Under the pieces are notes generated by a model that worked only from the letters and a program-made list of their open reading frames with translations, was not told the origin of the DNA and did not search any database. Positions 1 through 64,000 of a stretch of DNA of 64,000 nucleotides are shown one piece after another (position 1 is the first letter of the stretch; each line of letters starts with the position of its first letter). Source of the DNA: Raja brachyura (Eukaryota). Position numbers and translations under genes: made by a program. The stretch spans positions 178,312,001 through 178,376,000 of the forward strand of contig OY740781.1 in the NCBI GenBank assembly GCA_963514005.1, read 5' to 3'.

Positions 1-1292
1 AGATTTAATTCCCACAATACCTGTGTGTTCACTATGGAGTTTTTTAATGTAATCTTTGTCTTAAACAATTGGGTACTACTACTCTGTGACCCCATTTAAT
101 ACACCCTTGCTCATATGACAGTTCATGTTGTCTATTGTGATAAGGTTTTAGTTCATTAGTACATTGTTTTATTTCTGACCATCCACACAAAGTTTGTTCA
201 TATGCTTGTTTTAGCACTCTGTCCTTTTGAGTTTCAACAGCAATTTCAGCTGCTCTGACTGGAAAGGCGTTGTCCACTGCTTCTGTAACGTAGATAGCAC
301 CTTCAGTGCTCACATCTGATTCTTCATGAGGCAAACGCGACAATGCATCAGCGATAGCATTTTCCTTTGAGCTGCGGTACTCAATGCTGTAGTCATACTG
401 TGACAGGAGAACTGCAGAGGCTGCAGCCTCGAGGTTGCCATTGTAAGTATTGCTGACCGAGGACCAAGAATAGTGAGAAGAGGCTTATGATCAGTAGCCA
501 GGGTGAATTTCCTACCCAACAGATACCGATGGAATTTCTTGATCCCAAAGATGATACCAAGGGCTTGTTTCTCGATTTGTGCATAATTACGCTCACTCTT
601 GATAAGTGTGCGTGATGCAAATGCTATAGGCTTTTCTAGTCCATGTTCCGTTACATGTGAAATCACAGCCCCTACCCCACAACTAGATGCATCACAAGCT
701 AACTTTAACTCGCGATTTGTATCGTAGTGAACAAATAATGCATCACTGGTCAAGCTCTTCTTACATGCATCATAAACATTTTGTTGCTCTTTGGACCATT
801 CTAATTTTTAATCATTTTTCAACAACTTGTGAAGATGAGCTAGCTTTGTTGCTAACTCGGGTAAGAAGCGTGAGTAATATTGTACCATACCCAGGAAGGA
901 ACGGAGTTGAGACACATTCTGTGGTGTTGGTGCATTTGCTACAGCTTCAATCTTTTCCTTCACTGGTTGTAGTCCATGTTGATCCACTTTCAAACCAACT
1001 ACTTCGGTCTGTAAGAACGTACATTTGCTTCTTTTCAACTTTATATTGTGATCATCAAGCCATTTCAACACTTCACTGAGTATCTCCAGATTCTCCTCCT
1101 CAGTAACAGTCGTAATCAGCAAGTCATCTTGATTGCTCAAACAATGTGATGTTCCATGCAGAATCTTAGCCATTGTGTATCTTGGAAGGTTTTAGGTGCT
1201 GACTTCACACCATAGGGTAGTTTGGTGCAGGAATACAGCCCCATGTGTGTGTTTATCATGAGGTACTGCTGGCTCTTACAATCAACATTCAG

Positions 1293-2327
1293 TAGGTATG
1301 TTACAAAACGTACCTTCAGTTCTATCACTGGCCGTGTGCGCGACTTTGGCGCCTTTGGGGGGGGGGGGGGGGGGTTAAAATGCGGTTTTCCCTTGCCATC
1401 CGGAATTATATTTTCTCGGAGTGCGAGCTTTTGCTAAAGATTCGTTCCGACTGCCGGTAAGTGAAATTATTTTTTTAAATCGCCCGACTATTTCAGTGCT
1501 GGAGTAAAATAAAAATTAGCTTCTAATGCCGTGAACGCCGACAACGGGGACGGATTTTAGGTAGGGGACAGGTAAAGGTAAGCTGTTTATTCTTTCATAT
1601 AAACTTGCATGTTTAGACGACCTTAATCAACATTTCATGTTGCATAACAGTGATTTATTCCCCATACAAACCAGCAGTATTTTTCCTGCCGATATGGGGT
1701 TTAAATTCACTGCAACCGCAACGTTCCAATCCATTGCGTTCCATAAAATCCAACTCGCAAGCTGATTTAAATGGCCATTAATTTATGGGCATTAAACACT
1801 AAATTCCTTCAATTTGGCCTATAAATTCATAACAATGAGATTTGACATCATTTTATATTGTGAATTCTTGTGTGAATGTTATTTGGACACTTAGGCTTTT
1901 TAAAAAATGTTATTATTTTCTTAAGAAATGGATAGATGTTTAGATCTAGTAATTGAATTTTGTAATTAGCTACAATTGGGTAACCAACTAATTATATGCT
2001 TTAATTTCAGGTAATCCAAGTCAGAGTGCTTCATATTTGTTTCAGAATGCTTCAATCTACAATAACTGTAAATTTCTTTTAGTTCTCTTAATTTTTAAGA
2101 AAGTTATGGGCTTTTGACTGTCCTCGATCACAACTTTTGTGTTAAATCAATGGAAAAGCAATAGGGAACAAGATGCTAATTACTGAGTATGAAAATGTCC
2201 ATAACCTGTTTAATACTGAAGATATGAAAGTGAATTAGGCGTCAAATTAAACTTCTTTCTATGCTTTATCTGATGGGATAAATTGCAGACTTGAATTTTT
2301 AAATCTCAAAATGTTGTAACATTGCTA
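1293..2327. mobile_element. Non-autonomous DNA transposon (hAT-like, 7-bp TSD) inserted in the gypsy RT
   Basis: Imperfect TIRs TAGgtATGTTACAA / TAGcaATGTTACAA. TSD cattcag (1286-1292) / catttag (2328-2334). Removing it restores the RT reading YALLNVDCKSQQYL. Confidence 0.8.
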
Positions 2328-3625
2328 CATTTAGCAGAGCATATGCATGTGAGATCTAGCTTAGAGAATACCTTGGAACCAGCAAGTTCAGCGTATAAAT
2401 CTTGTTGAGATTGGTAGTGGATACTGTTCATCATCTACGGCCTGGTTGATGGTCACTTTGTAATCTCTACACAATCTCACTGTTGTCCGCTTTTGGAACC
2501 ACTACTATTGGAGCAGCCCAATCACTGTGATCTGTTTTAACCAGTACACCGTTTAGTTCCAACTTTTTGATTTCAGCTTCTACTTTACTTTTCAGCGAAT
2601 ATGGCACTGGTCGCAGTCTAGAGTGGACAGGTTCCACATCGGGTTGAATCCTGATGTGTGCTTGCTCACCCTTTATGCCATCATAGCTGTCATTGAACGT
2701 AGCATGATGTTTCTGCAACTACTGATCCAGTTGTGTTTGCGTTTCGACTTGGAATACAGTTTTTCCGGTCCAGATTCAGTAGGTGGAGCCAATTTTTGCC
2801 CGTCATTGTTGGCCTATTGACATAACTTGCGACAACTATTGGCAACTTCAAAGTCTTGCCTTTGTGTCATAAATCACAAACTATCTCTCCACATATCTCC
2901 AATAATTCTCCAGAGTATGTTTTCAACTACACATTTGTTTCTGTGATAGGCGTATTTGCTAAACTGGGATTCATGGGTGTCTTTTCTTATAATTGTACAA
3001 TCAGCAGCGGTATCAATACACATAGTAATGTATTGATTGTTCACTTTGACCCTTGTCTCAAAGTCTTCCTTCCCAGACCCACCGTTCGTAGTATAGATGC
3101 CGTACAGTCCAAGTAAATTACTCTCTGTTCTTCGAGGTTGTGAATCCCACGCATTTGGTTTTGTCGAGCCTTTTGTTTTGCTTTGTCCTGTGATGGTGCT
3201 CTGCATGCTGATGCAATATGGCCTTTCTTTCGACAGTTGTAGCACTTAGAGCCCTTGAACTGGCACTTATTTGCTTTGTGTTGACCATTGCATCGATAGT
3301 ACATATCAGCGCTTTTCCCTAACTTTGCTGTGAAGGCCTTTTCCATCTTGTCATGCTTGTACTTTGGAACTGCCTTTTGACTGTTGACTGTGCCAGCATG
3401 TGTTGGTCGAAACTCATGTGCACTTTGACATGCCATCTCCATGGCCAAAGCAGTTTTGCATGCCCAATCAAAGGTAAGGGCTAGTGTGTTCAGTAATTTT
3501 GATTGGATTCGCTCATCCAGCATTCCATATACAAATCTATCATGCAAAGCTCGATCCAGAAATGTTGCAAAATTGCAGTGTAGACACAACTTTTTCAATG
3601 AGATGATGACAATTTCTTCTTCCAT

Positions 3626-3727
3626 CAGTCTGAAGAAGGGTTTCGGCCCGAAACCTTGCCTATCTCCTCAGCGGGTGCAGTAGATGCTGCTGCACCCGCT
3701 GAGTTTCTCCAGCACTTTGTGTACCCT
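3626..3727 (+). mobile_element. Penelope-like element 3' tail with hammerhead-like motif, inserted in gag
   Basis: CTGAAGA-AGGGT-TTCG-GCCC-GAAA followed by the ...GATGCTGC...CTCCAGCA tail seen in other copies here. Confidence 0.65.
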
Positions 3728-4097
3728 TCTTCAATGAGATAATGTACTCACCCACAGTCTCACCAGGCTTCTGGTTTCTTGTGTGAAATTTGTAACTTTC
3801 TGCAATCTCTATGGGCTTATGAAGTGAGCATCAAGTTTTGAAAGAACAGTCTCAAATGAAACATTCCTTGCTTTCTCTGGGGCTAGGAAGTTGGTGAGAG
3901 TTTCATAAACATCAGGACCAATTTCAGCTAATAGAATGGCTTTCTTTCGTTCCTGGATGGCCTTGTGCTATGCAAAGAAAGATTTTCATTGTCCTGTCAG
4001 GGACACATGACAATAAACTCTTTGACTTTGACTTGACATGTTTTGTGCTCTTACCTGCACTTGATCATCCTGTTTCTTCAGCTTCAATTATTCTATT

Positions 4098-4612
4098 GTG
4101 TACAGTTTTGGTCTCCTAATTTGTGGAAGGATTTGTGATTGAGGCAGTGCAGAGTAGGTTCACAAGATTGATTCCTGGGATGGCGGGACTGTCATTTGAG
4201 GAAAGATTGAAAAGACTAGGCTTGTATTCACTGGAGTTTAGCAGGATGAGGGGGGATGTTATAGAAACATATAAAATTATAAAAAGACTGGACAGGCTAG
4301 ATGCAGGAAAAATGTCCCCAATGTTGGGCGTCCAGAACCGGAGGCCACAGTCTTAGAATAAAGGGGAGGCCATTCAGGACTGAGGTGAGACATTTGTGGA
4401 ATTCCCTGCCACAGAGGGCAGTGGAGGCCAAATCACTGGATGGATTTAAGAGAGAGTTAGATAGTGCTCTAGGGGCTGGTGGAATCAAGGGATATGGGGG
4501 AGAAGGCAGGTACAGGTTATTGATTGGGGACGATCTGCCATGATCACAATGAATGGCGGTGCTGGCTCGAAGGGCCGAATGGCCTCCTCCTGCACCTGTT
4601 TTCTATGTTTCT
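4098..4612 (+). mobile_element. CR1 LINE 3' fragment
   Basis: VQSRFTRLIPGM..LYSLE, CR1 3' UTR and (TTTCTATG)n tail. Confidence 0.9.
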
Positions 4613-4951
4613 ATAATATAATTTGCAATAAAAAGCATTTCCATTCATTCACAGTACGAGGTAAAGGTTTCACAGTTCTTGTCAAGAGTCCCTCGTCGGC
4701 CTATGTATCCCAAGGATGCCATCTTGCCCCATAGACACAACACAAAGATAGCTTGACAACCTCTTAACGATTTATACAGCTGCTGTTTTAAACTACAGTC
4801 TCATGCATGGAATTATCTGCGGCCTATCGTGTCCAGTTCACAAATAACTGCGATACAGCTTCATATTTGCAGTTTAAAATGTGAAACAATACTGCATATT
4901 GCAAAACTGTCCTGCACTGTATTTAAAGATTGAGTTCACAAATTCTATCCG

Positions 4952-4964
4952 ATCCTCGTCACCA
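4952..4964 (-). promoter_or_regulatory. Primer-binding site, tRNA-Ser(GCT)-type
   Basis: TGGTGACGAGGAT on the minus strand, one mismatch from the complement of the vertebrate tRNA-Ser(GCT) 3' end (ATCCTCGTCGCCA). Confidence 0.7.
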
Positions 4965-4965
4965 T

Positions 4966-5176
4966 TGTAAGACATTATGGCTTCAGCACATGGATAGAAA
5001 CAAGCACAGGTTTTCAGTGCACGCAGTTGCCAGTGTGGGTCTTCTTTATTTTTCAAAAGTACACTGCACATACTCACACATATTCACGAGACTGCTAAGA
5101 TATAGAATATATCACTTGACACAAATCATACCATTATAGTACTCAGTACTTACAGTTACAGTTACTATTATAAACA
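4966..5176 (-). repeat. 5' LTR of the gypsy element (TG...CA)
   Basis: Minus strand begins TGTTTATAAT and ends ...TTACA, one base before the PBS. Confidence 0.6.
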
Positions 5177-5179
5177 CTG

Positions 5180-5310
5180 CAGGTCTGAAGTAGAGTTTCG
5201 ACCCAAAACATCACCTATTCCTTTTCTCCAGAGATGCTGCCTGGCCTTACTCCAGCATTTTGCATCTATCTTCGATGTAAATCAGCATCTGCAGTTCCTT
5301 CCTATACATT
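5180..5310 (+). mobile_element. Penelope-like 3' tail (decayed)
   Basis: aggtctgaag..cgaccc..catcacct..ctccagagatgctgcc motif. Confidence 0.6.
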
Positions 5311-6944
5311 TTCAGGTTGGTGATACTTTATCTAAATTGGGAAAGATACAAATTACCTTTCTAAATTATTCAACAACTATGTTTTGCATCTCTTTTTTCA
5401 AGTTTTCACAAAGGTTTGTAAACCCAAAACTTTGACTGTGTCCCTTTGCGCAGATACTGCCCCACTTGCTGCGATTTCCCAGCATTCTTTGCTTTAGTTA
5501 CAGATTTTCAGCGCACGAAGGATTTATTTTGATTCTCTTGAACAGTTTCGGTCTCTTTATTTAGGAAGGAATATATTTGCTTCAAAAGGTAATTCGGAAA
5601 GAAATTACTTGATTCATTCTTTGGATGAAATGGGATAGTCTTACGGGGAAAAGATGAGCAAGACGAGAAAAGATGAGGAAGACGAGAATATGTTTTGCTT
5701 CATAGATGTATGTATTGAGTGTGAGCATTTTAAAATCATGTTGTTTTGGCCATTGCAATTGGTTAGGCCTTGTTTGGTGTTTTGTAAACACCCGGATCCC
5801 TTGCTGTAGCAATGGTCCTTCACCCAAAGTTGTACAGTTTTTAGCGCTTCACTGTAGTTTCTCTCAAACTACAAATCTGGCCATGTTTTCAAAAAGATCT
5901 GCCACTGACCTGTCTGCTACCCACTTTCTCTCATTTTTAAACATTTTCTTTCAGTCTATGTGTTCATTAACCCACATATACAATAATTTAGACAATTAGT
6001 CTGAAAAAGGACACAAAACTTCACCTGTCAATTTACCTCCACATATGATGCCCCAACTGATGCATTCCTCCAGCCCTTTATGTTTTACTAACCAGTTTAT
6101 TTTTGTACAGAAGTGATGCCTGTAATGTGAGAACAGAAGGTGTCTCATTATTTTCCCTAAAATAAATCATATATACAAAATACAGTACAAAACCTCTTCA
6201 TACATCCTCGATGTCTACACATTAGATAATGTCAGAGTGTTCATACCTATCTTTAAACAAATCAACTCTGCCACTCATGTGGCTCCGAGGTGTTTGAGTT
6301 ATCAGCCCCACTGGAGAAGCCGAGATTTTCCAGGGCAGTGAGACGGAGAGCCAACGTCCCAGAACAATAAACGAGAAGTTGTCCTCCTCTCTGTGACAAG
6401 AGTTCTGCAACACCCTCTTTCGCTGCTCCCCCCTCTGTGATTCCTCCTGCTCTTTGGCTCTGCGGCCTTGTTTTAACCCAGACTCACTACCACAGCCACA
6501 CGTGGTCTCGGTGCTTGCCAGAACCTCCATAATTTGCTTTTCCCCTGACTCTCAGTCTGAACAAGGGTCTCGACCGGACCCATCCCTTCGTCCCACAGAT
6601 GCTGGCTATCACGCTGGGTTACTCCAGCATTTTGTGTCTATCTTCGGAATAAACCTCCATCAGTTATGTTTCTGATCTCAGGCTCCAGAATTGACAAGTT
6701 TTATATTTCATCTGCAAAGGGGGGGAATGGAGAGTCTGTTGGGACCCCAGCTTTGGAATTGGACGGTAATGTGCTTAAATTGCATCACCTAAGCAGTGAT
6801 CCTGACACCAAGGGGTATGGGGGAAAAGCAGGAACGGGGGACTGATTTTAGATGATCAGCCATGATCATATTGAATGGCGGTGCTGGCTTGAAGGGCCGA
6901 ATGGCCTACTCCTGCACCTATTTTCCTATGTTTCAATCTTTAAT

Positions 6945-7260
6945 CCTGACACCAACTCTTACACCTCAGCAGTATGATTATTGACTTCTCTAACTTCAAG
7001 TAACCCTTGCTTTCCCTCTCTCCCCATCCCTCCCCCTTCCCGGTTATCTGACCAGACTGTCCGTCTGATTACATTTTATCTCTGTTTGCTTCGTTGTCAA
7101 CTAGTCCGAGCTAACAATGATCTATTCTACATTTCCCTTGAACTCCATCTCTGTTGATGTCTCGTTTTAACACCTTACACTTCCTTATCTCTGTGTCTCC
7201 CTCTCCCCTGACTTTCAGTCTGAAGAAGGATCTCGAACGTCGCCCATTTCTTCTCTCCAG
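6945..7260 (+). mobile_element. Penelope-like element 3' end
   Basis: Decayed ORF end (..MIIDFSNFK-stop) followed by a UTR ending in cagtctgaagaagg. A related tail is at 6540-6675. Confidence 0.6.
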
Positions 7261-7261
7261 T

Positions 7262-7823
7262 GTCATAGAGTCATAGGGTGATACAGTGTGGACACAGGCC
7301 CTTCAGCCCAACTTGCCCACACCGGCCAACAATGTCACAGTTACACTAGTCCCACTTGCCTGCGCTTGGTCCATATCCCTCCAAACCTGTCCTACCCATG
7401 TACCTGTCTAAATGTTTCTTAAACAATGGGATAGCCCCAGCCTCAGCTACATCCTCTGGCAGCTTGTTCCATATAGCCACCACCCTTAGTGTAAAAAAGT
7501 TACCCCTCGGATTCCTATTAAATCTTTTCCCCTTCACCATGAACCTATGTCCTCTGATCCTCAATTCCCCTACTCTGGGCAAGAGACTCCATGCATCTAC
7601 CCTCTCTATTCCTCTCATGATTTTGTACACCCCTATAAGATCACCCCTCATCCTCCTGCGCTCCATGGAATAGAGACCCAGTCTACTCAACCTCTCCCTA
7701 TAGCTCACACTCTCTAGTCCTGACAACATCCTCGTAAATCTTTCTGAACCCTTTCAAGCTTGACAATATCTTTCCTACAACATGGTGCCCAGAACTGAAA
7801 ACAATATTCTAGATGCAGTCTCA
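7262..7823 (-). mobile_element. CR1 LINE 3' fragment
   Basis: ORF 7346-7729 is a CR1 RT C-terminus (RRRMRGDLI, RGNFFT); microsatellite tail. Confidence 0.9.
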
Positions 7824-7824
7824 G

Positions 7825-8858
7825 TAGGCGAGATCGGTCAAAGTCAGCATGGATTTATGAAAGGGAAATCACGCTTGACTAATTTTGGAATTTTTTGAGG
7901 ATGTAACAAGTAGAATGGATAAGGGAGAGCCAGTAGATGTGGTGGATCTAGACATTCAAAAAGTCTTTGACATGGTCCCACACAAGAGATTAGTGTACAA
8001 AATTAAAGCACATGGTATTGGGAGTAGGTTATTGACATGGATAGAGAACTGGTTGACTGCGAGGAGGATGCTATGAGGCTGCAGGGTGACTTGGATAGGT
8101 TGGGTGAGTGGGTAGAAGCATGCAGATGCAGTATAATGTGGAGAAATGTGAGGTTATCCACTTTGGTGACAAGAACAGGAAGGCAGATTATTATCTGAAT
8201 GGTGTCAGATTAGGAGAATGGGAGGTGCAATGACACTTGGGTGTGCTTGTACATCAGTCACTGAAAGTAAGAATGCAGGCACAGCAGGCAGAGAAGAAAG
8301 CTAATGGCATGTTGGCCTTCATTGCAAGAGGATTTTAGGTTAGGAGCAAAGAGGTCCTACTACAGTTGTACAGGGCCCTGGTGAGACTGCACCTGGCGTA
8401 TTGTATGCAATTTTGGTCTCCTAATTTGTGGAAGGACATTATTGCTATTGAAGGAGTGCAGAGTAGGTTAACCAGGTTAATTCCCGGGATGGTGGGACTG
8501 ACATATAATGAAAGAAAGGGTCGACTGGGCATGTATTCGCTGGAATTTAGATGGATGAGAGGGGATCTTATAGAAACATACCAATACTTAGAGGATTGGA
8601 CCGGGTAGTTGAGGAAAAACTTTTTCACCTAGAGAGTTGTGAATCTGTGGAATTCTCTGTCGCAGAAGGCAGTGGAGGCCATTTCACTGGATGTTTTCAA
8701 GAGAGTCTTAGCTCTTAGGGCTAAGGGAATCAAGGGATACGGTGAAAAAGCCAGAATGAGGTAATGATTTTGGATGATCAGCCATGATCATATTGAATGG
8801 TGGTGCTGGCTCAAAGGGCCGAATGGCCTACTCCTGCGCCTATTTTCTATGTTTCTAT
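7825..8858 (+). mobile_element. CR1 LINE, 5'-truncated with internal deletions
   Basis: EFFEDVT..VDVV.LD.QK.FD.VPH and LYRALVR.HL.YC; (TTTCTATG)n tail. Confidence 0.9.
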
Positions 8859-9438
8859 GTATTTATACATTATTCTCCCTGCAAAATATCTCAAGCATGT
8901 TTCGTTTTTTAAATTAAAAGTTATAATGACATTTTTAATGGGATAGTAAACTTTACCATTGCTAAAATAATATTTTGCCCATTAAGAATTACTTTTATAT
9001 TTGTGGATTGTGATTATTCCAAAGTATTTGAAAGTATGAATACGTTGGAATAATGAAAACAATATTTAAAAAATATTTATAAAGTTCACTGACTTTTTTC
9101 TGATGCATTTGTGCTCTGCATGTTGTTTGAAGTACTTATCAAAAATTGCACCTTTTACATTCTGTTTGTGACATGATTACCTGTCCGCTTGAAGGCACTA
9201 CTTACCAGCGATTCCCTGGAATAGTGGGTGTTTTTGCTTTGCTGCTGAATTCAGGCCCATATGTTCAGATATTTTTGGAACTCCCGTTTCCACAAAACCT
9301 ACTGAGTGGTGATCTGCTGCATCGAGGCCATTTTGTTTGTCATCAAAATAAGTAAAAGCAAACTATGACAAATTAGAAATTATGCTACAAGTCAAAGAAC
9401 GGGATTTGCACAAAACAAGTTTTGAAGCAATGAAGCAT

Positions 9439-9444
9439 TTTATT
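9439..9444 (-). promoter_or_regulatory. Probable JCHAIN polyadenylation signal
   Basis: AATAAA about 210 nt after the stop codon. Confidence 0.6.
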
Positions 9445-9652
9445 TGTTCAATGAAGATAAAAAAGCAAGTACAACTATATAAAGCTAAAAATGCATTAAG
9501 AAAACACAATGTGGTTGAACAACATCTGACATGGAGGCGGAATCATGTGATATTTCAGTAGAGGGCGCTGTAGGCTGTGGATTCCAGTGGCGTTTGGGAT
9601 TCCACGCACCATCCATTTGGTTCCCATGGTGTTTTTACGGTATAGGCATTCT

Positions 9653-9749
9653 CTAGATGTCACGGCCGTAGCAGGTGTCTGCAGGGGGAGGTGGGGGTTT
9701 GCATTGGGGTTCTCCAGGTAAAATTGGCTTTTGGTTGCAATTCTTGCAG
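9653..9749 (-). CDS. JCHAIN: JCHAIN exon 4, coding part
   Basis: ttttgttgcag| CKNC..QC..DTCY; TAG at 9655-9653. Confidence 0.9.
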
Positions 9750-12700
9750 CTGCAACAAAATATATGATCAAAGATATATTTCTCATTAACACAGTCATAG
9801 AGCTATGCCACACAGAAATATGCCCTTCAGCCCAACTCCCTCATGCTAACCAACATGTCAAACTGAGCTAGCCCAGTTTCCCCTATCCATATAACCATAT
9901 AACCATATAACAATTACAGCACGGAAACAGGCCTTCTCAGCCCCTCCAGTCCGTGCCGACCATGTATTTTCCCCTAGTCCCATCTACCTGCACTCAGACC
10001 ATACCCCTCCATTCCCTTCCCGTCCATATACCTATCCACTTTAATTTTAAATGTTACAATCGATCCTGCCTCCACCACTTCTGCTGGAAGATCATTCCGC
10101 ACAGCCACCACTCTCTGAGTAAAGAAGTTCCCCCTCATGTTACCCCTAAACTTCTGTCCCTTAATTCTCATGTCATGCCCTCTTGTTTGAATCTTCCCTA
10201 CCCTCAATGGGAAAAGCTTATCCACGTCAACTCTGTCAATCCCTTTCATCATTTTAAAGACCTCTATCAAGTCCCCCCTTAACCTTCTGCGCTCCAAAGA
10301 ATAAAGACCCAACTTGTTCAGCCTTTCTCTGTAACTTAGTTGCTGGAACCCAGGCAATATTCTAGTAAACCTCCTCTGTACTCTCTCTATTTTGTTGACA
10401 TCCTTCCTATAATTAGGCGACCAAAATTGTACTCCAGAATTGGTCTCACCAATGCCTAGTACAATTTTAACATTACTTCCCTACTCCTATATTCAATGCT
10501 CTGATTTATAAAGGCCAGCACACCAAAAGCTTTCTTTACCACCCTATCTACATGCGATTCCACCTTCAGGGAACTATGCACAGTTATTCCTAGATCCCTC
10601 TGTTCCACAGCATTCCTCAATTCCCTACCATTTACCATGTACGTCCTATTTTGATTTGTCCTGCCAAGATGTAGCACCTCACACTTATCAGCATTAAACT
10701 CCATCTGCCATCTTTCAGCCCACTCTTCCAAATGGCCCAAATCTCTGTGTAGACTCTGAAAATCTACCTCATTATCCACAACACCACCTATCTTAGAACC
10801 TATCCCTCTGAACCTTTTCTATCCACTTATCTGTCCAAATATTTTTTAACATGGTAACTATATTCATCTCTGCAACTCATTCTGGTAGCTTGATCTCTAA
10901 GCCCATCATCCTTGTCATGGAGAAAAATTATCCCTCCCGTTCCTTTAAATCTCTCCCCCCCCCCCTCCCCCCCTCCACCTTAAATCTATGCTCTCTCGTT
11001 TTAGAATTCCTGCTCTGGGAAAATGCTGTGATCATCCACTTTCTTCACACTCCTCCTGATCACATATACCTCTATAAGGTCACCACACTACCTCCTACAA
11101 TCCAGGGGTAAAAGTCCCAGCCCATTTCGCCTCTCTTTGTAACTCAAGCCTTCCAATCCCTGTGACATCCCCATACATTTCTTCTCTCCCCTTATCAGAT
11201 TAATGACATCTTTCCTGTAGCTTGGCGAGCAGGACTGCACATAGAACACCAAGTGTTTCTCCAGAATTCTCTGTGGTGTTCCAGGAAAACACCACAGAGA
11301 AATAGTACAAACTCCATGAAACAGCACCCGAGGTTTGGATCTAAGCTCGCAGGAGCAGAAGACAGCAGCTTTACTAATGACACCACCATTCAGCCTGAGT
11401 TATTCAGTTGTCACTAAATATTCAGAAATGGCTCAAGGAGGCCTGATTGTAGCATACTCGAGCTGTTGTTCCGAATTACACCACGTATTAAAATTTGAAT
11501 ACCAGATCTATTTACCAGATGTCAGGTGCAGGCTGTGTTCTGAAACCTGCTCTAATTATATATTGTAAAAAAAGAGATAAAAATATAAATCATACAAATC
11601 TGAAATTTTGTAGACAAACTTGTTCCGAATAGGGGAGGTTGGATCTGAAATGTTCTCTCTGCTCCTCGTGGGAACGCTGCAATAAAACAACAATGCAAGA
11701 ACAATGTAAGAACAACGCAAGAAACATGCAATCACTCTGATGGGATTACACTATAGCCCTTGCAATAGCCCGCAGGAGATAGAGGAGCAGACATGTAGAC
11801 AGACTATGGGGAGAGTCAATAGGAATGGGGTTGTTATAATGAGTGGCTTTTATTTCCCCAATATTGACTGGGATTTAATTAGTGCAAAAGATTAGGACAG
11901 TGCAGAGTTTGTATGGTGTATCCAAAAGGGTTTCTTGAACCAATTTGTGGATTGTTCAACTAGTGGAGGGACCCTACTGGACCTGTATTCGGAAATGAGC
12001 CTGGCTAGGTGTTTCTATGGAAGAACATTTTAGGAACATGTGATTGAGGCAGTGCGGCGTAGGTTCACGAGATTGATCCCTGGGATGGCAGGACTGTCAT
12101 ATGAGGAAAGATTGAAAATGCTAGGCTTGTATTCACTGCAGTTTAGAAGGATGAGGGGGGATCTTATAGAAACATATACAATTATAAAAGGACTGGACAA
12201 GTTAGATGCAGGATAAATGCTCCCAATGTTGGGAGAGTCCAGAACCAGGGGCCACAGTCTTAGAATAAAGGGGAGGTCATTTAAGACTGCGGTGAGAAAA
12301 ATCTTTTTCACCCAGAGAGTTGTGAATTTATGGAATTCCCTGCCACAGAGGGCAGTGGAGGCCAAGTCACTGGATGGATTTAAGAGAGAGTTAGATGGAG
12401 CTCTAGGGGCTAGTGGAGTCAAGGGATATGGGGAGAAGGCAGGCACGGGTTATTGGTAGGGGACGATCAGCCATGATCACAATGAATGGTGGTGCTCGCT
12501 CGAAGGGCCGAATGACCTCCCCCTGCACCTATTTTCTATGTTTCTATGAACTGTGATCACAACTCCATACATTTTAAGATAGTTATGAAGAGGGAAAAGT
12601 CGGGACCTAGGGGCATAAGTACTAAATTTGGATAAGGCAGAGTATAACATTATTCGGCAGGAGCTTCGGAGAGTACATTGGGAGCAGCATTTATGGAGAA

Positions 12701-15700
12701 GTCCACATCAGATATTTGGTATTTAGCTAAAGAATACCAAAGCTGATCAGAGTTGAGGATCAGCATGTTCCGGCAAGGAGAAGGGAGAAGGATGGCAAAG
12801 TAAGAGAATCTTGGGTGGTAAGAGAGGTTGTCAATGAGTAAAAGGAAACATATGTAAGGTTCAGGAAGATGTAATCAGACAGGGCCTTCGGGGAATATAG
12901 AGCAAGCAGGAAATAACTCAAGCAAGGAATCAGAATGGTTGTTAGGGGTTGTGTTATGGTCTGAGTCTGACTGATGTATTGATTACCACCTTTTTGTGAT
13001 AACGAATCGATGGACCACAGCACATAATTGCCCACAGTCTCCAATAATTAGTCTTTTCATTTTTTCAACCATGTGGATACATTCACATTTGAAAATGCAT
13101 TTACTTACACAATGTGTATATCTCTCATGAGCTGCTCCACGCCTCCACTATTAGGCAATGCAGACATTTTGGATGTGACAGTCATGCATTTACATTGTGA
13201 TTTAACTAGAAGGTGACTTTCCGCATCAGCTGTAAGAAAATAGACGTGGTTATTAGCTTTCTGAATCAGTAGCACTTATTATAAGTGTGGAAGTTACAAT
13301 GTCCAGGTGCAAATTGAATGTATCTGTTCATTGGCTTACGAGTACAGAAAAAACTATAAGTAAAGACAAGATAAGATACCGTTTATTGTCGTTTGAACCT
13401 AAGTTCAAACAAAATTTCGTTTCTGCCGTCATACGAACAAGAAAAAAACCAAGACACAATTAACACAATTTACACAGACATCCATCACAGTGAATCTCCA
13501 AACACCTCTTCACTGTGATGGAAGGCAAAGTCTTGTCTCTCTCCTGTTCTTTATTCTTCTCCCCGATGTTTGTATGTATGAATGTAAAGATAAGATATAG
13601 AAACAAAGAACTGCACGTGTTGGTTTATGCCAAAGATAAGCATTTCTCCAGCATCTCTGGAGAAATAGGATGAAACAACAGTCTGAAGAAGGTGCGCTGG
13701 GGTTGGCACTGGCTGGCAAGAGGAGATGATGGGAAAGGAAAATCAGATGAGCAGAATTCTAGATGATGGTAAACACCATCCCTGAATGCCCAGACCTCAT
13801 CAGCGTAGTTTAATGAGAAATCAGTTTTTGCAACATGTATTACAGATATCAGAACTATCTACTACAGGTGTCACTGTGCAAAATAACATATCTTGATTTA
13901 TTCAGAAAATAATAACTTTATTCAAGTCTTTGTTACAAATGGTAAATTGCTCTATATGACCCATGAGTAAAACCATTTAAAGATTCTCTGAAAGAGAAAA
14001 TGTTTATTAAAATGTTAAGAACAAGGAAAAAGAAGTCGGCCTTACGTACCCTTGTGCCTCTGTTGTTTGTTAAGATCATTGTCGTTCTTTCCCCCCAACA
14101 TTGTTTTCTTGTACCAAGCTCATTATCTTAGTATCTAGAAATCTATTGCTCTCTGTGACTCTCTTCCACAAATTCCTTGGATAGAGAATTCCTAACAGTA
14201 ATTATCTCCAGAGTGATTTTTTTTGTTGTCATCTGAGACCTGAATGGTCAAACCTTATTTAGCCTCCCCAGTCAAGGGAAATAATTCCTCAATCTATCCT
14301 GTCAAGTCTCATAAAGATTTCATATGTATCAATGAGATGACCTGTTATTCTCATTAATCTAAGAGATTGATGTAAGAGAGCCTGGTCCCAATCTGTTTCA
14401 TCAAACCTCGTACAACACAACCTCTCTCGTTAGAATCAGCCTGGTGAACCTTTGTTGCATTTTCTGTATGGCGAATCTACCCTTCCCAAATTAGGCAGGT
14501 ATGTACAGCCTCAGGAAGCCTAGATAATTGTTTTAAGCCATTTGTATTTTTGTACTCAAATCCTCTTGCAATAAAAGCCAACATAGCTCATTACATGTTG
14601 TGCCTCCATGCTATCTTTCAATAATTCATGTAAATGGATACTCAGATTCCTCTAACAATTACATCATTCAATCTTTAATTACTTAAAAAGACTCTGGCTT
14701 TCAATTTTTTCTACCAAAGTGTACAAATGTACATGTTGCCACAATCAGTTCTTGCCTGTTTTCCTGAAGCCTCTGCATCCGCATCACAACCAACATTGGT
14801 ATCTAGCAATGTAGCAAGTACGAATGTGGAGATTTTACATGATATCCAAATGGACATAGAATGTGAACAGTAGTTGCTCAGTCACTCTCTTTCACAGATC
14901 TCTGTAACTTCTGGCAGATGAGTGCTGGCCTTCCCAGTGACACCAACATGCCATAAACATTCATCACAAACAAGGGGACCGGAACATTATCTAAGCTGAC
15001 GGATTTGTGGTTATCTGGTTTACCTCACCTAAAATAATGTGGTGATAGCAGAGCTCTGAAAAATTATATCAATTATTTTATAATACTTAATTCTTTTAAA
15101 AATCCTATACCAAAAATCATCATGCCTTGAAGATTTATTTACAAAAAATCCATTATGTTTTTCCTTTACCTTTTAACATTTACATTTATTATATTTTTCC
15201 TTGATTTGCGTTTTGTTTTGTGTTGTTGATATTTTATTTGGATATAATTATATTTGGATATATTTTATCTGGATATAAAATATTAAATTCAAATGTGCTC
15301 CGTTCACTTAGTGTTCAATACAATCTCACTGGTATCTTTAACATATAGATTTTCCCTCTTATTGTTATTTTTCTAAATGCATTTATATTAAAAATTAGAT
15401 TTTTGGTTTTAACTTTGATGATGCTTGCAATTATTTTTCATGTTCTTGTATGTACTCCTGATGTAGCTCTGAGCAAAGATGTGGTTATCTTATTCAAAAT
15501 TAGTATTATAATGGCTGGCATTAGAAACGTAAATGTCTCTTTTTTGGCAGAGAGTATGCGTTTGGCACCGGGCTCAACTCGCATAGGGTTGAGGTAGAGG
15601 GTGGTTATATCAGTAGTCAAGTAATAAATGCAAGAACATGAAAAAAAATTGAAAGTATGATCAAAGTTAACAAATTTATATACATTAGTTCGTTTGAATT

Positions 15701-17009
15701 AAATCATGAAATAATGTATTTTGGAGTCTTTGAAATATAGTAGAGTTTTTGGAAACATAACAGTTTTTAAATTTGCTTTATGTGTGATTTTAAAATTTGT
15801 AATCATTTGTGAATCTGACAATTTATTTATACATTTATATGCTACAATTGCGTTTTACTATTCTGTCAGAATTTTAAATCTTTTCATTAATTTTTTTAGT
15901 TTTTTTCTGTTCTATTTATCTCAAAAAGTCTTAATTAATTGTCAAGGAGGCCCAATATAGCAGTGACCTATCAGCTTGGGTATGGGTATCAATATGGAAT
16001 GCTTTAGGACCTGTTATGACACTTTGCTTAAATAACTAAATGGAGATAAAGAATCCTAGCCCCTCAATTGATGAGGTGGTAACATTCCCTTTCTTTTGGT
16101 TAATGTGTTATGGATTGACACTGGAACTACCGGTAATCTGTAGTTAATTTATGGTGAGTAGAAACTAAAACCTCTGCAGCAGAAACTCATTTCAAATGGT
16201 TGCTCAAGTTTGGGAGGAATTACATAATGAGTAACTTTTATTTTAAATAGTCAAGATATGCCATGAAATGCACATTCATGGCCACAGGGAATACACAGCA
16301 AGAACAATGTTATCATTCATAAATCAATGGGACCGCTGCATGCTGAGGTGATCATATTCATCTGCAAAGAGACTGCATGAGCAGACGATGTTTAAAGATA
16401 TAGCATGGAAACAGGCCCTTCAGCCTTCCATGCTGACTATCAATATATTGACTATCACATGTTCTATGTTATCCCACTTTCTCATCCACTCTCTACACAT
16501 CAGGGACAAGTTACAGAGGCAAATTAACCTACAAACCCGCACGTCTTTGGAATGTGGGGGAAAACCAGAACACCGAGTGGAAATCCGAGCAATCACAGAA
16601 AGAACATGCAAACACCACACAGACAGCACCCAAGGTCAGGATCGAACCCGGGTCTCTGGTATTGTGAGGCAGCAGCTCTACCAGCTGCACCACTGTGCCA
16701 CTCTGAAGTACTGTCCACAAATCAATTTACAACCAGTCTAATCGATGATTTCTGCACATGCTTGTACCAATGTCTCCACAATCAATCAACTCATTGTTGT
16801 TGTTTCTCGTTATTTAGGAAGAAAATGTCTTCATTATTATTTTGTTTTTGTACTTTTGAGGTTTCTATTGCTAAGAAAACATGAAACATTTACTCATCAC
16901 ATTATCACATTGCACAATGAAAAATGTAATCATTAAACGCCACACCTGCTGCAAGAATTGTGAAAAGCAGAATTGCTGCAAAAGGCTTCAGCATTTGTTT
17001 GTTCTTCAT
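9653..17009 (-). CDS. JCHAIN: Immunoglobulin J chain gene, 4 coding exons, 120 aa, C-terminally short
   Basis: Spliced product MKNKQMLKPFAAILLFTILAA-ADAESHLLVKSQCKCMTVTSKMSALPNSGGVEQLMRDIHIV-VPTRSRENISDPTSPIRNKFVYKISDF-CKNCNQKPILPGEPQCKPPPPPADTCYGRDI*. GT/AG introns with phases 1,2,2. Hallmark CKC and RENISDPTSP motifs. Confidence 0.95.
9886..10797 (-). mobile_element. CR1 LINE 3' part in JCHAIN intron 3
   Basis: ORFs 10456-10779 and 9974-10357 are CR1 RT; (ATATGGTT)n tail; same subfamily as 46205-47447. Confidence 0.92.
11596..11676 (-). CDS. JCHAIN: JCHAIN exon 3 (81 nt)
   Basis: ttattgcag| VPTRSRENISDPTSPIRNKFVYKISDF |gtatga; conserved NIS glycosylation site. Confidence 0.97.
11776..12960 (+). 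mobile_element. Old CR1 endonuclease-region fragment with a younger CR1 3' piece nested at about 12040-12548 (JCHAIN intron 2)
   Basis: Decayed VVI..F.FPNIDW..LLDL motifs flank a CR1 3' end with (TTTCTATG)n. Confidence 0.8.
13109..13229 (-). CDS. JCHAIN: JCHAIN exon 2 (121 nt)
   Basis: ttttcttacag| .. LLVKSQCKCMTVTSKM..RDIHIV |gtaagt; compare human IVLVDNKCKCARITSR..RNIRII. Confidence 0.95.
14010..14890 (-). mobile_element. Ancient CR1 fragment (JCHAIN intron 1)
   Basis: Highly diverged match to the CR1 RT 3' region seen elsewhere in the window. Confidence 0.6.
16395..16700 (-). mobile_element. tRNA-derived SINE (V-SINE/HE1-like)
   Basis: Reverse GGCACAGTGGTGCAGC A box, GGGTTCGATCC B box, TTCCAAAGACGTGC core. 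Confidence 0.85.
16946..17009 (-). CDS. JCHAIN: JCHAIN exon 1 (signal peptide, 64 nt, phase 1)
   Basis: ATG AAG AAC.. hydrophobic core, ends GCA G|GTGTGG. The donor is weak but size and phase fit. Confidence 0.8.
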
Positions 17010-18068
17010 AACTGGAGCTTCACCTTCTAGGATCTTCCTTTTGTCTTGTGGCTCTCCACTTAGTCTCATCAGAGTGCTCAAACAAAATGAAAGACCAAAG
17101 TGTTTTGCCTGTTTTTTGAATTTGTGTCTTTAATTAGCTTCATATTATTTTCGGTTCCATTTTAAGACGTAGCTTCAGACAGAAACCAGATGCTGGATCT
17201 ACTGCCTTTGATTGGGGAGTTTCAAAAATCAAAAACGCAACTGAAATTAATTCAACCACAACTGGATAGCTTGCAATGATTTTGCTTAGTAAAAATAAAT
17301 CCAGTTTTGGCTCTAAACAGTGCAAGAAACAGTAGAGACCCACAGATGAAGTGAGATGTAAAGCATGGTGACAGTAATATGGGCTGAAAAAACAAACAAG
17401 TTTAAAAAACCACGTATTAATAAGGACAAACTAAAGTGTTTAACAGGTATATTGAGCGGGTGGCTGAAGAAATATGGAGCACTCCAAAGACAGATGCAAG
17501 GGACATTTTAAATGCAAATCAGAAAACCGCAGAATAGTTAAAAATATTGCTTGAATCCTCACAATAGGGATATGAGAAAACTAAAAATAAATCTATTGAA
17601 GATATTTACTGGGTTTTTAAGAAATAAAAGAAAAGTAATGGTAAAAATAATAGCTTAGAAATGAATTTATAACAATATTTTTCAGTGTTAAATCAATATT
17701 AGCGATCTCTGTGAAACGGCTTTGAACATTTCTGACAGGAGTGCGTTTATTGGTGCCTGCGTGAAAACTAGGGGATGATTTCCCTTATGAAATGCTGCTG
17801 TGCTTCTTCATGCAGACAAGGCGTTATTACCCAAACCTCGTGCTTCTGCCATATATCCTCACACCTCTGACTTCCTTTAAAGAGTCACGCCACGATGCAA
17901 GGAGAAATTCTCCAGCCAGCGGGGAATGTTCACAAGGAAAGATTGAATTCTCTGCTTCTGGGTTGGGAGGGAAGGGGTTGATATATCCTGGGGGCAGAGA
18001 AACCTACACTTTCTGGAGTAGAATAGTGTGTGGAGGAGGCATCTTCCTAGTCCAAGGACATTGCTTTT

Positions 18069-18383
18069 AGGGCGGCACGGTGGCGCAGCGGTGGAGAGAC
18101 TGCGTTCTAGTGCCAGAGACCCGGGTTCGATCCTGACTACGGGTGCTGTCTGTATGGAGTTTGTGTGTTCTCTCTGTGATCATGTGGGTTTTCTCCGGGT
18201 GCTCCAGTTTCCTCCCACACTCCAAAGATGTACAGGTTTGTAGGTTAATTGGCTTTGGTAAAAATTGTAATTTGTCCCTAGTGTGTAGGATGGTGCTAGT
18301 GTCCAGGGTTCGCTGGTCGGCGTGGACTCAGTGGGCCGAAACGCCTGCTTCCACGCTGCATCTCTAAAACTAAAACTAAAAAC
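18069..18383 (+). mobile_element. tRNA-derived SINE (V-SINE/HE1-like)
   Basis: GGCGGCACGGTGGCGCAGCGG, GGGTTCGATCC, CTCCAAAGA core, (CTAAAA)n tail. Confidence 0.9.
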
Positions 18384-18894
18384 CATGATGGTATGGTTTC
18401 AGTGAGATCACAAATGCCTTCTCTGAGCGTTGTGAAATGCTGCAAATGCAGATTCCCCTCTGAATGATAAAGTCACACCAACCAAAAAGTCAAAAATTCC
18501 CCACCATCAAATTTGTTTATTTTTATCTTTATTATGCCGCAGTGATTTATAATCGTTACCAGTAGAGACCAGCTGCAGAATTGTGAGGCTGCATTTCAGC
18601 GAGCTGGTGACCTTCATTTTGACCAAAGGCAACAGATACACTTGCGTGAGGTAGATCTTGGCGACTTCAGAGATCACCCTTGTATGTGTGGACTTGCCTG
18701 GTGTGAGGATATCCTGCGTGATAGGTTGATAAAAGAAGACCTTCAAAACCAGGGATGGATAATGTGTTGGAATACCCATGCTTTTCTCAAATAGTTTCTC
18801 ATTGCTCATTTCTCAGCTGATGAACATGAAACTACTCGTGTGTTTGCATAAATTATCGGTGTTTCTGAACTAGCTCATGAAATTATCGGTGTTT

Positions 18895-20100
18895 CAGCAC
18901 TACCCCTCCCACTTCGACAACAGAGACACCTTCGTGAAAATGCTGTTCATCGACTTTAGCTCAGCATTTAACACCATTTTCCCCTCCAAATTGATCACTA
19001 AGCTCATCGACCTGGGCATTGACCCCTCCCTCTGCAACTGGATACTGGACTTTCTAACCACCAAACCCCAGTCTGTTAGGTTAGACAACCACACTTCTTC
19101 AACCCTCACCCTGAACACCGGCGTTCCACAGGGCTGTGTGCTGAGCCCTCTCCTCTACTCCCTCTTTACCTATGACTGCGCACCTGCACATGGTACTAAC
19201 ACCATCATCAAGTATGCAGATGATACAACGGTGATTGCCCTCATCAGCGACAATGATGAGTCGGCCTAAAGGGAGGAGGTCCAGCTCCTAGCAGCATGAT
19301 GCGCTGACAACAACCTGGCCCTTAACACCAAGAAGACCAAGGAGCTCATTGTGGACTACAGAAGGTCTAGGGGTGGCACGCACACCCCCATCCATATTAA
19401 TGGTTAAGGAGGTGGAACGTGTTTCCAGCTTCTGGTTTCTGGGGGTCAACATCTCTGATGTCCTCTCTTGGACCCACAATACCTCAACACTGGTCAAGAA
19501 GGCTCACCAGCGTCTCTTCTTCCTGAGGAGACTAAAGAAGGTCCATCTGTCTCCTCAGATTCTGGTGAACTTCTACCGCTGCGCCATCGAGAGCATCCTT
19601 ACCAACTGCATCACAGTATGGTATGGCAACTGCTCTGTCTCCGACCGGAAAGCACTGCAGAGGGTGGTGAAAACTGCCCAACGCATCACCGGTTCCTCAC
19701 TCCCCTCCATTGAGTCTATCCAGAGCAAGCGATGTCTGCGAAGGGCACGCAGCATCGTCAAGGACTGGTCTCGCCCCAACCACAGACTGTTTACCCTCCC
19801 CCCATCTGGGAGACGCTACAGGTCCCTCCGTTCCCAGACCAGCAGGTTCAGGAGAAGCTTCTTCCCTGCGGTTGTTACAATACTTAACTTTGCACCTCAG
19901 TGATTGCCAATCACCCCCCCCCCCCCCCCCCCCCCCCCGAAAAGTGCACTACTGCTGTTGTATATACATATATATATTACTGTTCCATTAATCTGTGTTC
20001 GCACTCCTGGGTGAGATGCTAACTGCATTTCGTTGTCTCTGTACTTGTACACTGCACAATGGCAATAAAGTTTGAATCTTTGAATCTGAATCTGAATCTG
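18895..20100 (+). mobile_element. Rex1/Babar LINE, 5'-truncated
   Basis: [36 protein letters not shown]; (TGAATC)n tail. Confidence 0.93.
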
Positions 20101-21490
20101 AAGCTGATATTGTTCCCAGGATCATAGAATGGGTTGATGTATGTTTGTGCATAACTGTATAGCACTGCCCCAAAGAATACAGAGGGATTGTGTTTGTGCA
20201 TTTATATAATGCTGCTTTAGAGCCTTCAGTATCAGAAAAAAATAGTGCTGTTGAGAGTGAAGGGTGCCAGTTGTTATTTAGACCAATGAAGATGAACATT
20301 TCACTAGAGATGAATGTTGGCCTTTGAACTACGATTGATTTCATTGATAGTTATTGGAATACATCGCTTTATAATAATGAAATAATCATGCCATGACAAC
20401 TCCCCTCCCCCCCTCTTTGTTCACCTTTATAATTTCACAGCATAGTTATTTCTCATTATAAATTCTGATAGCTATTTATTCAATCCTGCAAACAGGCGAG
20501 GTTATGTAGAATTCCCCAGACGATGAGCTTACACACAAGTTCTGTTCTGCAAGGCTTGGATGAGGACTTTGATAATCTATGCACATTAAGATGCTTCGAG
20601 CATTGTCCTAACATTGTCCTAAAACTGCATTTAACATTAAGGGATACGAGGAGTTCTGCTCCAAACCATTTACATGCCTTTGTGCAGAGCCTTATGTCTA
20701 TCCCCTCCAGCATGGAAGTGGCAGCCACTTGGAGCCAACCATGCTGTAGTGTTGGGTGCCAGAGATCTCTGCACAAGTAGAGGGCACTAAAACGTTGAAC
20801 GGTATAGTTGGATTTCAGACTTCTACTGTGCAGTTTCAGATCAAGGCTTTATGACTCTAGATTCATAAAGGTGCCAGGGCATGTGAACAATCTGTCCTCT
20901 ATCAGATTACTAGATTGTTAAAAATGTTTGCCAGAGGAAGAGGCAATAAACATGTGCTGCACAAATCAGCTGCCCTGTCACACAGAAACTGGGACGGTGA
21001 TTTTACCATTGTCACCACGCCATTGTGTTTAATGTTGCTTGTCAGCGAGGAGCTATTATGATAACATGATGTTATGATAAGTACAGTGAGGAGCTGGGCC
21101 ATCTACAGTGCAGATGCAGAACTGCTCAAGGCAATCAATCTTTCATGGTGCACAGCCTCGTCCATAGCCAGTGAGCCAACATCCACAGCTGCAGCCTTTA
21201 GCAGAATGCAACACAGGAACATTAAGGTGGATGAAGGGATGTGTCAGACAAGACAAGCATGAAAGCAAGAAGTGCTGGATATACTCAACTGGTCATGCAG
21301 CACTCTTGGAGAGAGGAACAGAGCCAATGTCTCAGGTCCCTCTCTACAGATTCTGCTTCCAAAAGGGATTGGAATGATAGATAAGTTAGGTCCTGTATGC
21401 ATCAATGTGGTCAATTGATGTTTTGTTGATCAAAGGCAGACTGAAGGTGAGATAGGAAGCATGGAATTATTAGTTTTTTGTCTAGTATGG

Positions 21491-21640
21491 GGGGGGGGGG
21501 GGTGTGGAAGATTGCAACCTTCATGTGGTCCGCCCTGTTTCGATGAATGCAATCAACCTGGTGTGCACAATCAAATAAGATCAAATAGAACAAGTTGTCC
21601 TACAACTTTAGGCTGTGCATGCCACATGCAAGAAGAAAAA
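21491..21640 (+). mobile_element. Short retroposon 3' end with (AAG)n tail
   Basis: 11-bp TSD gtctagtatgg (21480-21490 / 21641-21651); second copy at 55253-55396. Confidence 0.75.
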
Positions 21641-21854
21641 GTCTAGTATGGCACGTTGGCCTTGCTAGTGTATCAGCATTTCCCAATGACTTGTGAGTGG
21701 GACAATGCTGTTGTTTACTTGATCTACTGCAGTACCTGTGCTTAAAGTACCCTAACGTGCTGCAAGATAGGAGTTGCATGATCTAGATCCATTCTAGTTT
21801 ATGGCTTGAAGACTAACCTGTTGGTATCAGTGTACTCATTACTGCCTAGTCTTA

Positions 21855-22520
21855 GTTTAGTTTAGTTTAAGTTAGTTTAGTTTAGTTTAGTTTAATTTAT
21901 TGTCACATAAACTGAAGTATAGCAAAAAGCTTTTGTTGCGTGCTAACCAGTCAGTGGAAAGGTAATACATGATTACAATCAAGCCATTCACAATGTACAG
22001 ATATATGATAAAGGAAATAATGTGAATAATGTTTAGTGCAAGATGAAGCCAGTAAAGTCCGATCAAAGATATTCTCCAATGAGGTAGATAGTGGTTCAGA
22101 ACTGCTCTCCATGTGTGGTAAGATGGTTCAGTTGCCTGATAACAGCTGGGAAGAAACAATCCCTGAATCTGGAGGTGTGCGTTGTACACTTCTATACCTT
22201 TTGCCCGATGGGAGAGGGGAGAAGAGGGAGTGGACAGGGTGGGACTCATCCTTGATTATGCTGCTGGCCGAGGCAGCGTGAGGTATAAATGGAGTCAATG
22301 GAAGGGAGATTGGTTTCTGTGATGGTCTGGGCTGCGTCCACAATTCTCTGCAATTTCTTGCGGTCTAGGATGGAGCTGTTCCCAAACCAAACCATGCTGT
22401 GATGCATCCTGATAAAATGTGTTCTATGGTGCATCTGTACACGTTGGTGAGGTTTGTTGGCAACATGCCAAACTTCCCAAACCTTCTAAGGAAGTAGAGG
22501 CGTTGATATGCTTTCTTGGC
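21855..22520 (-). mobile_element. Rex1-related LINE 3' fragment
   Basis: WFGNSSILDRKKLQRIVDAAQTIT..LPSIDSIY; (CTAAA)n tail. Confidence 0.8.
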
Positions 22521-25500
22521 CAGGAGATAGAAACTGTCAGGGCAAGTTGTTGATGTGCATTTTGCAGGTGTTATATAATTTAACCCCTTTGTGGGGTCAA
22601 GGAAAGAGCGTTCACGTCACGGCCCTGTTTTCACCAATCTTTCCACCACCATGCACAAGAAGTACAAGAAGCGCAAGACAGACACCATTGTGTGCAGATG
22701 CCGAGAAGTGTGTTCAGCTCTGGCTGAACAACATCTAATCTTGTGTGTGGACTCAATAAGAAGAAGACGCCCCTTTGTGAGTGTTATAGCAGGGGGCAAC
22801 CTTTAGGTGGATGAATGGGGTGCATTTAATCTGGCTTTAGTCAGTGATGCCAATGTTCTTGTGTTGTTGAAGCTGATGGCGTGCTAACAAACGGAAAGTA
22901 ACGCATGAATCCCTGACTTATATAACGTAGATGGTGGAAGGCAGGGCAAGTTAGTTTCAATCAGTGTCACAGAATACACAGCCTTTGACTGACCATTGTA
23001 ATTCCAATAATTATATAGATGTCTTGTTTCAGTTTCAGACCAACGGTGACTCCTACAATGTTGCTTTCATGACTTCATGAAAGTTAATACCGTTGAATGT
23101 CAAGGAAAGTTAGATACATTATTTCTTGTAAGAAACGAGTATTGTCTCCAACGAGGACTTGATGTGACAGTAAGCACATGTATGTACCTCTAAAAAGTTT
23201 TTAAAAATATTTTTCAATTTTTTAATATTACAAAATGATGACTAAATTGAAAAAGTAAAATGTATGAATTAAAGTAGATGGTCACACCCACAAGCAGCTT
23301 AAGCAGCTTATAGTATGATGATCTGCCATAGACAACAACAGCAAGGACCAATAGTAACATAGAAACAGAAATATAGGTGCAGGAGTAGGCCATTTGGCCC
23401 TTCTAGCCAGCACCACCATTCAATATGATCATGACTAATCATCTAAAATCAGTACTCCATTCCTGCTTTTTCCCCATATATCTTGATTCCTTTAGCCCTA
23501 AGATTACATCTAACCCAATACGTGTACCTGCATCTTTTAGTCTACAAACAAAGCACTGTCTCAAATTTGGGCAAAACACAAAGTGCTGGAGGAACTCAGA
23601 AGGTCAGGCAGCATTTGTGGAGGGAATGGAAAGATGGTGTTTGGGTCGGGACCCTTCTTTAGTCTGAGCTTCTCCAGCACTTTGTGTTTTGCTCCAGATT
23701 CCATTATCTGCAGTTTCTTGTGTCTCCACTGTTTCAAACTTGTGGGGGCATATTTCACTTGTCACATAAGTCCAGTACTGAATGATGTCTGTATTTTGAG
23801 GCCTCATTGTCTTCATGTTTGCAATTCAATTCCATTCAAGCATTTTCTCATTTAAAACAAGACAGGAACATGTCAATATACAAACCAAGTAGGAGCAAGA
23901 GTGGGCTACCTGGCACTTTCAGCCTGTTCTGCCATTCAAAAACATTGCAACCTCAATCTGAATTCCTGCCTACCCAGCTAATCTTTCACCCCTTGCTCAT
24001 CAAAATTGTTTCTACCTCTGAATTAAAATATTCAAGGTTGCTGTTTCTACTTCCCTTTCAGGAAGACATTGGAAAAACACTTTGTCCGTGATAGAGAAAA
24101 AGTGCCTCAAGCTGCCTCAACCATGTCTTAAATCAGTGACTCCTTATTTTTAAACAATGTCCCTTAATTAAAGATTCTCATAAAACATGAAACGTCCTTT
24201 CACATCCACCATTTAAAGCCACCTTGGGATGTTATCAGTATGTTCATGCCATTCCAACAAAAAAATGGGGCTCCCGATATCATCTTCTTCCATCCCCTCC
24301 TTCCCTTCCTTCTTCTCATCTCCTACTGTTCCTGCGCCTCCTCTTCCTCCTCTTTCTACCTTATAGCATATTGGTCGGTGTGGGCGAGTGGGGCCGAAGA
24401 GCATCTTTCCACGCTGTATGACTCTATGACTCTATAACTATAACCACCTCCCAGATGTTGGCAAATGCTGACTCTATAATTGATAGGTTAAAGAAGGGTT
24501 CTGATCCGAAATGTCACCTATCCATGTTCTCCGGAGATGCTGCCTGACCAACTGAGTTAATCCTGTATTTTGTGTTTTTAATTATAAAGTGGGATATCTA
24601 CCACATGCTGTGCTGCAAGTTCCAGAGTGCGTGGTCTGGTGTGGGAAGTCAGTTAAAACAACTGATTCTGCGAGACCACAAAGTACCTTCCAACTAACTC
24701 TAGACTTGGAAACCTGCTGTACATTGGGGTGCGCAGAATGTGAGAGTGAGATGATGACTTTAATGTTAACATTAATGGCCATGCAAGGGCCGGTCGTGTG
24801 ACTTTCCTTGTGCAGATAAGACCACTGCAAAGAAGGATTAGTCAGATGGTGTGTAGGTTCTATGAAACTCAGTAGCATCAGTAAGGGTTTGCATGTAACA
24901 TGGTGTGTAGCAGCTGAACGTTAATTCAGATGATCTTGTCCGTTAGAATTGTGAATATGCTATAAAATTATATCTCTAAAGTTTTGAGATGAACTTTAAT
25001 ATCTAACTCAGATCAACAAACCTTGCACAATAGGTGAGGGATTTGGAAAAGGGTAGGGATAGTTTTAAGTTACAGTAGACAATGCCTTTATTCAAAAGGT
25101 TAGTTTTGAATGGACAAAGTTTTCAGTCATTTGTTGATGAGTTATTTTGTGCCTCGATAACTCAGAATTTATGCTATTTCTCGTAGGGAAGTGAACTACC
25201 CGCACATCTGTTTTCTGCTTTGTAGATTTATACTGCTCCTCCCTATATTTGTTTAAATATTGTAAGATGTCACCCTATGTCCTTTCATTCAAGATACATT
25301 TATTTGTCCCATGTACCAATTGGTACAGTGAAATGTGTGAAATAAGTTCATTCTGACTTATGGCAGGTGTGAAGGTTTTACCATAATAACTGTATGTCTA
25401 AATGTAATCTAGAATAAGATTTCCAGTGGTTACAAACAGGAAATAACCGTTCTTTAAACCTATACACCTGTCATTTTGCATATCCTGATAGAATTAATTG

Positions 25501-25947
25501 CTGACTAATATAATGAAGACATTCCATGTGAGAATCTTGCTACAGGACTTTTAGGCAGATTTTTATCATTTTTCTTGCCTCAAAAGCAAAACAATTAGTT
25601 TCCAAATTTAAGGAAAATGGCAGAAATATTCTAATAATAGCTTGAGTCTGTAATAGAGAAAAGTGCGCCAAAGTATTTCGTAAGAGCACAGTCAGATTAC
25701 AACAATGATAAGATAAACCTTAGGAAGGGTCATAGAAAAGTTAGCTGAACAGATGAATCTTAAGGAAAAATTAAAAGGAGGCGAGATGGAGGAAGTTATA
25801 GAGAAAAATTCAGAGTGTGTGACGGACAAAATTGGCAAAGATAAACTATTGCTGTGAAATACAATGAGGGAACATAGAAAAGTACAACGCTGGAACAGGC
25901 CCACAATGTCTACGCCAAACCGGATGCCAAATTAAACCAATCTCCTC

Positions 25948-28900
25948 TGCCTGTACATGATCTATATCCCCCACTTCCTGTATATCCATGTGCCTATCCA
26001 AAAAACACTTAAATTACTCTTTAGTTTAGTTTAGTGATACAGGGCGGAAACAAGCCCTTCGGCCCACCGAGTCCGCACCGACCAGCGATCCCCGTGCATT
26101 AATGCTATCCTACACACACTAGGGATAATTTACATTTATACCAAGCCAATTAACCTCCAAACCTGTACATTTTTGGAGTGTGCGAAGAAAACGAAGATCT
26201 CAGAGAAAGCCCACGTGGTCACGGGGAGAACATACAAACTCCATACAGATAGCACCCGTAGATCAAACCCAGGTCTCCAACACTGTAATAGGTGTGAGGC
26301 AGCAACTCTACTGCTGAACCACCATGCCGCACAGTAATATTTAGTTCAGTTTAGTTTATTGTCATGTGTACTGAGGTACAGTGAAAAGCTTTTTGTTGCA
26401 CGCTATCCAGTCTGTGGAAAAACAATACATGATTACAATCGAGCTGTGTACAGTGTACAAATACAGGATAAAGGGAATAACATTTAATGCAAGATAAAGT
26501 CCGGTAAAGTCCGGCTAAAGATAGTCTGTGTTTCTCCAATGAGGTAGATGGTAGGTCAGGGCAGCTCTCCAGTTGGTGATTGGAAGGTTCAATTGGCTGA
26601 TAACAGCTGTGAAGAAACTGTCCCTGAATCTAGAAGTATGCATTTTCACACTTCTGTACCCTTTCCCTGATGGGAGAAGAGGGAATGTCTGGTGTGAGAC
26701 TCGTCCTTAATTATGTTGGTGGTTTTGCCAAGGCAGCATGAAATTTAGACGGAGTCAATGGAATAGATGTTGGATTCTGTGATGGTCTGGGCTGCGATCA
26801 CCAATTAAGAACTTATTAAGCGGAGCACTAATTGCACGCAGATATAAACATTGATAGATGAACAGATTAAGATATTGCTCCAGTGAACCAAACTGTGTGG
26901 ATCCAGGAGTAACGAACCAGCCTAATGTATGCAAAGTAAATGGGGCCGGGATTACAGCTAATTCCATGCTTTCTCCACTTAATTACGTGGAATAATATAG
27001 GACCAACTCACAAATATGTTTTCGGTTTTTTCCAGATAGTAGCGCTGAGTGAACTAAGGAGCCGAGTGCTGATAATTACTGAAAGACTGCAAATTCCTGA
27101 GAGGACAGTAATGTTCAATGTACAGTCTGCTTTGATGCAAGATTTGACAATGGAACACAAATAAACATATTAAAGATGGAGATAAACTCATGAGAAGCGA
27201 TGGCTCATGAATACAGGTTGTGAAATGTTGTGCAACAACCTGTTCTAATTGTGTTGTGAAATCAAAAACAGTTTGAGTGCTAACTCATGGGGTCACCACC
27301 ACAATTTGTACTCTATCATTGGTGAACGAGGGCAGGGACATTATATTGAGCAGAATTCTCACAATTTAAAAACATTCAGTAATACTTAAAGGGAATTGTG
27401 ATACAAAGAAAACATTTTATCAGATGGATCACAGCTTGGTTTGGGAACAGCTCCATCCAAGACCGCAAGAAATGCAACCAATTGTGGATGCAGCTCAGAC
27501 CATCACACAATCCATCCTTCCTTCCATTGACTCCATTTATACCTCACGCTGCCTCGGCAAAGCCAGCAGCATAATCAAGGATGAGTTGCACCCTGGCCAC
27601 TCCCTCAAAGGGCTGAATGGCCTATTCCTGCACCTATTTTCTATGTTTCTATGCTTGAGTATATGGCAATAAAACTCGACCACTTGATTTTGAAGCATTC
27701 ATGCATGGTGGAGGTATAATGTAGTCGTAGAGTGATGCAGTGTGAAACCCCTCCAACACCCTCCCCCCCATTCAGTCGCTCCACTCCCTCGCCGGGTACC
27801 CCGCAAGGCCAGTGATCTGTGATCATTCAGCCCCCCCCCACTTTCAAAAGCGCTCCGTGGTCCCTGCTACACTATCTTGGGAATATCTCATCACATGGTG
27901 GATCAAGGATCGTTAGAGGTGGAAATAAATGCTGGCCTTTGCTTGTTCTTGGATAATTTACATTACATTAATAAGGGACATTATATTGAGCATAATTCTC
28001 ACAATTTAAAAACATTCAGTAATACTTAAAGGGAATTGTGATTACAAGAAAACATTTTATCAGATGGATCACAGCTTGGTTTGGGAACAGCTCCATCCAA
28101 GACCGCAAGAAATTGCAGCCAATTATGGACAGAGCCCAGCTCAGACCATCACACAATCCATCCTTCCCTCTATTGACTCCATTTATACCTCACGCTGCCA
28201 TGGCAAGGCCAGCAGCATAATCAAGGACAAGTTGCACCCTGGTCACTCCCTCTTATCCCCTCTTTGATCAGGCAAAAGGTATAGAACTGTAAAAACGCAC
28301 ACCTCCAGATTTAGGGACAGTTTCTTCCCAGTTGGTATCAGGCAACTGAATCAACCTACCACAACCAGAGATCACTGCTGAACTACTATCTACCTCATTG
28401 GTGACCCTTGGACTATCCTTGATCGGGCTTTGCTGGCTTCACCTTGCACTAAACATTATTAACTTGTCATGTACCTATACACTGTAAATGGCTCAATTGC
28501 AATCATGTTTCATCTTCCTCCTGACTGGATAGCACGCAACAAAAGCTTTTCACTTTACCTCGGTAAATGTGACACTCCACTATCTTGGGAATATCTCCAT
28601 CACACAGTGGATCAAGGGTAGTTAGAGGTGGAAATAAATGTTGGCCTTTGCTTGGTTGAGATCTTAGATAATTTAACAAAAAGAGTTGCTGAGGGTCGTA
28701 TGATTGATGTATAGATGGACGTTCACAGAGCTGACAGAGACACGATAGGACAAGCGGCCTTTTCAGTGCACCATCACTGTATCATTATTAACAGCATTGT
28801 GTCTCTGGCGACACGGACAATCAGTTTGTACGTATATTTAACGCGATGATAAGGCACAGAGTTGGGTGAAAGGTTGGTTTGTTAGTCTACATGGAAACAT

Positions 28901-30133
28901 ATAATAGTGTAAACTGTGGGAGGGACAAGAATCAGAGACAGGCTGGTGAAGTGAGCAGACAAATGGTGAGTGAAATCCCATGGACCGAAATGTGAAGAGA
29001 AATATTTGAGTATGAAGAGGGGCAACATTCTGTGTTGGTAGTGACATTACAGTAGGAGGCAGGACTGAAGGAGGGAACACACAAGTCTCTGGCAGGGCAA
29101 GTTTGGAATGGTGCACAAGGGTAGATGGTATCCTTGGATTTATACATTAGTTATATTGAGAAATTGCAGAATCAGTAGTAAGAAAGGCAAATGCAATGTT
29201 ACATTTATTTCAAGAGGACTGGAATACAAAAACAGGGATGCAATGCTGAGGCTTTATAAAGCACTGGTCAGACTGCCCTTGGATTATTGTGAACAGTTTT
29301 GGGCCGCATATCTGAAGAAAGATGTGCTGGTGTTGGGGAGGGTCCAGAGGAGGTTCACGAGAATTGACCTATCTCTCCGCCTCAACCCCATTCTCCTGCC
29401 TTCTACCCATAAACCCTGACATGCACACTAATCAAGAATCTATCTATGTCTGCCTTAAACATATCCATTGACCTGGCCTCCACAGCCTACTGTGGCAATT
29501 AATTTCACAGATTCACTACCCTCTGACTAAAGAAATTCCTCCTTATCTACTTCCTAAAGAAACGTCATTTTATTCTGAGGCTATGACCCCTGGTCCTAGA
29601 TGCTTCTGGTTAGAATCATCGATCACTACTCCCCTCCATCCCACAGATGCTGGGAGTTCCTTCAGCAGATAATTTATTGCAAAATAAAAATATGTTTGAC
29701 AGTTTTAGCATGCAGTTTGCAGATGCCACTTCAGTAGGTGGTATTGTGGACAGTGAAGACATTTGTCAAGGATTGCAGTGGGATCTTGATCAGCTGGGCC
29801 AGTGGGCTGAGGAATAGCTGATGGAGTTTGGTGCAGGTGGGTGAGGGGTGTTTTGGGATTTTGGGAGGTCGGGTTGAGATGGGACCTTCATGTTGTATGT
29901 GGGCCCTGGGGCCGTGGTGGAGTAAGGGATGTAGGGGTGCTGGTGCATGGTTCGCTGGAGGTTGTGTCATAGGTGGGTAGGATGATGGAGAGGGCTTATT
30001 CTACATTGGCCCTTGGCGTTCAGGGTATTTAGTGTGGAGTTTGGAAAGTTCTGTTGCAGTTGTACAGGATGTTGGTGGGGCCACATTTGGAGCGCTGTGT
30101 TCAGTCTTGGTCACAGAGGTGTCATTGGGCTGG
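25948..30133 (+). repeat. Segmental duplication block A (composite of SINE, Rex1 and CR1 fragments and unique DNA)
   Basis: Colinear high-identity match to 41937-45385. Contains an internal duplication (about 27334-27960 vs 27973-28670). Confidence 0.92.
26020..26330 (-). mobile_element. tRNA-derived SINE; duplicated at about 42010-42310
   Basis: Reverse complement of the SINE at 18069. Confidence 0.8.
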
Positions 30134-30778
30134 AGGGAGAGTACAGAGAAGATGAGTGAGGATGTTGCTGGGACTGAGGGGCCTGAGGTGTAAGATTGGG
30201 ACTTTGTTCCTTGGAGTGCAGGAGGCTCTAGGGGTGATCTTGTGGAAGTGTATAGAATCATGGGGGGAATGGATGGGGTGAAGGCATGGTATCTTTTGCC
30301 CAAGGTGGGGAGGTTGGGATCCAGAGGACATAGGATTGGGGTGAGAGTGGCAAGAACTAGTGGGAACATGAGGGACAACTTTTTCTCTTGGAAGATGGTG
30401 GGTATTTGGAAATAATCTGCCAGAGGAGGTTGGTGAGGCAGATACTATAACAGCATTGACAAGTCACTTGGGCAGCTACATGTTTTAGAGGGATATGGGC
30501 CAAATGTGAACAAATGTGATTAGTTGATATGGGACATCTTGGTCAGCGTAGATGAGTTTGGCCGAATGATTTCCATGCTCTATCAGTTCAAGTGTTTAGG
30601 TGCTGATATACAGTATATATTTTCAAGTATCATACATATTGATGAACAATTTATAATAAATGTATAATTGAATCTATAATTAAAATAACTTTTCAACTAT
30701 AAAGCGTGTTTCACGACATCGAGATTATCTTAAATGAAATGAATCTCTTTGGAATGAATTCTCCACTGTAGCACTTAC

Positions 30779-31200
30779 CATTAAACTTCAATATGATTCT
30801 TCACCAAAGCGCCTTCCAATCCACAGATTTTCCTGGCTGATTTCATCTCCGTTCAGAAAGAAACTGCCATCTTTCATTTGGAATCTTACATGTAAAATGT
30901 CACCATATTAATTTCAAAATATAAGGGATTAGACTTCTGCAAGGATTTTTTGGTTTGCACCTTCTAACTTTGGTGGATGATCTACACACATAAATACCCA
31001 ATCTCTCCAGATGAGCTGGATACTCCATGGAAATATAAGCAAGCGAAAATTAAGTACATCAGGGATTTTTAAAATGATTTCTTCATTTCTGTATCCATTA
31101 CGACAGGGAGGGACTTCAGTCTCATATTAAATTCAACAATAGTAAATGAACTGGTTGACATCATTCAAAACTGCATTACTTTAAGATCAGTTGCTGCACA
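30779..31200 (-). pseudogene. Decayed CXC chemokine (CXCL13-like) relic, exons 2 and 3
   Basis: 31200-31074 (127 nt after ttatcttccag) ends TEVPPCRNGYRNEEII. About 30855-30779 reads EMKSARKIC(V)DWKALW(V)KNHIEV with two frameshifts, then |gtaagt. Stops present and exon-2 donor lost. Confidence 0.6.
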
Positions 31201-31221
31201 CTGGAAGATAACAAATGATCC

Positions 31222-33597
31222 AGCACAGCGGAGCTGAGGGGCGGTGGACTAGCGGAGCTGCAGAGCGGCGGACCAGCGAAGCACCCACAGACGGCGACGA
31301 GAACGCAAGCGTCGCCGAGGATGCCGAGGTGGGTTGAAGGCTAGGTTAGAACAAGCCCCACACAGGCCATCGATTCCTAGCCTTTTCCTCGCCAACGTAC
31401 GATCACTGGCAAACCAAATGGATGAACTCCGGCTACTGATCACCTCCCACAACTGGATCAAAGACTGCAGCATCCTGATCTTCACTGAAACCTGGCTCAA
31501 CACCGATGTTCCTGACAGCGCCATCGAGCTAACGGGGCGTCTTATACTCCGAGCGGACAGAACACAAGACTCCGGTAAGACCAGAGGTAGGGGGTCTGTG
31601 TATTTATGTAAATAAAGCATGGTGCACGGACACCACCATCATCGAGAGTCACTGCTCAGCTAACATAGAGTTCCTCTTGGTTAAATGCAGACCGTTCTAT
31701 CTGCCCAGAGAATTTACCTCCACTGTTCGATGCTCGAGCCTACAGTTCATCCAGGGCTAACCTGAAGAGGGGCATCAAGAAGGCCAAGCACAGCTACAAG
31801 CTTAGGATCGAGGAGCACTTCAACAACAACTCCGACCCCCGACGCATGTGGCAAGGCATCCAAGCCATCATGGACTTCAAACCCACCAACACCACCCCCA
31901 CATCCAGCGACTCATCCTTCCTTGAGGAGCTTAACCACTTTTATGGCTGTTTTGACAGGGACAAGCAAGAGATGGCCATCAAGGCTCTGCTCCCTGCTGA
32001 TCACCAGCCCCTCACACTCACCCCCTACAACGTGTATCTAGCACTGAGTAGGAATAATGCACGTAAAGCTGCTGGCCCTGACGGCATCCCCGGGCGCGTC
32101 CTCAGGACCTGTGCTGCACAGCTGACAGACGTCTGGACTGACATCTTCAGTCTTTAACTTGCCCAAGTAGTTGTCCCCACGTGCCTTAAAACCAACTCCA
32201 TCGTGCCGGTGCCAAAACACTCCACTGCGGCGAGCCCCAACGACTTCCGCCCAGTTGCACTTACCCCCATCATCACCAAGTGCTTCGAGAGGCTGGTCCT
32301 GGCACACCTCAAAGGCTGCCTACCTCCCACACTGGACCCCTATCAGTTTGCCTACCGCAAGAACAGGAGTATGGAGGATGCGATCTCAACGGCACTTCAC
32401 TCCCCCCTCTCCCACCTCGACAACAGAGACACCTACGTGAGAATGCTGTTCATCGACTATAGCTCAGCATTTAACACCATTATCCCCTCAAAATTGATCA
32501 CCAAACTCAGCGACCTGGGAATCAACCCCTCCCTCTGCAACTGGATACTGGACTTTCTAACCAACAGACCACAGTCTGTCAGGTTGGACAACCACACCTC
32601 TTCAACCCTCACCCTGAACACCGGTGTTCCACAGGGCTGTGTGCTGAGCCCCCTCCTCTACTCCCTCTTCACCTATGACTGCACACCTGTACATGGTTCT
32701 AACACCATCATCAAGTATGCAGATGATACAATGGTGATTGGCCTCATCAGCGACAACGATGAGTTGGCCTATAAGGAGGAGGCTCAGCTCCTAACAGCAT
32801 GGTGCGCTGACAACAACCTGGCCCTTAACTCCAAGAAGACCAAGGAGCTCATTGTGGACTATAGAAGGTCTAGGGGCTGCACGCACACCCCCATCCATAT
32901 TAATGGGATGGAGGTGGAACGTGTTTCCAGTTTCAGGTTTCTGGGGGTTAACATCTCTGCTGACCTCTCTTGGACCCACAATACCTCAACACTGGACAAG
33001 AAGGCTCACCAGCGTCTCTTCTTCCTGAGGAGACTAAAGAAGGTCTATCTGTCTCCTCAGATTCTGGTGAACTTCCACCACTGCGCCATCGAGAGCATCC
33101 TTACCAACTGCATCACAGTTTGGTATGGCAACTGCTTTGTCTCTGACCGGAAAGCACTGCAGAGGGTGGTGAAAACTGCCCAATGCATCACCGGTTCCTC
33201 ACTCCCCTCCATTGAGTCTGTCCAGAGCAAGCGATGTCTGCGAAGGGCGCGCAGCATCGTCAAGGACTGGTCTCACCCCAACCACAGACTGTTTACCCTC
33301 CTCCCATCCGGAAGCGCTACAGGTCCCTCCGTTGCCGGACCAGCAGGTTCAGGAACAGCTTCTTCACTGCGGCTGTTACAATACTTAACTTTGCACCTCA
33401 GTGATTGCCAATCACCCCCCCCCCCCCGGGACACTCCTTCCCCCAGCATAATTGCTGATACTGTTTGTACATATATATATTTTACCGTTCATTATTCTAA
33501 ATTCGTTCTTCTGGGGAGATGCTAACTGCATTTCATTGTCTCTGTACTGTACACTGCACAATGACAATTAAAGATTGAATTGAAATTGAATTGAATA
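31222..33597 (+). mobile_element. Rex1/Babar LINE with internal deletion
   Basis: APE motifs (LANVRSL, IFTETWL) at 31334-31730; 440-aa RT ORF 32203-33525; (TTGAA)n tail. Confidence 0.95.
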
Positions 33598-33878
33598 CCA
33601 CACAATTTAAGAAAGAAGAGGGAGAAAAAACTGGGTAACTGATGACCAGTATGTCAGGAAACAGTAATTTGGAGAAGGTTGCAATTTATTATACAGCAAA
33701 TACTCACAATGCACTCCGAAAATAATAATGGGATTGTGAATAATAAATAATGGTTGAAATGAATAGATTTTCTGATTTTAAGGGAATTACGTGATATGGG
33801 AGCTGGATCAGAAAATGGATAAAGTGCTGGATTTACCATGATCTTATTGAATAATGGGGAAGGGTGAGGAGGCTTTAA

Positions 33879-34083
33879 AGGGCCTGTCCCACTTACACAA
33901 CCTTTACAGCCGACTGCCAGCACCCGTGATAAGTCGCCGACATTTTCAACATGTTGAAAATTCAGCGACGACCAGAAAGATGCTACGACTCTTTGGAGAC
34001 CTATGGTTATGAGAGGTCACCCACGAAATGTCGCCAGGGGTCACCTGTATGGTCGTGAGAGGTCTCCTATGGTCGCGAGAGGT
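33879..34083 (+). mobile_element. MITE-like DNA transposon fragment (terminus AGGGCCTGTCCCACTT)
   Basis: The same terminus occurs at 40734 and inverted at about 40515-40527, each beside TAA. Superfamily (Harbinger or Kolobok) not resolved. Confidence 0.6.
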
Positions 34084-34149
34084 GACTAAGCACGCAGCCT
34101 TGAGGTGCTCCCGTGCTGATTGTTATCGAGGCTGACTGTTGACAGTAGT

Positions 34150-35440
34150 CTTTTTTTTTTTTTTTTTAATTTTATTTTTTAATATTTTTATTTATTAGAG
34201 GTAAATACATCAGTGTACATCACATATATATTGTTACAATCATTGTACCCCATAATTTTATGGGTTTTAAAGAAAAAGACTAGAAAGAAAGAGAGTGAAG
34301 TAGGTGAAAAGAGTTGTGATAGTGAAAGAGCGTGCCAAAGGGGAGAAGAAAAAAACCCTTGGTCAAAGAGTTAGAGAAAGGGGATTAAGAGATAGACCCT
34401 GGAAAAGAAAAAAGAAAGAGAGACAAAGGAAAAAAAAGCCAGTTACTATTATATATCACACAAAAGGAATCCACCAACTCGATAGTTTTTCATCCCCCCC
34501 TACCAAGGCCCGAGGTACTCCTGCACCCTATCTTTGTAGCAATTCTATAAATGCAGACCACGTCTGATAGAAGCAATCTGATTTTCCTTCCAGGCGGAGT
34601 CTCATATCTTCCAGATGTAATGTTTCAAACATAGTTGAAATCCACATATTTAATGTTGGTATAGGAGCATTTTTCCAGAATTTTAAGATGAGCTTTTTTC
34701 CTATTATTAAGCCGTAATCAAATAAATTCTTTTGAGACACATTTAATTCCGAACTACCTATTTGTCATTCCGAAAATAATCCATTCTGGCTTTGGTGTCA
34801 TTTTTATTTTAAACAGTTTTGTAAAGATTTCAAAGATTCCAATCCAAAACCGTTTAATTTTTGTACAAAAGATGAATGAGCGCGCTATGGTAGCTTCTTG
34901 AAACTGGCATTTATCACAAATTGGTAAGACGTTAGGGAAAAATGTATTTAATTTAGTTTTTGAGCAGTATAATCTGTGTAAAATTTTAAATTGTATTAAA
35001 GTGTGTCTTACGTTAATTGAGCATTTGTACACATTTAATAAGTACTCTTTCCACCTTTCATTGGAAATTCTTATGCTTAGTTTGTCTTCCCACTCACCTC
35101 TGATACCTTCCGTTGTTTGTATTACTGCATTTAGTATATTATATATATGTGAAATTAAATTTGCTGAATCCGCCTTTGTATCCATTACTTCATCTAGTAA
35201 GTCTAATGGCATTTTGTGAAATTCTTGTGCATGTTTTTTCAGATAATCACATATTTGGAAATATTTAAAATGCTGATTGTTACCCAGATTGTATTTTAAT
35301 TGTAATTGTTTAAATGATAATAGTTTTTCCGTATCATACAAATCTCCCAAAATTTTAATTCCTGCTCTTTTCCAGGAAGCTCTGTATAAATGCTTTATCT
35401 ATAATTGAGGGTTTAAACAGAGGGTTTTTTAACAATAGGA
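34150..35440 (-). mobile_element. L1-clade LINE 3' end
   Basis: ORF2 C-terminus (QFKILHRLY, CDKCQ..SFIFC), polyA tail, 16-bp TSD gactgttgacagtagt (34134-34149 / 35441-35456). Confidence 0.93.
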
Positions 35441-36616
35441 GACTGTTGACAGTAGTTAACTACAAGTGCTAACAGTAGTAGTTAACGAATCTTTTTTGTC
35501 TGATAGCCGGTGTTTGCAGTGCTTTTTATCCATGTTCGTTTAAAAAAAAAAATCTGTATTTAACAAGGCAAATGTACTTTTTTCATCCGTGAAATACGGA
35601 AAGTTAGCGCAGGGCCCCCCTTAGGGAGCAATCGGCTTAAGACCGGCCCTGTGTCAGAGGCACATTTGTCCTACACTTTCCTTCATCTCGGCCATGCCCT
35701 CTTATTGCTGCTACTGTCAGGCAGGAGGTCCAGAAGCCTGAAGTCCCGCAACACCAGGTTCAGGAATAGTTACTCTCTTATATCGTCAGGTTCTTCAACT
35801 GACCTGAACAACTCTAATCCTACCTCGGCAACACAATAAAGACCACTTCTCACACTACCTTGGACTTGTGAGGGGATAAGATAGAATAGAGCAAAACAGA
35901 GGATAAACGTAGTCACGCAGAAGATGTTACAAATGTTTAACACATTTTACCACAGTGGGTGGTGTGGATAGGTTTCTCACAACATTATAGAAGCTTCTGG
36001 ATGAGCACTTGTATTGCCAATGCATAGAAGGTTACAGACAAAGTACTAGTAAATGGCATTGATATAGATGCGTACTGGATATCATGGACATGGTATGCTG
36101 CTTTACCCGTTTCTGTCGAAGATAGACACAAAATGCTGGAGTTGCAAAATGCATTGGGTCAGGCAGCAATTCTGGAGAAAAGAATAGGTGATGTTTCGGG
36201 TCAAGACCCATTTTCAGACTCATTCAGCCTATTTCTGTGTTCTTTACCTCTATAAATCTAAATGACTTAACTTAGCTTTGGTGTTCCGTATCATTCTCCC
36301 TGTGTCTCTTTAAAATGATGACCAGGATGCGATTATTGGATTCAAAGCAGTTTATTAACATAACTTGAACGCACACAATTTCTCATACATATAATATAGC
36401 AAGCTCTCTACAGACACATTTCTTGCTGTGGCATTATATTTAGGAACAGACAAATACATTTTAGAATGCCATTTATTTGATGCTTAAATCATATCAGAGA
36501 TACAATCCTTTTTATTTAGAATTAAAATCAGTTCACCATAAAAACGTTTGTATGTATAAAACCTGTTTCATCACCTCAGGATACCATTGTGGCAATGAAG
36601 CCCTTCAAAATGTATC

Positions 36617-36713
36617 CTACTCTTCAGTTTTGTTAAGTAAGTCCATAATAAACGGCTTCACCCAGGGACTCTTCCCACTCAAACAAACTTCCATTTTTGG
36701 TTTCAGATGAACT
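36617..36713 (-). CDS. CXC chemokine exon 3
   Basis: ttttctttcag| VHLKPKMEVCLSGKSPWVK..*; AATAAA downstream at 36477-36472 and 36356-36351. Confidence 0.9.
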
Positions 36714-37624
36714 CTGAAAGAAAAAGGGAAACACTTTATCTTTCTAGTTATTAGATTTTTTGGAGGGGGTTGGGGGGGATAAATTGCAACATCATTTAAT
36801 TAAAAAATGTTTGTCAGAGTTCTCTTGTTTGTTCATTTCACTTGTGGCAGATGATCTGCAGATAAAAATGTAATTCATACAATTTCTCCACATTATCATG
36901 AATCTCACCCATTGAAATATAAACATGAACATTTAAATGCATGAACAATTCTTACATGACTTCCGAGTATTGGCACCCTTTGCCCCCCGGTGTAGATTTC
37001 AATTTTATAAATACGATCCTTGGACGTGGAATTTGTTTCATACTCCGAGCACCTACATCGTGATCCTTCATTGTTATTTATATGAGCCGCTGTAAAACAA
37101 ATGACATGTTGTAAAAATATATTCCTTAAAATTAGTTTAATTACTTTCAATGTTCACAATGTGGCCACTTCTTTGGCCTTCTGCACTGTTATAACAAGGC
37201 CTATTCTAAGACCAAGGAAGGACACATCAAGTTCCACATGGACACATAGTAACCTGCAAGACTGAACATCAAATAGAACAACCTGGAAAACACACACACT
37301 GTCTGTGAATCAGAACCTGCCAAACCCCCTCAGGATTCTATGTCTCAGTGTGATCACCGCTCATTTTTTAAGTTACAATGAGTACAGACCCACCCGCTTC
37401 AACCATTTCTTATAAGACAATCCATATTTAATATTATGCAAGTGAACATTCGGCGAACTGTCTTCAATAGTTCATTCAACTGGCTGAATGAATCAAAAAT
37501 CTAATAACAATTATAAAGCTTAAAGACTATAATTGACAGGATCTAGGGTATTTTCCTCACCCATAGCCAAAGCTGCACAAATTCCAAGCAGCAGCAGGAG
37601 TGTAACACTAACACTGTACTTCAT
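36617..37624 (-). CDS. CXC chemokine (non-ELR, CXCL13/CXCL8-like), 3 coding exons; +1 G frameshift in exon 2 as assembled
   Basis: Removing one G from the run at 36983-36988 gives 97 aa: MKYSVSVTLLLLLGICAALAMAAHINNNEGSRCRCSEYETNSTSKDRIYKIEIYTGGKGCQYSEVIVHLKPKMEVCLSGKSPWVKPFIMDLLNKTEE. Spacing C-x-C-x24-C-x15-C; exons 64/133/97; phases 1,2. Confidence 0.9.
36956..37089 (-). CDS. CXC chemokine exon 2 (134 nt as assembled, 133 expected)
   Basis: ttgttttacag| ..RCRC..IEIY..GCQYSEVI |gtaaga. Confidence 0.88.
37561..37624 (-). CDS. CXC chemokine exon 1 (signal peptide, 64 nt)
   Basis: MKYSVSVTLLLLLGICAALAM G|gtgagg. Confidence 0.9.
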
Positions 37625-37698
37625 TGTCAGATTCCAGTCTTCTCGAGCCTTGCCTTTCTGATTCAGTTGGTTTTTCTTGGTGCCTTCTAATTCCTCTC

Positions 37699-37732
37699 TA
37701 TTTATATTCTGAATAACTAGGGGTTGTGCAAT
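37699..37732 (-). promoter_or_regulatory. Chemokine core promoter: TATA box and C/EBP-like site
   Basis: TATAAATA at 37706-37699, about 75 nt before the ATG; ATTGCACAA at 37732-37724. Confidence 0.65.
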
Positions 37733-37946
37733 ATAATGAATTTGCAAAGGCCAGTCACTGGTGCAACAGAAAACACTGATGGCATCAAGATAGTCACATT
37801 GATAATAAGTAGATATGTTGCAATTTGTAGATCATATCATAATAGACAGTTTGTTTTAAAAAAAAGCTGAATAAAAGGTCATGGTGTGATGGAGACCATA
37901 GGAAATTGGAACAGGAGCAGGCCATTCAGTCCTTCAGACCCTCTCA

Positions 37947-39903
37947 TCTCTATACCTCTATAAGTCTTATCTTGTGTGTGTGTGTGTGTTGTATTTTCGC
38001 CAAAACACTACGATGTAGTGCTTAAATTTTGACTCACATTTTCCCCTCCATGCAGTGAGCAGGTTCACTTAAGATTTGTTGCTATATTTGTTGATTAAAG
38101 TTTAAAAAAAAAGACAAAACTGCCTTTTAAACCGACTTTCACACACAGATTCTTCAACCAGCTTCGACTGATGATGTCACAATGAGGTGGGTGGGCACGA
38201 TGGCTTGGGTCTGCGCCCGTTTCACTCACAGAATATTCCACCAGCTTCGAGTGACGTTGGGGGTGGGCCGCATTTCCAGAACATTCCTCAAACGCTTCAC
38301 CACCTCCCCAACGGTCGAGTGAAGATCCAGTTCTGCACTGCTTCATTCTCACTGCTTGATGCACTGATTGATTCTGACTTTGCGATCTTTAAAGATAAGA
38401 TCCCTATTTTGTTCTAATTCTTTGAATAATACTTCGCGATTTTTAAAACATTTATTGAAAAAAAATTAACGGTGGTTTTATTCAGATAGTTTCCACTGTT
38501 GTTAAAAGACCTCATGATTTTTCTCTTGATTGTTCTGATTCTTTGAATAACACTTCATGATTTTTAAGACATTTATTTCATTTGGAAAAAAAATGATTAA
38601 TGTTGGTTTTATTCCAATCGTTTTCACTGTTGCTTGAATACTACCGGGGGGGGGGGGGGGGGGGGGGGGGGCATTTCGAGAACATTCTTAAAACTACTCA
38701 AAAGACCGCGATGTTTCATTTGATTGTACTAATTCTTGTTGGTTTTATTCCGATCGTTGGTTTTATTCTGAACATTCCCGCTGTTGCTGTTGATTGAATT
38801 TGCACTTTAAAGATAACATTTATTTTAAAAGACTTCACAATTTTAAAATTGATTCTACTAATTAATTTTTAAAAAAACTTTGCGAATGGCCGCAGGCTGC
38901 TGATTGATTGATGCCCAATTGGTCCGGTTCCCCACGTAGGGGGAGCACAGCTCAACACCCGATTGGTCACTGTTCCAAGCTGCTGATTGATTGAGGGGAT
39001 CAACTGCCAAATCTTTAAAGATAACATTTCTTAAGATTTATTTCATTCCGCAGGAAAGACTCCATTTTAATCAAATTATTCCGTGTTCATCAGGTTATTT
39101 TAAACAAAAGACGCATTTTTCATATACAGTTGGAATTAAAAATAAATTTCATCGTGATTGATTTCATTCCACAGGAAAGACTCCATTTTAATCAAAGGAA
39201 TCTGTTCATTAACAATTGAGATTGTGTTTGTTTTTTTTAAAATCATGCCAAGAAGAGGGAGGAAAAGAGGTGCAGGATTGTCATAGAATGACAAAAGGAG
39301 ACAGCGAGAAGTAGTAAGGAGCAACAGGGAACTCAACGTCTCAGAGGTAATCAAGAGTGAGCGGGGAGAAGGGCACAAGAGACACAGCAAGAAACCACTC
39401 AACATCTCAGAGATAATCGAGAGAGAATATGGGAGAGAAGGGGCGCAAGAGACGCAGCAAGAAACAACTCAACGTCTCAGAGATAATCGAGGGAGAGAGC
39501 GGGAGAGAAGGGCACAAGAGACGCAACAAGAAACAACTCAATATCTTGAGAAACAACGAGAAAGAATACAAAGGGGAAGGGATGAAGAGACACGAGAAAG
39601 AGCCACAACAAGAAAGAACAACTGAATAAATATCATCGTTCACGCTTAAATTGTTGTTATATTTTAAGGGTTATTCACATTTTAAGCTTTAATAAATCAC
39701 TTTTCCACTTGCTGTGATCGTCTGCTATGCCTTCAGCCACGCCTGCACAGTAATGTCACACCTGCACAGTCTATGTCACAATGGGAACCCGTCAGCCGCG
39801 CCTGCACCATTGGGAGCTATGGGTGAGTGGTGGAATATTGCGTTTGGGGACCAGCCCTCCCGCGTGTCGCTGTCCCCGCTGCATTGGGTCCCACTTGGTC
39901 TAG
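37947..39903 (+). mobile_element. Internally deleted Helitron
   Basis: A|TC 5' end and CTAG|T 3' end, no TSD, splits a CR1-like tail. Residual ORF start MPRRGRKRG with 23-aa STPR-like repeats (39246-39620). Confidence 0.8.
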
Positions 39904-40269
39904 TGTTCAATAAAACTATGACAAATCCAACGTTCCAAATCCACTCTCCCACCCTGATTACTTTACGGATTATAAATCTATCTCCACTTTGAATATATCC
40001 AAAGATTCAGCCTTTCCTGGGATAAGGAATTCAGATAAGTCACCAATTTTTGAGAGAAGATATTCTTCCTTGTCTCATTCATAAATGACTCTTCCACCTT
40101 ATTCTGCAATGATGTGCGTTGGTCCCAGTCTTTACTACAAGCTGGATCATCCTTCCAAACCTGGCTGCCAACCCCGCTCAGGATTTCTATGTTTCAGTGC
40201 GATCACCTCTTATATTTTAAGTTACAACGAGTACACTCCCTTCCATTTCAACCTTTCTCTAATAAGACA

Positions 40270-41110
40270 ATCCAACCGGCGACAGGTACTGGAGACTGAA
40301 TTGTCGTAGCTTGTCGCGGGTGGATGTAGGTTGTCGTAGGTGTGGTTCTAAGTGGATGTCCTAATGGGTCGCTGGTTGGCGGTAGCTTGCTGTAGTTTGA
40401 CGCGACTAGGAGGTAGGTTGTAGTAGACATTGTCGTGGGGGTACAGTCGCCAGTTTATCGGCGACCTGCTACGACTATGACAGTCGCTGGCAGTTGCCGA
40501 AAAAAAATCGCATAAGTGGGACAGGTCCATAAGTTCCCCTGGTCCTCACCTTTCACTCCACCAGCCTCCACATCCAACACATGATTCTCCAACATTTCCG
40601 CCACCTTCAACCTGAACCCACTGCCAGTCACACCTTCCCCACCCCACCCCATTCTGCTTTCCACAGATACTCTCCCTTAGCAAATCTTGGGTTTACTCAT
40701 CCATTTCCACCTAATCTGCCTCCTCACAACATAAGGGCCTGTCCCACTTGGGCATCATTTACGCGACATCCTAAAAATTGGTTGGCACGCCGTGATGCGC
40801 GCATGGCGTGTGGCAAGGTGTGGTGGCGTATGCAATGACGCGCGGTAATGCTCAACATCCTCGCACACCACTTGCTTGATGTATCCTTTGCGCACGCTGA
40901 CGTTCTGGAGACGTACATGTAGCGCATGGTAACGAATGGTTACATGTAGCGCATGATGAAGCACGTGTAGTGCACAATGACGCACGAACATTGGATATGC
41001 TAATTTATTAAGCGTCACCGTGTGTCAACGTCCATAACCATGCGCCACCTGTACGCCAATGGCTCGCCATTTGCGCGTCATTTGAGCGCCGCACCACGTG
41101 ACCACCCGGG
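40270..41110. mobile_element. Two MITE fragments flanking a Penelope ORF fragment (40530-40730)
   Basis: Termini aagtgggacagg and agggcctgtcccactt; PLVLTFHSTSLHIQHMILQHFRHLQ is a Penelope-type RT/linker motif. Confidence 0.6.
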
Positions 41111-41499
41111 AACAGTTTGTGAGATTAAGGTTACAACTGACAGGAGTCTGGCCAGAACTGTGAACAATGATCCTTTCATGGTGCGAGGTGCTTGATTTAT
41201 CCTCATCACTCTATGTTCAGTGTGTCCATAAAAGTCATGTTCAGTCTTTAGTCTTTCAGTACTAGTTCCATAGTTGTTTGTTCTGTTAGTTGTGATATGT
41301 TCAATTTTTAGTTAACATATTTTAATGCTTTGCTCTGATGCCGTAAGTCCATTGTGCCTGAATAAAAAGTTTTAAACGCTTCCACTGGACCCAGCAAGTC
41401 ATTGAGAATTCAGTGATCCTACAGTACCAACGACGGAACAATGAAATACTTACTTGCAGCAGCATAACAGACCTTAAACACAACACACATTGATAATAT

Positions 41500-41940
41500 G
41501 TAATAAATAAGTTTATAACTACAATTCTAGTACAAAATACAAAACACTCAAGTCCTTAGTGCAACTAAAACAGTTATTTAAATAAACAATCATGTACGTT
41601 ACTATGGATTGTGTGATCCCTCTAAGTAGCATTGATGGGGAAAATCTGATGTATTTTCTATTTGGGCTGAGATGTGTGAGCTGTTTTGGTTCCAATGTTG
41701 AGATCCATTGGTGGGATCCACATGTCAGCGTTGCAGACCGATCCATATACTGATTGCTTGATCAAACATCACACACAGTCTGTGGATGCACATTGAGAAG
41801 ATGCTTTCATAAAATGGAGTCCTGTGTACTTCCCGTCAGACATTTGTCCTGTTGAAGCATGTTGTGTGAGTGTCATTGGCAGTGCCAGCCTTTATGTACC
41901 ACTCGATTCATGGGTATCCTTTGGAATTTAGGATGGTGCC
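41500..41940 (+). repeat. Duplication block C (empty-site copy)
   Basis: Recurs in pieces at 46118-46204, 47448-47555, 52240-52280 and 53190-53390. Confidence 0.85.
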
Positions 41941-44900
41941 TGTACATAATCTGAACAGGCACCATCCTGTATATCCATGTGCCTATCCCAAAACCACTTA
42001 AAATACTCTTTAGTTTAGTGATAAAGCGTGGAAACAGGCCCTTCAGCTCACCGAGTCCACACCGACCCCGCGCATTAATGCTATCCTACGGATATTATCT
42101 AGGGATAATTTACATTTATACCAAGCCAATTAACCTACAAACCTGTACATCTTTGGAGTGTGGGAATAAACCGAAGATCTTGGAGAAAGCCCACGTGGTC
42201 ACGGGGAGAACATACAAACTCCATACATTTAGCACCCGTAGATCAAACCCCGGTCTCCAACACTGTAATAGGTGCGAGGCAGCAACTCTACTGCTGCACC
42301 ATCATGCCGCTCAGTAATATTTAGTTTAGTCTAGTTTATTGTCATGTGTACTGAGGAACAGTGAAAAGCTTTTTGTTGCACGCTATCCAGTCTGTGGAAA
42401 AACAATACATGATTACAATCGAGCTGTGCACAGTGTACAAATACAGGATAAAGGGAATAACATTTAATGCAAGATAAAGCCCGGTAAAGTCCGGCTAAAG
42501 ATAGTCTGTAGTTCTCCGATGAGGTTGATGGTAGGTCAGGGCAGCTCTCCAGTTGGCGATTGGAAGGTTCAATTGGCTGATAACAGCTGGGAAGAAACTG
42601 TCCCTGAATCTAGAAGTATGCATATTCACACTTCTGTACCCTTTCCCTGATGGGAGAAGAGGGAATGTCTGGAGTGAGACTCGTTCTTAATTATGACAGT
42701 GGCTTTGTCAAGGCAGGATGAAATTTAGATAGGGTCAATGGAATAGATGTTGGATTCTGTGATGGTCTGGGCTGCGATCACCAATTAAGAACTTATTAAG
42801 CGGAGCACTAATTGCACGCAGATATAAACATTGATAGATGAACAGATTAAGATATTGCTCCAGTGAAGCAAACTGTGTGGATCCAGGAGTAACCAACCAG
42901 CCTAATGTATGCAAAGTAAATGGGGCCGGGATTACAGCCAATTCCATGCTCTTTCTCCACTTAAATATGTAGAATAATATCGAATCAACAAAAATTTTTT
43001 GGGTTTTTCCAAATAGTAATGCTGAGTGCTGATAATTACTGAAAGACTGCAAATTCCTGAGAGGACAGTACTTTTCAATGTACAGTCTGCTTTGATGCAA
43101 GATTTGACAATGGAACACAAATAAACATATTAAAGATGGAGGTAAACTCATGAGAAGCGATGGCCCATGAATACAGGTTGTGAAATGTTGTGCAACAACC
43201 CGTTCTAATTGTGTTGTGAAATCAAAAACAGTTTGAGTGCTAACTCATGGGGTCACCACCACAATTTGTACTCTATCATTGGTGAACGAGGGCAGGGACA
43301 TTATATTGAGCAGAATTCTCACAATTTAAAAACATTCAGTAATACTTAAAGGGAATTGTGATAACAAGAAAACATTTTATCAGATGGATCACAGCTTGGT
43401 TTGGGAACAGCTCCATCCAAGACCGCAAGAAATTGCAGCCAATTGTGGACAGAGCCCAGCTCAGACCATCATACAATCCATCCTTCCTTCCATTGACTCC
43501 ATTTATACCTCACGCTGCCTCGGCAAAGCCAGCAGCATAATCACGGACGAGTTGCACCCTGGCCACTCCCTCGAAGGGCTGAATGGCCTATTCCTGCACC
43601 TATTTTCTATGTTTCTATGCTTGAGTATATGGCAATAAAACTCGACCACTTGATTTTGAAGCATTCATGCATGGTGGAGGTATAATGTAGTCATAGAGTG
43701 ATGCAGTGTGAAACCCCTCCAACACCCTCCCCCCCCATTCAGTCGCTCCACTCCCTCGCCGGGTACCCCCCCCCCCCCCCCCCCAAGGCCAGTGATCTGT
43801 GATCATTCACCCCCCCCCCCCCCCTTTCAAAAGCGCTCCGTGGTCCCTGCTACACTATCTTGGGAATATCTCATCACATGGTGGATCAAGGATAGTTAGA
43901 GGTGGAAATAAATGTTGGCCTTTGCTTGTTTGAGATCTTGGATAATTTACCAAAAAGAGTTGCTGAGGGTTGTATGATTGATGTATAGATGGACGTTCAC
44001 AGAGCTGACAGACACACGATAGGACAAGCTGCCTTTTCAGTGCACCATCACTGCATCATTATTAACAGCATTGTGTCTCTGGCGACACGGACAATCAATT
44101 TGTATGTGAATTTAACGCGATGACAAGGCACAGAGTTGGGTGATAGGTTGGTTTGTTAGTCTACATGGAAACATATAATAGTGTAAACTGTGGGAGGGAC
44201 AAGAATCAGAGACAGGCTGGTGAAGTGAGCAGACACATGGTGAGTGAAATCTCATGGACCGAAATGTGAAGATAAATATTTGAGTATGAAGAGGGGCAAC
44301 ATACTGTAACTGGTGTAGTGACATTACAGTAGGAGGCAGATCCAAACGAGGGATCACACAAGTCTCTGGCAGGGCAAGTTTGGAATGGTGCACAAGGGTA
44401 GATGGTATCCTTGGATTTATACGTTAGTTATATTGAGAAATTGGAGAATCAGTAGGAAGAAAGGCAAATGCAATGTTAACATTTATTTCAAGAGGACTAG
44501 AATACAAAATCAGGGATGCAATGCTGAGGCTTTATAAAGCACTGGTCAGACTGCCTTTGGATTATTGTGAACAATTTTGGGCCGTATATCTGAAGAAGGA
44601 TGTGCTCATGTGGAGAGGGTCCAGAGGAGGTTCACGAGAATTGGCCTATCTCTCCCCCTCAACCACATTCTCCTGCCGTGTCCCCATAACCCCTGCTGCA
44701 CACTAATCAATAATCTATCTATGTCTGCCTTAAACATATCCATTGACCTGGCCTCCACAGCCTTCTGTGGCAATGAATTTCACAGATTCACCACCCACTG
44801 ACTAAAGAAATTCCTCCTTATCTACTTCCTAAAGAAGCATCATTTTATTCTGACGCTATGACCCCTGGTCCTAGACGCTACTGGTTAGAATCGTCGATCA

Positions 44901-45385
44901 CTACTCCCCTCCATCCCACAGATGCTGGGAGTTCCTTCAGCAGATAATTTATTGCAAAATAAAAATATGTTTGACAGTTTTAGCGTGCAGTTTGCAGATG
45001 ACACTAAAGTAGGTGGTATTGTGGACAGTGAAGATGGTTGTCAAGGATTGCAGTGGTATCTTGATCAACTGGGCGAATGGCCTGAGGAATAGCTGATGGA
45101 GTTTGGTGCAGGTGGGCGAGGGGTGTTTTGGGAGGTCGGGTTGAGATAGGACCTTCATGGTGTATGTGGGCCCTTGGCCGTGGTGGAGTAAGGGATGTAG
45201 GGGTGCAGGTATATGGTTCCCTGGAGTTTGTGTCATAGGTGGGCAGAATGATGGAGAGGGCTTGTTCTACATTGGCCCTTGAAATTCAGGGTATTTAGTG
45301 TGGAGTTTGGAAAGTTGTGTTGCAGTTGTACAGGACGTTGGTGGGGCTGTGTTCAGTCTTGGTCACATGGATGTCATTGGGCTGG
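41937..45385 (+). repeat. Segmental duplication block A'
   Basis: Copy of 25948-30133 lacking one unit of the internal duplication. Confidence 0.92.
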
Positions 45386-45699
45386 TCCACAGGGTATGCA
45401 ATTGTGCTTTATAATAATTTGTATAATGTGTTTTATATTTGTGCTTTATAACATCCACCGCCTCTCTGACCTGGCGCCTCCCCCCCACTGGCCACCTATA
45501 TTGGAATTGAATGAATAAATAAAAGAATGAACGTGTTTATTGGCCAAGTATTCAGATACAAGGAATTTGACTTGGCGCTCCGCCCGCAAGTGACATGCCA
45601 TACAGTGACTGTTAAGAATGATACATAAAACATTAATATTAAAACATTGTTGATTAAACATGCAAATTAAATAAAATACCAGAGCAAAAGGAGGCTACA

Positions 45700-46117
45700 G
45701 GGAAGTGCCCTGCAGCTGTCGGTGGCGGGGGGGGGGGGGGGGGGGGGGAAGAAAGGGTCCTACACCGGTACCTCCGACACACCTTGCCTAAAGCCGTGCC
45801 CCTCCCCCAGATGCAGGATGCACCCCCTCCCCCACCGGCCCCCGACAGCCACCACCTGAAGAATGCAACAAGAGACACAACACATATAAACCTCTCCCCC
45901 ACCCCACAGCCAAACACCCCCTCCAACTATACACCCGCCTCCCCTCCCACACATGGATGAGGGGAAATGAGCCGTGCTTGCGCAGTTAGGGGCTATGGGT
46001 GAGTGGTGGAATATGGCTTTGGGGAACGGGTTGCATTGTGGGAACAGGTGAGCGATGGAATATTATGTTGGGGAATGAGTTACGTTGGGGGACCGGGCCT
46101 CCCATGTGACAGTCTAG
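45700..46117 (+). mobile_element. Helitron 3' fragment
   Basis: Shares gctatgggtgagtggtggaatat..ggggacc..ctccc with 39795-39903 and ends CTAG|T. Confidence 0.65.
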
Positions 46118-46204
46118 TAATAAATAACAATTCAAAGGTAATAACTACAATTCTAGTGGGGGGAAAAAACACTCCTTTTAGTTCTTAAAATAAACAATCA
46201 TGTA

Positions 46205-47447
46205 TAACCATATAACAATGACAGCACGGAAACACGCCATCTCGGCCCTTCAAGTCCGTGCTGAACAACTTTTTTCCCTTAGTCCCACCTGCCTGCACTC
46301 ATACCATAACCCTCCATACCCTTCTCATCCATATGCCTATCCAATTTATTTTTAAATGATACCAACGAACCTGCCACCACCACTTCCACTGGAAGCTCAT
46401 TCCACACCGCTGCCACTCTCTGAGTAAAGAAGTTCCCCCTCGTGTTACCCCTAAACTTCTGTCCCTTAATTCTAAAGTCATGTCCTCTTGTTTGAATCTT
46501 CCCTATTCTCAAAGGGAAAAGCTTGTCCACATCAACTCTGTCTATCCCTCTCATCATTTTAAAGACCTCTATCAAGTCCCCCCTTAACCTTCTGCGCTCC
46601 AGAGAATAAAGACCTAACTTGTTCAAACTATCTCTGTAACTTAGCTGTTGAAACCCAGGCAACATTCTAGTAAATCTCCTCTGTACCCTCTCTATTTTGT
46701 TGACATCCTTCCTATAATTGGGTGACCAAAATTGTACACCATACTCCAGATTTGGTCTCACCAATGCCTTGTACAATTTTAACATTACATCCCAGCTTCT
46801 ATACTCAATGCTCTGATTTATAAAGGCTAGCATACCAAAAGCTTTCTTTACCACCCTATCTATATGAGATTCCACCTTCAAGGAACTATGCACGGTTATT
46901 CCCAGATCCCTCTGTTCAACTGTATTCTTCAATTCCCTACCATTCACCATGTACGTCCTATTTTGATTTGTCCTGCCAAGGTGTAGCACCTCACATTTAT
47001 CAGCATTAAACTCCATCTGCCATCTTTCAGCCCATTTTTCCAACTGGCCTAAATGACTCTGTAGACTTTGGAAATCCTCTTCATTATCCACAACGCCCCC
47101 TATCTTGGTATAATCTGCATACTTACTAATCCAATTTACCACCCCTTCATCCACATCATTTATGTACATGACAAACAACAAAGGACCCAACACAGATCCC
47201 TGAGGCACCCCACTAGTCACCTGTCTCCAACCCAACAAGCAGCCATCCACCATTACCCTCTGGCTTCTCCCATTCAGCCACTGTTGAATCCATCTTGCTA
47301 TTCCTGCATTTATACCCAACAGTTGAACCTTCTTAACCAACCTTCAATGAGGATCCTTGTCAAAGGCCTTACTAAAGTCCATATAGACAACATCCACTGC
47401 TTTACCCTCGTCAATTTCCCTAGTAACCTCTTCAAAAAATTCAAGAA
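46205..47447 (-). mobile_element. Young CR1 LINE, 5'-truncated
   Basis: 353-aa open RT C-terminal ORF (GVPQGSVLGP, SKYADYT); absent from duplicate block C. Confidence 0.95.
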
Positions 47448-47559
47448 GTATGTTACAATGGATTGTGTGATCCCTCCAAGTAGCATTGATCTGGAAAATT
47501 TGATGTATTTTCCACTTCAGCTGAGATGTGCGAGCTGTTTTGGTTCCACTGTTGTGTTA

Positions 47560-49166
47560 TAGACAATAGACAATAGGTGCAGTAGTAGGCAATTCGGCCT
47601 TTCGAGCCAGCACCACCATTCAATGTGATCATCACCAATCAGTACCTTGTTCCTGCCTTCTCTCAATATCCCCTAACTCCGCTATCTTTAAGAGCCCTAT
47701 CTAGCTCTCTCTTGAAAGTATCCAGAAAACCGCCTCCACCACCCACCGAGGCAGAGAATTCCACAGACTCACAACTCTCAGTGAGAAAAAGGGTTTCCTC
47801 ATCTCTGTTCTAAATGGCTTACCTCTTATTCTTAATATCTGGCCCCTGGTTCTGGACTCCCCCAACATCGGGAACACATTTCCTGCCTCTAGCTTGTCCA
47901 AACCCTTAATAATCTTATGTGTTTCAATAAGATCCCCTCTCATCCTTCTAAACGCCAGAGTAAACAAGCCCAGCCGTTCCATTCTCTCATCATATGACAG
48001 TCCCACCATCCCGGGAATTAACCTTGTAACCCTACACGGTACTCCCTCAATAGCAATAATGTCCTTCCTCAAATTAGGGGACCAAAACTGCACACAATAC
48101 TCCATGTGTGGTCTCACTAGGGCCCTATACAACTGCAGAAGGACCTCTTTGCTCCTATGTTCAATTCCTCTTGTTATAAAGGCCAACATGCCATTCGCTT
48201 TCTTCACTGCCTGTTGTACATGCATTGACTGATGAACAAGGACCCCCCCAGATTCCATTGTACTTCCCCTTTTCCCAACTTGCACCATTTAGATAGTAAT
48301 CTGCCTTCCTGTTTTTGCTACCAAAGTGGATAACCTCACATTTATCCACATTAAACTGCATCTGCCATGCATCTGCCCACTCACCCAACCTGTTCAAGTC
48401 ACACTGCATTCTCATAGCATCCACCTCACAGTTCACACTGCCACCCAGCTTTGTGTCATCTACAAATTTGCTAATGTTACTTAGAATCCCTTCATCTAAA
48501 TCATTGATGTATATTGTAGCTGCGGTCCCGGCAATGAGCCTTGCAGTACTCCACGAGACACTGCCTGCCATTCTGAAAGGGGACCGTTAATCCCTACTCG
48601 GTTTCCTGTCTGAAAAACCAATTTTCTATCCATGTCCACACTCTACCCCCAATACCATGAGCCATAATTTTTCTCACTAATCTCCAATGTGGGACCTTAT
48701 CAAATGCTTTCTGAAAGTCCAGGTACACTACATCCATTGGCTCTCCCTTGTCCATTTTCCTAATTGCATCCTCAAAAAATTCCAGAAGTTTAGTCAAGCA
48801 TGATTTCCCCTTTGTAAATCCATGCTGACTCGGACCGATCCCGTATCTGCTATCCAAATGTGCTGCTATTTCATCTTTTATAATTGACTCCAGCATCTGC
48901 CTCACTGTGGCGTCAGCTGATAGACAGACCACTTATGGTCGAACCCTCTTCAGTGGTTACGAGGGCTGTCACGTGACATCATGGGTTAAGGGGAGTGTCC
49001 TGCTACATAAACATATCTCACCTTGAGTTTTCCAGCCCAGCTTCCCATCCTGCACCATGGACACTGGACAATGTGAACGTTCCTACCACTTTGCACTCGT
49101 TTGCCCACTGTAGTTTGTTTTGTTTCTTTTCACTTTTTTACACTGTATCACCACGCCGGGTTTAAA

Positions 49167-49219
<53 letters not shown>

Positions 49220-52200
49220 GCATTGTTGCCGATGTCTCCCAGCCGTTGCTGGGTGCCGTATTGCTCAGGACACGATCCTTGCTGGTCCAGGCATGCGACT
49301 GTGTCTCGTCCATCCGGCAGCTTTTGCATTGGTCTCCTCGCACCCCTCGGCATATGGCCGGGATGGCCCACAGCCGGAGCATCGACTGTGCCCGCAGGCC
49401 CCACCGTCCCCGACCCACAGCCGGGGTGCACCGACCCACAGCAGCAGCCGTCCTCGACTATGCATGCGCACCTTCTTGTGGAAGGTTAACGCGTTCTATT
49501 CCTTCCTCCGGTTCTGGGGGGGTCCTGTGGTGTCAGCTGATAGACAGAACACTTATGGTTGAACCTTCGTCAGTGGTTACGAGGGCTGTCACGTGACGTC
49601 AAGGGATAAGGGGAGTGTCCTGCTGCATAAACATATTTCACCTTGGGATCAGAGAGTCGACAGGTAGCTGAGCTCGAGACAACACCGTCACTCAGCAGCA
49701 GTAGCACATACCTAAAGAAGCTTTTACCATGCGCCTTTATATTCTTGGCTAGCTTACCTTCGTACCTCATCTTTTCTCCCCATATTGCCTTTTTAGTTAT
49801 CTTCTGTTGCTCTTTAAACATTACCCAATCCTCTTGCTTCCCGCTCATCTTTGCTACGTTGTACTTCTCTTATATTTTTATACTGTCTCTGAAGTCCCTC
49901 ATCAGCCACAGTTGCCCCTTACTCCCCTTGGAATCTTTCTTCCTCTTTGGAATGAACTGATCCTGCACCTTCTGTATTATTCCCAGAAATACCTGCCATT
50001 GTTGTTCCACTGTCATCTCTGCTAGTGTATCATTCCAGTCAACTTTGGCCAGCTCCTCCCTCATGGCTCCATAGTCCCCTTTATTCAACTGTAGCACCAA
50101 CACCTCCAATTTACCCTTCTCCAATTGTAGATTAAACTTGACCATATTATGGTCACTTCCTCCTAATGACTCCATAACCTCCTTTATCAAATCCGGTTCA
50201 TTACACAACACTAAATCCAGAATTGCCTTCTCCCTGGTAGGCTCCAATACAAGCTGTTCAAAGAATCCATCACGGAGGCACTCCACAAACTCCCTTTCTT
50301 GGGGTCCAGTACCAACCTGATTTTCCCAGTCTACCTGCATTTCAAAATCTCCCATAACAACCACAGCATTACCTTTACTAAATGCCAATTTGAACTCCTG
50401 TTTCAACTTGCACCCTATATCCAGGCTACTGTTTGGGGGCCTGTAGATTAGTCCCATTAGGGTCTTTTTACCCTTACAATTCCTTAGTTCTATCCATACT
50501 GACTCCACATCTTCTGTTTCAATGTCACCCCTTGCAAGGGACTAAATTTCATTCCTCATCAACAGAGATACCCCACCTGTCTGTTTTTTCAATAGGAGGT
50601 GTACCCTTGAATATTCAGTTCCCAGCCCTGGCCCTCTTGCAGCCATGTCTCTGTAATTCCCACAACATCATACTTGCCAATTTCTAACCGAGCTCATGCT
50701 CGTCCACATTATTTCTTATACAATACTTTGACTTCCGTATTCACCTCCCCTCTCACATCGCTCACAATTGGCCCTGACCTTACTTTTTTTTTCCCCCCAT
50801 TAATTCGGGAGTCTTTTGTTTAGGACCGAGATGAGAAGAAATTTTTTCACACAGAGAGTGGTGGGTCTCTGGAATTCTCTGCCACAGAGGGTAGTTGAGG
50901 CCAGTTCATTGGATATATTTAAGAGGGAGTTAGATGTGGCCCTTGTGGCTAAGGGGATCAGAGGGTATGGAGAGAAGGCAGGTACGGGATACTGAGTTGG
51001 ATGATCAGCCATGATCATATTGAATGGCGGTGCAGGCTCGAAGGGCCGAATGGCCTATTCCTGCACCTAATTTCTATGTTTCTATGTAACTTTTCCTATA
51101 CTCACTCCTGCGTTAACCCCATCTTTATACTCCCAATTTGTCAATCTCTCCTCCCCAACTATTTAGTTTAAACCCACACGTGTAGCCCTGGCAAACCTGC
51201 CTGCCAGAACGTCAGTCCCCCTCCAGTTAAGATGTAACCTGTCCCTTTTGTACAGGTCACCCCTACCCCAGAAGAGATCACAGTGATCTGTAAATCTAAA
51301 TCCTTGCTCCCTGCACCAGCCCCTCAGTCACCCATTCAGATCCCCTATCTCCCTGTTCCTGTCCTCACTAGCATGAGGTTCTGGAAGCAATCCCAAGATA
51401 ACCACCCTAGTCCTGCTTATCAGTCTTTTTCCAAACTTTCTGAAGTCAGGTTGCAGAACCTCCTTCCTGTACTTCCCGATGTCGTTTGTGCACAACTACT
51501 GCCGGCTGTTCACATTCCCCCTCAAGGATGTTCCAAATTCAGTGCATGACATCTTGCACCCTGGCACCAGGGCGGCAACAGACCATCCTCGCATCTGACC
51601 TGCCGCCACAGAATCTCCTGTCCGCACCTCAAACAATGGGGTCACCCAACACCATGGCTCTGCCCGACATCCGTCTCGCCGGTCGAGTCTCATCTCTAGG
51701 ATTGGAGCCACTGATGTGTCTGCCGATCTGACTCGAAAGTCATCTCCCCCGACAGTTTCCAAGAGGCCGTACCCGTTTTCATTAGGCATTTCCCAGGTGG
51801 TCCAGAGGTGCCCCAACACGGTCCTTCAGGAGCTGAAGCTGGACGCACTTGCCACAGTTGTAGCAGCCAGAGGCCCCATCCGTGTCCCTGGCCTCCCATA
51901 TTCTGCAAGCATCACACTGTCTCATCTTACCCGTCATGTGTTCACCGCGTCCCGTCCTCACCAGGTTTTTGCGTAGCCTCCTCTCCCCCAGCCTCCTCGC
52001 CAAAGACTCAAACTTCCCTCTCAAGGCAGCTCAAGCACTGCTGCTCCCCTAGAGTGGCCTTGTTTATATTGGCTGATAAATTGCCTAATTTACCAATTTA
52101 CAAATCAAATTCCTCAGTTTTAAACTGTTTTTCCCCTCTGACTCACCTTTGATTCACCTTTCCCACGCGTTCCAGTCAATAAGCTCTTCTCCCTGCTTCG

Positions 52201-52239
52201 CTTTTGTTGCTGCTTCTCTGAGATCCACGTAAGCACAGG
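47560..52239 (-). mobile_element. Near full-length CR1 LINE with nested insertions
   Basis: ORF1 zinc finger (CDACRIW..CGKCVQLQLL) and esterase remnants at 51250-51960; endonuclease ORF 49870-50508; RT 47701-48900; (CTATTGT)n tail. An opposite-strand CR1 3' piece is nested at about 50815-51086. Confidence 0.92.
48906..49708 (+). mobile_element. Miniature LTR retroelement (TRIM-like deletion derivative of a gypsy)
   Basis: Direct repeats start TGTGG at 48906 and 49526; 3' LTR ends CA; G-rich PPT before 49526; internal IVADVSQPLLGA protease remnant; (TATC)n. Confidence 0.75.
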
Positions 52240-52280
52240 GCCATTGGTGGGATCTACGTGTCAGTGTTACAGACTGATCC

Positions 52281-53189
52281 TGTCTGTCTCCTTGTGTGTC
52301 TTGTGTGGGGGGGTAAGGGGGAAACCGCTTTGGTCGCCTCCTCCACAGAGAGGCGACTTTTTCCATGTCACCGCCCCTGTGGCCTAACAGCAAGGATCGG
52401 GCGGCCTTTCCCAGAGACGTGCCGGGGCTCCAGCAGCGGGCGCAGCGCAGACTCTCGGCGCGGAGCGGGCGAGCCCTCGCCGGAGGGGAGCGCTCCATTT
52501 CGCTGGCCCACGGCAGCCGGCAGCCCGAGAGTCCGCGCTGCGCCCGTCGCTGAAGCTCCGGCACGTCTCCAGGAAAGGCCGCCCGATCCTCGCTGTTAGG
52601 CCACGGGGGCGGCGACATGGAAAAAGTCGCCTCTCCGTGGAGGAGGCGACCGAAGCGGTTTCCCCCTCGTGGGGGACCCGGGGGAAGAAGAGCTCCAACT
52701 GCCGGCCCGAGGCCTGCTTCTACCGCGGGGGTGGAGGGGACTTACTTACCATCAGGAGCGGGGTCCCTCGCCAGGGATCCCTGGAGAGGAGCTCCAGACC
52801 GCCGGCCCTGCAGTGTGCGGTCCTTCTGGCTGCGGCGCGAACTTTAAATCTCTGACCGCCGGCCTGCGGCCTACACCAGCCTGAAGCCGCGGTCTCCGGT
52901 GGGGAGGCACCGATTCAGGACTTACCTGGACTTTTTACCTTGTCTGCATATCTGGACGCCCGCAGCGACGGCTGTGGAGGGTTGAGGTCCCGACCACGGG
53001 GGAAAATGGAGGAGGACTGGCCAATTTTTGTGCCTTCCACCACAGTGATGAATGGTGCGGTGGATGTTTGTGTTACATTTTTTATGTGTATTGTGTGTTC
53101 TTTATCATTGTACCGCTGCTGGCAAATTAATTTCACTTGCACTTTATGTGCAATGTGACAAATAAAACCGTATTGTATTGTATTGTATT
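52281..53189 (+). mobile_element. GC-rich non-autonomous retroposon with a long internal inverted repeat
   Basis: TSD gatcc (52276-52280 / 53190-53194); empty site at about 41740; AATAAA plus (GTATT)n tail; arms 52317-52458 and 52525-52666. Confidence 0.85.
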
Positions 53190-54029
53190 GATCCGTATAT
53201 TGATTGCTTGCTCAAACACCACACACAGTCAGTAGATGCACATTGAGAAGATGCTTTCATAAAATGGAGTCCTGTGTACTTCCTGTCAGACATTTGTCCT
53301 GTTGAAGCATGTTGCGTGAGGGTCATTGGCAGTGCCAGCCTTTATGTACCACTCGATTCATGGGTATCCTTTGGAATTTAGGATGGTGCTGTGGCACCTG
53401 TGCACTAGTTAGTGAATTCAACCCTCAACACAAGGAACAATCAACAATTAATATTCAGGAAGCTATTGAAGAGTAGCTGAAATTATTAAACTTACAAAAT
53501 CTCTTGTGATAAATAAAACGTTTAATGGAAAAATATCGCAACAGATATTCTGCAAAAATAAATTGCAAAATCCCAACTGCAGAAGAGAAGTGCAGAAGAT
53601 AGAGATGATTTGACAAATGTGGGCTGTGGCCACAGGATTAGGCTTGAACCACACGAGGCTGTGGTGAGTGGGTGGAGGGGCGAATGCAGGTCCATCTGGC
53701 GACGGAGATGGCTTGGAAATTCTCGCACTTCTCAATCACAAAATGGAAAAGCTTGAGGAATGCCTGGTTGTGAAGCCTGGGATACGTCTTCCTGGGAAAT
53801 GTGCCTTTCAAGGGATCGGCTGGCGGTTGATCAGACAATGCACCTGTTGCAAATACTGACTGCACAGTGATGGGCTCAGAGAGAGCATCACGGGGCTTGA
53901 CCAGGAGAAATGGCTGGCTGAAAAGATGGATTATTGTCTCAGACTGGGTGATCTCAGACTGAGTGCCTGCCTGATCTCAGAAGAATATAATCTTTCAGGA
54001 AATTAATAACAACCAACAGATCAGTGATA

Positions 54030-55610
54030 CCGTGTGGAAAAAGGACCTTTGGCCCAACTTCCTCACACTGGCCCTAGCTACACTAGTCCCGCCTGCCTGT
54101 GCTTGGTCCATATCCCTCCAAACCTGTCCTATCAATGTACCTGTCTAACTGTTTCTTAAACGTTGGGATAGTCCCAGCCTCAAATACCTCCTCTGGTGCC
54201 CAGAACTGAACACAATATTCCAAATGCGGCCTCACCAACGTCCTATACAACTGCAACATGACCTCCCAACTTCTATACTCAATACTCTGACGAATGAAGG
54301 ACAATGTGCCAGAAGCCTTTTTGACCATCTTATCTACCTGCGACTCGACCTTCAAGGAACTATGCACCTGCACTCATAGATCTCTCTGCTCTACTACACA
54401 GAGGCCTACTATTTATTGTGTTGGTCCTGCTCTTGTTAAACGTCCCAAAATGCAACACCTTACATTTCTCTGTATTAAATTCCATCAACCATTTCTCAAC
54501 CCACCTGGCCAATCGATCCAGATCCTACTGCAAACTTTCAGAACCATCTTCACTATCTCAAAACCACTAACTTTTGTATCATCAGCAAACTTGCTAATCT
54601 TGCCCTGTATGTTCTCATCCAAATCATTGATGTAGATGAAAACAGTAACAGGCCCAACACCGAACTCTGTGGCATACCACTAGTCACAGGCCTCCAGTCC
54701 GAGAAGCAACCTTCCACCATCATCCTCTGCTTCCTTCCATGAAGCCAATTTGCTATCCATTCAGTTATATCTCCTTGGATCCCATGCAATCTAACCTTCC
54801 AGAGCAGCCTACCATGCAGAACCTTGTCGAATGCCTTACAGAAATCCATGTTTACAACTTTCCCAGCTCAGCCCTCATCGACCTTTTTGATCACGTTTTT
54901 TAAAAAATCAATCCGATTTGTGAGACACGACCTCCCACATACAAAACCATGCTGACTATCCATAATCAGCCCTTGCCTGTCCAAATGCCTGTATAACCTG
55001 TCCCTCATAATACTCTCTAGTAACTTTCCAACTATAGATGCTAAACTCACCAGCCTATAGTTCCCAGCATTTTCCCTGCAGCCCTTCTTGAAAAGAGGCA
55101 CATCATTTGCCACCCTCTTGTCTTCTGGCACCTCTCCTGTATTTAAGGACGGCTCGTAAATTTCAACCAGGGTCCCCACAATTTCCTCTCCCACAATGTC
55201 CTCGGATATATCTAATCAGACCCTAGAGATTTGTTTACCTTCATTCACGATAGTTGGAGTGGGAGATTGCAATCTTCATGTGGTCTGCCCTGTTTCGACG
55301 AATGCAATCAACTTGGTGTGCACAATCGAATAAGATCAAATAGAACAAGTTGTCCTATAACTTTAGGCTGTGCACACCAATCACAAGAAGAAGATACACG
55401 ATACCTTCAGTACATCTTCGATCATAACACTTCCTGCTCTCAAGACATTTCCATTGACTGCCCCAAGTTCCTCCGCCCTACTGTCTTTCTCCTCGAAAAT
55501 ACAGGGGAGAAATACTCATTTAGGACCTTGCCCATCTCCTGTGGCTCCACACAGAGGTAACCACTTTGATTCCTGAAAGGTCCCACTCTCTCCCTAGTTA
55601 CCCTTTTCCC
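54030..55610 (-). mobile_element. CR1 LINE fragment with deletions
   Basis: RT motifs NYRLVSLAS, DFCKAFDKV and LYRTLVRPHLEYC. Confidence 0.9.
55253..55396 (+). mobile_element. Short retroposon 3' end with (AAG)n tail
   Basis: TSD cacgata (55246-55252 / 55397-55403); same sequence as 21491-21640. Confidence 0.75.
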
Positions 55611-56161
55611 CATTATCTATACTATTACTAAAACTCTCATCTTGACCACTTCAAGTCTGTGTTGTAATTACATTTGCGCAAAAACACTATCCTATATTGC
55701 TAGGATTTTTTTGCCACCATATTCACTGTTCTCCTCTGCTCCAAGCACACCAAGTTTTGTTCCGATCGGTGAAATAAAAGTTATGAAGGTTTACAAAATT
55801 GTGAGATCAGCAGATTGGTCTTCTCGCCTGTCATAAGGTCATGCCCCTTCTGTGGGTGAGGAGAATAAAGCCCTGAAGGGTGTGAGTGTGTGTGTGAGTC
55901 CGGAAGTCGCACTCAGTCCAGAGGTCACGCTCAGTCCAGAAATCGGACCTGAGTCCAGAGGTCAGACCTGAATCAAAGGCCGTGCTCTGTCCAAAAGTCG
56001 GGCATGAGTATAATCAAGAGAGTTTTACTGTTGTATGTCCCGGATGTGTGTGTGTGATGGAGGGTGTGTGTGTGAGAGATGGAGGGTATGTGTGTGAAAT
56101 GGAGGATGTGTGTGTGTGTGTGAGATGGAGGGTGTGTGTGTGTGAGATGGAGGGTGTTTAT

Positions 56162-56310
56162 NNNNNNNNNNNNNNNNNNNNNNNNNNNNNNNNNNNNNNN
56201 NNNNNNNNNNNNNNNNNNNNNNNNNNNNNNNNNNNNNNNNNNNNNNNNNNNNNNNNNNNNNNNNNNNNNNNNNNNNNNNNNNNNNNNNNNNNNNNNNNNN
56301 NNNNNNNNNN
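56162..56310. other. Assembly gap (149 N) inside a GT-rich minisatellite
   Basis: Run of N flanked by gagatggagggtgtgtgtgt repeats. Confidence 1.
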
Positions 56311-56428
56311 AGATGGAAGGTGTCTGTGTGTGAGATGGAGGGTGTGTGTGCGTAAGAGAGAGATGGAGGGTGTGTGTTTCAGATAGAGGGTGTGTGTGTA
56401 TGTGAGTGATGGCGGGTGTGTGTGTGAT

Positions 56429-56642
56429 GGAGTCCACCAGCCGTGAGTGAGTGAACTGTGAGTCCACCAGCCGTGAGTGACTGAACTGTGAGTCCACTAG
56501 CCGTGAGTGACTGAACTGTGAGTCCACCAGGTGTGAGTGACTCAACTGTGTGTCCACCAGCCGTGAGTGACTGGACTGTGAGTCCACCAGCCGTGAGTGA
56601 CTGGACTGTGTGTCCACCAGCCTTGAGTGACTGAACTGTGAG
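56429..56642 (+). repeat. 30-bp minisatellite, about 7 copies
   Basis: Unit gagtccaccagccgtgagtgactgaactgt. Confidence 0.95.
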
Positions 56643-56644
56643 GT

Positions 56645-57580
56645 ATTCAATACAAAGAACATTTACAAGGATGTTGCCAGGACAGGTGGGCCTGACCTAT
56701 GGGGAGAGGTTGGGCAGTCTAGAACTTTATTCCTTCGAGTATAGGAGGATGAAAGATCTTATTGAGGTGTATAAGATAATGAGGGAAATGGATAGGGTGG
56801 ATGCTCAGAATATTTTACCCAGAGTAGGAGAATCAAGAACCGGAGAACATAGATTTAAGTTGAGAGGGGAAAGATTTAATGTGAATCTGAGGGGCATTTT
56901 CACACGGAGGCAGGAGAGTTATATAAAATGAGCTGTCAGAGGAGGTAGTTGAGTTAAAAATTATAACAATGTTTAAAAGACATTTGGACTGGTGCATGGA
57001 TAGGAAAGATATAGAGAGATTTGGGCCAAATGCGGGCAGGTGGGACTATTGTAGATTGGTCGGCATGGGCAAGCCTGGCCAATGGGCCTGTTTCCGTGCT
57101 GTATTAATCTATGACTACAGTGCTGGATCTCATAGACCATTGGGGGAAGTACTGGCTGATGTTGTATCTCTGTCTTTGGAGGGTAGCAATGACAAGCCAG
57201 GGAACTATAGACAGGTGAGCTTGACATTAGTGGTGGATAAGGTACTGGAGAGGATTCTGAACGACAGAATCTACCATCCTTTGGATAGGCAAGGACCGAT
57301 TTGAAATAGTTTGAATGGCTTTGTGTATGAGAATTCATGTCTTACAAACCTTTAAGAGTTTTTTGATGACGTAACCAAGACGATTGATGAGAGCAGGGTT
57401 GTGAACTTTGTCTATGTGGACTTTCAGATGGTATGTACAATTGTGATATGTAAAAGACATTTAGATAGATACATGGATAGGAAAGGTTTAGAGGGATGTG
57501 GGGCAGCTTAGTTCACAAAACCAGTTGGCATAGACAAGTTGGGCTGAAGAGCCCATTATTGTGCAGTATGAATTTCTAAC
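56645..57580 (+). mobile_element. CR1 LINE fragments
   Basis: IQRTFTRMLPG.. and KPGNYRQVSLT motifs. Confidence 0.8.
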
Positions 57581-58890
57581 TCCTTGATTCTACTTCACAC
57601 GTTTTGGCCTTCTCTAAACTTTGTTTCTGGTTCAACTATTTCCTGGCTAAGTAATGGTAATCTACTTGTAAACACACTATCTGATCAATCTGAATAATTT
57701 TTCACAATTTTCATATCTACTGATCTTGATAAGTAAGATATGGTCAGTATTGTAACCTAATCTTGATACCAGCAATAATATTTTATAAATTGTCCACTTT
57801 AACCTCATGATGTCTTTTCACTCTAAACATTTGGTTCAATTACAGTTTGTTTCCGCCCATCGTTACCCTCTTTCTATTGTGTTTGTTTACCTTCCACTGA
57901 CTATTACCATATTGAGTTCAATGATGAGAAGCTGGTTTGTAGCTATCCTTGTGAAACCTCTGAGCTGGTATCCTACTAGCAGATGTGGTGAGAGTGTTGT
58001 TTCCAACAGTTGAAAGACCATGAGCAGTGTGGGCTGCAATTGGTACTGCTGCTGAGTGGATCCACCACTAATGGGAGGTCATGTTGGAGTTGTATAGACG
58101 TTGGTGAGACCGCATTTGGAATATTGTGTTCAGTTCTGGACACCATGTTTTGGAAAGAAATTGTCAAACTTGAAAGGGTTCAGAAAAGATTTACGAGGAT
58201 GTTCCCAGGTCCAGAGGGTGTGAGCTATAGGGAGAGGTTGAGTAAGCTGTATCTCCATTCCTTGGAGCACAGGAGGATGAGGGGTGATCTTATGGAGGTG
58301 TATAAAATCACTAGACTAAGTGGGACCCATTGGGTCCCAGCATCACACGGGAGGACTGGTCCCCAAAAGGGGGGGGGGGGGGGGGGCTTTCTGGAGCGCT
58401 AGTATGGGTGTTGTGGGCTGAAGGGACTGGTTTCCAGAGACCTAGTATGGACATTGTGGGCCGAATGAATTCTTGGGATGGCAGCTCACTCACTCACGGC
58501 TGGTGGGCTGGCAGTTGACTCACGGCTATTCCTTGAAATTCCATTTCAAGCAGGGTGCAAGGCCACTAAAGACAGCGAGTCGTGACCTCTCCCTCCTCCA
58601 TCTTGCAGAGACTGAGCCACGCCCCCACTTCTGGGTTTTTTAGTCCCTCCCACCAGATGGGCGTGTGGCCTTCATGGCGTGATTGACAGGAGAGAGAATC
58701 TCAATCTTTTTTAAACACTAAAACTCTTTTATTTTTAATCGATGGGAAAAATCCTCGGCTCCTGATGAGCGGAGGGGGACTCTGAGTAAGATGGCCAAAA
58801 ATCACAGCCGTACCTGGTAGCGTTTTTTTTCTAAAATCAATATAAAACGCAAACAGGAAGTGGTCAAGATTAGACTTTTAATTATATAGA

Positions 58891-58998
58891 AGGCAAGGCA
58901 ACTTTAATTAGGCAAGGAAACCTTAATTAGACAAGGCAACTTTAATTAGGCAAAGCAACTTTAATTAGGCAAGGCACCTTTAATTAGGCAAGGCAACT
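58891..58998 (+). repeat. 19-bp minisatellite (resumes at 60537-60568)
   Basis: Unit aggcaaggcaactttaatt. Confidence 0.93.
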
Positions 58999-60503
58999 AA
59001 CATCTAATATCATGGAGTTATGGCGACAACATTATAGTACTTTATTCAACTGTGTCCAAGGTGATTTGTATAGGGTGGACAATATTGAGAGTAATGACTC
59101 AATGGTGATTATGTCACGGGCAGCCTAAATAATTACAGGCCCATAGCTTTAGCCAGCATATTGTCAAAAGATTTAGACAGAGTTCTCCTGAATAGAGTAA
59201 ACGAGTTTGTTAACTCCACAGATAACCAGTTTGGTTTTAAAGCTAAACGTGGTACTGACTTATGCATATATGTCCTAAAGGTGATTGTAAACAAATATTA
59301 AAAACTCTTCAATTCTTATGTGCTTTATTGATGCTTCCAAAGCCGTTGATCGTGTTAATCACAGAAAGCTGTTTGTTAAAATGAGTCAAAGAGGGGTGCC
59401 GAAATACATTGTGAGAATTCTGGCTTACTGGTATGCCCACTAGACTATGCAAATAAAATGAGGCAATAGGGTCTCAGCCCCATTTAGGGTTAGCAATGGT
59501 GTTAGACACGGGGGAATTTTGTCCCCAGTCCTTTTTAATCTTTATATTGATGATCTGTCCAAACAATTGATAGCCTGTAATACTGGGTGCATGATTGGTA
59601 CTATTTTAGTGAACCATATTATGTATGCAGATGATCTTGTGGTCCTTAGTCCATCTAGCACTGGTCTACAGCAGCTCCTTACTATATGTTCTGTGTATGA
59701 TGTGGAACATGATATTAAATATAATGCTTGTAAGAGTGCTGTTATGATCTGTAGAACCAAAGAGGATTAATGTCTAACATTTCCTGATTTTAAATTGTTT
59801 GACAATAATCTTAGTGTCTGTAATAAGATAAAATATCTTGGGGATTGTATTACAGAACAAATGACAGATGATGAGGATATTTATAGGCAACGACGTATGC
59901 TGTATGTACAGGCAAATATTATCTTGCGTAAGTTCGGTGCGTGTACAGATGTGGTGAAAATGTCGCTGTTTAGAGCATATTGCACACCACTCTATACTGC
60001 GCATCTGTGGTCGAACTATGGAAAGACAAGTTTGCAGAGACTAAAGGTGTCATATAATGATGCCAGGAGAACACTGCTAAGGAAACCTAGATGGTGTAGT
60101 GCTAGTAACATGTTTGTGGCTGCAGGAGTCAGTACTTTAGAAACTATCCTAAGAAATCATATGTATAAATTCATTTGCAAGATAAATGACTCTAAAAATG
60201 TAATTATTGTGGCCTGGTCAAACATAAGGTTTAGCACTACACGCCATGAATCCCAGTTGTGGAGACACTGGTATCGTTGTCTCGTTGGAGGACATTGATC
60301 ATTCTTTTTATTCTGGATTTTAATTCATGCATTGTGGATTTTTTAAATATATAATTTAATATATAATATATAATTTATGATGCTTTTATAAGTGATATAC
60401 TAAGATTTTATATGTACTTTCTGATGTTTTTTAATATGCAATGTATTTTTATGTAATGTTGTCCCTTGTCTGGACCATGAGTCTGAAATAAAGTTTATTA
60501 TTA

Positions 60504-60536
<33 letters not shown>
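58999..60536 (+). mobile_element. RTE-X-like LINE, 5'-truncated, nested in the Helitron minisatellite
   Basis: NYRPIALAS, QFGFK, ILSPVLFNLYIDDL, YADDL, DIYRQRRMLYVQAN; (TAT)n tail. Confidence 0.8.
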
Positions 60537-60563
60537 CTTTAATTAGGCAAGGCAACTTTAATT

Positions 60564-60961
60564 AGGCAACACAGCTTTAGCATTTCCAAACCAAAGGCAA
60601 CACAGCTTCAGCATTTCCAAACCAAAGGCAACACAGCTTTAGCATTTCCAAACCAAAGGCAACACAGCTTCAGCATTTCCAAACCAAAGGCAACACAGCT
60701 TTAGCATTTCCAAACCAAAGGCAACACAGCTTCAGCATTTCCAAACCAAAGGCAACACAGCTTTAGCATTTCCAAACCAAAGGCAACACAGCTTCAGCAT
60801 TTCCAAACCAAAGGCAACACAGCTTTAACATTTCCAAACCAAAGGCAACACAGCTTTAGCAATTCCAAACCAAAGGCAACACAGCTTTAACATTTCCAAA
60901 CCAAAGGCAACACAGCTTCAGCATTTCAAAACCAAAGGCAACACAGCTTTGCATTTACAAA
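60564..60961 (+). repeat. 31-bp minisatellite, about 13 copies
   Basis: Unit aggcaacacagctt(t/c)agcatttccaaaccaa. Confidence 0.96.
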
Positions 60962-61525
60962 CTATGTTTTCAAACCACATTAAGGGCACTGACAGGTCAG
61001 TAAAACCACTCATAGTTTAGTAGACATGTGTTCAGTGCTATTCACAGCTCAGACTGAGAGATGTGACCCTCTCGCTCCCCCATCTTGCAGAGACTGACTG
61101 AGGCACTCAACAGTTCTGGGTTTTATAGTCCCTCCGGAAGGGGCCTTCAGGAGAGAGAATCTCAACATTTGTTAAACACTCTTTTATTTTTCATCGATGG
61201 GAAAAATCCTCTTGTCCTGCGCAGCGGTGGGGGACTCTGAATAAGATGGCCAAAAATCACAACTGTAAGTGGCAGCATTTTTTCTAAAATCAATATAAAG
61301 AACAACAAGAAGTGGTCAAGATCAGACTTTTAGTAATATAGTTGAGAAGAATATATCGGGTAGATGCACATAGTCTCGTTAGTCCAGAATTGGGGAATTG
61401 AGAACCAGAGGACATAGGTTCAAGATGAAGGGGAAAAGATTCAATAGGAATCTGAGGGGTAAGTTTTTCACACAAAGGGTGGTGGGTGTATGGAACAAGC
61501 TGCCAGAGGAGGTAGTTGAGGCTAC

Positions 61526-62890
61526 AAAGTTTTTAAATTTATTTTTATTTTTATATATATATTTTATTGGAAGCAATTGTACACAAAAAAATGACTTGAG
61601 AGTTCCCCAACTCTAGCACAGCTTCAATTTTTAACATTTTACAAACAGAACATTAAGTTGAAAAGAGAAGAGGAGAGAAGAGAAAGAGAAAAATGAAAAG
61701 ATGAAGAAAAAAGAGGAGATATGTCCGTTGACCCACCCATGTGCCCGCTCACCCAGCCCTAGGATCAATTTTGAATTTATGTTCAACCATTGTATTGCTG
61801 AAAAAAATCAATAAAAGAACATATTTTTTTAATTGTTCCGGTTTGTCATTCAAGATAAATCTAATTATTTCTAGATGTAGTGTATCCGTCATTTCAGTAA
61901 TGTACATATTCACTGAACTTTTTCCAGAATTTAAGTATGTTTTTTTGCTGATATTAAACTGTAATCGAGAAAGCGTCTTTGAGAAACCGTTAGGTTGCTA
62001 CATGCCTCTGATATTCCCAGTATTTTCAATTTTGGGTCTGGCTCTAATGGAGTTTTCAGTATTTTGGAGATGACGCTGAATACCTCAGTCCAAAACGTTC
62101 TATTTTGTACACAGTACAAAACTGTGGGTTAAGATGGCTTCTTGAGATTGACATTTATCGCAAAGAGCGGAAACACTGGGGAAAATCTTGGCCTTTGAAT
62201 AATATAGCCTGTGCAGCACTTTAAACTGTATCAGGCAGTGTCTGGCATTTTGGAGATTTGTTGACCCATCTCATCCTCCCATGAACGCCTATAAACCTCA
62301 GATGAAGGGGTGTCAATGTTTTGGAGGGCATTGTAAATGTGGGATATCAACTTCTCTGTATCTGCATGTCTATTCAAACACTCATCGAGTTTGTCTGGAC
62401 CTGCAGAGGTGCAGTCTTGCCTGTATGTTCTCACATAGTCCCTAACTTGGAGGTATCTGAAAAATTTATTAGTGTTCAGATCGTATTTCTCCAGCAATTC
62501 TTTAAAGGAGGAAAGAGTCCCCTACTGATATTGGTCTCCCACAGTATTGATTTCCTTATTCTTCCATAGAACGAAAACAGCATCTAGAGTAGAGGGTTTA
62601 AAAGAGGAATTGTTTGCAATAGGAAGGAGCGACATGTCTCTCAATTTGAGACTGAGCTTCAGCTGTTTCCAGATACGAATACTACTATGTATTATAGGGT
62701 TATGCTCATACATTGACTTATTCAGGGATATTGGAGACAGGACAATCGAGCCTATGAAGAAAGGCAAGCAATCTTCTCTTTCCATTTTTGTCAGTTTGCC
62801 TGTTGATGTTTTTATATTTGTTGCCCAATAGTAAAAGAGGAAATTGGGTAAGGCTAATCCTCCGTTCTCTTTAGATTTGCACAGGTGTTG
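61526..62890 (-). mobile_element. L1-clade LINE 3' fragment
   Basis: GGLALPNF, FFRYLQVRDY, FKVLHRL, CDKCQ motifs; A-rich tail near 61530-61570. Confidence 0.88.
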
Positions 62891-64000
62891 TTTGAAAAAT
62901 ATAAAAGTGGATAAGTCTCCAGGTGCTGACAGGATATTCCCTAGGACATTGAGGGAAGTTAGTGTAGAAATAGCAGGGGCTACGACAGAAATATTTCAAA
63001 TGTCATTAGAAACGGAAATAGTGCCAGAGGATTGGCGTACTGCGCATGTTGTTCCATTGTTTAAAAAGGGTTCAAAGAATAAATAGCAATTATAGACCTG
63101 TTAGTTTGACGTCAGTGGTGGGCAAATTAATGGAAAGGATACTTAGAGATAATATATATAAGCATCCGGATAAACAGGGTCTGATCAAGAACAGTCAACA
63201 TGGATTTGTGCCTGGAAGGTCATGTTTAACAAACCTTCTTGAATTTTTTGAAGAGGTTACTAGGGAAATTGATGAGGGTAAAGCAGTGGATGTTGTCTAT
63301 ATGGATTTCAGTAAGGCCTTTGACAAGGTTCCCCATGGAAGGTTGGTTAAGAAGGTTCAATCTTTGGGTGTTAATGGCGGAGTAGCAAGATGGATTCAAC
63401 AGTGGCTGAATGGAAGATGCTAGAGAGTAATGGTGGATGGCTGTTTGTCAGGTTGGAAGCCGGTGACCAGTGGGGTGCCTCAGGGATCTGTGTTGGGTCC
63501 ACTGTTGTTTGTCATGTACATCAATGATCTGGATGATGGGGTGGGAAATTGGATAAGTAAGTATGCAGATGATACTAAGATAGGTGGTGTTGTGGATAAT
63601 GAAGTAGATTTTCAAAGTCTACAGAGAGATTTGGGCCATTTGGAAGAGTGGGCTGAAAGATGGCAGATGGAGTTTAATCTTGGCAAGACAAATCAAAATG
63701 GGCGTACATGGTAAATGGTAGGGAATTGAGGAATGCTGTGGAACAGAGGGATCTAGGAATAACTGTGCATAGTTCCCTGAAGATGGAATCGCATGTAGAT
63801 AGGGTGGTAAAGAAAGCTTTTGGTGTGCTGGCCTTTATAAATCAGAGCATTGAATATAGGAGTAGGGAAGTAATGTTAAAATTGTACAAGGCATTGGTGA
63901 GACCAATTCTGGAGTATGGTGTACAATTTTGGTCACCTAATTCTAGGAAGGATGTCAACAAAATAGAGAGAGTACAGAGGAGATTTACTAGAATGTTGCC
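62891..64000 (+). mobile_element. CR1 LINE RT region, running off the right edge
   Basis: KSPGADRIFP, NYRPVSLTS, DFSKAFDKVPH, YADDTK. Confidence 0.95.

What the first reader, a model, noticed from the sequence alone, without database searches (positions are those of the whole stretch)
9555..9749. J chain truncated exactly before the last disulfide hairpin
Seen: exon 4 stops at TCYGRDI*, retaining six cysteines. Established (human numbering): C15 and C69 bond to Ig tailpieces, C13-C101, C72-C92 and C109-C134 are intrachain, and the C-terminal region is needed for pIgR binding. Here the C109 and C134 equivalents are lost together and the other pairs remain. The DNA after the stop still resembles the lost tail in shifted frames (S-R-E-C, Y-T-V-K-T-P, Q-T-P-L, N-P-Q), but needs several indels. 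Inference: either a natural minimal J chain that polymerises IgM without the secretion hairpin, or local assembly errors. The segment between C72 and C101 is also short and has a PPPPP run.
Basis: partly seen in the sequence, partly recalled or inferred. Interest (0 to 1): 0.75.

Follow-up and report, generated by a model that had tools for sequence, protein, structure and literature searches.

The report
Skate-wide shortened antibody J chain
The early stop in this antibody J chain gene is real and is shared by every skate sequence examined, with the lost tail still readable as a fossil behind the stop; the short protein likely still joins IgM into pentamers, and it is already in public databases, though apparently little discussed.

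Summary
Real, not an assembly error. The four-exon JCHAIN gene (minus strand, 17009-9653) encodes 120 aa with six cysteines and stops five residues after the C101 equivalent. The same stop is in an inverted second copy 0.77 Mb away, in read-derived contigs of 4 of 4 runs from four organisms, and in 7 of 7 database skate J chains, including GenBank AAN62851.1. All nine short chains form one clade (96/95). A net +1 frameshift made the TAG. Behind it lies a fossil of the sawfish/stingray-type tail (score 94, 0 of 500 shuffles), with a second frameshift and an 18-nt deletion that removed C134. The short, proline-rich C72-C101 stretch is general in elasmobranchs. Other rays and squalomorph sharks keep both terminal cysteines (8 of 8). 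Galeomorph sharks, elephant shark and coelacanth lack the pair through different lesions, so the hairpin disulfide looks ancestral and repeatedly lost outside tetrapods. That the short chain still joins IgM is inferred, not shown. A 94-nt skate exon 4 is already tabulated, without comment, in Kawasaki 2024.

The parts
16946..17009 (-). JCHAIN exon 1 coding part (ATG at 17009; signal peptide; 64 nt; phase-1 intron follows)
   Evidence: same length as skate and sawfish exon 1 in Kawasaki 2024 Dataset S1
13109..13229 (-). JCHAIN exon 2 (121 nt; CKC motif = C13, C15 equivalents); 6 nt shorter, in frame, than the paralog and other skates (127 nt)
11596..11676 (-). JCHAIN exon 3 (81 nt; NISDP motif with the N-glycosylation sequon)
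   Evidence: PF15097 match 36.3 bits, cut-off 27
9656..9749 (-). JCHAIN exon 4 coding part (94 nt; C69, C72, C92, C101 equivalents; five-proline run)
   Evidence: 94 nt equals the value for thorny and little skate in Dataset S1
9653..9655 (-). TAG stop created by a net +1 frameshift (C101 codon to fossil C109 codon is 25 nt; 8 codons in Pristis)
   Evidence: sequence; unchanged in the paralog and in 4 of 4 runs
9634..9654 (-). fossil tail, piece 1 (RECLYRK; holds the former C109 codon at 9648-9646), now 3' UTR
9524..9625 (-). fossil tail, piece 2 (34 codons, back in the reading frame after a second frameshift near 9630; an 18-nt gap near 9596 removed the C134 codon), now 3' UTR
   Evidence: 18 of 34 residues identical to Pristis
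9439..9444 (-). AATAAA, candidate polyadenylation signal about 210 nt after the stop
   Evidence: motif only

Best explanation
This is a skate JCHAIN gene whose exon 4 ends at a frameshift-made stop five residues after C101, and the 98-residue mature product likely still joins IgM through its two retained tailpiece cysteines while lacking the whole C-terminal hairpin. Shown: gene anatomy, the stop, its presence in both genomic copies and across skates, the fossil tail, and secretory IgM-type tailpieces with a penultimate cysteine in the same genome. Inferred: one frameshift in the skate ancestor, fixed because the hairpin was dispensable; the tail then decayed as 3' UTR (the order of the three lesions cannot be told). 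Inferred from human structures: the core strands pack with the IgM tailpieces, C15 and C69 bond to two of them, C13-C101 and C72-C92 close the core. The lost part carries the human pIgR contacts (R105, A132, Y134 in the review's numbering) and part of the CD5L site (N106, K107), functions thought to be absent or different in elasmobranchs.
For: Stop identical in the inverted paralog, which differs by 2-5% and in its intron insertions. No change at the stop and no indel between 9546 and 9749 in contigs of 4 of 4 runs from four organisms, each bridging the stop (X1 may be the assembly's own source, leaving three). 7 of 7 skate database proteins from Amblyraja, Leucoraja, Raja and Rhinoraja end at the same residue. 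The nine short chains are one clade, 96/95, on the shared core alone (in the 32-row tree with tetrapods that fork was drawn open). All nine keep six cysteines and the sequon, with no break before C101. Core identity to Pristis is 71 of 89, like Hypanus-Pristis 71 of 91, while the fossil is 18 of 34 against 30 of 40. No long-tailed exon 4 elsewhere in the genome: six matches, the two copies only. 8 of 8 selected CH-secretory loci end in a tail with a cysteine at the expected place, 7 of them penultimate. A J-chain-like component in skate 18S Ig is reported (Hagiwara 1985, title and citing sentence only). Kawasaki 2024 states that elasmobranch J chain serves IgM polymerisation only.
Against: No transcript or protein of this gene was examined here. 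In human IgM the C-terminal hairpin makes extensive contacts with Fc-mu and stabilises the pentamer (review), so its loss may matter. Coelacanth, which has lost IgM, shows a similar truncation, so truncation can go with loss of the joining role. Between the two copies 8 of 11 changed codons are non-synonymous, which shows no purifying selection at that small scale. Other batoids and squalomorphs keep the hairpin cysteines, so the hairpin is doing something in them.
Confidence: 0.8

Rival explanations
1. The short protein is real but no longer joins IgM. It is degenerating, or has been redirected to an Ig-independent, chemokine-like role, and skate polymeric IgM forms without it or binds it poorly.
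For: The hairpin contacts Fc-mu in human IgM. Coelacanth has a like truncation and no IgM. Skate copies are duplicated among CXCL genes (thorny skate), small (98-100 aa) and basic (pI 8.6 and 9.0). 8 of 11 codon changes between the copies are non-synonymous.
Against: Both tailpiece cysteines are kept in 9 of 9 skate chains, whereas coelacanth, elephant shark and Pristiophorus have lost the C69 equivalent and galeomorphs the C15 equivalent. Core conservation equals that of long-tailed rays. A J-chain-like component was reported in skate 18S Ig (title only).
Confidence: 0.13
2. Read-through, ribosomal frameshifting or alternative splicing yields a longer, functional chain from the fossil tail.
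For: The second fossil piece is back in the reading frame and still 53% identical to Pristis; in the paralog the second stop is a sense codon.
Against: In the window copy a TAA follows five codons after the TAG. C134 is deleted and C109 is out of frame. The fossil frame is broken differently in different copies: a 1-nt deletion in the paralog, and a Trp-to-stop change and a 2-nt deletion in single contigs of organism E, depths 7.1 and 3.6. No second exon 4 lies near either copy.
Confidence: 0.04
3. The short form is primitive, a chemokine-sized J chain from before the tail evolved.
For: JCHAIN derives from CXCL genes, whose exon 4 is short.
Against: The tail survives as a fossil behind the stop, and skates nest inside batoids that have it.
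Confidence: 0.01
4. Local assembly errors broke a full-length gene.
For: One base of this exon (9723) differs from all four runs, so single-base errors or private alleles occur here.
Against: Same stop in the paralog, in 4 of 4 read-derived contig sets and in 7 of 7 database skate proteins. Three separate lesions would be needed in both copies.
Confidence: 0.01

Closest known systems
Skate J chains: Raja eglanteria AAN62851.1; Amblyraja radiata XP_032873082/212/228; Leucoraja erinacea XP_055502907; Rhinoraja longicauda XP_078268268, XP_078262610
   Same: Same end point, six cysteines, 94-nt coding exon 4, five-proline linker; an inverted gene pair about 0.7 Mb apart as in Amblyraja.
   Different: The window copy is two residues shorter (exon 2 of 121 nt) and has a few private substitutions; its paralog has the usual 122 aa.
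Long-tailed batoid and squalomorph J chains (Pristis, Narcine, Hypanus, Hemitrygon, Mobula, Heptranchias, Pristiophorus)
   Same: Core 65-80% identical; same short C72-C101 stretch; their tail is what the fossil matches.
   Different: They keep both C109 and C134 equivalents (8 of 8) and a Pro/Thr-rich extension (cut short in Narcine).
Nurse shark J chain (AAO14897.1) and other galeomorph J chains
   Same: No C109-C134 pair; associated with pentameric IgM and thought not to serve secretion (reviews).
   Different: Loss by in-frame deletion of the C134 region; they keep C109 and the extension, and lack C15 (11 of 11).
Elephant shark (NP_001279351) and coelacanth (XP_006003786) J chains
   Same: No cysteine after C101.
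   Different: Elephant shark has an in-frame deletion and keeps the extension; coelacanth ends 12 residues after C101 and has also lost C69 and C72 equivalents.
Human J chain (PF15097; PDB 6KXS, 8BPE, 8WYR)
   Same: Four exons with phases 1-2-2, CXC in exon 2, NISDP sequon, six of eight cysteines.
   Different: Human has hairpin 3 with C109-C134, the pIgR and CD5L contacts, and a longer hairpin 2.

Membership tests
JCHAIN (PF15097) | four exons, intron phases 1-2-2, exons 1-3 near 64/127/81 nt | tested here: met
   64, 121, 81, 94 nt with GT-AG ends; criterion from Kawasaki 2024
JCHAIN (PF15097) | CXC motif in exon 2 and NISDP sequon in exon 3 | tested here: met
JCHAIN (PF15097) | profile match over the curated cut-off | tested here: met
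   exon 3 alone 36.3 bits against 27; little skate orthologue 83.5 bits; exon 4 alone gave no Pfam match
JCHAIN (PF15097) | cysteines for C13-C101, C72-C92 and the two tailpiece links present | tested here: met
   by alignment; the bonds themselves were not tested
JCHAIN (PF15097) | linkage to CXCL cluster A and anxa5 | not tested
   neighbouring genes of this genome were not searched; a single motif scan of the window found no CXCL exon 2
JCHAIN (PF15097) | covalent incorporation into polymeric IgM | not testable with these tools
   needs protein work
tetrapod-type secretory J chain | C109-C134 hairpin and C-terminal pIgR contact residues | tested here: not met
   stop precedes them; not filed under this type
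skate-type short J chain | ends five residues after C101; 94-nt coding exon 4; groups with skate chains on the core | tested here: met

The most novel reading that the evidence does not exclude
The C109-C134 hairpin is as old as jawed vertebrates, older than the secretion role it has in tetrapods, and has been lost at least four times by four different lesions (skates, galeomorph sharks, chimaeras, coelacanth). The skate chain is then the smallest natural J chain that still pentamerises IgM, about 100 residues and near chemokine size, and the skate-sawfish pair is a natural experiment that separates joining from whatever the hairpin did first.
Probability: 0.55. Interest if true: 0.5.

Novelty: new member of a known kind. 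Interest (0 to 1): 0.33.

Why it matters
It defines a natural minimal joining core for IgM, useful for IgM engineering and for the structure-based test of the chemokine origin that Kawasaki et al. ask for. It also corrects a sampling bias: the shark J chain most cited (nurse shark) is a derived form, while sawfish, stingrays and squalomorph sharks have the tetrapod cysteine set, so the hairpin probably did something before mucosal transport. The sequence fact itself is already in databases, which caps the interest.

Tried and rejected
No run on record as RNA was listed among the holders, and no RNA run was laid, so expression of this gene and the transcript end are unexamined. AlphaFold2 models were low in confidence (little skate mean pLDDT 53.8; Pristis 48.6). 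The Pristis model has a strand pair at 127-141 between its last two cysteines, but at pLDDT near 55 this is not relied on. Foldseek with that model returned J chains as the top 15 hits at rmsd 12-15 A, driven by sequence. A complex of four skate CH4-tailpiece chains with the little skate J chain gave no verdict (score 0.01, mark 0.34); it is used neither for nor against. A dN/dS reading from the two copies rests on 11 codons and is uninformative. The 32-row tree with tetrapods did not resolve the skate clade; the 21-row elasmobranch tree did (it left out the four tetrapods and seven of eleven galeomorphs). Hohman 2003, Castro and Flajnik 2014 and Flowers 2021 are not held. Ten literature searches listed no paper on the skate truncation. 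Earlier scan notes: none.

Full report
Gene anatomy. The finding is exon 4 of a JCHAIN gene on the minus strand. Exon 1 coding is 17009-16946, exon 2 13229-13109, exon 3 11676-11596 and exon 4 starts at 9749; all junctions are GT-AG with phases 1-2-2. The spliced frame is 120 aa with six cysteines and ends at TAG 9655-9653, five residues after the C101 equivalent. The mature chain is about 98 aa, 10.9 kDa, pI 8.6, with one sequon. An AATAAA lies about 210 nt downstream.

Is the stop real? Yes, on three lines. First, the genome holds a second, inverted copy at G000:C1:179.09-179.10 Mb. It has all four exons, encodes 122 aa, differs by 2-5% per segment and in its intron insertions, and has the same stop. 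A search of the genome with the long Pristis protein gave six matches, all exons of these two copies. Second, contigs of 4 of 4 public runs laid, from four coded organisms out of the 22 runs listed, bridge the stop with no change in it and no indel between 9546 and 9749; X1 may be the assembly's source, so three are independent. Third, all 7 skate proteins found in the protein collection (Amblyraja three, Rhinoraja two, Leucoraja, Raja eglanteria) are 122 aa and end at the same residue. Six are RefSeq genome models. The Raja record AAN62851.1 is a GenBank-only entry; that it is a cDNA clone is my inference from the accession type and comes from no call. No RNA was laid here.

One origin. On the shared core only, with tails trimmed, the nine short chains form one clade at 96/95 within batoids (21 rows). 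In the 32-row tree with tetrapods that fork was open. Copies group by species (window with its paralog 83/83, Rhinoraja pair 99/94), although thorny skate has an inverted pair at a similar spacing. That points to concerted evolution or repeated duplication, so the two copies argue against assembly error but are not independent evolutionary samples.

The fossil tail. A frameshift-aware alignment of the 156 nt from the stop onward gives scores of 94, 86 and 73 against the Pristis, Hypanus and Heptranchias tails, with 0 of 500 shuffles reaching them; human and Xenopus tails score at chance. The alignment has two pieces: 9654-9634 (RECLYRK, holding the old C109 codon) one base out of frame, and 9625-9524 back in frame after a second shift near 9630, with six codons including C134 missing near 9596. 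From the C101 codon to the old C109 codon is 25 nt, against eight codons in Pristis and seven in stingrays, so the lesion is a net +1 shift that itself forms the TAG. The fossil is 18 of 34 identical to Pristis where coding tails are 24-30 of 40, while the core is as conserved as in stingrays. It is broken differently in different copies, as expected of untranslated sequence.

The wider pattern. I counted cysteines after C101 in 26 of the 28 elasmobranch proteins held (left out: an older Scyliorhinus model and a partial Chiloscyllium model). Skates have none (7 of 7), other batoids and squalomorphs two (8 of 8), galeomorphs one (11 of 11, all also lacking C15). Elephant shark has none in 15 of 15 records read from a 22-member cluster (one also lacks C101), through an in-frame deletion that spares the terminal extension; coelacanth ends 12 residues after C101. 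Of 163 non-chondrichthyan rows, 162 have the C101 motif and 158 of those have two cysteines after it; three exceptions are labelled partial and one is a pig isoform. The Pristis tail aligns with the Xenopus and human hairpin at both cysteines, and PF15097 covers Pristis 24-146 to model position 130 of 134 in one stretch. The simplest reading, an inference, is an ancestral eight-cysteine chain and at least four separate losses of the last disulfide outside tetrapods. The short, proline-rich C72-C101 stretch is elasmobranch-wide.

Mechanism. In human polymeric Ig, C15 and C69 bond to tailpiece cysteines, the core packs with the tailpieces, and the C-terminal part binds pIgR and also contacts Fc-mu (PMC7956327); N106 and K107 contact CD5L (PMC11525585 and PMC11437284, passages). 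The skate chain keeps the first set and loses the second. This genome encodes secretory tails with the partner cysteine: 8 of 8 loci picked from 150 C1-set matches for their frame length, 7 with it penultimate. Kawasaki 2024 (PMC10801876, whole main text read) says that the elasmobranch C-terminus is unique and that the chain serves polymerisation only. Reviews say the same of nurse shark (PMC4279169, PMC6795676, PMC5192425, passages). Hagiwara 1985 reports a J-chain-like component in skate 18S Ig (title and citing sentence in PMC12410970). That cartilaginous fish lack pIgR is recalled and was not tested. So the likely story is relaxed need for the hairpin with the joining role kept (0.8). Against it: the hairpin helps hold the human pentamer, coelacanth shows that a like truncation can go with loss of IgM, other rays keep the hairpin, and the two copies differ mostly at non-synonymous sites (8 of 11).

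What is known. The short skate protein is in GenBank and RefSeq. Dataset S1 of Kawasaki 2024 lists a 94-nt coding exon 4 for thorny and little skate against 187-256 nt for other cartilaginous fish, with no remark on it, and the word 'truncat' does not occur in its four supplements (rows for jchain and part 3 of 4 read). Tacchi 2013 (PMC3743840, passages) discusses missing cysteines in nurse shark, lungfish and coelacanth and has no mention of skates. Ten full-text searches listed no paper on the truncation, the fossil tail or the repeated loss, but Hohman 2003, Castro and Flajnik 2014 and Flowers 2021 could not be read and may cover part of it.

Verdict. A real, inherited, skate-wide truncation; a new member of a variant already on record. 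The added value is the mechanism of loss and the comparative pattern. Interest 0.33.

Noticed in passing
window 9723: All four runs laid read G on the plus strand (Thr, as in the paralog and other skates) where the window has A (Ile): a private allele or a single-base assembly error.
   Followed up: partly
window 13109-13229: Exon 2 has a 6-nt in-frame deletion relative to the paralog and other skates, in the region of the first hairpin; not covered by the reads laid.
   Followed up: partly
window 8859-26189 and G000:C1:179085597-179103172: Inverted segmental duplication at 90-98% identity holding both J chain copies; thorny skate has a similarly spaced inverted pair, yet copies group by species.
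   Followed up: partly
window 25948-45475: A multi-kilobase repeated unit that occurs several times here and at G000:C1:179.04-179.08 Mb; not characterised.
   Followed up: no
proteins P0017-P0021, P0031, P0130-P0136: 11 of 11 galeomorph J chains lack both C15 and C134 but keep C109, so the orphan C109 could stand in as a tailpiece link; speculation.
   Followed up: no
proteins P0016, P0221, P0108: Pristiophorus, elephant shark and Xenopus laevis each lack the C69 equivalent, so one tailpiece cysteine seems enough in several lineages.
   Followed up: no
protein P0005: The Narcine J chain keeps the hairpin cysteines but its Pro/Thr-rich extension ends early, a separate truncation.
   Followed up: no
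L043:415-885: An IgM-type CH4-secretory frame that runs nine residues past the usual end to a second cysteine.
   Followed up: no
window 32158-33525, 46279-47343, 49870-50541, 3041-3667: Retroelement remnants: reverse transcriptase, endonuclease and zinc-knuckle matches.
   Followed up: no

What the first reader, a model, noticed from the sequence alone, without database searches (positions are those of the whole stretch)
9653..37624. JCHAIN sits in tandem with CXC chemokine genes and shares their gene architecture
Seen in sequence: JCHAIN, a chemokine relic and a CXC chemokine lie on the same strand within 28 kb, with no other gene I can recognise between them. Both genes have a 64-nt phase-1 signal-peptide exon and a phase 1-to-2 second exon carrying C-x-C (CKC vs CRC) that ends in a hydrophobic strand (DIHIV vs SEVIV). 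Established: J chain has been proposed to be a co-opted CXC chemokine (Kawasaki, Ohta, Castro and Flajnik, PNAS 2024; cited from memory), so the idea itself is not new. Inference: this locus preserves the ancestral linkage, and the neighbouring chemokine lineage may be informative about J chain's origin.
Basis: partly seen in the sequence, partly recalled or inferred. Interest (0 to 1): 0.85.

Follow-up and report, generated by a model that had tools for sequence, protein, structure and literature searches.

The report
Shark JCHAIN beside CXC chemokine genes
The antibody-joining J chain gene lies about 20 kb downstream of a CXC chemokine gene and a decayed chemokine copy on the same strand, with matching exon structure, but a 2024 paper already showed this linkage in sharks, rays and chimaeras.

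Summary
All three items lie on the minus strand.

- JCHAIN has four predicted exons (17009-16946, 13229-13109, 11676-11596, 9749-9653) with intron phases 1-2-2.
- A decayed chemokine copy lies at about 31123-30684.
- A three-exon CXC chemokine lies at 37624-36617.
- Only LINE retrotransposon fragments lie between them.

Both genes have a 64-nt phase-1 signal exon and a C-x-C motif early in exon 2.

As assembled, chemokine exon 2 is 134 nt and breaks the frame at a run of six G (36983-36988). DNA contigs of three public runs all carry five G. That gives 133 nt, phase 1-to-2 and an intact 97-aa chemokine with CXCL8-like cysteine spacing.

Kawasaki et al. 2024 (PMC10801876) already report jchain downstream of cxcl genes in eight cartilaginous fishes, with the same phases and CXC position.

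Nothing here shows that this particular neighbour is the ancestral donor. The two exon-2 peptides show no sequence similarity, and the chemokine genes here have duplicated and decayed.

The scan also noted a second JCHAIN-plus-chemokine pair about 700 kb away in the same genome (s1-880680, unchecked).

No RNA run was found, so the splice junctions rest on prediction. Searches and folds of the joined spliced models were left out.

The parts
16946..17009 (-). JCHAIN exon 1, coding part: 64 nt, phase 1, signal peptide MKNKQMLKPFAAILLFTILAA
   Evidence: Scan for ATG + hydrophobic stretch + GT; sequence read; donor CAG|GTGTGG. Predicted, with no RNA evidence.
13109..13229 (-). JCHAIN exon 2: 121 nt, phase 1 to 2, holds CKC and ends DIHI + split V
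   Evidence: Pfam Ig_J_chain E 5.4e-4; PDB 9ec7_J E 0.0099.
11596..11676 (-). JCHAIN exon 3: 81 nt, phase 2 to 2, RENISDPTSPIRNKFVY core
   Evidence: Pfam Ig_J_chain E 1.8e-9, above the cut-off; only J chains hit in the PDB, E 1.4e-7.
9653..9749 (-). JCHAIN exon 4, coding part: CKNCNQKPILPGEPQCKPPPPPADTCYGRDI then TAG at 9655-9653
   Evidence: No Pfam or PDB match, in line with the divergent elasmobranch C-terminus described in PMC4279169 and PMC10801876.
9499..9652 (-). Stretch after the JCHAIN stop that stays open in another frame for 51 codons (RECLY...PPPCQ...), with two further Cys
   Evidence: Open by chance in 7.5% of shuffles, so this is only suggestive. No database relative.
9439..9444 (-). 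AATAAA signal about 210 nt after the JCHAIN stop
   Evidence: Function inferred.
30684..31123 (-). Decayed CXC chemokine copy: 3' end of exon 2 (NGYRNEEII against KGCQYSEVI), intron 2 and exon 3 (KIC-GLEGALVK against EVCLSGKSPWVK). Third Cys changed to Tyr, donor GT and acceptor AG lost, in-frame stop.
   Evidence: blastn 48.3 bits, E 2.4e-7 against the rest of the window; 0 of 200 shuffles reach it; alignment A1.
31215..33600 (+). LINE-type retrotransposon fragment (RVT_1 E 4.5e-33) on the opposite strand, just upstream of the relic
   Evidence: 90.7% identical to a second copy at 18903-20097.
37561..37624 (-). CXC chemokine exon 1, coding part: 64 nt, phase 1, MKYSVSVTLLLLLGICAALAM
   Evidence: donor GTGAGG.
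36956..37089 (-). CXC chemokine exon 2: 134 nt as assembled, 133 nt in public reads. Holds CRC and the third Cys.
36983..36988 (-). Run of six G that breaks the frame; five G in all covering contigs of three public runs
   Evidence: table 4 (place 36983, 1 letter left out, depth_with equals depth in X1, X5 and X6).
36617..36713 (-). CXC chemokine exon 3 with the fourth Cys, the WV motif and the stop codon
   Evidence: Only chemokines hit in the PDB (CCL20, CCL3; E 0.057-1.3); Pfam IL8 E 0.11; Atlas hits are all IL8-family.
37699..37706 (-). TATAAATA 82 nt upstream of the chemokine ATG; possible TATA box
   Evidence: Read. Inference only.

Best explanation
This is the JCHAIN end of a cartilaginous-fish CXCL chemokine cluster. 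A CXC chemokine gene, a dead tandem copy of it and the J chain gene are transcribed in the same direction, with JCHAIN last.

The chemokine would encode a secreted 76-residue basic protein with four cysteines in CXCL8 spacing. J chain would encode a secreted 99-residue basic protein whose first four cysteines sit at the same mature positions as in mammals (13, 15, 69, 72; human numbering from my own knowledge).

The shared features are a 64-nt phase-1 signal exon, a signal/mature boundary at intron 1, C-x-C about 12 residues into exon 2, and a phase-2 intron after a hydrophobic strand. They fit the published view that JCHAIN arose by tandem duplication of a neighbouring CXCL gene in the ancestor of jawed vertebrates.

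The extra G in chemokine exon 2 is most likely a homopolymer error of the assembly or a private allele.

Shown here: gene identities, positions, strand, predicted phases, the five-G reading and the homology of the relic. Inferred: splicing, expression and the evolutionary direction.
For: - J chain identity.
- Exon coordinates, splice sites, phases, lengths, pI and Cys positions.
- Chemokine identity: canonical Cys spacing (C-x-C, 24, C, 15, C) once read with five G. Exon 3 hits only chemokines (Pfam IL8 E 0.11).
- Five G in public contigs from three coded organisms and studies.
- Relic homology.
- Only LINE fragments between the genes.
- Published synteny, phases and basic pI of cartilaginous-fish J chains: PMC10801876. 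The pI of 8.6 found here agrees with it.
Against: - No RNA run holds the stretch, so no junction is confirmed.
- The window's own letters give a broken chemokine frame.
- The chemokine's exon-wise scores against Pfam and the PDB are marginal, and exon 2 alone finds nothing.
- J chain exon 4 has no detectable relative and ends before the last disulfide pair of tetrapod J chains.
- There is no sequence similarity between the two genes, so common descent rests on architecture and linkage only, as in the paper.
- The 28-kb adjacency itself was not tested with long reads.
Confidence: 0.85

Rival explanations
1. The chemokine is a true pseudogene: the sixth G is real, and the locus holds JCHAIN plus two dead chemokine genes.
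For: The assembled sequence has six G and a 295-nt CDS. A neighbouring copy is already dead. No RNA run was found.
Against: All covering contigs in three runs have five G, one of them otherwise identical to the window over 223 nt. Apart from that one base, the splice sites, all four Cys, the start and the stop are intact.
Confidence: 0.08
2. The adjacency is an assembly artefact, such as a misjoin or a collapsed or duplicated segment in a repeat-rich region.
For: The assembly has at least one indel error or private allele. The interval is full of LINE copies and a 92%-identical 4-kb repeat pair. A scan note reports a second, similar pair 700 kb away, which could confuse an assembler.
Against: There is no gap between 9653 and 37624; the only N run is at 56162-56310. 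The same gene order and orientation are published for eight cartilaginous fishes.
Confidence: 0.04
3. The linkage is real, but the neighbouring chemokine is a young, lineage-specific duplicate. It therefore says nothing specific about J chain's donor gene: the shared architecture is family-wide, not special to this pair.
For: - There is no similarity between the exon-2 peptides.
- A decayed tandem paralogue sits beside the chemokine.
- Divergent in-frame contigs lie over exon 2 in public runs, with a loose end at 36975 reading ...IEIFTATGNC. They fit another paralogue.
- A scan note reports a second pair.
- Kawasaki et al. find the 1-2-2 phases in most CXCL genes.
Against: Not tested by a tree: no shark chemokine sequences could be fetched. 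The CXCL8-like Cys spacing and WV motif fit the cluster-A type that the paper places next to jchain in all chondrichthyans, so orthology of the neighbour could still be old.
Confidence: 0.55

Closest known systems
JCHAIN-CXCL cluster A synteny of chondrichthyans (Kawasaki, Ohta, Castro, Flajnik, PNAS 2024, PMC10801876)
   Same: jchain lies downstream of cxcl genes in the same orientation. JCHAIN intron phases are 1-2-2. The signal/mature boundary falls at intron 1. CXC lies in exon 2. Exon 1-3 sizes are similar. The J chain is basic.
   Different: The species is unknown here and may or may not be one of those analysed. The nearest chemokine has no ELR motif and ends its coding sequence in exon 3. 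A decayed chemokine copy lies between the two genes. JCHAIN as assembled stops before the last Cys pair.
Human JCHAIN (4q13) and the CXCL8/CXCL1-7 cluster
   Same: The four-exon J chain shares the RENISDPTSP(L/I)R core and Cys at mature positions 13, 15, 69 and 72. It is linked to CXCL genes.
   Different: According to the paper, JCHAIN in sarcopterygians lies next to cluster B after a lineage-specific inversion. Human J chain is acidic, has 137 residues and eight Cys. This one is basic (pI 8.6), has 99 residues and six Cys.
CXCL8 (interleukin-8)
   Same: Cys spacing is identical (C-x-C, 24 residues, C, 15 residues, C; CXCL8 positions from my own knowledge). A WV motif follows the fourth Cys. 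The phase-1 signal exon and the phase-2 intron after the EIIV-like strand also match.
   Different: GSR stands in place of ELR before the CXC. The N-terminus before the CXC is long and Asn-rich. No significant sequence match to any solved CXC chemokine was found exon by exon. The best weak hits are CC chemokines.
Nurse shark J chain (Hohman et al. 2003, as described in PMC3743840 and PMC4279169)
   Same: The N-terminal half is conserved with the N-I-S-D-P core, the C-terminal region is poorly conserved, and there is an extra Cys reported at residue 84 (a Cys at mature position 84 here too; numbering not checked against that alignment).
   Different: The nurse shark sequence could not be fetched, so no alignment was made. 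Whether its C-terminus is as short as this one is not known from what I could read.

Membership tests
Immunoglobulin J chain (Pfam PF15097) | Conserved core RENISDPTSP.R..FVY (region 2) encoded by exon 3 | tested here: met
   Pfam E 1.8e-9, 38.1 bits against a cut-off of 27. PDB J chains only, E 1.4e-7, residues 41-66.
Immunoglobulin J chain (Pfam PF15097) | C-x-C at mature positions 13 and 15 in exon 2, and C-x-x-C at 69 and 72 | tested here: met
   Local translation of the exons. Exon 2 aligns with PDB 9ec7_J residues 6-43.
Immunoglobulin J chain (Pfam PF15097) | Four coding exons with intron phases 1-2-2 | tested here: met
   Predicted from AG/GT sites and the frame. Not confirmed by RNA.
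Immunoglobulin J chain (Pfam PF15097) | Eight cysteines, including the C-terminal pair (Cys 7-8 hairpin of tetrapods) | tested here: not met
   Six Cys, with a stop at 9655-9653 before the last pair. Elasmobranch J chains are known to diverge here (PMC4279169, PMC3743840), so this does not exclude membership.
Immunoglobulin J chain (Pfam PF15097) | Expression in plasma cells and disulfide bonding to the IgM tail | not testable with these tools
   No RNA run was found.
CXC chemokines (Pfam IL8, PF00048) | Four cysteines: C-x-C, then two more in canonical spacing | tested here: met
   Cys at mature 12, 14, 39 and 55 when read with the five G that the public reads show. Not met by the window's letters as assembled.
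CXC chemokines (Pfam IL8, PF00048) | Score above the Pfam gathering threshold | tested here: inconclusive
   Only single exons could be searched. Exon 3 gives 13.1 bits against a cut-off of 21.3, E 0.11. Exon 2 gives no hit. The joined model was not searched.
CXC chemokines (Pfam IL8, PF00048) | Signal exon in phase 1 and second intron in phase 2 | tested here: met
   64-nt exon 1, and a 133-nt exon 2 with five G. Predicted, with no RNA evidence.
CXCL8-like subgroup (as defined in PMC10801876: ELR motif, Glu residue, WV motif) | ELR before the CXC, and WV after the fourth Cys | tested here: not met
   GSR precedes CRC. WV is present (SPWVK). Fish CXCL8 often lacks a strict ELR (my own knowledge), so this is a weak exclusion.
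Chondrichthyan JCHAIN / CXCL cluster A synteny | jchain downstream of cxcl genes in the same orientation | tested here: met
   All three items lie on the minus strand in the order chemokine, relic, JCHAIN.
Chondrichthyan JCHAIN / CXCL cluster A synteny | Flanking markers (anxa5 side, other cluster-A cxcl genes) | not tested
   The rest of the window (1-9.6 kb and 38-64 kb) holds only retroelement ORFs. The markers would lie outside the window.

The most novel reading that the evidence does not exclude
JCHAIN and its upstream chemokine were duplicated as a unit in this genome, giving two pairs about 700 kb apart according to a scan note. This copy would encode a naturally shortened, basic, 99-residue J chain with six cysteines that lacks the last disulfide hairpin. 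That would be a 'minimal' J chain, closer in size and charge to a chemokine. It would be either a working variant restricted to IgM polymerisation or a paralogue with another role.
Probability: 0.12. Interest if true: 0.5.

Novelty: already known. Interest (0 to 1): 0.2.

Why it matters
The origin of J chain was an open question for 50 years. It was answered in 2024 from exactly this kind of evidence: linkage to CXCL genes, identical intron phases and CXC in exon 2. This window is a clean extra example of that result and adds no new principle.

It adds three minor things.
- An annotation point: the chemokine is hidden in the assembly by one extra G that public reads do not carry.
- Evidence of gene turnover next to JCHAIN, in the form of a dead tandem chemokine copy.
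- A short J chain reading frame that deserves a look at the reads.

If the JCHAIN-proximal chemokines proved orthologous across cartilaginous fishes, they would be the natural outgroup for reconstructing how a chemokine became J chain. That remains to be tested.

Tried and rejected
- **Database relatives.** I could not fetch shark J chain or chemokine proteins.
  - The search for homologous proteins on stop-free stretches around J exon 4 in the other frame, chemokine exon 2 and J exon 3 found no candidate. Its length window excludes full-length proteins for exon-sized queries.
  - The search of protein representatives with the 39-aa J exon 2 gave no hit at E 0.001 or better. The query is too short for a library of 1.8 billion.
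  - No tree of chemokines and J chains could therefore be built.
- **Chemokine exon 2.** Searched alone, it found nothing in the PDB or the Atlas.
- **J exon 4.** It found nothing in Pfam or the PDB in either frame.
- **Direct similarity.** BLASTP of J chain exon 2 against chemokine exon 2 gave nothing even at E 100.
- **Relic.** tblastn with the intact chemokine's peptides did not find it; only sensitive blastn did. My first frame for the relic's exon 3 (QENLWIG, resembling ENWV) was a coincidence. The DNA alignment puts the homologous frame at KIC-GLEGALVK. The relic's supposed 5' exon beyond the LINE has no similarity.
- **More chemokines.** No third chemokine copy lies beyond the 92% repeat at 41.9-45.4 kb. 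A pattern scan found no further CXC exon in the window.
- **Uninformative step.** A phage-collection search of the LINE told me nothing.
- **RNA.** No RNA holder was found. X20, guessed to be RNA, covered only the 3' flank.
- **Left out.** Searches, Pfam scoring and structure prediction of the joined spliced proteins, because a spliced model has no reference. Only local translation was done.
Full report
**What is in the window**

The window is vertebrate DNA rich in retroelements. All features of the finding lie on the minus strand.

**JCHAIN**

- Exon 3 (11676-11596, 81 nt) encodes VPTRSRENISDPTSPIRNKFVYKISD. It matches Pfam Ig_J_chain above the curated cut-off (E 1.8e-9, 38.1 bits). Among solved structures it matches only J chains (E 1.4e-7, mature residues 41-66).
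- Exon 2 (13229-13109, 121 nt) encodes DAESHLLVKSQCKCMTVTSK...RDIHI plus a split Val. It aligns with a solved J chain at E 0.0099.
- A scan for ATG, a hydrophobic stretch and GT found the signal exon at 17009-16946. It is exactly 64 nt, encodes MKNKQMLKPFAAILLFTILAA and has the donor CAG|GT.
- Exon 4 starts at 9749 and reaches TAG at 9655-9653.
- All splice sites are canonical and the joined CDS is 363 nt, with phases 1-2-2.
- The predicted mature protein has 99 residues, pI 8.6 and Cys at 13, 15, 69, 72, 84 and 94.
- The basic charge agrees with what Kawasaki et al. report for cartilaginous-fish J chains.

**The chemokine**

- Exon 1 is 37624-37561 (64 nt, MKYSVSVTLLLLLGICAALAM), exon 2 is 37089-36956 and exon 3 is 36713-36617 including the stop.
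- As assembled, exon 2 has 134 nt. The frame that carries CRC and the frame that carries GCQYSEVI differ by one, and the joined CDS has 295 nt.
- The break lies in a run of six G at 36983-36988.
- I laid contigs of four public runs on 36450-37750. In all three runs that cover the place (three coded organisms and studies), every contig leaves one letter out there.
- One contig of X5 is identical to the window over 223 nt except for that gap.
- The sixth G is therefore an assembly error or a private allele.
- With five G, exon 2 has 133 nt (phase 1 to 2). The gene then encodes 97 residues with mature Cys at 12, 14, 39 and 55, which is the spacing of CXCL8 (CXCL8 positions from my own knowledge).
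- Exon 3 alone hits only chemokines in the PDB (CCL20, CCL3; E 0.057-1.3; Cys and WV aligned). It also gets Pfam IL8 at E 0.11 and only IL8-family clusters in the Atlas.
- These scores are marginal because single exons are short. Family membership rests mainly on the cysteine pattern, the signal peptide and the gene structure.
- The motif before the CXC is GSR, not ELR. WV is present.
- The stop lies in exon 3, so only two introns interrupt the predicted coding sequence.

**The relic**

- Peptide searches with the intact chemokine did not find it.
- Sensitive blastn aligned 36540-36963 with 30684-31081 on the same strand, colinear, at 48.3 bits and E 2.4e-7. None of 200 shuffles came close (mean 21.9, max 31.1).
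- The alignment shows a decayed exon-2 end: NGYRNEEII against KGCQYSEVI, with the third Cys now Tyr and the donor GT lost.
- It also shows well-kept blocks of intron 2, a lost acceptor and an exon 3 with an early stop in which the fourth Cys and VK survive.
- A LINE fragment on the opposite strand (RVT_1, E 4.5e-33) lies directly upstream.

**Between and around the genes**

- ORFs between the genes and in the rest of the window are reverse transcriptase, endonuclease, RNase H and gag-like fragments.
- No further CXC exon was found.
- There is no assembly gap inside 9653-37624.

**How the two genes compare**

- Both have a 64-nt phase-1 signal exon.
- Both have a split Ala codon at intron 1 and a C-x-C after 12 (J chain) or 11 (chemokine) mature residues.
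- Both have a phase-2 intron at the end of a hydrophobic strand (DIHI|V and SEV|I|V).
- Their exon-2 peptides have no detectable sequence similarity.
- This is the same situation as in the literature.

**What is known**

Kawasaki, Ohta, Castro and Flajnik (PNAS 2024, PMC10801876) state the following.
- JCHAIN is linked to CXCL clusters in all jawed vertebrates that have it.
- JCHAIN and most CXCL genes share four exons with phases 1-2-2.
- The signal/mature boundary and the CXC position coincide.
- In whale shark, six other sharks and rays, and elephant shark, jchain lies downstream of cxcl genes next to the CXCL8-like cluster A, with 'one or more' jchain genes.

The finding is a correct reading of one more such locus, not a new idea. 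A search for follow-up work on sharks found none.

**What the locus does not show**

Nothing here identifies this neighbour as the donor lineage.
- The chemokine genes here have duplicated and decayed.
- Public runs hold divergent, in-frame contigs over exon 2 that fit another paralogue (loose end at 36975).
- The scan notes a second JCHAIN-plus-chemokine pair about 700 kb away in the same genome (s1-880680, unchecked).
- A tree would decide, but no shark sequences could be fetched.

**Limits**

- No RNA run holds the stretch, so all junctions are predictions.
- Searches and folds of the joined spliced proteins were left out because a spliced model has no reference. Exons were searched one by one.

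**Verdict**

The further hope that this neighbour is specially informative is untested. Novelty is low.

Noticed in passing
window 9499-9690 (-): JCHAIN stops (TAG 9655-9653) right after the sixth Cys. Another frame stays open for 51 more codons and holds two further Cys (RECLY...PPPCQ), roughly where tetrapod Cys 7 and 8 lie. This could be a one-base error or mutation, or a truly short J chain. There is no homopolymer at the site. The frame is open by chance in 7.5% of shuffles, and it has no database relative. This is also scan note s1-880725.
   Followed up: partly
window 25948-30133 and 41937-45385 (+): Two colinear segments of about 3.6-4.2 kb are 92% identical and about 16 kb apart. One lies just downstream of the relic and the other upstream of the intact chemokine. 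No chemokine copy was found next to the second segment. This is either a segmental duplication or a large repeat (scan note s1-880840).
   Followed up: partly
window 36870-37049 (public runs X1, X5, X6): Besides near-identical contigs, the runs hold contigs 5-10% divergent over chemokine exon 2. Their loose end at 36975 reads in frame as ...IEIFTATGNC in place of IEIYTGGKGC. This is probably a paralogous chemokine gene, perhaps the one of the second pair noted 700 kb away.
   Followed up: no
window 18903-20097 and 32406-33596 (+): Two copies of the same LINE-type element (RVT_1 plus an ALKBH8_N-like segment) are 90.7% identical. One lies in the JCHAIN-relic interval and one abuts the relic.
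   Followed up: partly
window 300-3650 (-): Remains of an LTR-type retroelement lie downstream of JCHAIN: an RNase H domain (E 3.4e-28) and a zinc-knuckle gag-like ORF.
   Followed up: no
window 9898-10794 (JCHAIN intron 3) and 46203-47106, 63575-64000: A LINE tail fragment inside JCHAIN intron 3 is 89-90% identical to copies elsewhere in the window. The family appears to have been active recently.
   Followed up: no
window 56162-56310: This is the only N run in the window (149 N). It lies outside the finding and was left untouched.
   Followed up: no

Follow-up and report, generated by a model that had tools for sequence, protein, structure and literature searches.

The 64,000-nucleotide window analysed here (Raja brachyura, contig OY740781.1) contains a chemokine gene whose reading frame is shifted by one surplus base, which raises the question of whether the gene is broken in the animal or only in the assembly, and of which chemokine it is. 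The gene itself is a genuine three-exon CXC chemokine gene on the minus strand of the window (36617-37732), and the intact TATA box, splice sites and polyadenylation signals of the original prediction were all located on that strand. The TATA box (TATAAATA, 37706-37699) implies a 5' UTR of ~50 nt, compared with a mean of 49 nt for CXCL genes (PMC10801876 Dataset S1). The start ATG at 37624 has an A at -3 and opens a hydrophobic exon 1 (coding part 37624-37561, 64 nt; putative signal peptide) that ends at the donor GTGAGG; the residues A-x-A precede the junction with exon 2, where the signal peptide would be cleaved. After a phase-1 intron of 471 nt, exon 2 (37089-36956; 134 nt as assembled, 133 expected) carries the CXC codons at nt 33 (37057-37049) and the Cys3 codon (36975-36973), and ends at the donor GTAAGA. 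A phase-2 intron of 242 nt leads to the terminal exon 3 (36713-36617; 97 nt, or 94 nt plus the stop), which contains Cys4 (36685-36683) and a WV motif. Three AATAAA signals follow (starts at 36516, 36477 and 36356; span 36351-36516), the first of them 100 nt past the stop, and one ATTTA lies between the stop and the last signal.

Several measures indicate how far this structure departs from chance. The four splice sites used fall at the 94.6-99.9th percentile among all minus-strand GT/AG dinucleotides when ranked with a rough consensus matrix. The paired exon-2 and exon-3 pattern, which was defined after the gene had been seen, occurs once in the window and in none of 200 resampled windows, while the single exon patterns are present in 18 and 70 of the 200. 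Pfam IL8 is the sole family match for each exon piece, at adjacent profile positions (1-34 and 38-57 of 60); the pieces were scored separately and reach 13.4 and 13.1 bits, each below the curated cut-off of 21.3, and exon 2 in the as-assembled frame has no Pfam match. A PDB search with exon 3 returned four weak matches to CC chemokines, none significant (the best being CCL20, E 0.057, with CCL3 at E 1.3), and the same search with exon 2 returned none; an Rfam search gave no matches. Upstream, a putative C/EBP-like site (37723-37732, minus strand) lies 17 nt from the TATA box; its pattern, picked after viewing the sequence, has 5 matches in the window against 2.3 expected. An NF-kB-like pattern matches once in the window and nowhere near the chemokine gene. 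Five acceptor candidates for a fourth exon (36560-30000) were considered, none of them compelling, and a four-exon structure with phases 1-2-2 was rejected, since exon 3 has no GT at nt 80 or 84 and the one phase-2 candidate close to the stop, at 93 nt, is a weak site at the 83rd percentile.

Read through with an X at the break, the frame yields a protein of 97 amino acids with cysteines at 33, 35, 60 and 76, that is, the spacing of 1, 24 and 15 residues (C-x-C-x24-C-x15-C) that had been claimed for the gene with one base dropped. The triplet GSR immediately precedes CXC, and both the WV of exon 3 and a Glu four residues past Cys3, which we take from CXCL8 numbering to be the conserved position, are present. 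Two sequons occur, NST at 41 and NKT at 93; the former had been singled out as unusual for an N-loop, and stays so, while the latter had been overlooked. The mature read-through chemokine has 11 basic and 10 acidic residues and a pI of 7.9. As assembled, the frame instead encodes 92 amino acids, keeps the CXC pair, loses Cys3 and Cys4, and terminates at a premature stop in the last exon (36635-36633), with the ending that had been described.

A run of six G lies at exactly 36983-36988, as reported, and there is one +1 frameshift, but the claim that the extra base is a G goes too far, since 71 different positions between 37049 and 36976 can each lose a base to reopen the frame with correct cysteine spacing. 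Nine adjacent positions (36990-36982) yield a protein identical to the G-removed version, and removal at 36995, 36994, 36993 or 36991 keeps six G and places Pro instead of Thr five residues before Cys3. Many CXC chemokines carry Pro at this point, for which no support as a conserved residue was found in the literature. Within the formal bounds of 37049-36976, the interval most likely to hold the lesion is 36976-37000, because the frame upstream of it keeps a chemokine-like strand pattern. Among a number of equivalent or alternative sites the six-G run is the simplest, given that bases are added more easily in long runs, and the surplus base may be a G; this comparison draws on few events, as repeats within the window show 1-bp indels in 1 of 8 runs of at least six, in 0 of 14 runs of five and in 4 of 3385 single bases, too few to fix the rate in long runs.

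That exon 2 is one base too long is also evident from comparison with tabulated genes. Dataset S1 of PMC10801876 lists 125 chondrichthyan cxcl rows, a few alternative transcripts included; setting aside six pseudogene or frameshifted rows without exon data leaves 119 (44 from cluster A and 75 from cluster B). Exon-2 length equals 1 mod 3 in all 119 of these (PMC10801876 Dataset S1), and the distance from the first base of CXC to the end of exon 2 is 100 nt in 111 of them (PMC10801876 Dataset S1), compared with 101 nt in the skate gene as assembled and 100 with one base fewer. The chemokine gene contains no second lesion. In a simulation using assumed neutral rates, the probability of finding none was 0.57 at 1% neutral divergence, 0.20 at 3%, 0.06 at 5% and 0.002 at 10%. 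Any real break is therefore young, and most of the divergence of the protein predates the loss of the frame. Both options originally put forward, an assembly error and a recent null allele, are retained.

The identity of the gene is informed by its neighbour, which the original prediction missed. A complete JCHAIN lies on the minus strand (9653-17009 of the window), with 19.6 kb separating the chemokine stop from its ATG downstream; an exon of it was first found by a scan with short motifs. It comprises exon 1 (16946-17009, 64 nt), exon 2 (13109-13229, 121 nt, carrying CXC; Pfam Ig_J_chain, E 5e-4), exon 3 (11596-11676, 81 nt; Ig_J_chain, E 2e-9, above the cut-off) and exon 4 (9653-9749, 94 nt plus stop), the last in the short form found in skates (94 nt in thorny and little skate, 256 in sawfish; PMC10801876 datasets). 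Exon 2 has a two-residue deletion (121 nt versus 127 in thorny and little skate). The encoded protein of 120 amino acids has a mature pI of 8.6 and the short skate C-terminus; its identity with the J chain of Amblyraja radiata is 90%, compared with 86% for Raja eglanteria, 78% for Pristis and 77% for Mobula. Chondrichthyan jchain sits downstream of the CXCL8-like cluster A (PMC10801876), and an exon 1 of 64 nt is found in 41 of 44 cluster-A rows and in none of the 75 cluster-B rows (PMC10801876 Dataset S1). The linkage to JCHAIN and the 64-nt exon 1 therefore place the skate gene in cluster A without waiting for the phylogenetic tree that had been suggested.

The exon structure agrees with this placement. 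A stop in exon 3, originally held to be unusual, is known in 5 of the 119 rows: three coding exons occur in 5 of 44 cluster-A rows, all batoid, and in none of the 75 cluster-B rows (PMC10801876 Dataset S1). The combination of a 64-nt exon 1, a 133-nt exon 2 and CXC at nt 33 is found in only 3 of the 119 rows, all three-exon batoid cluster-A genes, one of them from little skate and two from sawfish, the sawfish pair lying immediately upstream of jchain (PMC10801876 Dataset S1); the gene described here has exons of 64/133(+1)/94 and CXC at 33. It is likely a divergent skate paralogue within the CXCL8-like cluster A, occupying the jchain-proximal slot, and on position and exon sizes it is probably the positional counterpart of sawfish LOC127586632. 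Since its triplet is GSR and not of the ELR type (ELR, SLR, DLR, NLR), it is a cluster-A paralogue and not a CXCL8 orthologue by the definition of PMC10801876.

The triplet is also the feature that could point elsewhere. An xLR-type triplet occurs in 40 of 44 cluster-A rows and xSR in none of them, whereas xSR is found in 12 of 75 cluster-B rows, and the CXCL13-like genes beside cnot6l typically combine xSR with 133/33 (PMC10801876 Dataset S1). It could accordingly be proposed that a CXCL13-like gene of cluster B was copied beside jchain, as the skate gene shares with that group (NSR, KSR, HSR, ISR) the xSR triplet, the exon 2 of 133 nt, CXC at 33 and the WV motif. In the tabulated xSR genes, however, exon 1 measures 61 nt and the exons number four (61/133/84/x); these genes belong to the other cluster, tens of Mb from jchain, and 64/133/33 with three exons is already known in batoid cluster A, so that an origin from cluster B appears very improbable. 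Genes of cluster B are expected beside cnot6l or tnip3, and a search of the window for CNOT6L motifs found none.

Within cluster A, the closest likenesses are to the sawfish (Pristis pectinata) genes LOC127586632 and LOC127587240, which share with the skate gene the 64-nt exon 1, the 133-nt exon 2, CXC at nt 33, intron phases 1-2, the stop in exon 3, the Glu and the WV (PMC10801876 Dataset S1). Going upstream from jchain, LOC127586632 is likewise the first cxcl and shares its strand, at a distance of 29 kb compared with 19.6 kb in the skate. Compared by tabulated features, the sawfish genes differ in having NIR instead of GSR and 106 instead of 94 coding nt in exon 3. The little skate genes LOC129704131 (64/133/88, DLR) and LOC129700298 and LOC129700427 (64/124/100, VKR) are also three-exon, non-ELR members of batoid cluster A, but they lie at least 379 kb from jchain and differ in their triplets and exon-3 lengths. 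More generally, the chondrichthyan CXCL8-like genes (SLR/NLR/DLR; 64/136/84/x) share the cluster, the 64-nt exon 1, the cysteine spacing, the Glu and the WV; they have four exons, xLR and a pI of 8.5-10.1, in contrast to the three exons, GSR, pI of 7.9 and N-loop sequon of the skate gene. Tabulated chondrichthyan cxcl genes with a pI value range from 8.48 to 11.19, the table giving none for the three-exon genes. The N-loop of the skate chemokine is polar as well as sequon-bearing, while that of CXCL8 carries hydrophobic anchors. The lack of ELR, which had been regarded as unusual, is the norm, ELR being found in none of the 119 rows (PMC10801876 Dataset S1), and passages of PMC6145007 and PMC2585555 likewise report that cartilaginous fish lack it; GSR itself, on the other hand, is also found in none of the 119 and stays unusual, as does the near-neutral pI.

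Departure from the standard structure is frequent at this position. The cxcl nearest jchain deviates from 64/136/84 in whale, zebra and white shark, catshark, sawfish and elephant shark, though not in bamboo shark (PMC10801876 Dataset S1), its form being 64/115/84/25 in whale and zebra shark, 64/127/72/43 in catshark, three exons in sawfish and a frameshifted pseudogene in white shark (PMC10801876 Dataset S1). These examples show that the gene adjoining jchain is the most variable of the cluster. Arithmetic on the published table puts the nearest cxcl upstream of jchain at 119-212 kb in thorny skate and 379 kb in little skate (PMC10801876), and the gene described here fills a batoid cluster-A slot that is empty in these two annotated skates.

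Searches of protein sets found no close relative. A word search with the read-through exon 2 among proteins of 77-2000 amino acids gave no candidate, and one with exon 3 among proteins of 33-105 amino acids gave none; exon 3 was also searched exhaustively against 1.84 billion representatives, where this 31-residue query of little power returned nothing at E up to 0.001. By comparison, a control word search with J-chain exon 2 recovered four batoid matches among seven candidates, down to 67% identity. The simulated probability of missing a relative with both exons was 0.35 at 60% identity, 0.06 at 70% and 0.002 at 80%, and therefore a sawfish orthologue could have escaped, while an annotated skate orthologue hardly could, in agreement with the distances tabulated for thorny and little skate. 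If the sawfish three-exon proteins are in the set searched, this simulation indicates that their identity to the skate protein is probably below about 70%. The set has no identical J-chain entry, so the species seems to be absent from it, and the blank chemokine searches are no proof of a missed annotation. No description of this skate chemokine gene was found in the literature searched.

With regard to whether the frame is truly broken, the sequence evidence leads us to lean towards a real and recent break, that is, a null allele or young pseudogene, over an assembly error. This reading is favoured because pseudogenes or frameshifted genes make up 6 of the 125 tabulated chondrichthyan cxcl rows, the white shark gene next to jchain among them (PMC10801876 Dataset S1), because the jchain-proximal slot has no listed cxcl in thorny and little skate, because the chemokine exon searches were blank while the comparable J-chain search found batoid J chains down to 67%, and because a 363-nt jchain coding sequence in the same window is without an indel. 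The window also has a gap of 149 N inside a low-complexity tract; although a single gap, it may hint at short-read scaffolding, and short reads seldom miscall runs of six bases. Against a real break, the sole lesion coincides with a homopolymer, and the promoter, splice sites and polyadenylation signals are all intact. The alternative is that the animal carries an intact gene, which would make the 97-residue divergent cluster-A chemokine, and that the extra base entered the G run through an error of the consensus. Homopolymers are a typical place for long-read errors, and the protein is far from its database relatives yet without a second lesion; within the window repeats, a long run is far more prone to a 1-bp indel than a single base is, on very few events. 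Long-read errors are described in PMC12007338 as a source of false frameshifts. The empty slot of the two annotated skates may itself be an annotation miss. The hint of short reads from a small sized gap, the known broken loci and the slot without a listed gene all weigh on the other side, so that a consensus error has an appreciable but lesser chance of being the explanation.

In either case the gene is a new, divergent member of a known immune gene cluster, and neither an error nor a real break would much surprise a specialist. Fish chemokine clusters often contain chemokine-like relics (PMC2416438). If the break is real, it represents one more birth-and-death event in this cluster; if it is an error, the protein sets lack a divergent chemokine of near-neutral charge that is likely glycosylated. 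An intact allele would encode a secreted chemokine of 75 residues, cleaved at the exon 1/2 junction and held by two disulfides. By analogy with non-ELR CXCL8-like proteins, it would likely attract leukocytes through CXCR1/2-type receptors; passages of PMC6145007 report that frog non-ELR CXCL8b attracts granulocytes through CXCR1/2, and passages of PMC3568907 that the elephant shark has two receptors of this type. The polar, likely glycosylated N-loop and the near-neutral charge would likely give it receptor and glycosaminoglycan binding unlike that of its paralogues. For the broken allele, the position of the stop in the last exon means that the mRNA would likely escape nonsense-mediated decay, yielding a mature product of 70 residues (pI 5.3, two cysteines) that, lacking strand 3, the helix and both disulfide partners, would not be expected to adopt a chemokine fold. 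Genes of the cluster come and go through duplication and loss, and the function is likely covered by paralogues.

A further proposal is that the shifted allele is functional, either because the acidic CXC-only peptide of 70 residues has a role or because splicing restores the frame. The stop in the last exon is compatible with this, and an AG at 36735 (in the interval 36735-36714) would add 20 nt, restore the exon-3 frame and give, by chance, a Cys 15 residues before Cys4. That AG, however, lacks a pyrimidine tract and ranks at the 5.5th percentile, compared with the 99.9th for the true acceptor, and an AG two bases into exon 3 by itself leaves the frame unrestored; rescue by splicing was rejected as weak on account of the poor acceptor. 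Twenty-six open codons in the shifted frame would arise by chance about one time in four (by simple arithmetic), and the original exon-3 frame is still cleanly that of a chemokine, so that the shifted frame shows no sign of selection. A functional shifted allele is thus highly unlikely. A precedent for it exists in the J chain, which arose from a CXCL gene, with CXC kept and the rest rewired (PMC10801876). It could be speculated, as a long shot, that a real and expressed shifted allele, secreted as an acidic CXC-only peptide of 70 residues, replays the exit of the J chain from the chemokine family, in which CXC was retained while the downstream cysteines disappeared and the charge fell. Were this so, chemokine change would recur at the jchain-proximal slot throughout cartilaginous fish, and the G run would act as a switch between two products.

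The chemokine gene is flanked by a pair of direct repeats on the plus strand, copy A (25948-30133, ~4 kb) lying 6.5 kb downstream of it and copy B (41937-45385) 4.3 kb upstream. The copies are 92-96% identical in three blocks, lie 15-16 kb apart and contain nested older repeats. Such flanking repeats could promote unequal crossing-over. They may be the remains of a tandem duplication of which the window lacks the second chemokine copy: motif, tblastn and blastn searches there found none, and extra pattern matches at 30024, 45290 and 52176 are not chemokine-like. The window otherwise consists mostly of retroelements. Decayed pieces of LTR retrotransposons with zinc knuckle and RT RNase H domains lie at 44-3667 on the minus strand, and young LINE copies at 31253-33525 and 18874-20077 are 91% identical, one of them with a frame of 455 codons and a reverse transcriptase domain. 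A GC-rich inverted repeat of ~350 nt (52316-52667, self-match 85%) is possibly a non-autonomous DNA element, and tandem arrays are found at 60564-60962 (31-nt unit, 12.9 copies, 94% matches) and at 39330-39581 (~70-nt unit, 3.5 copies).
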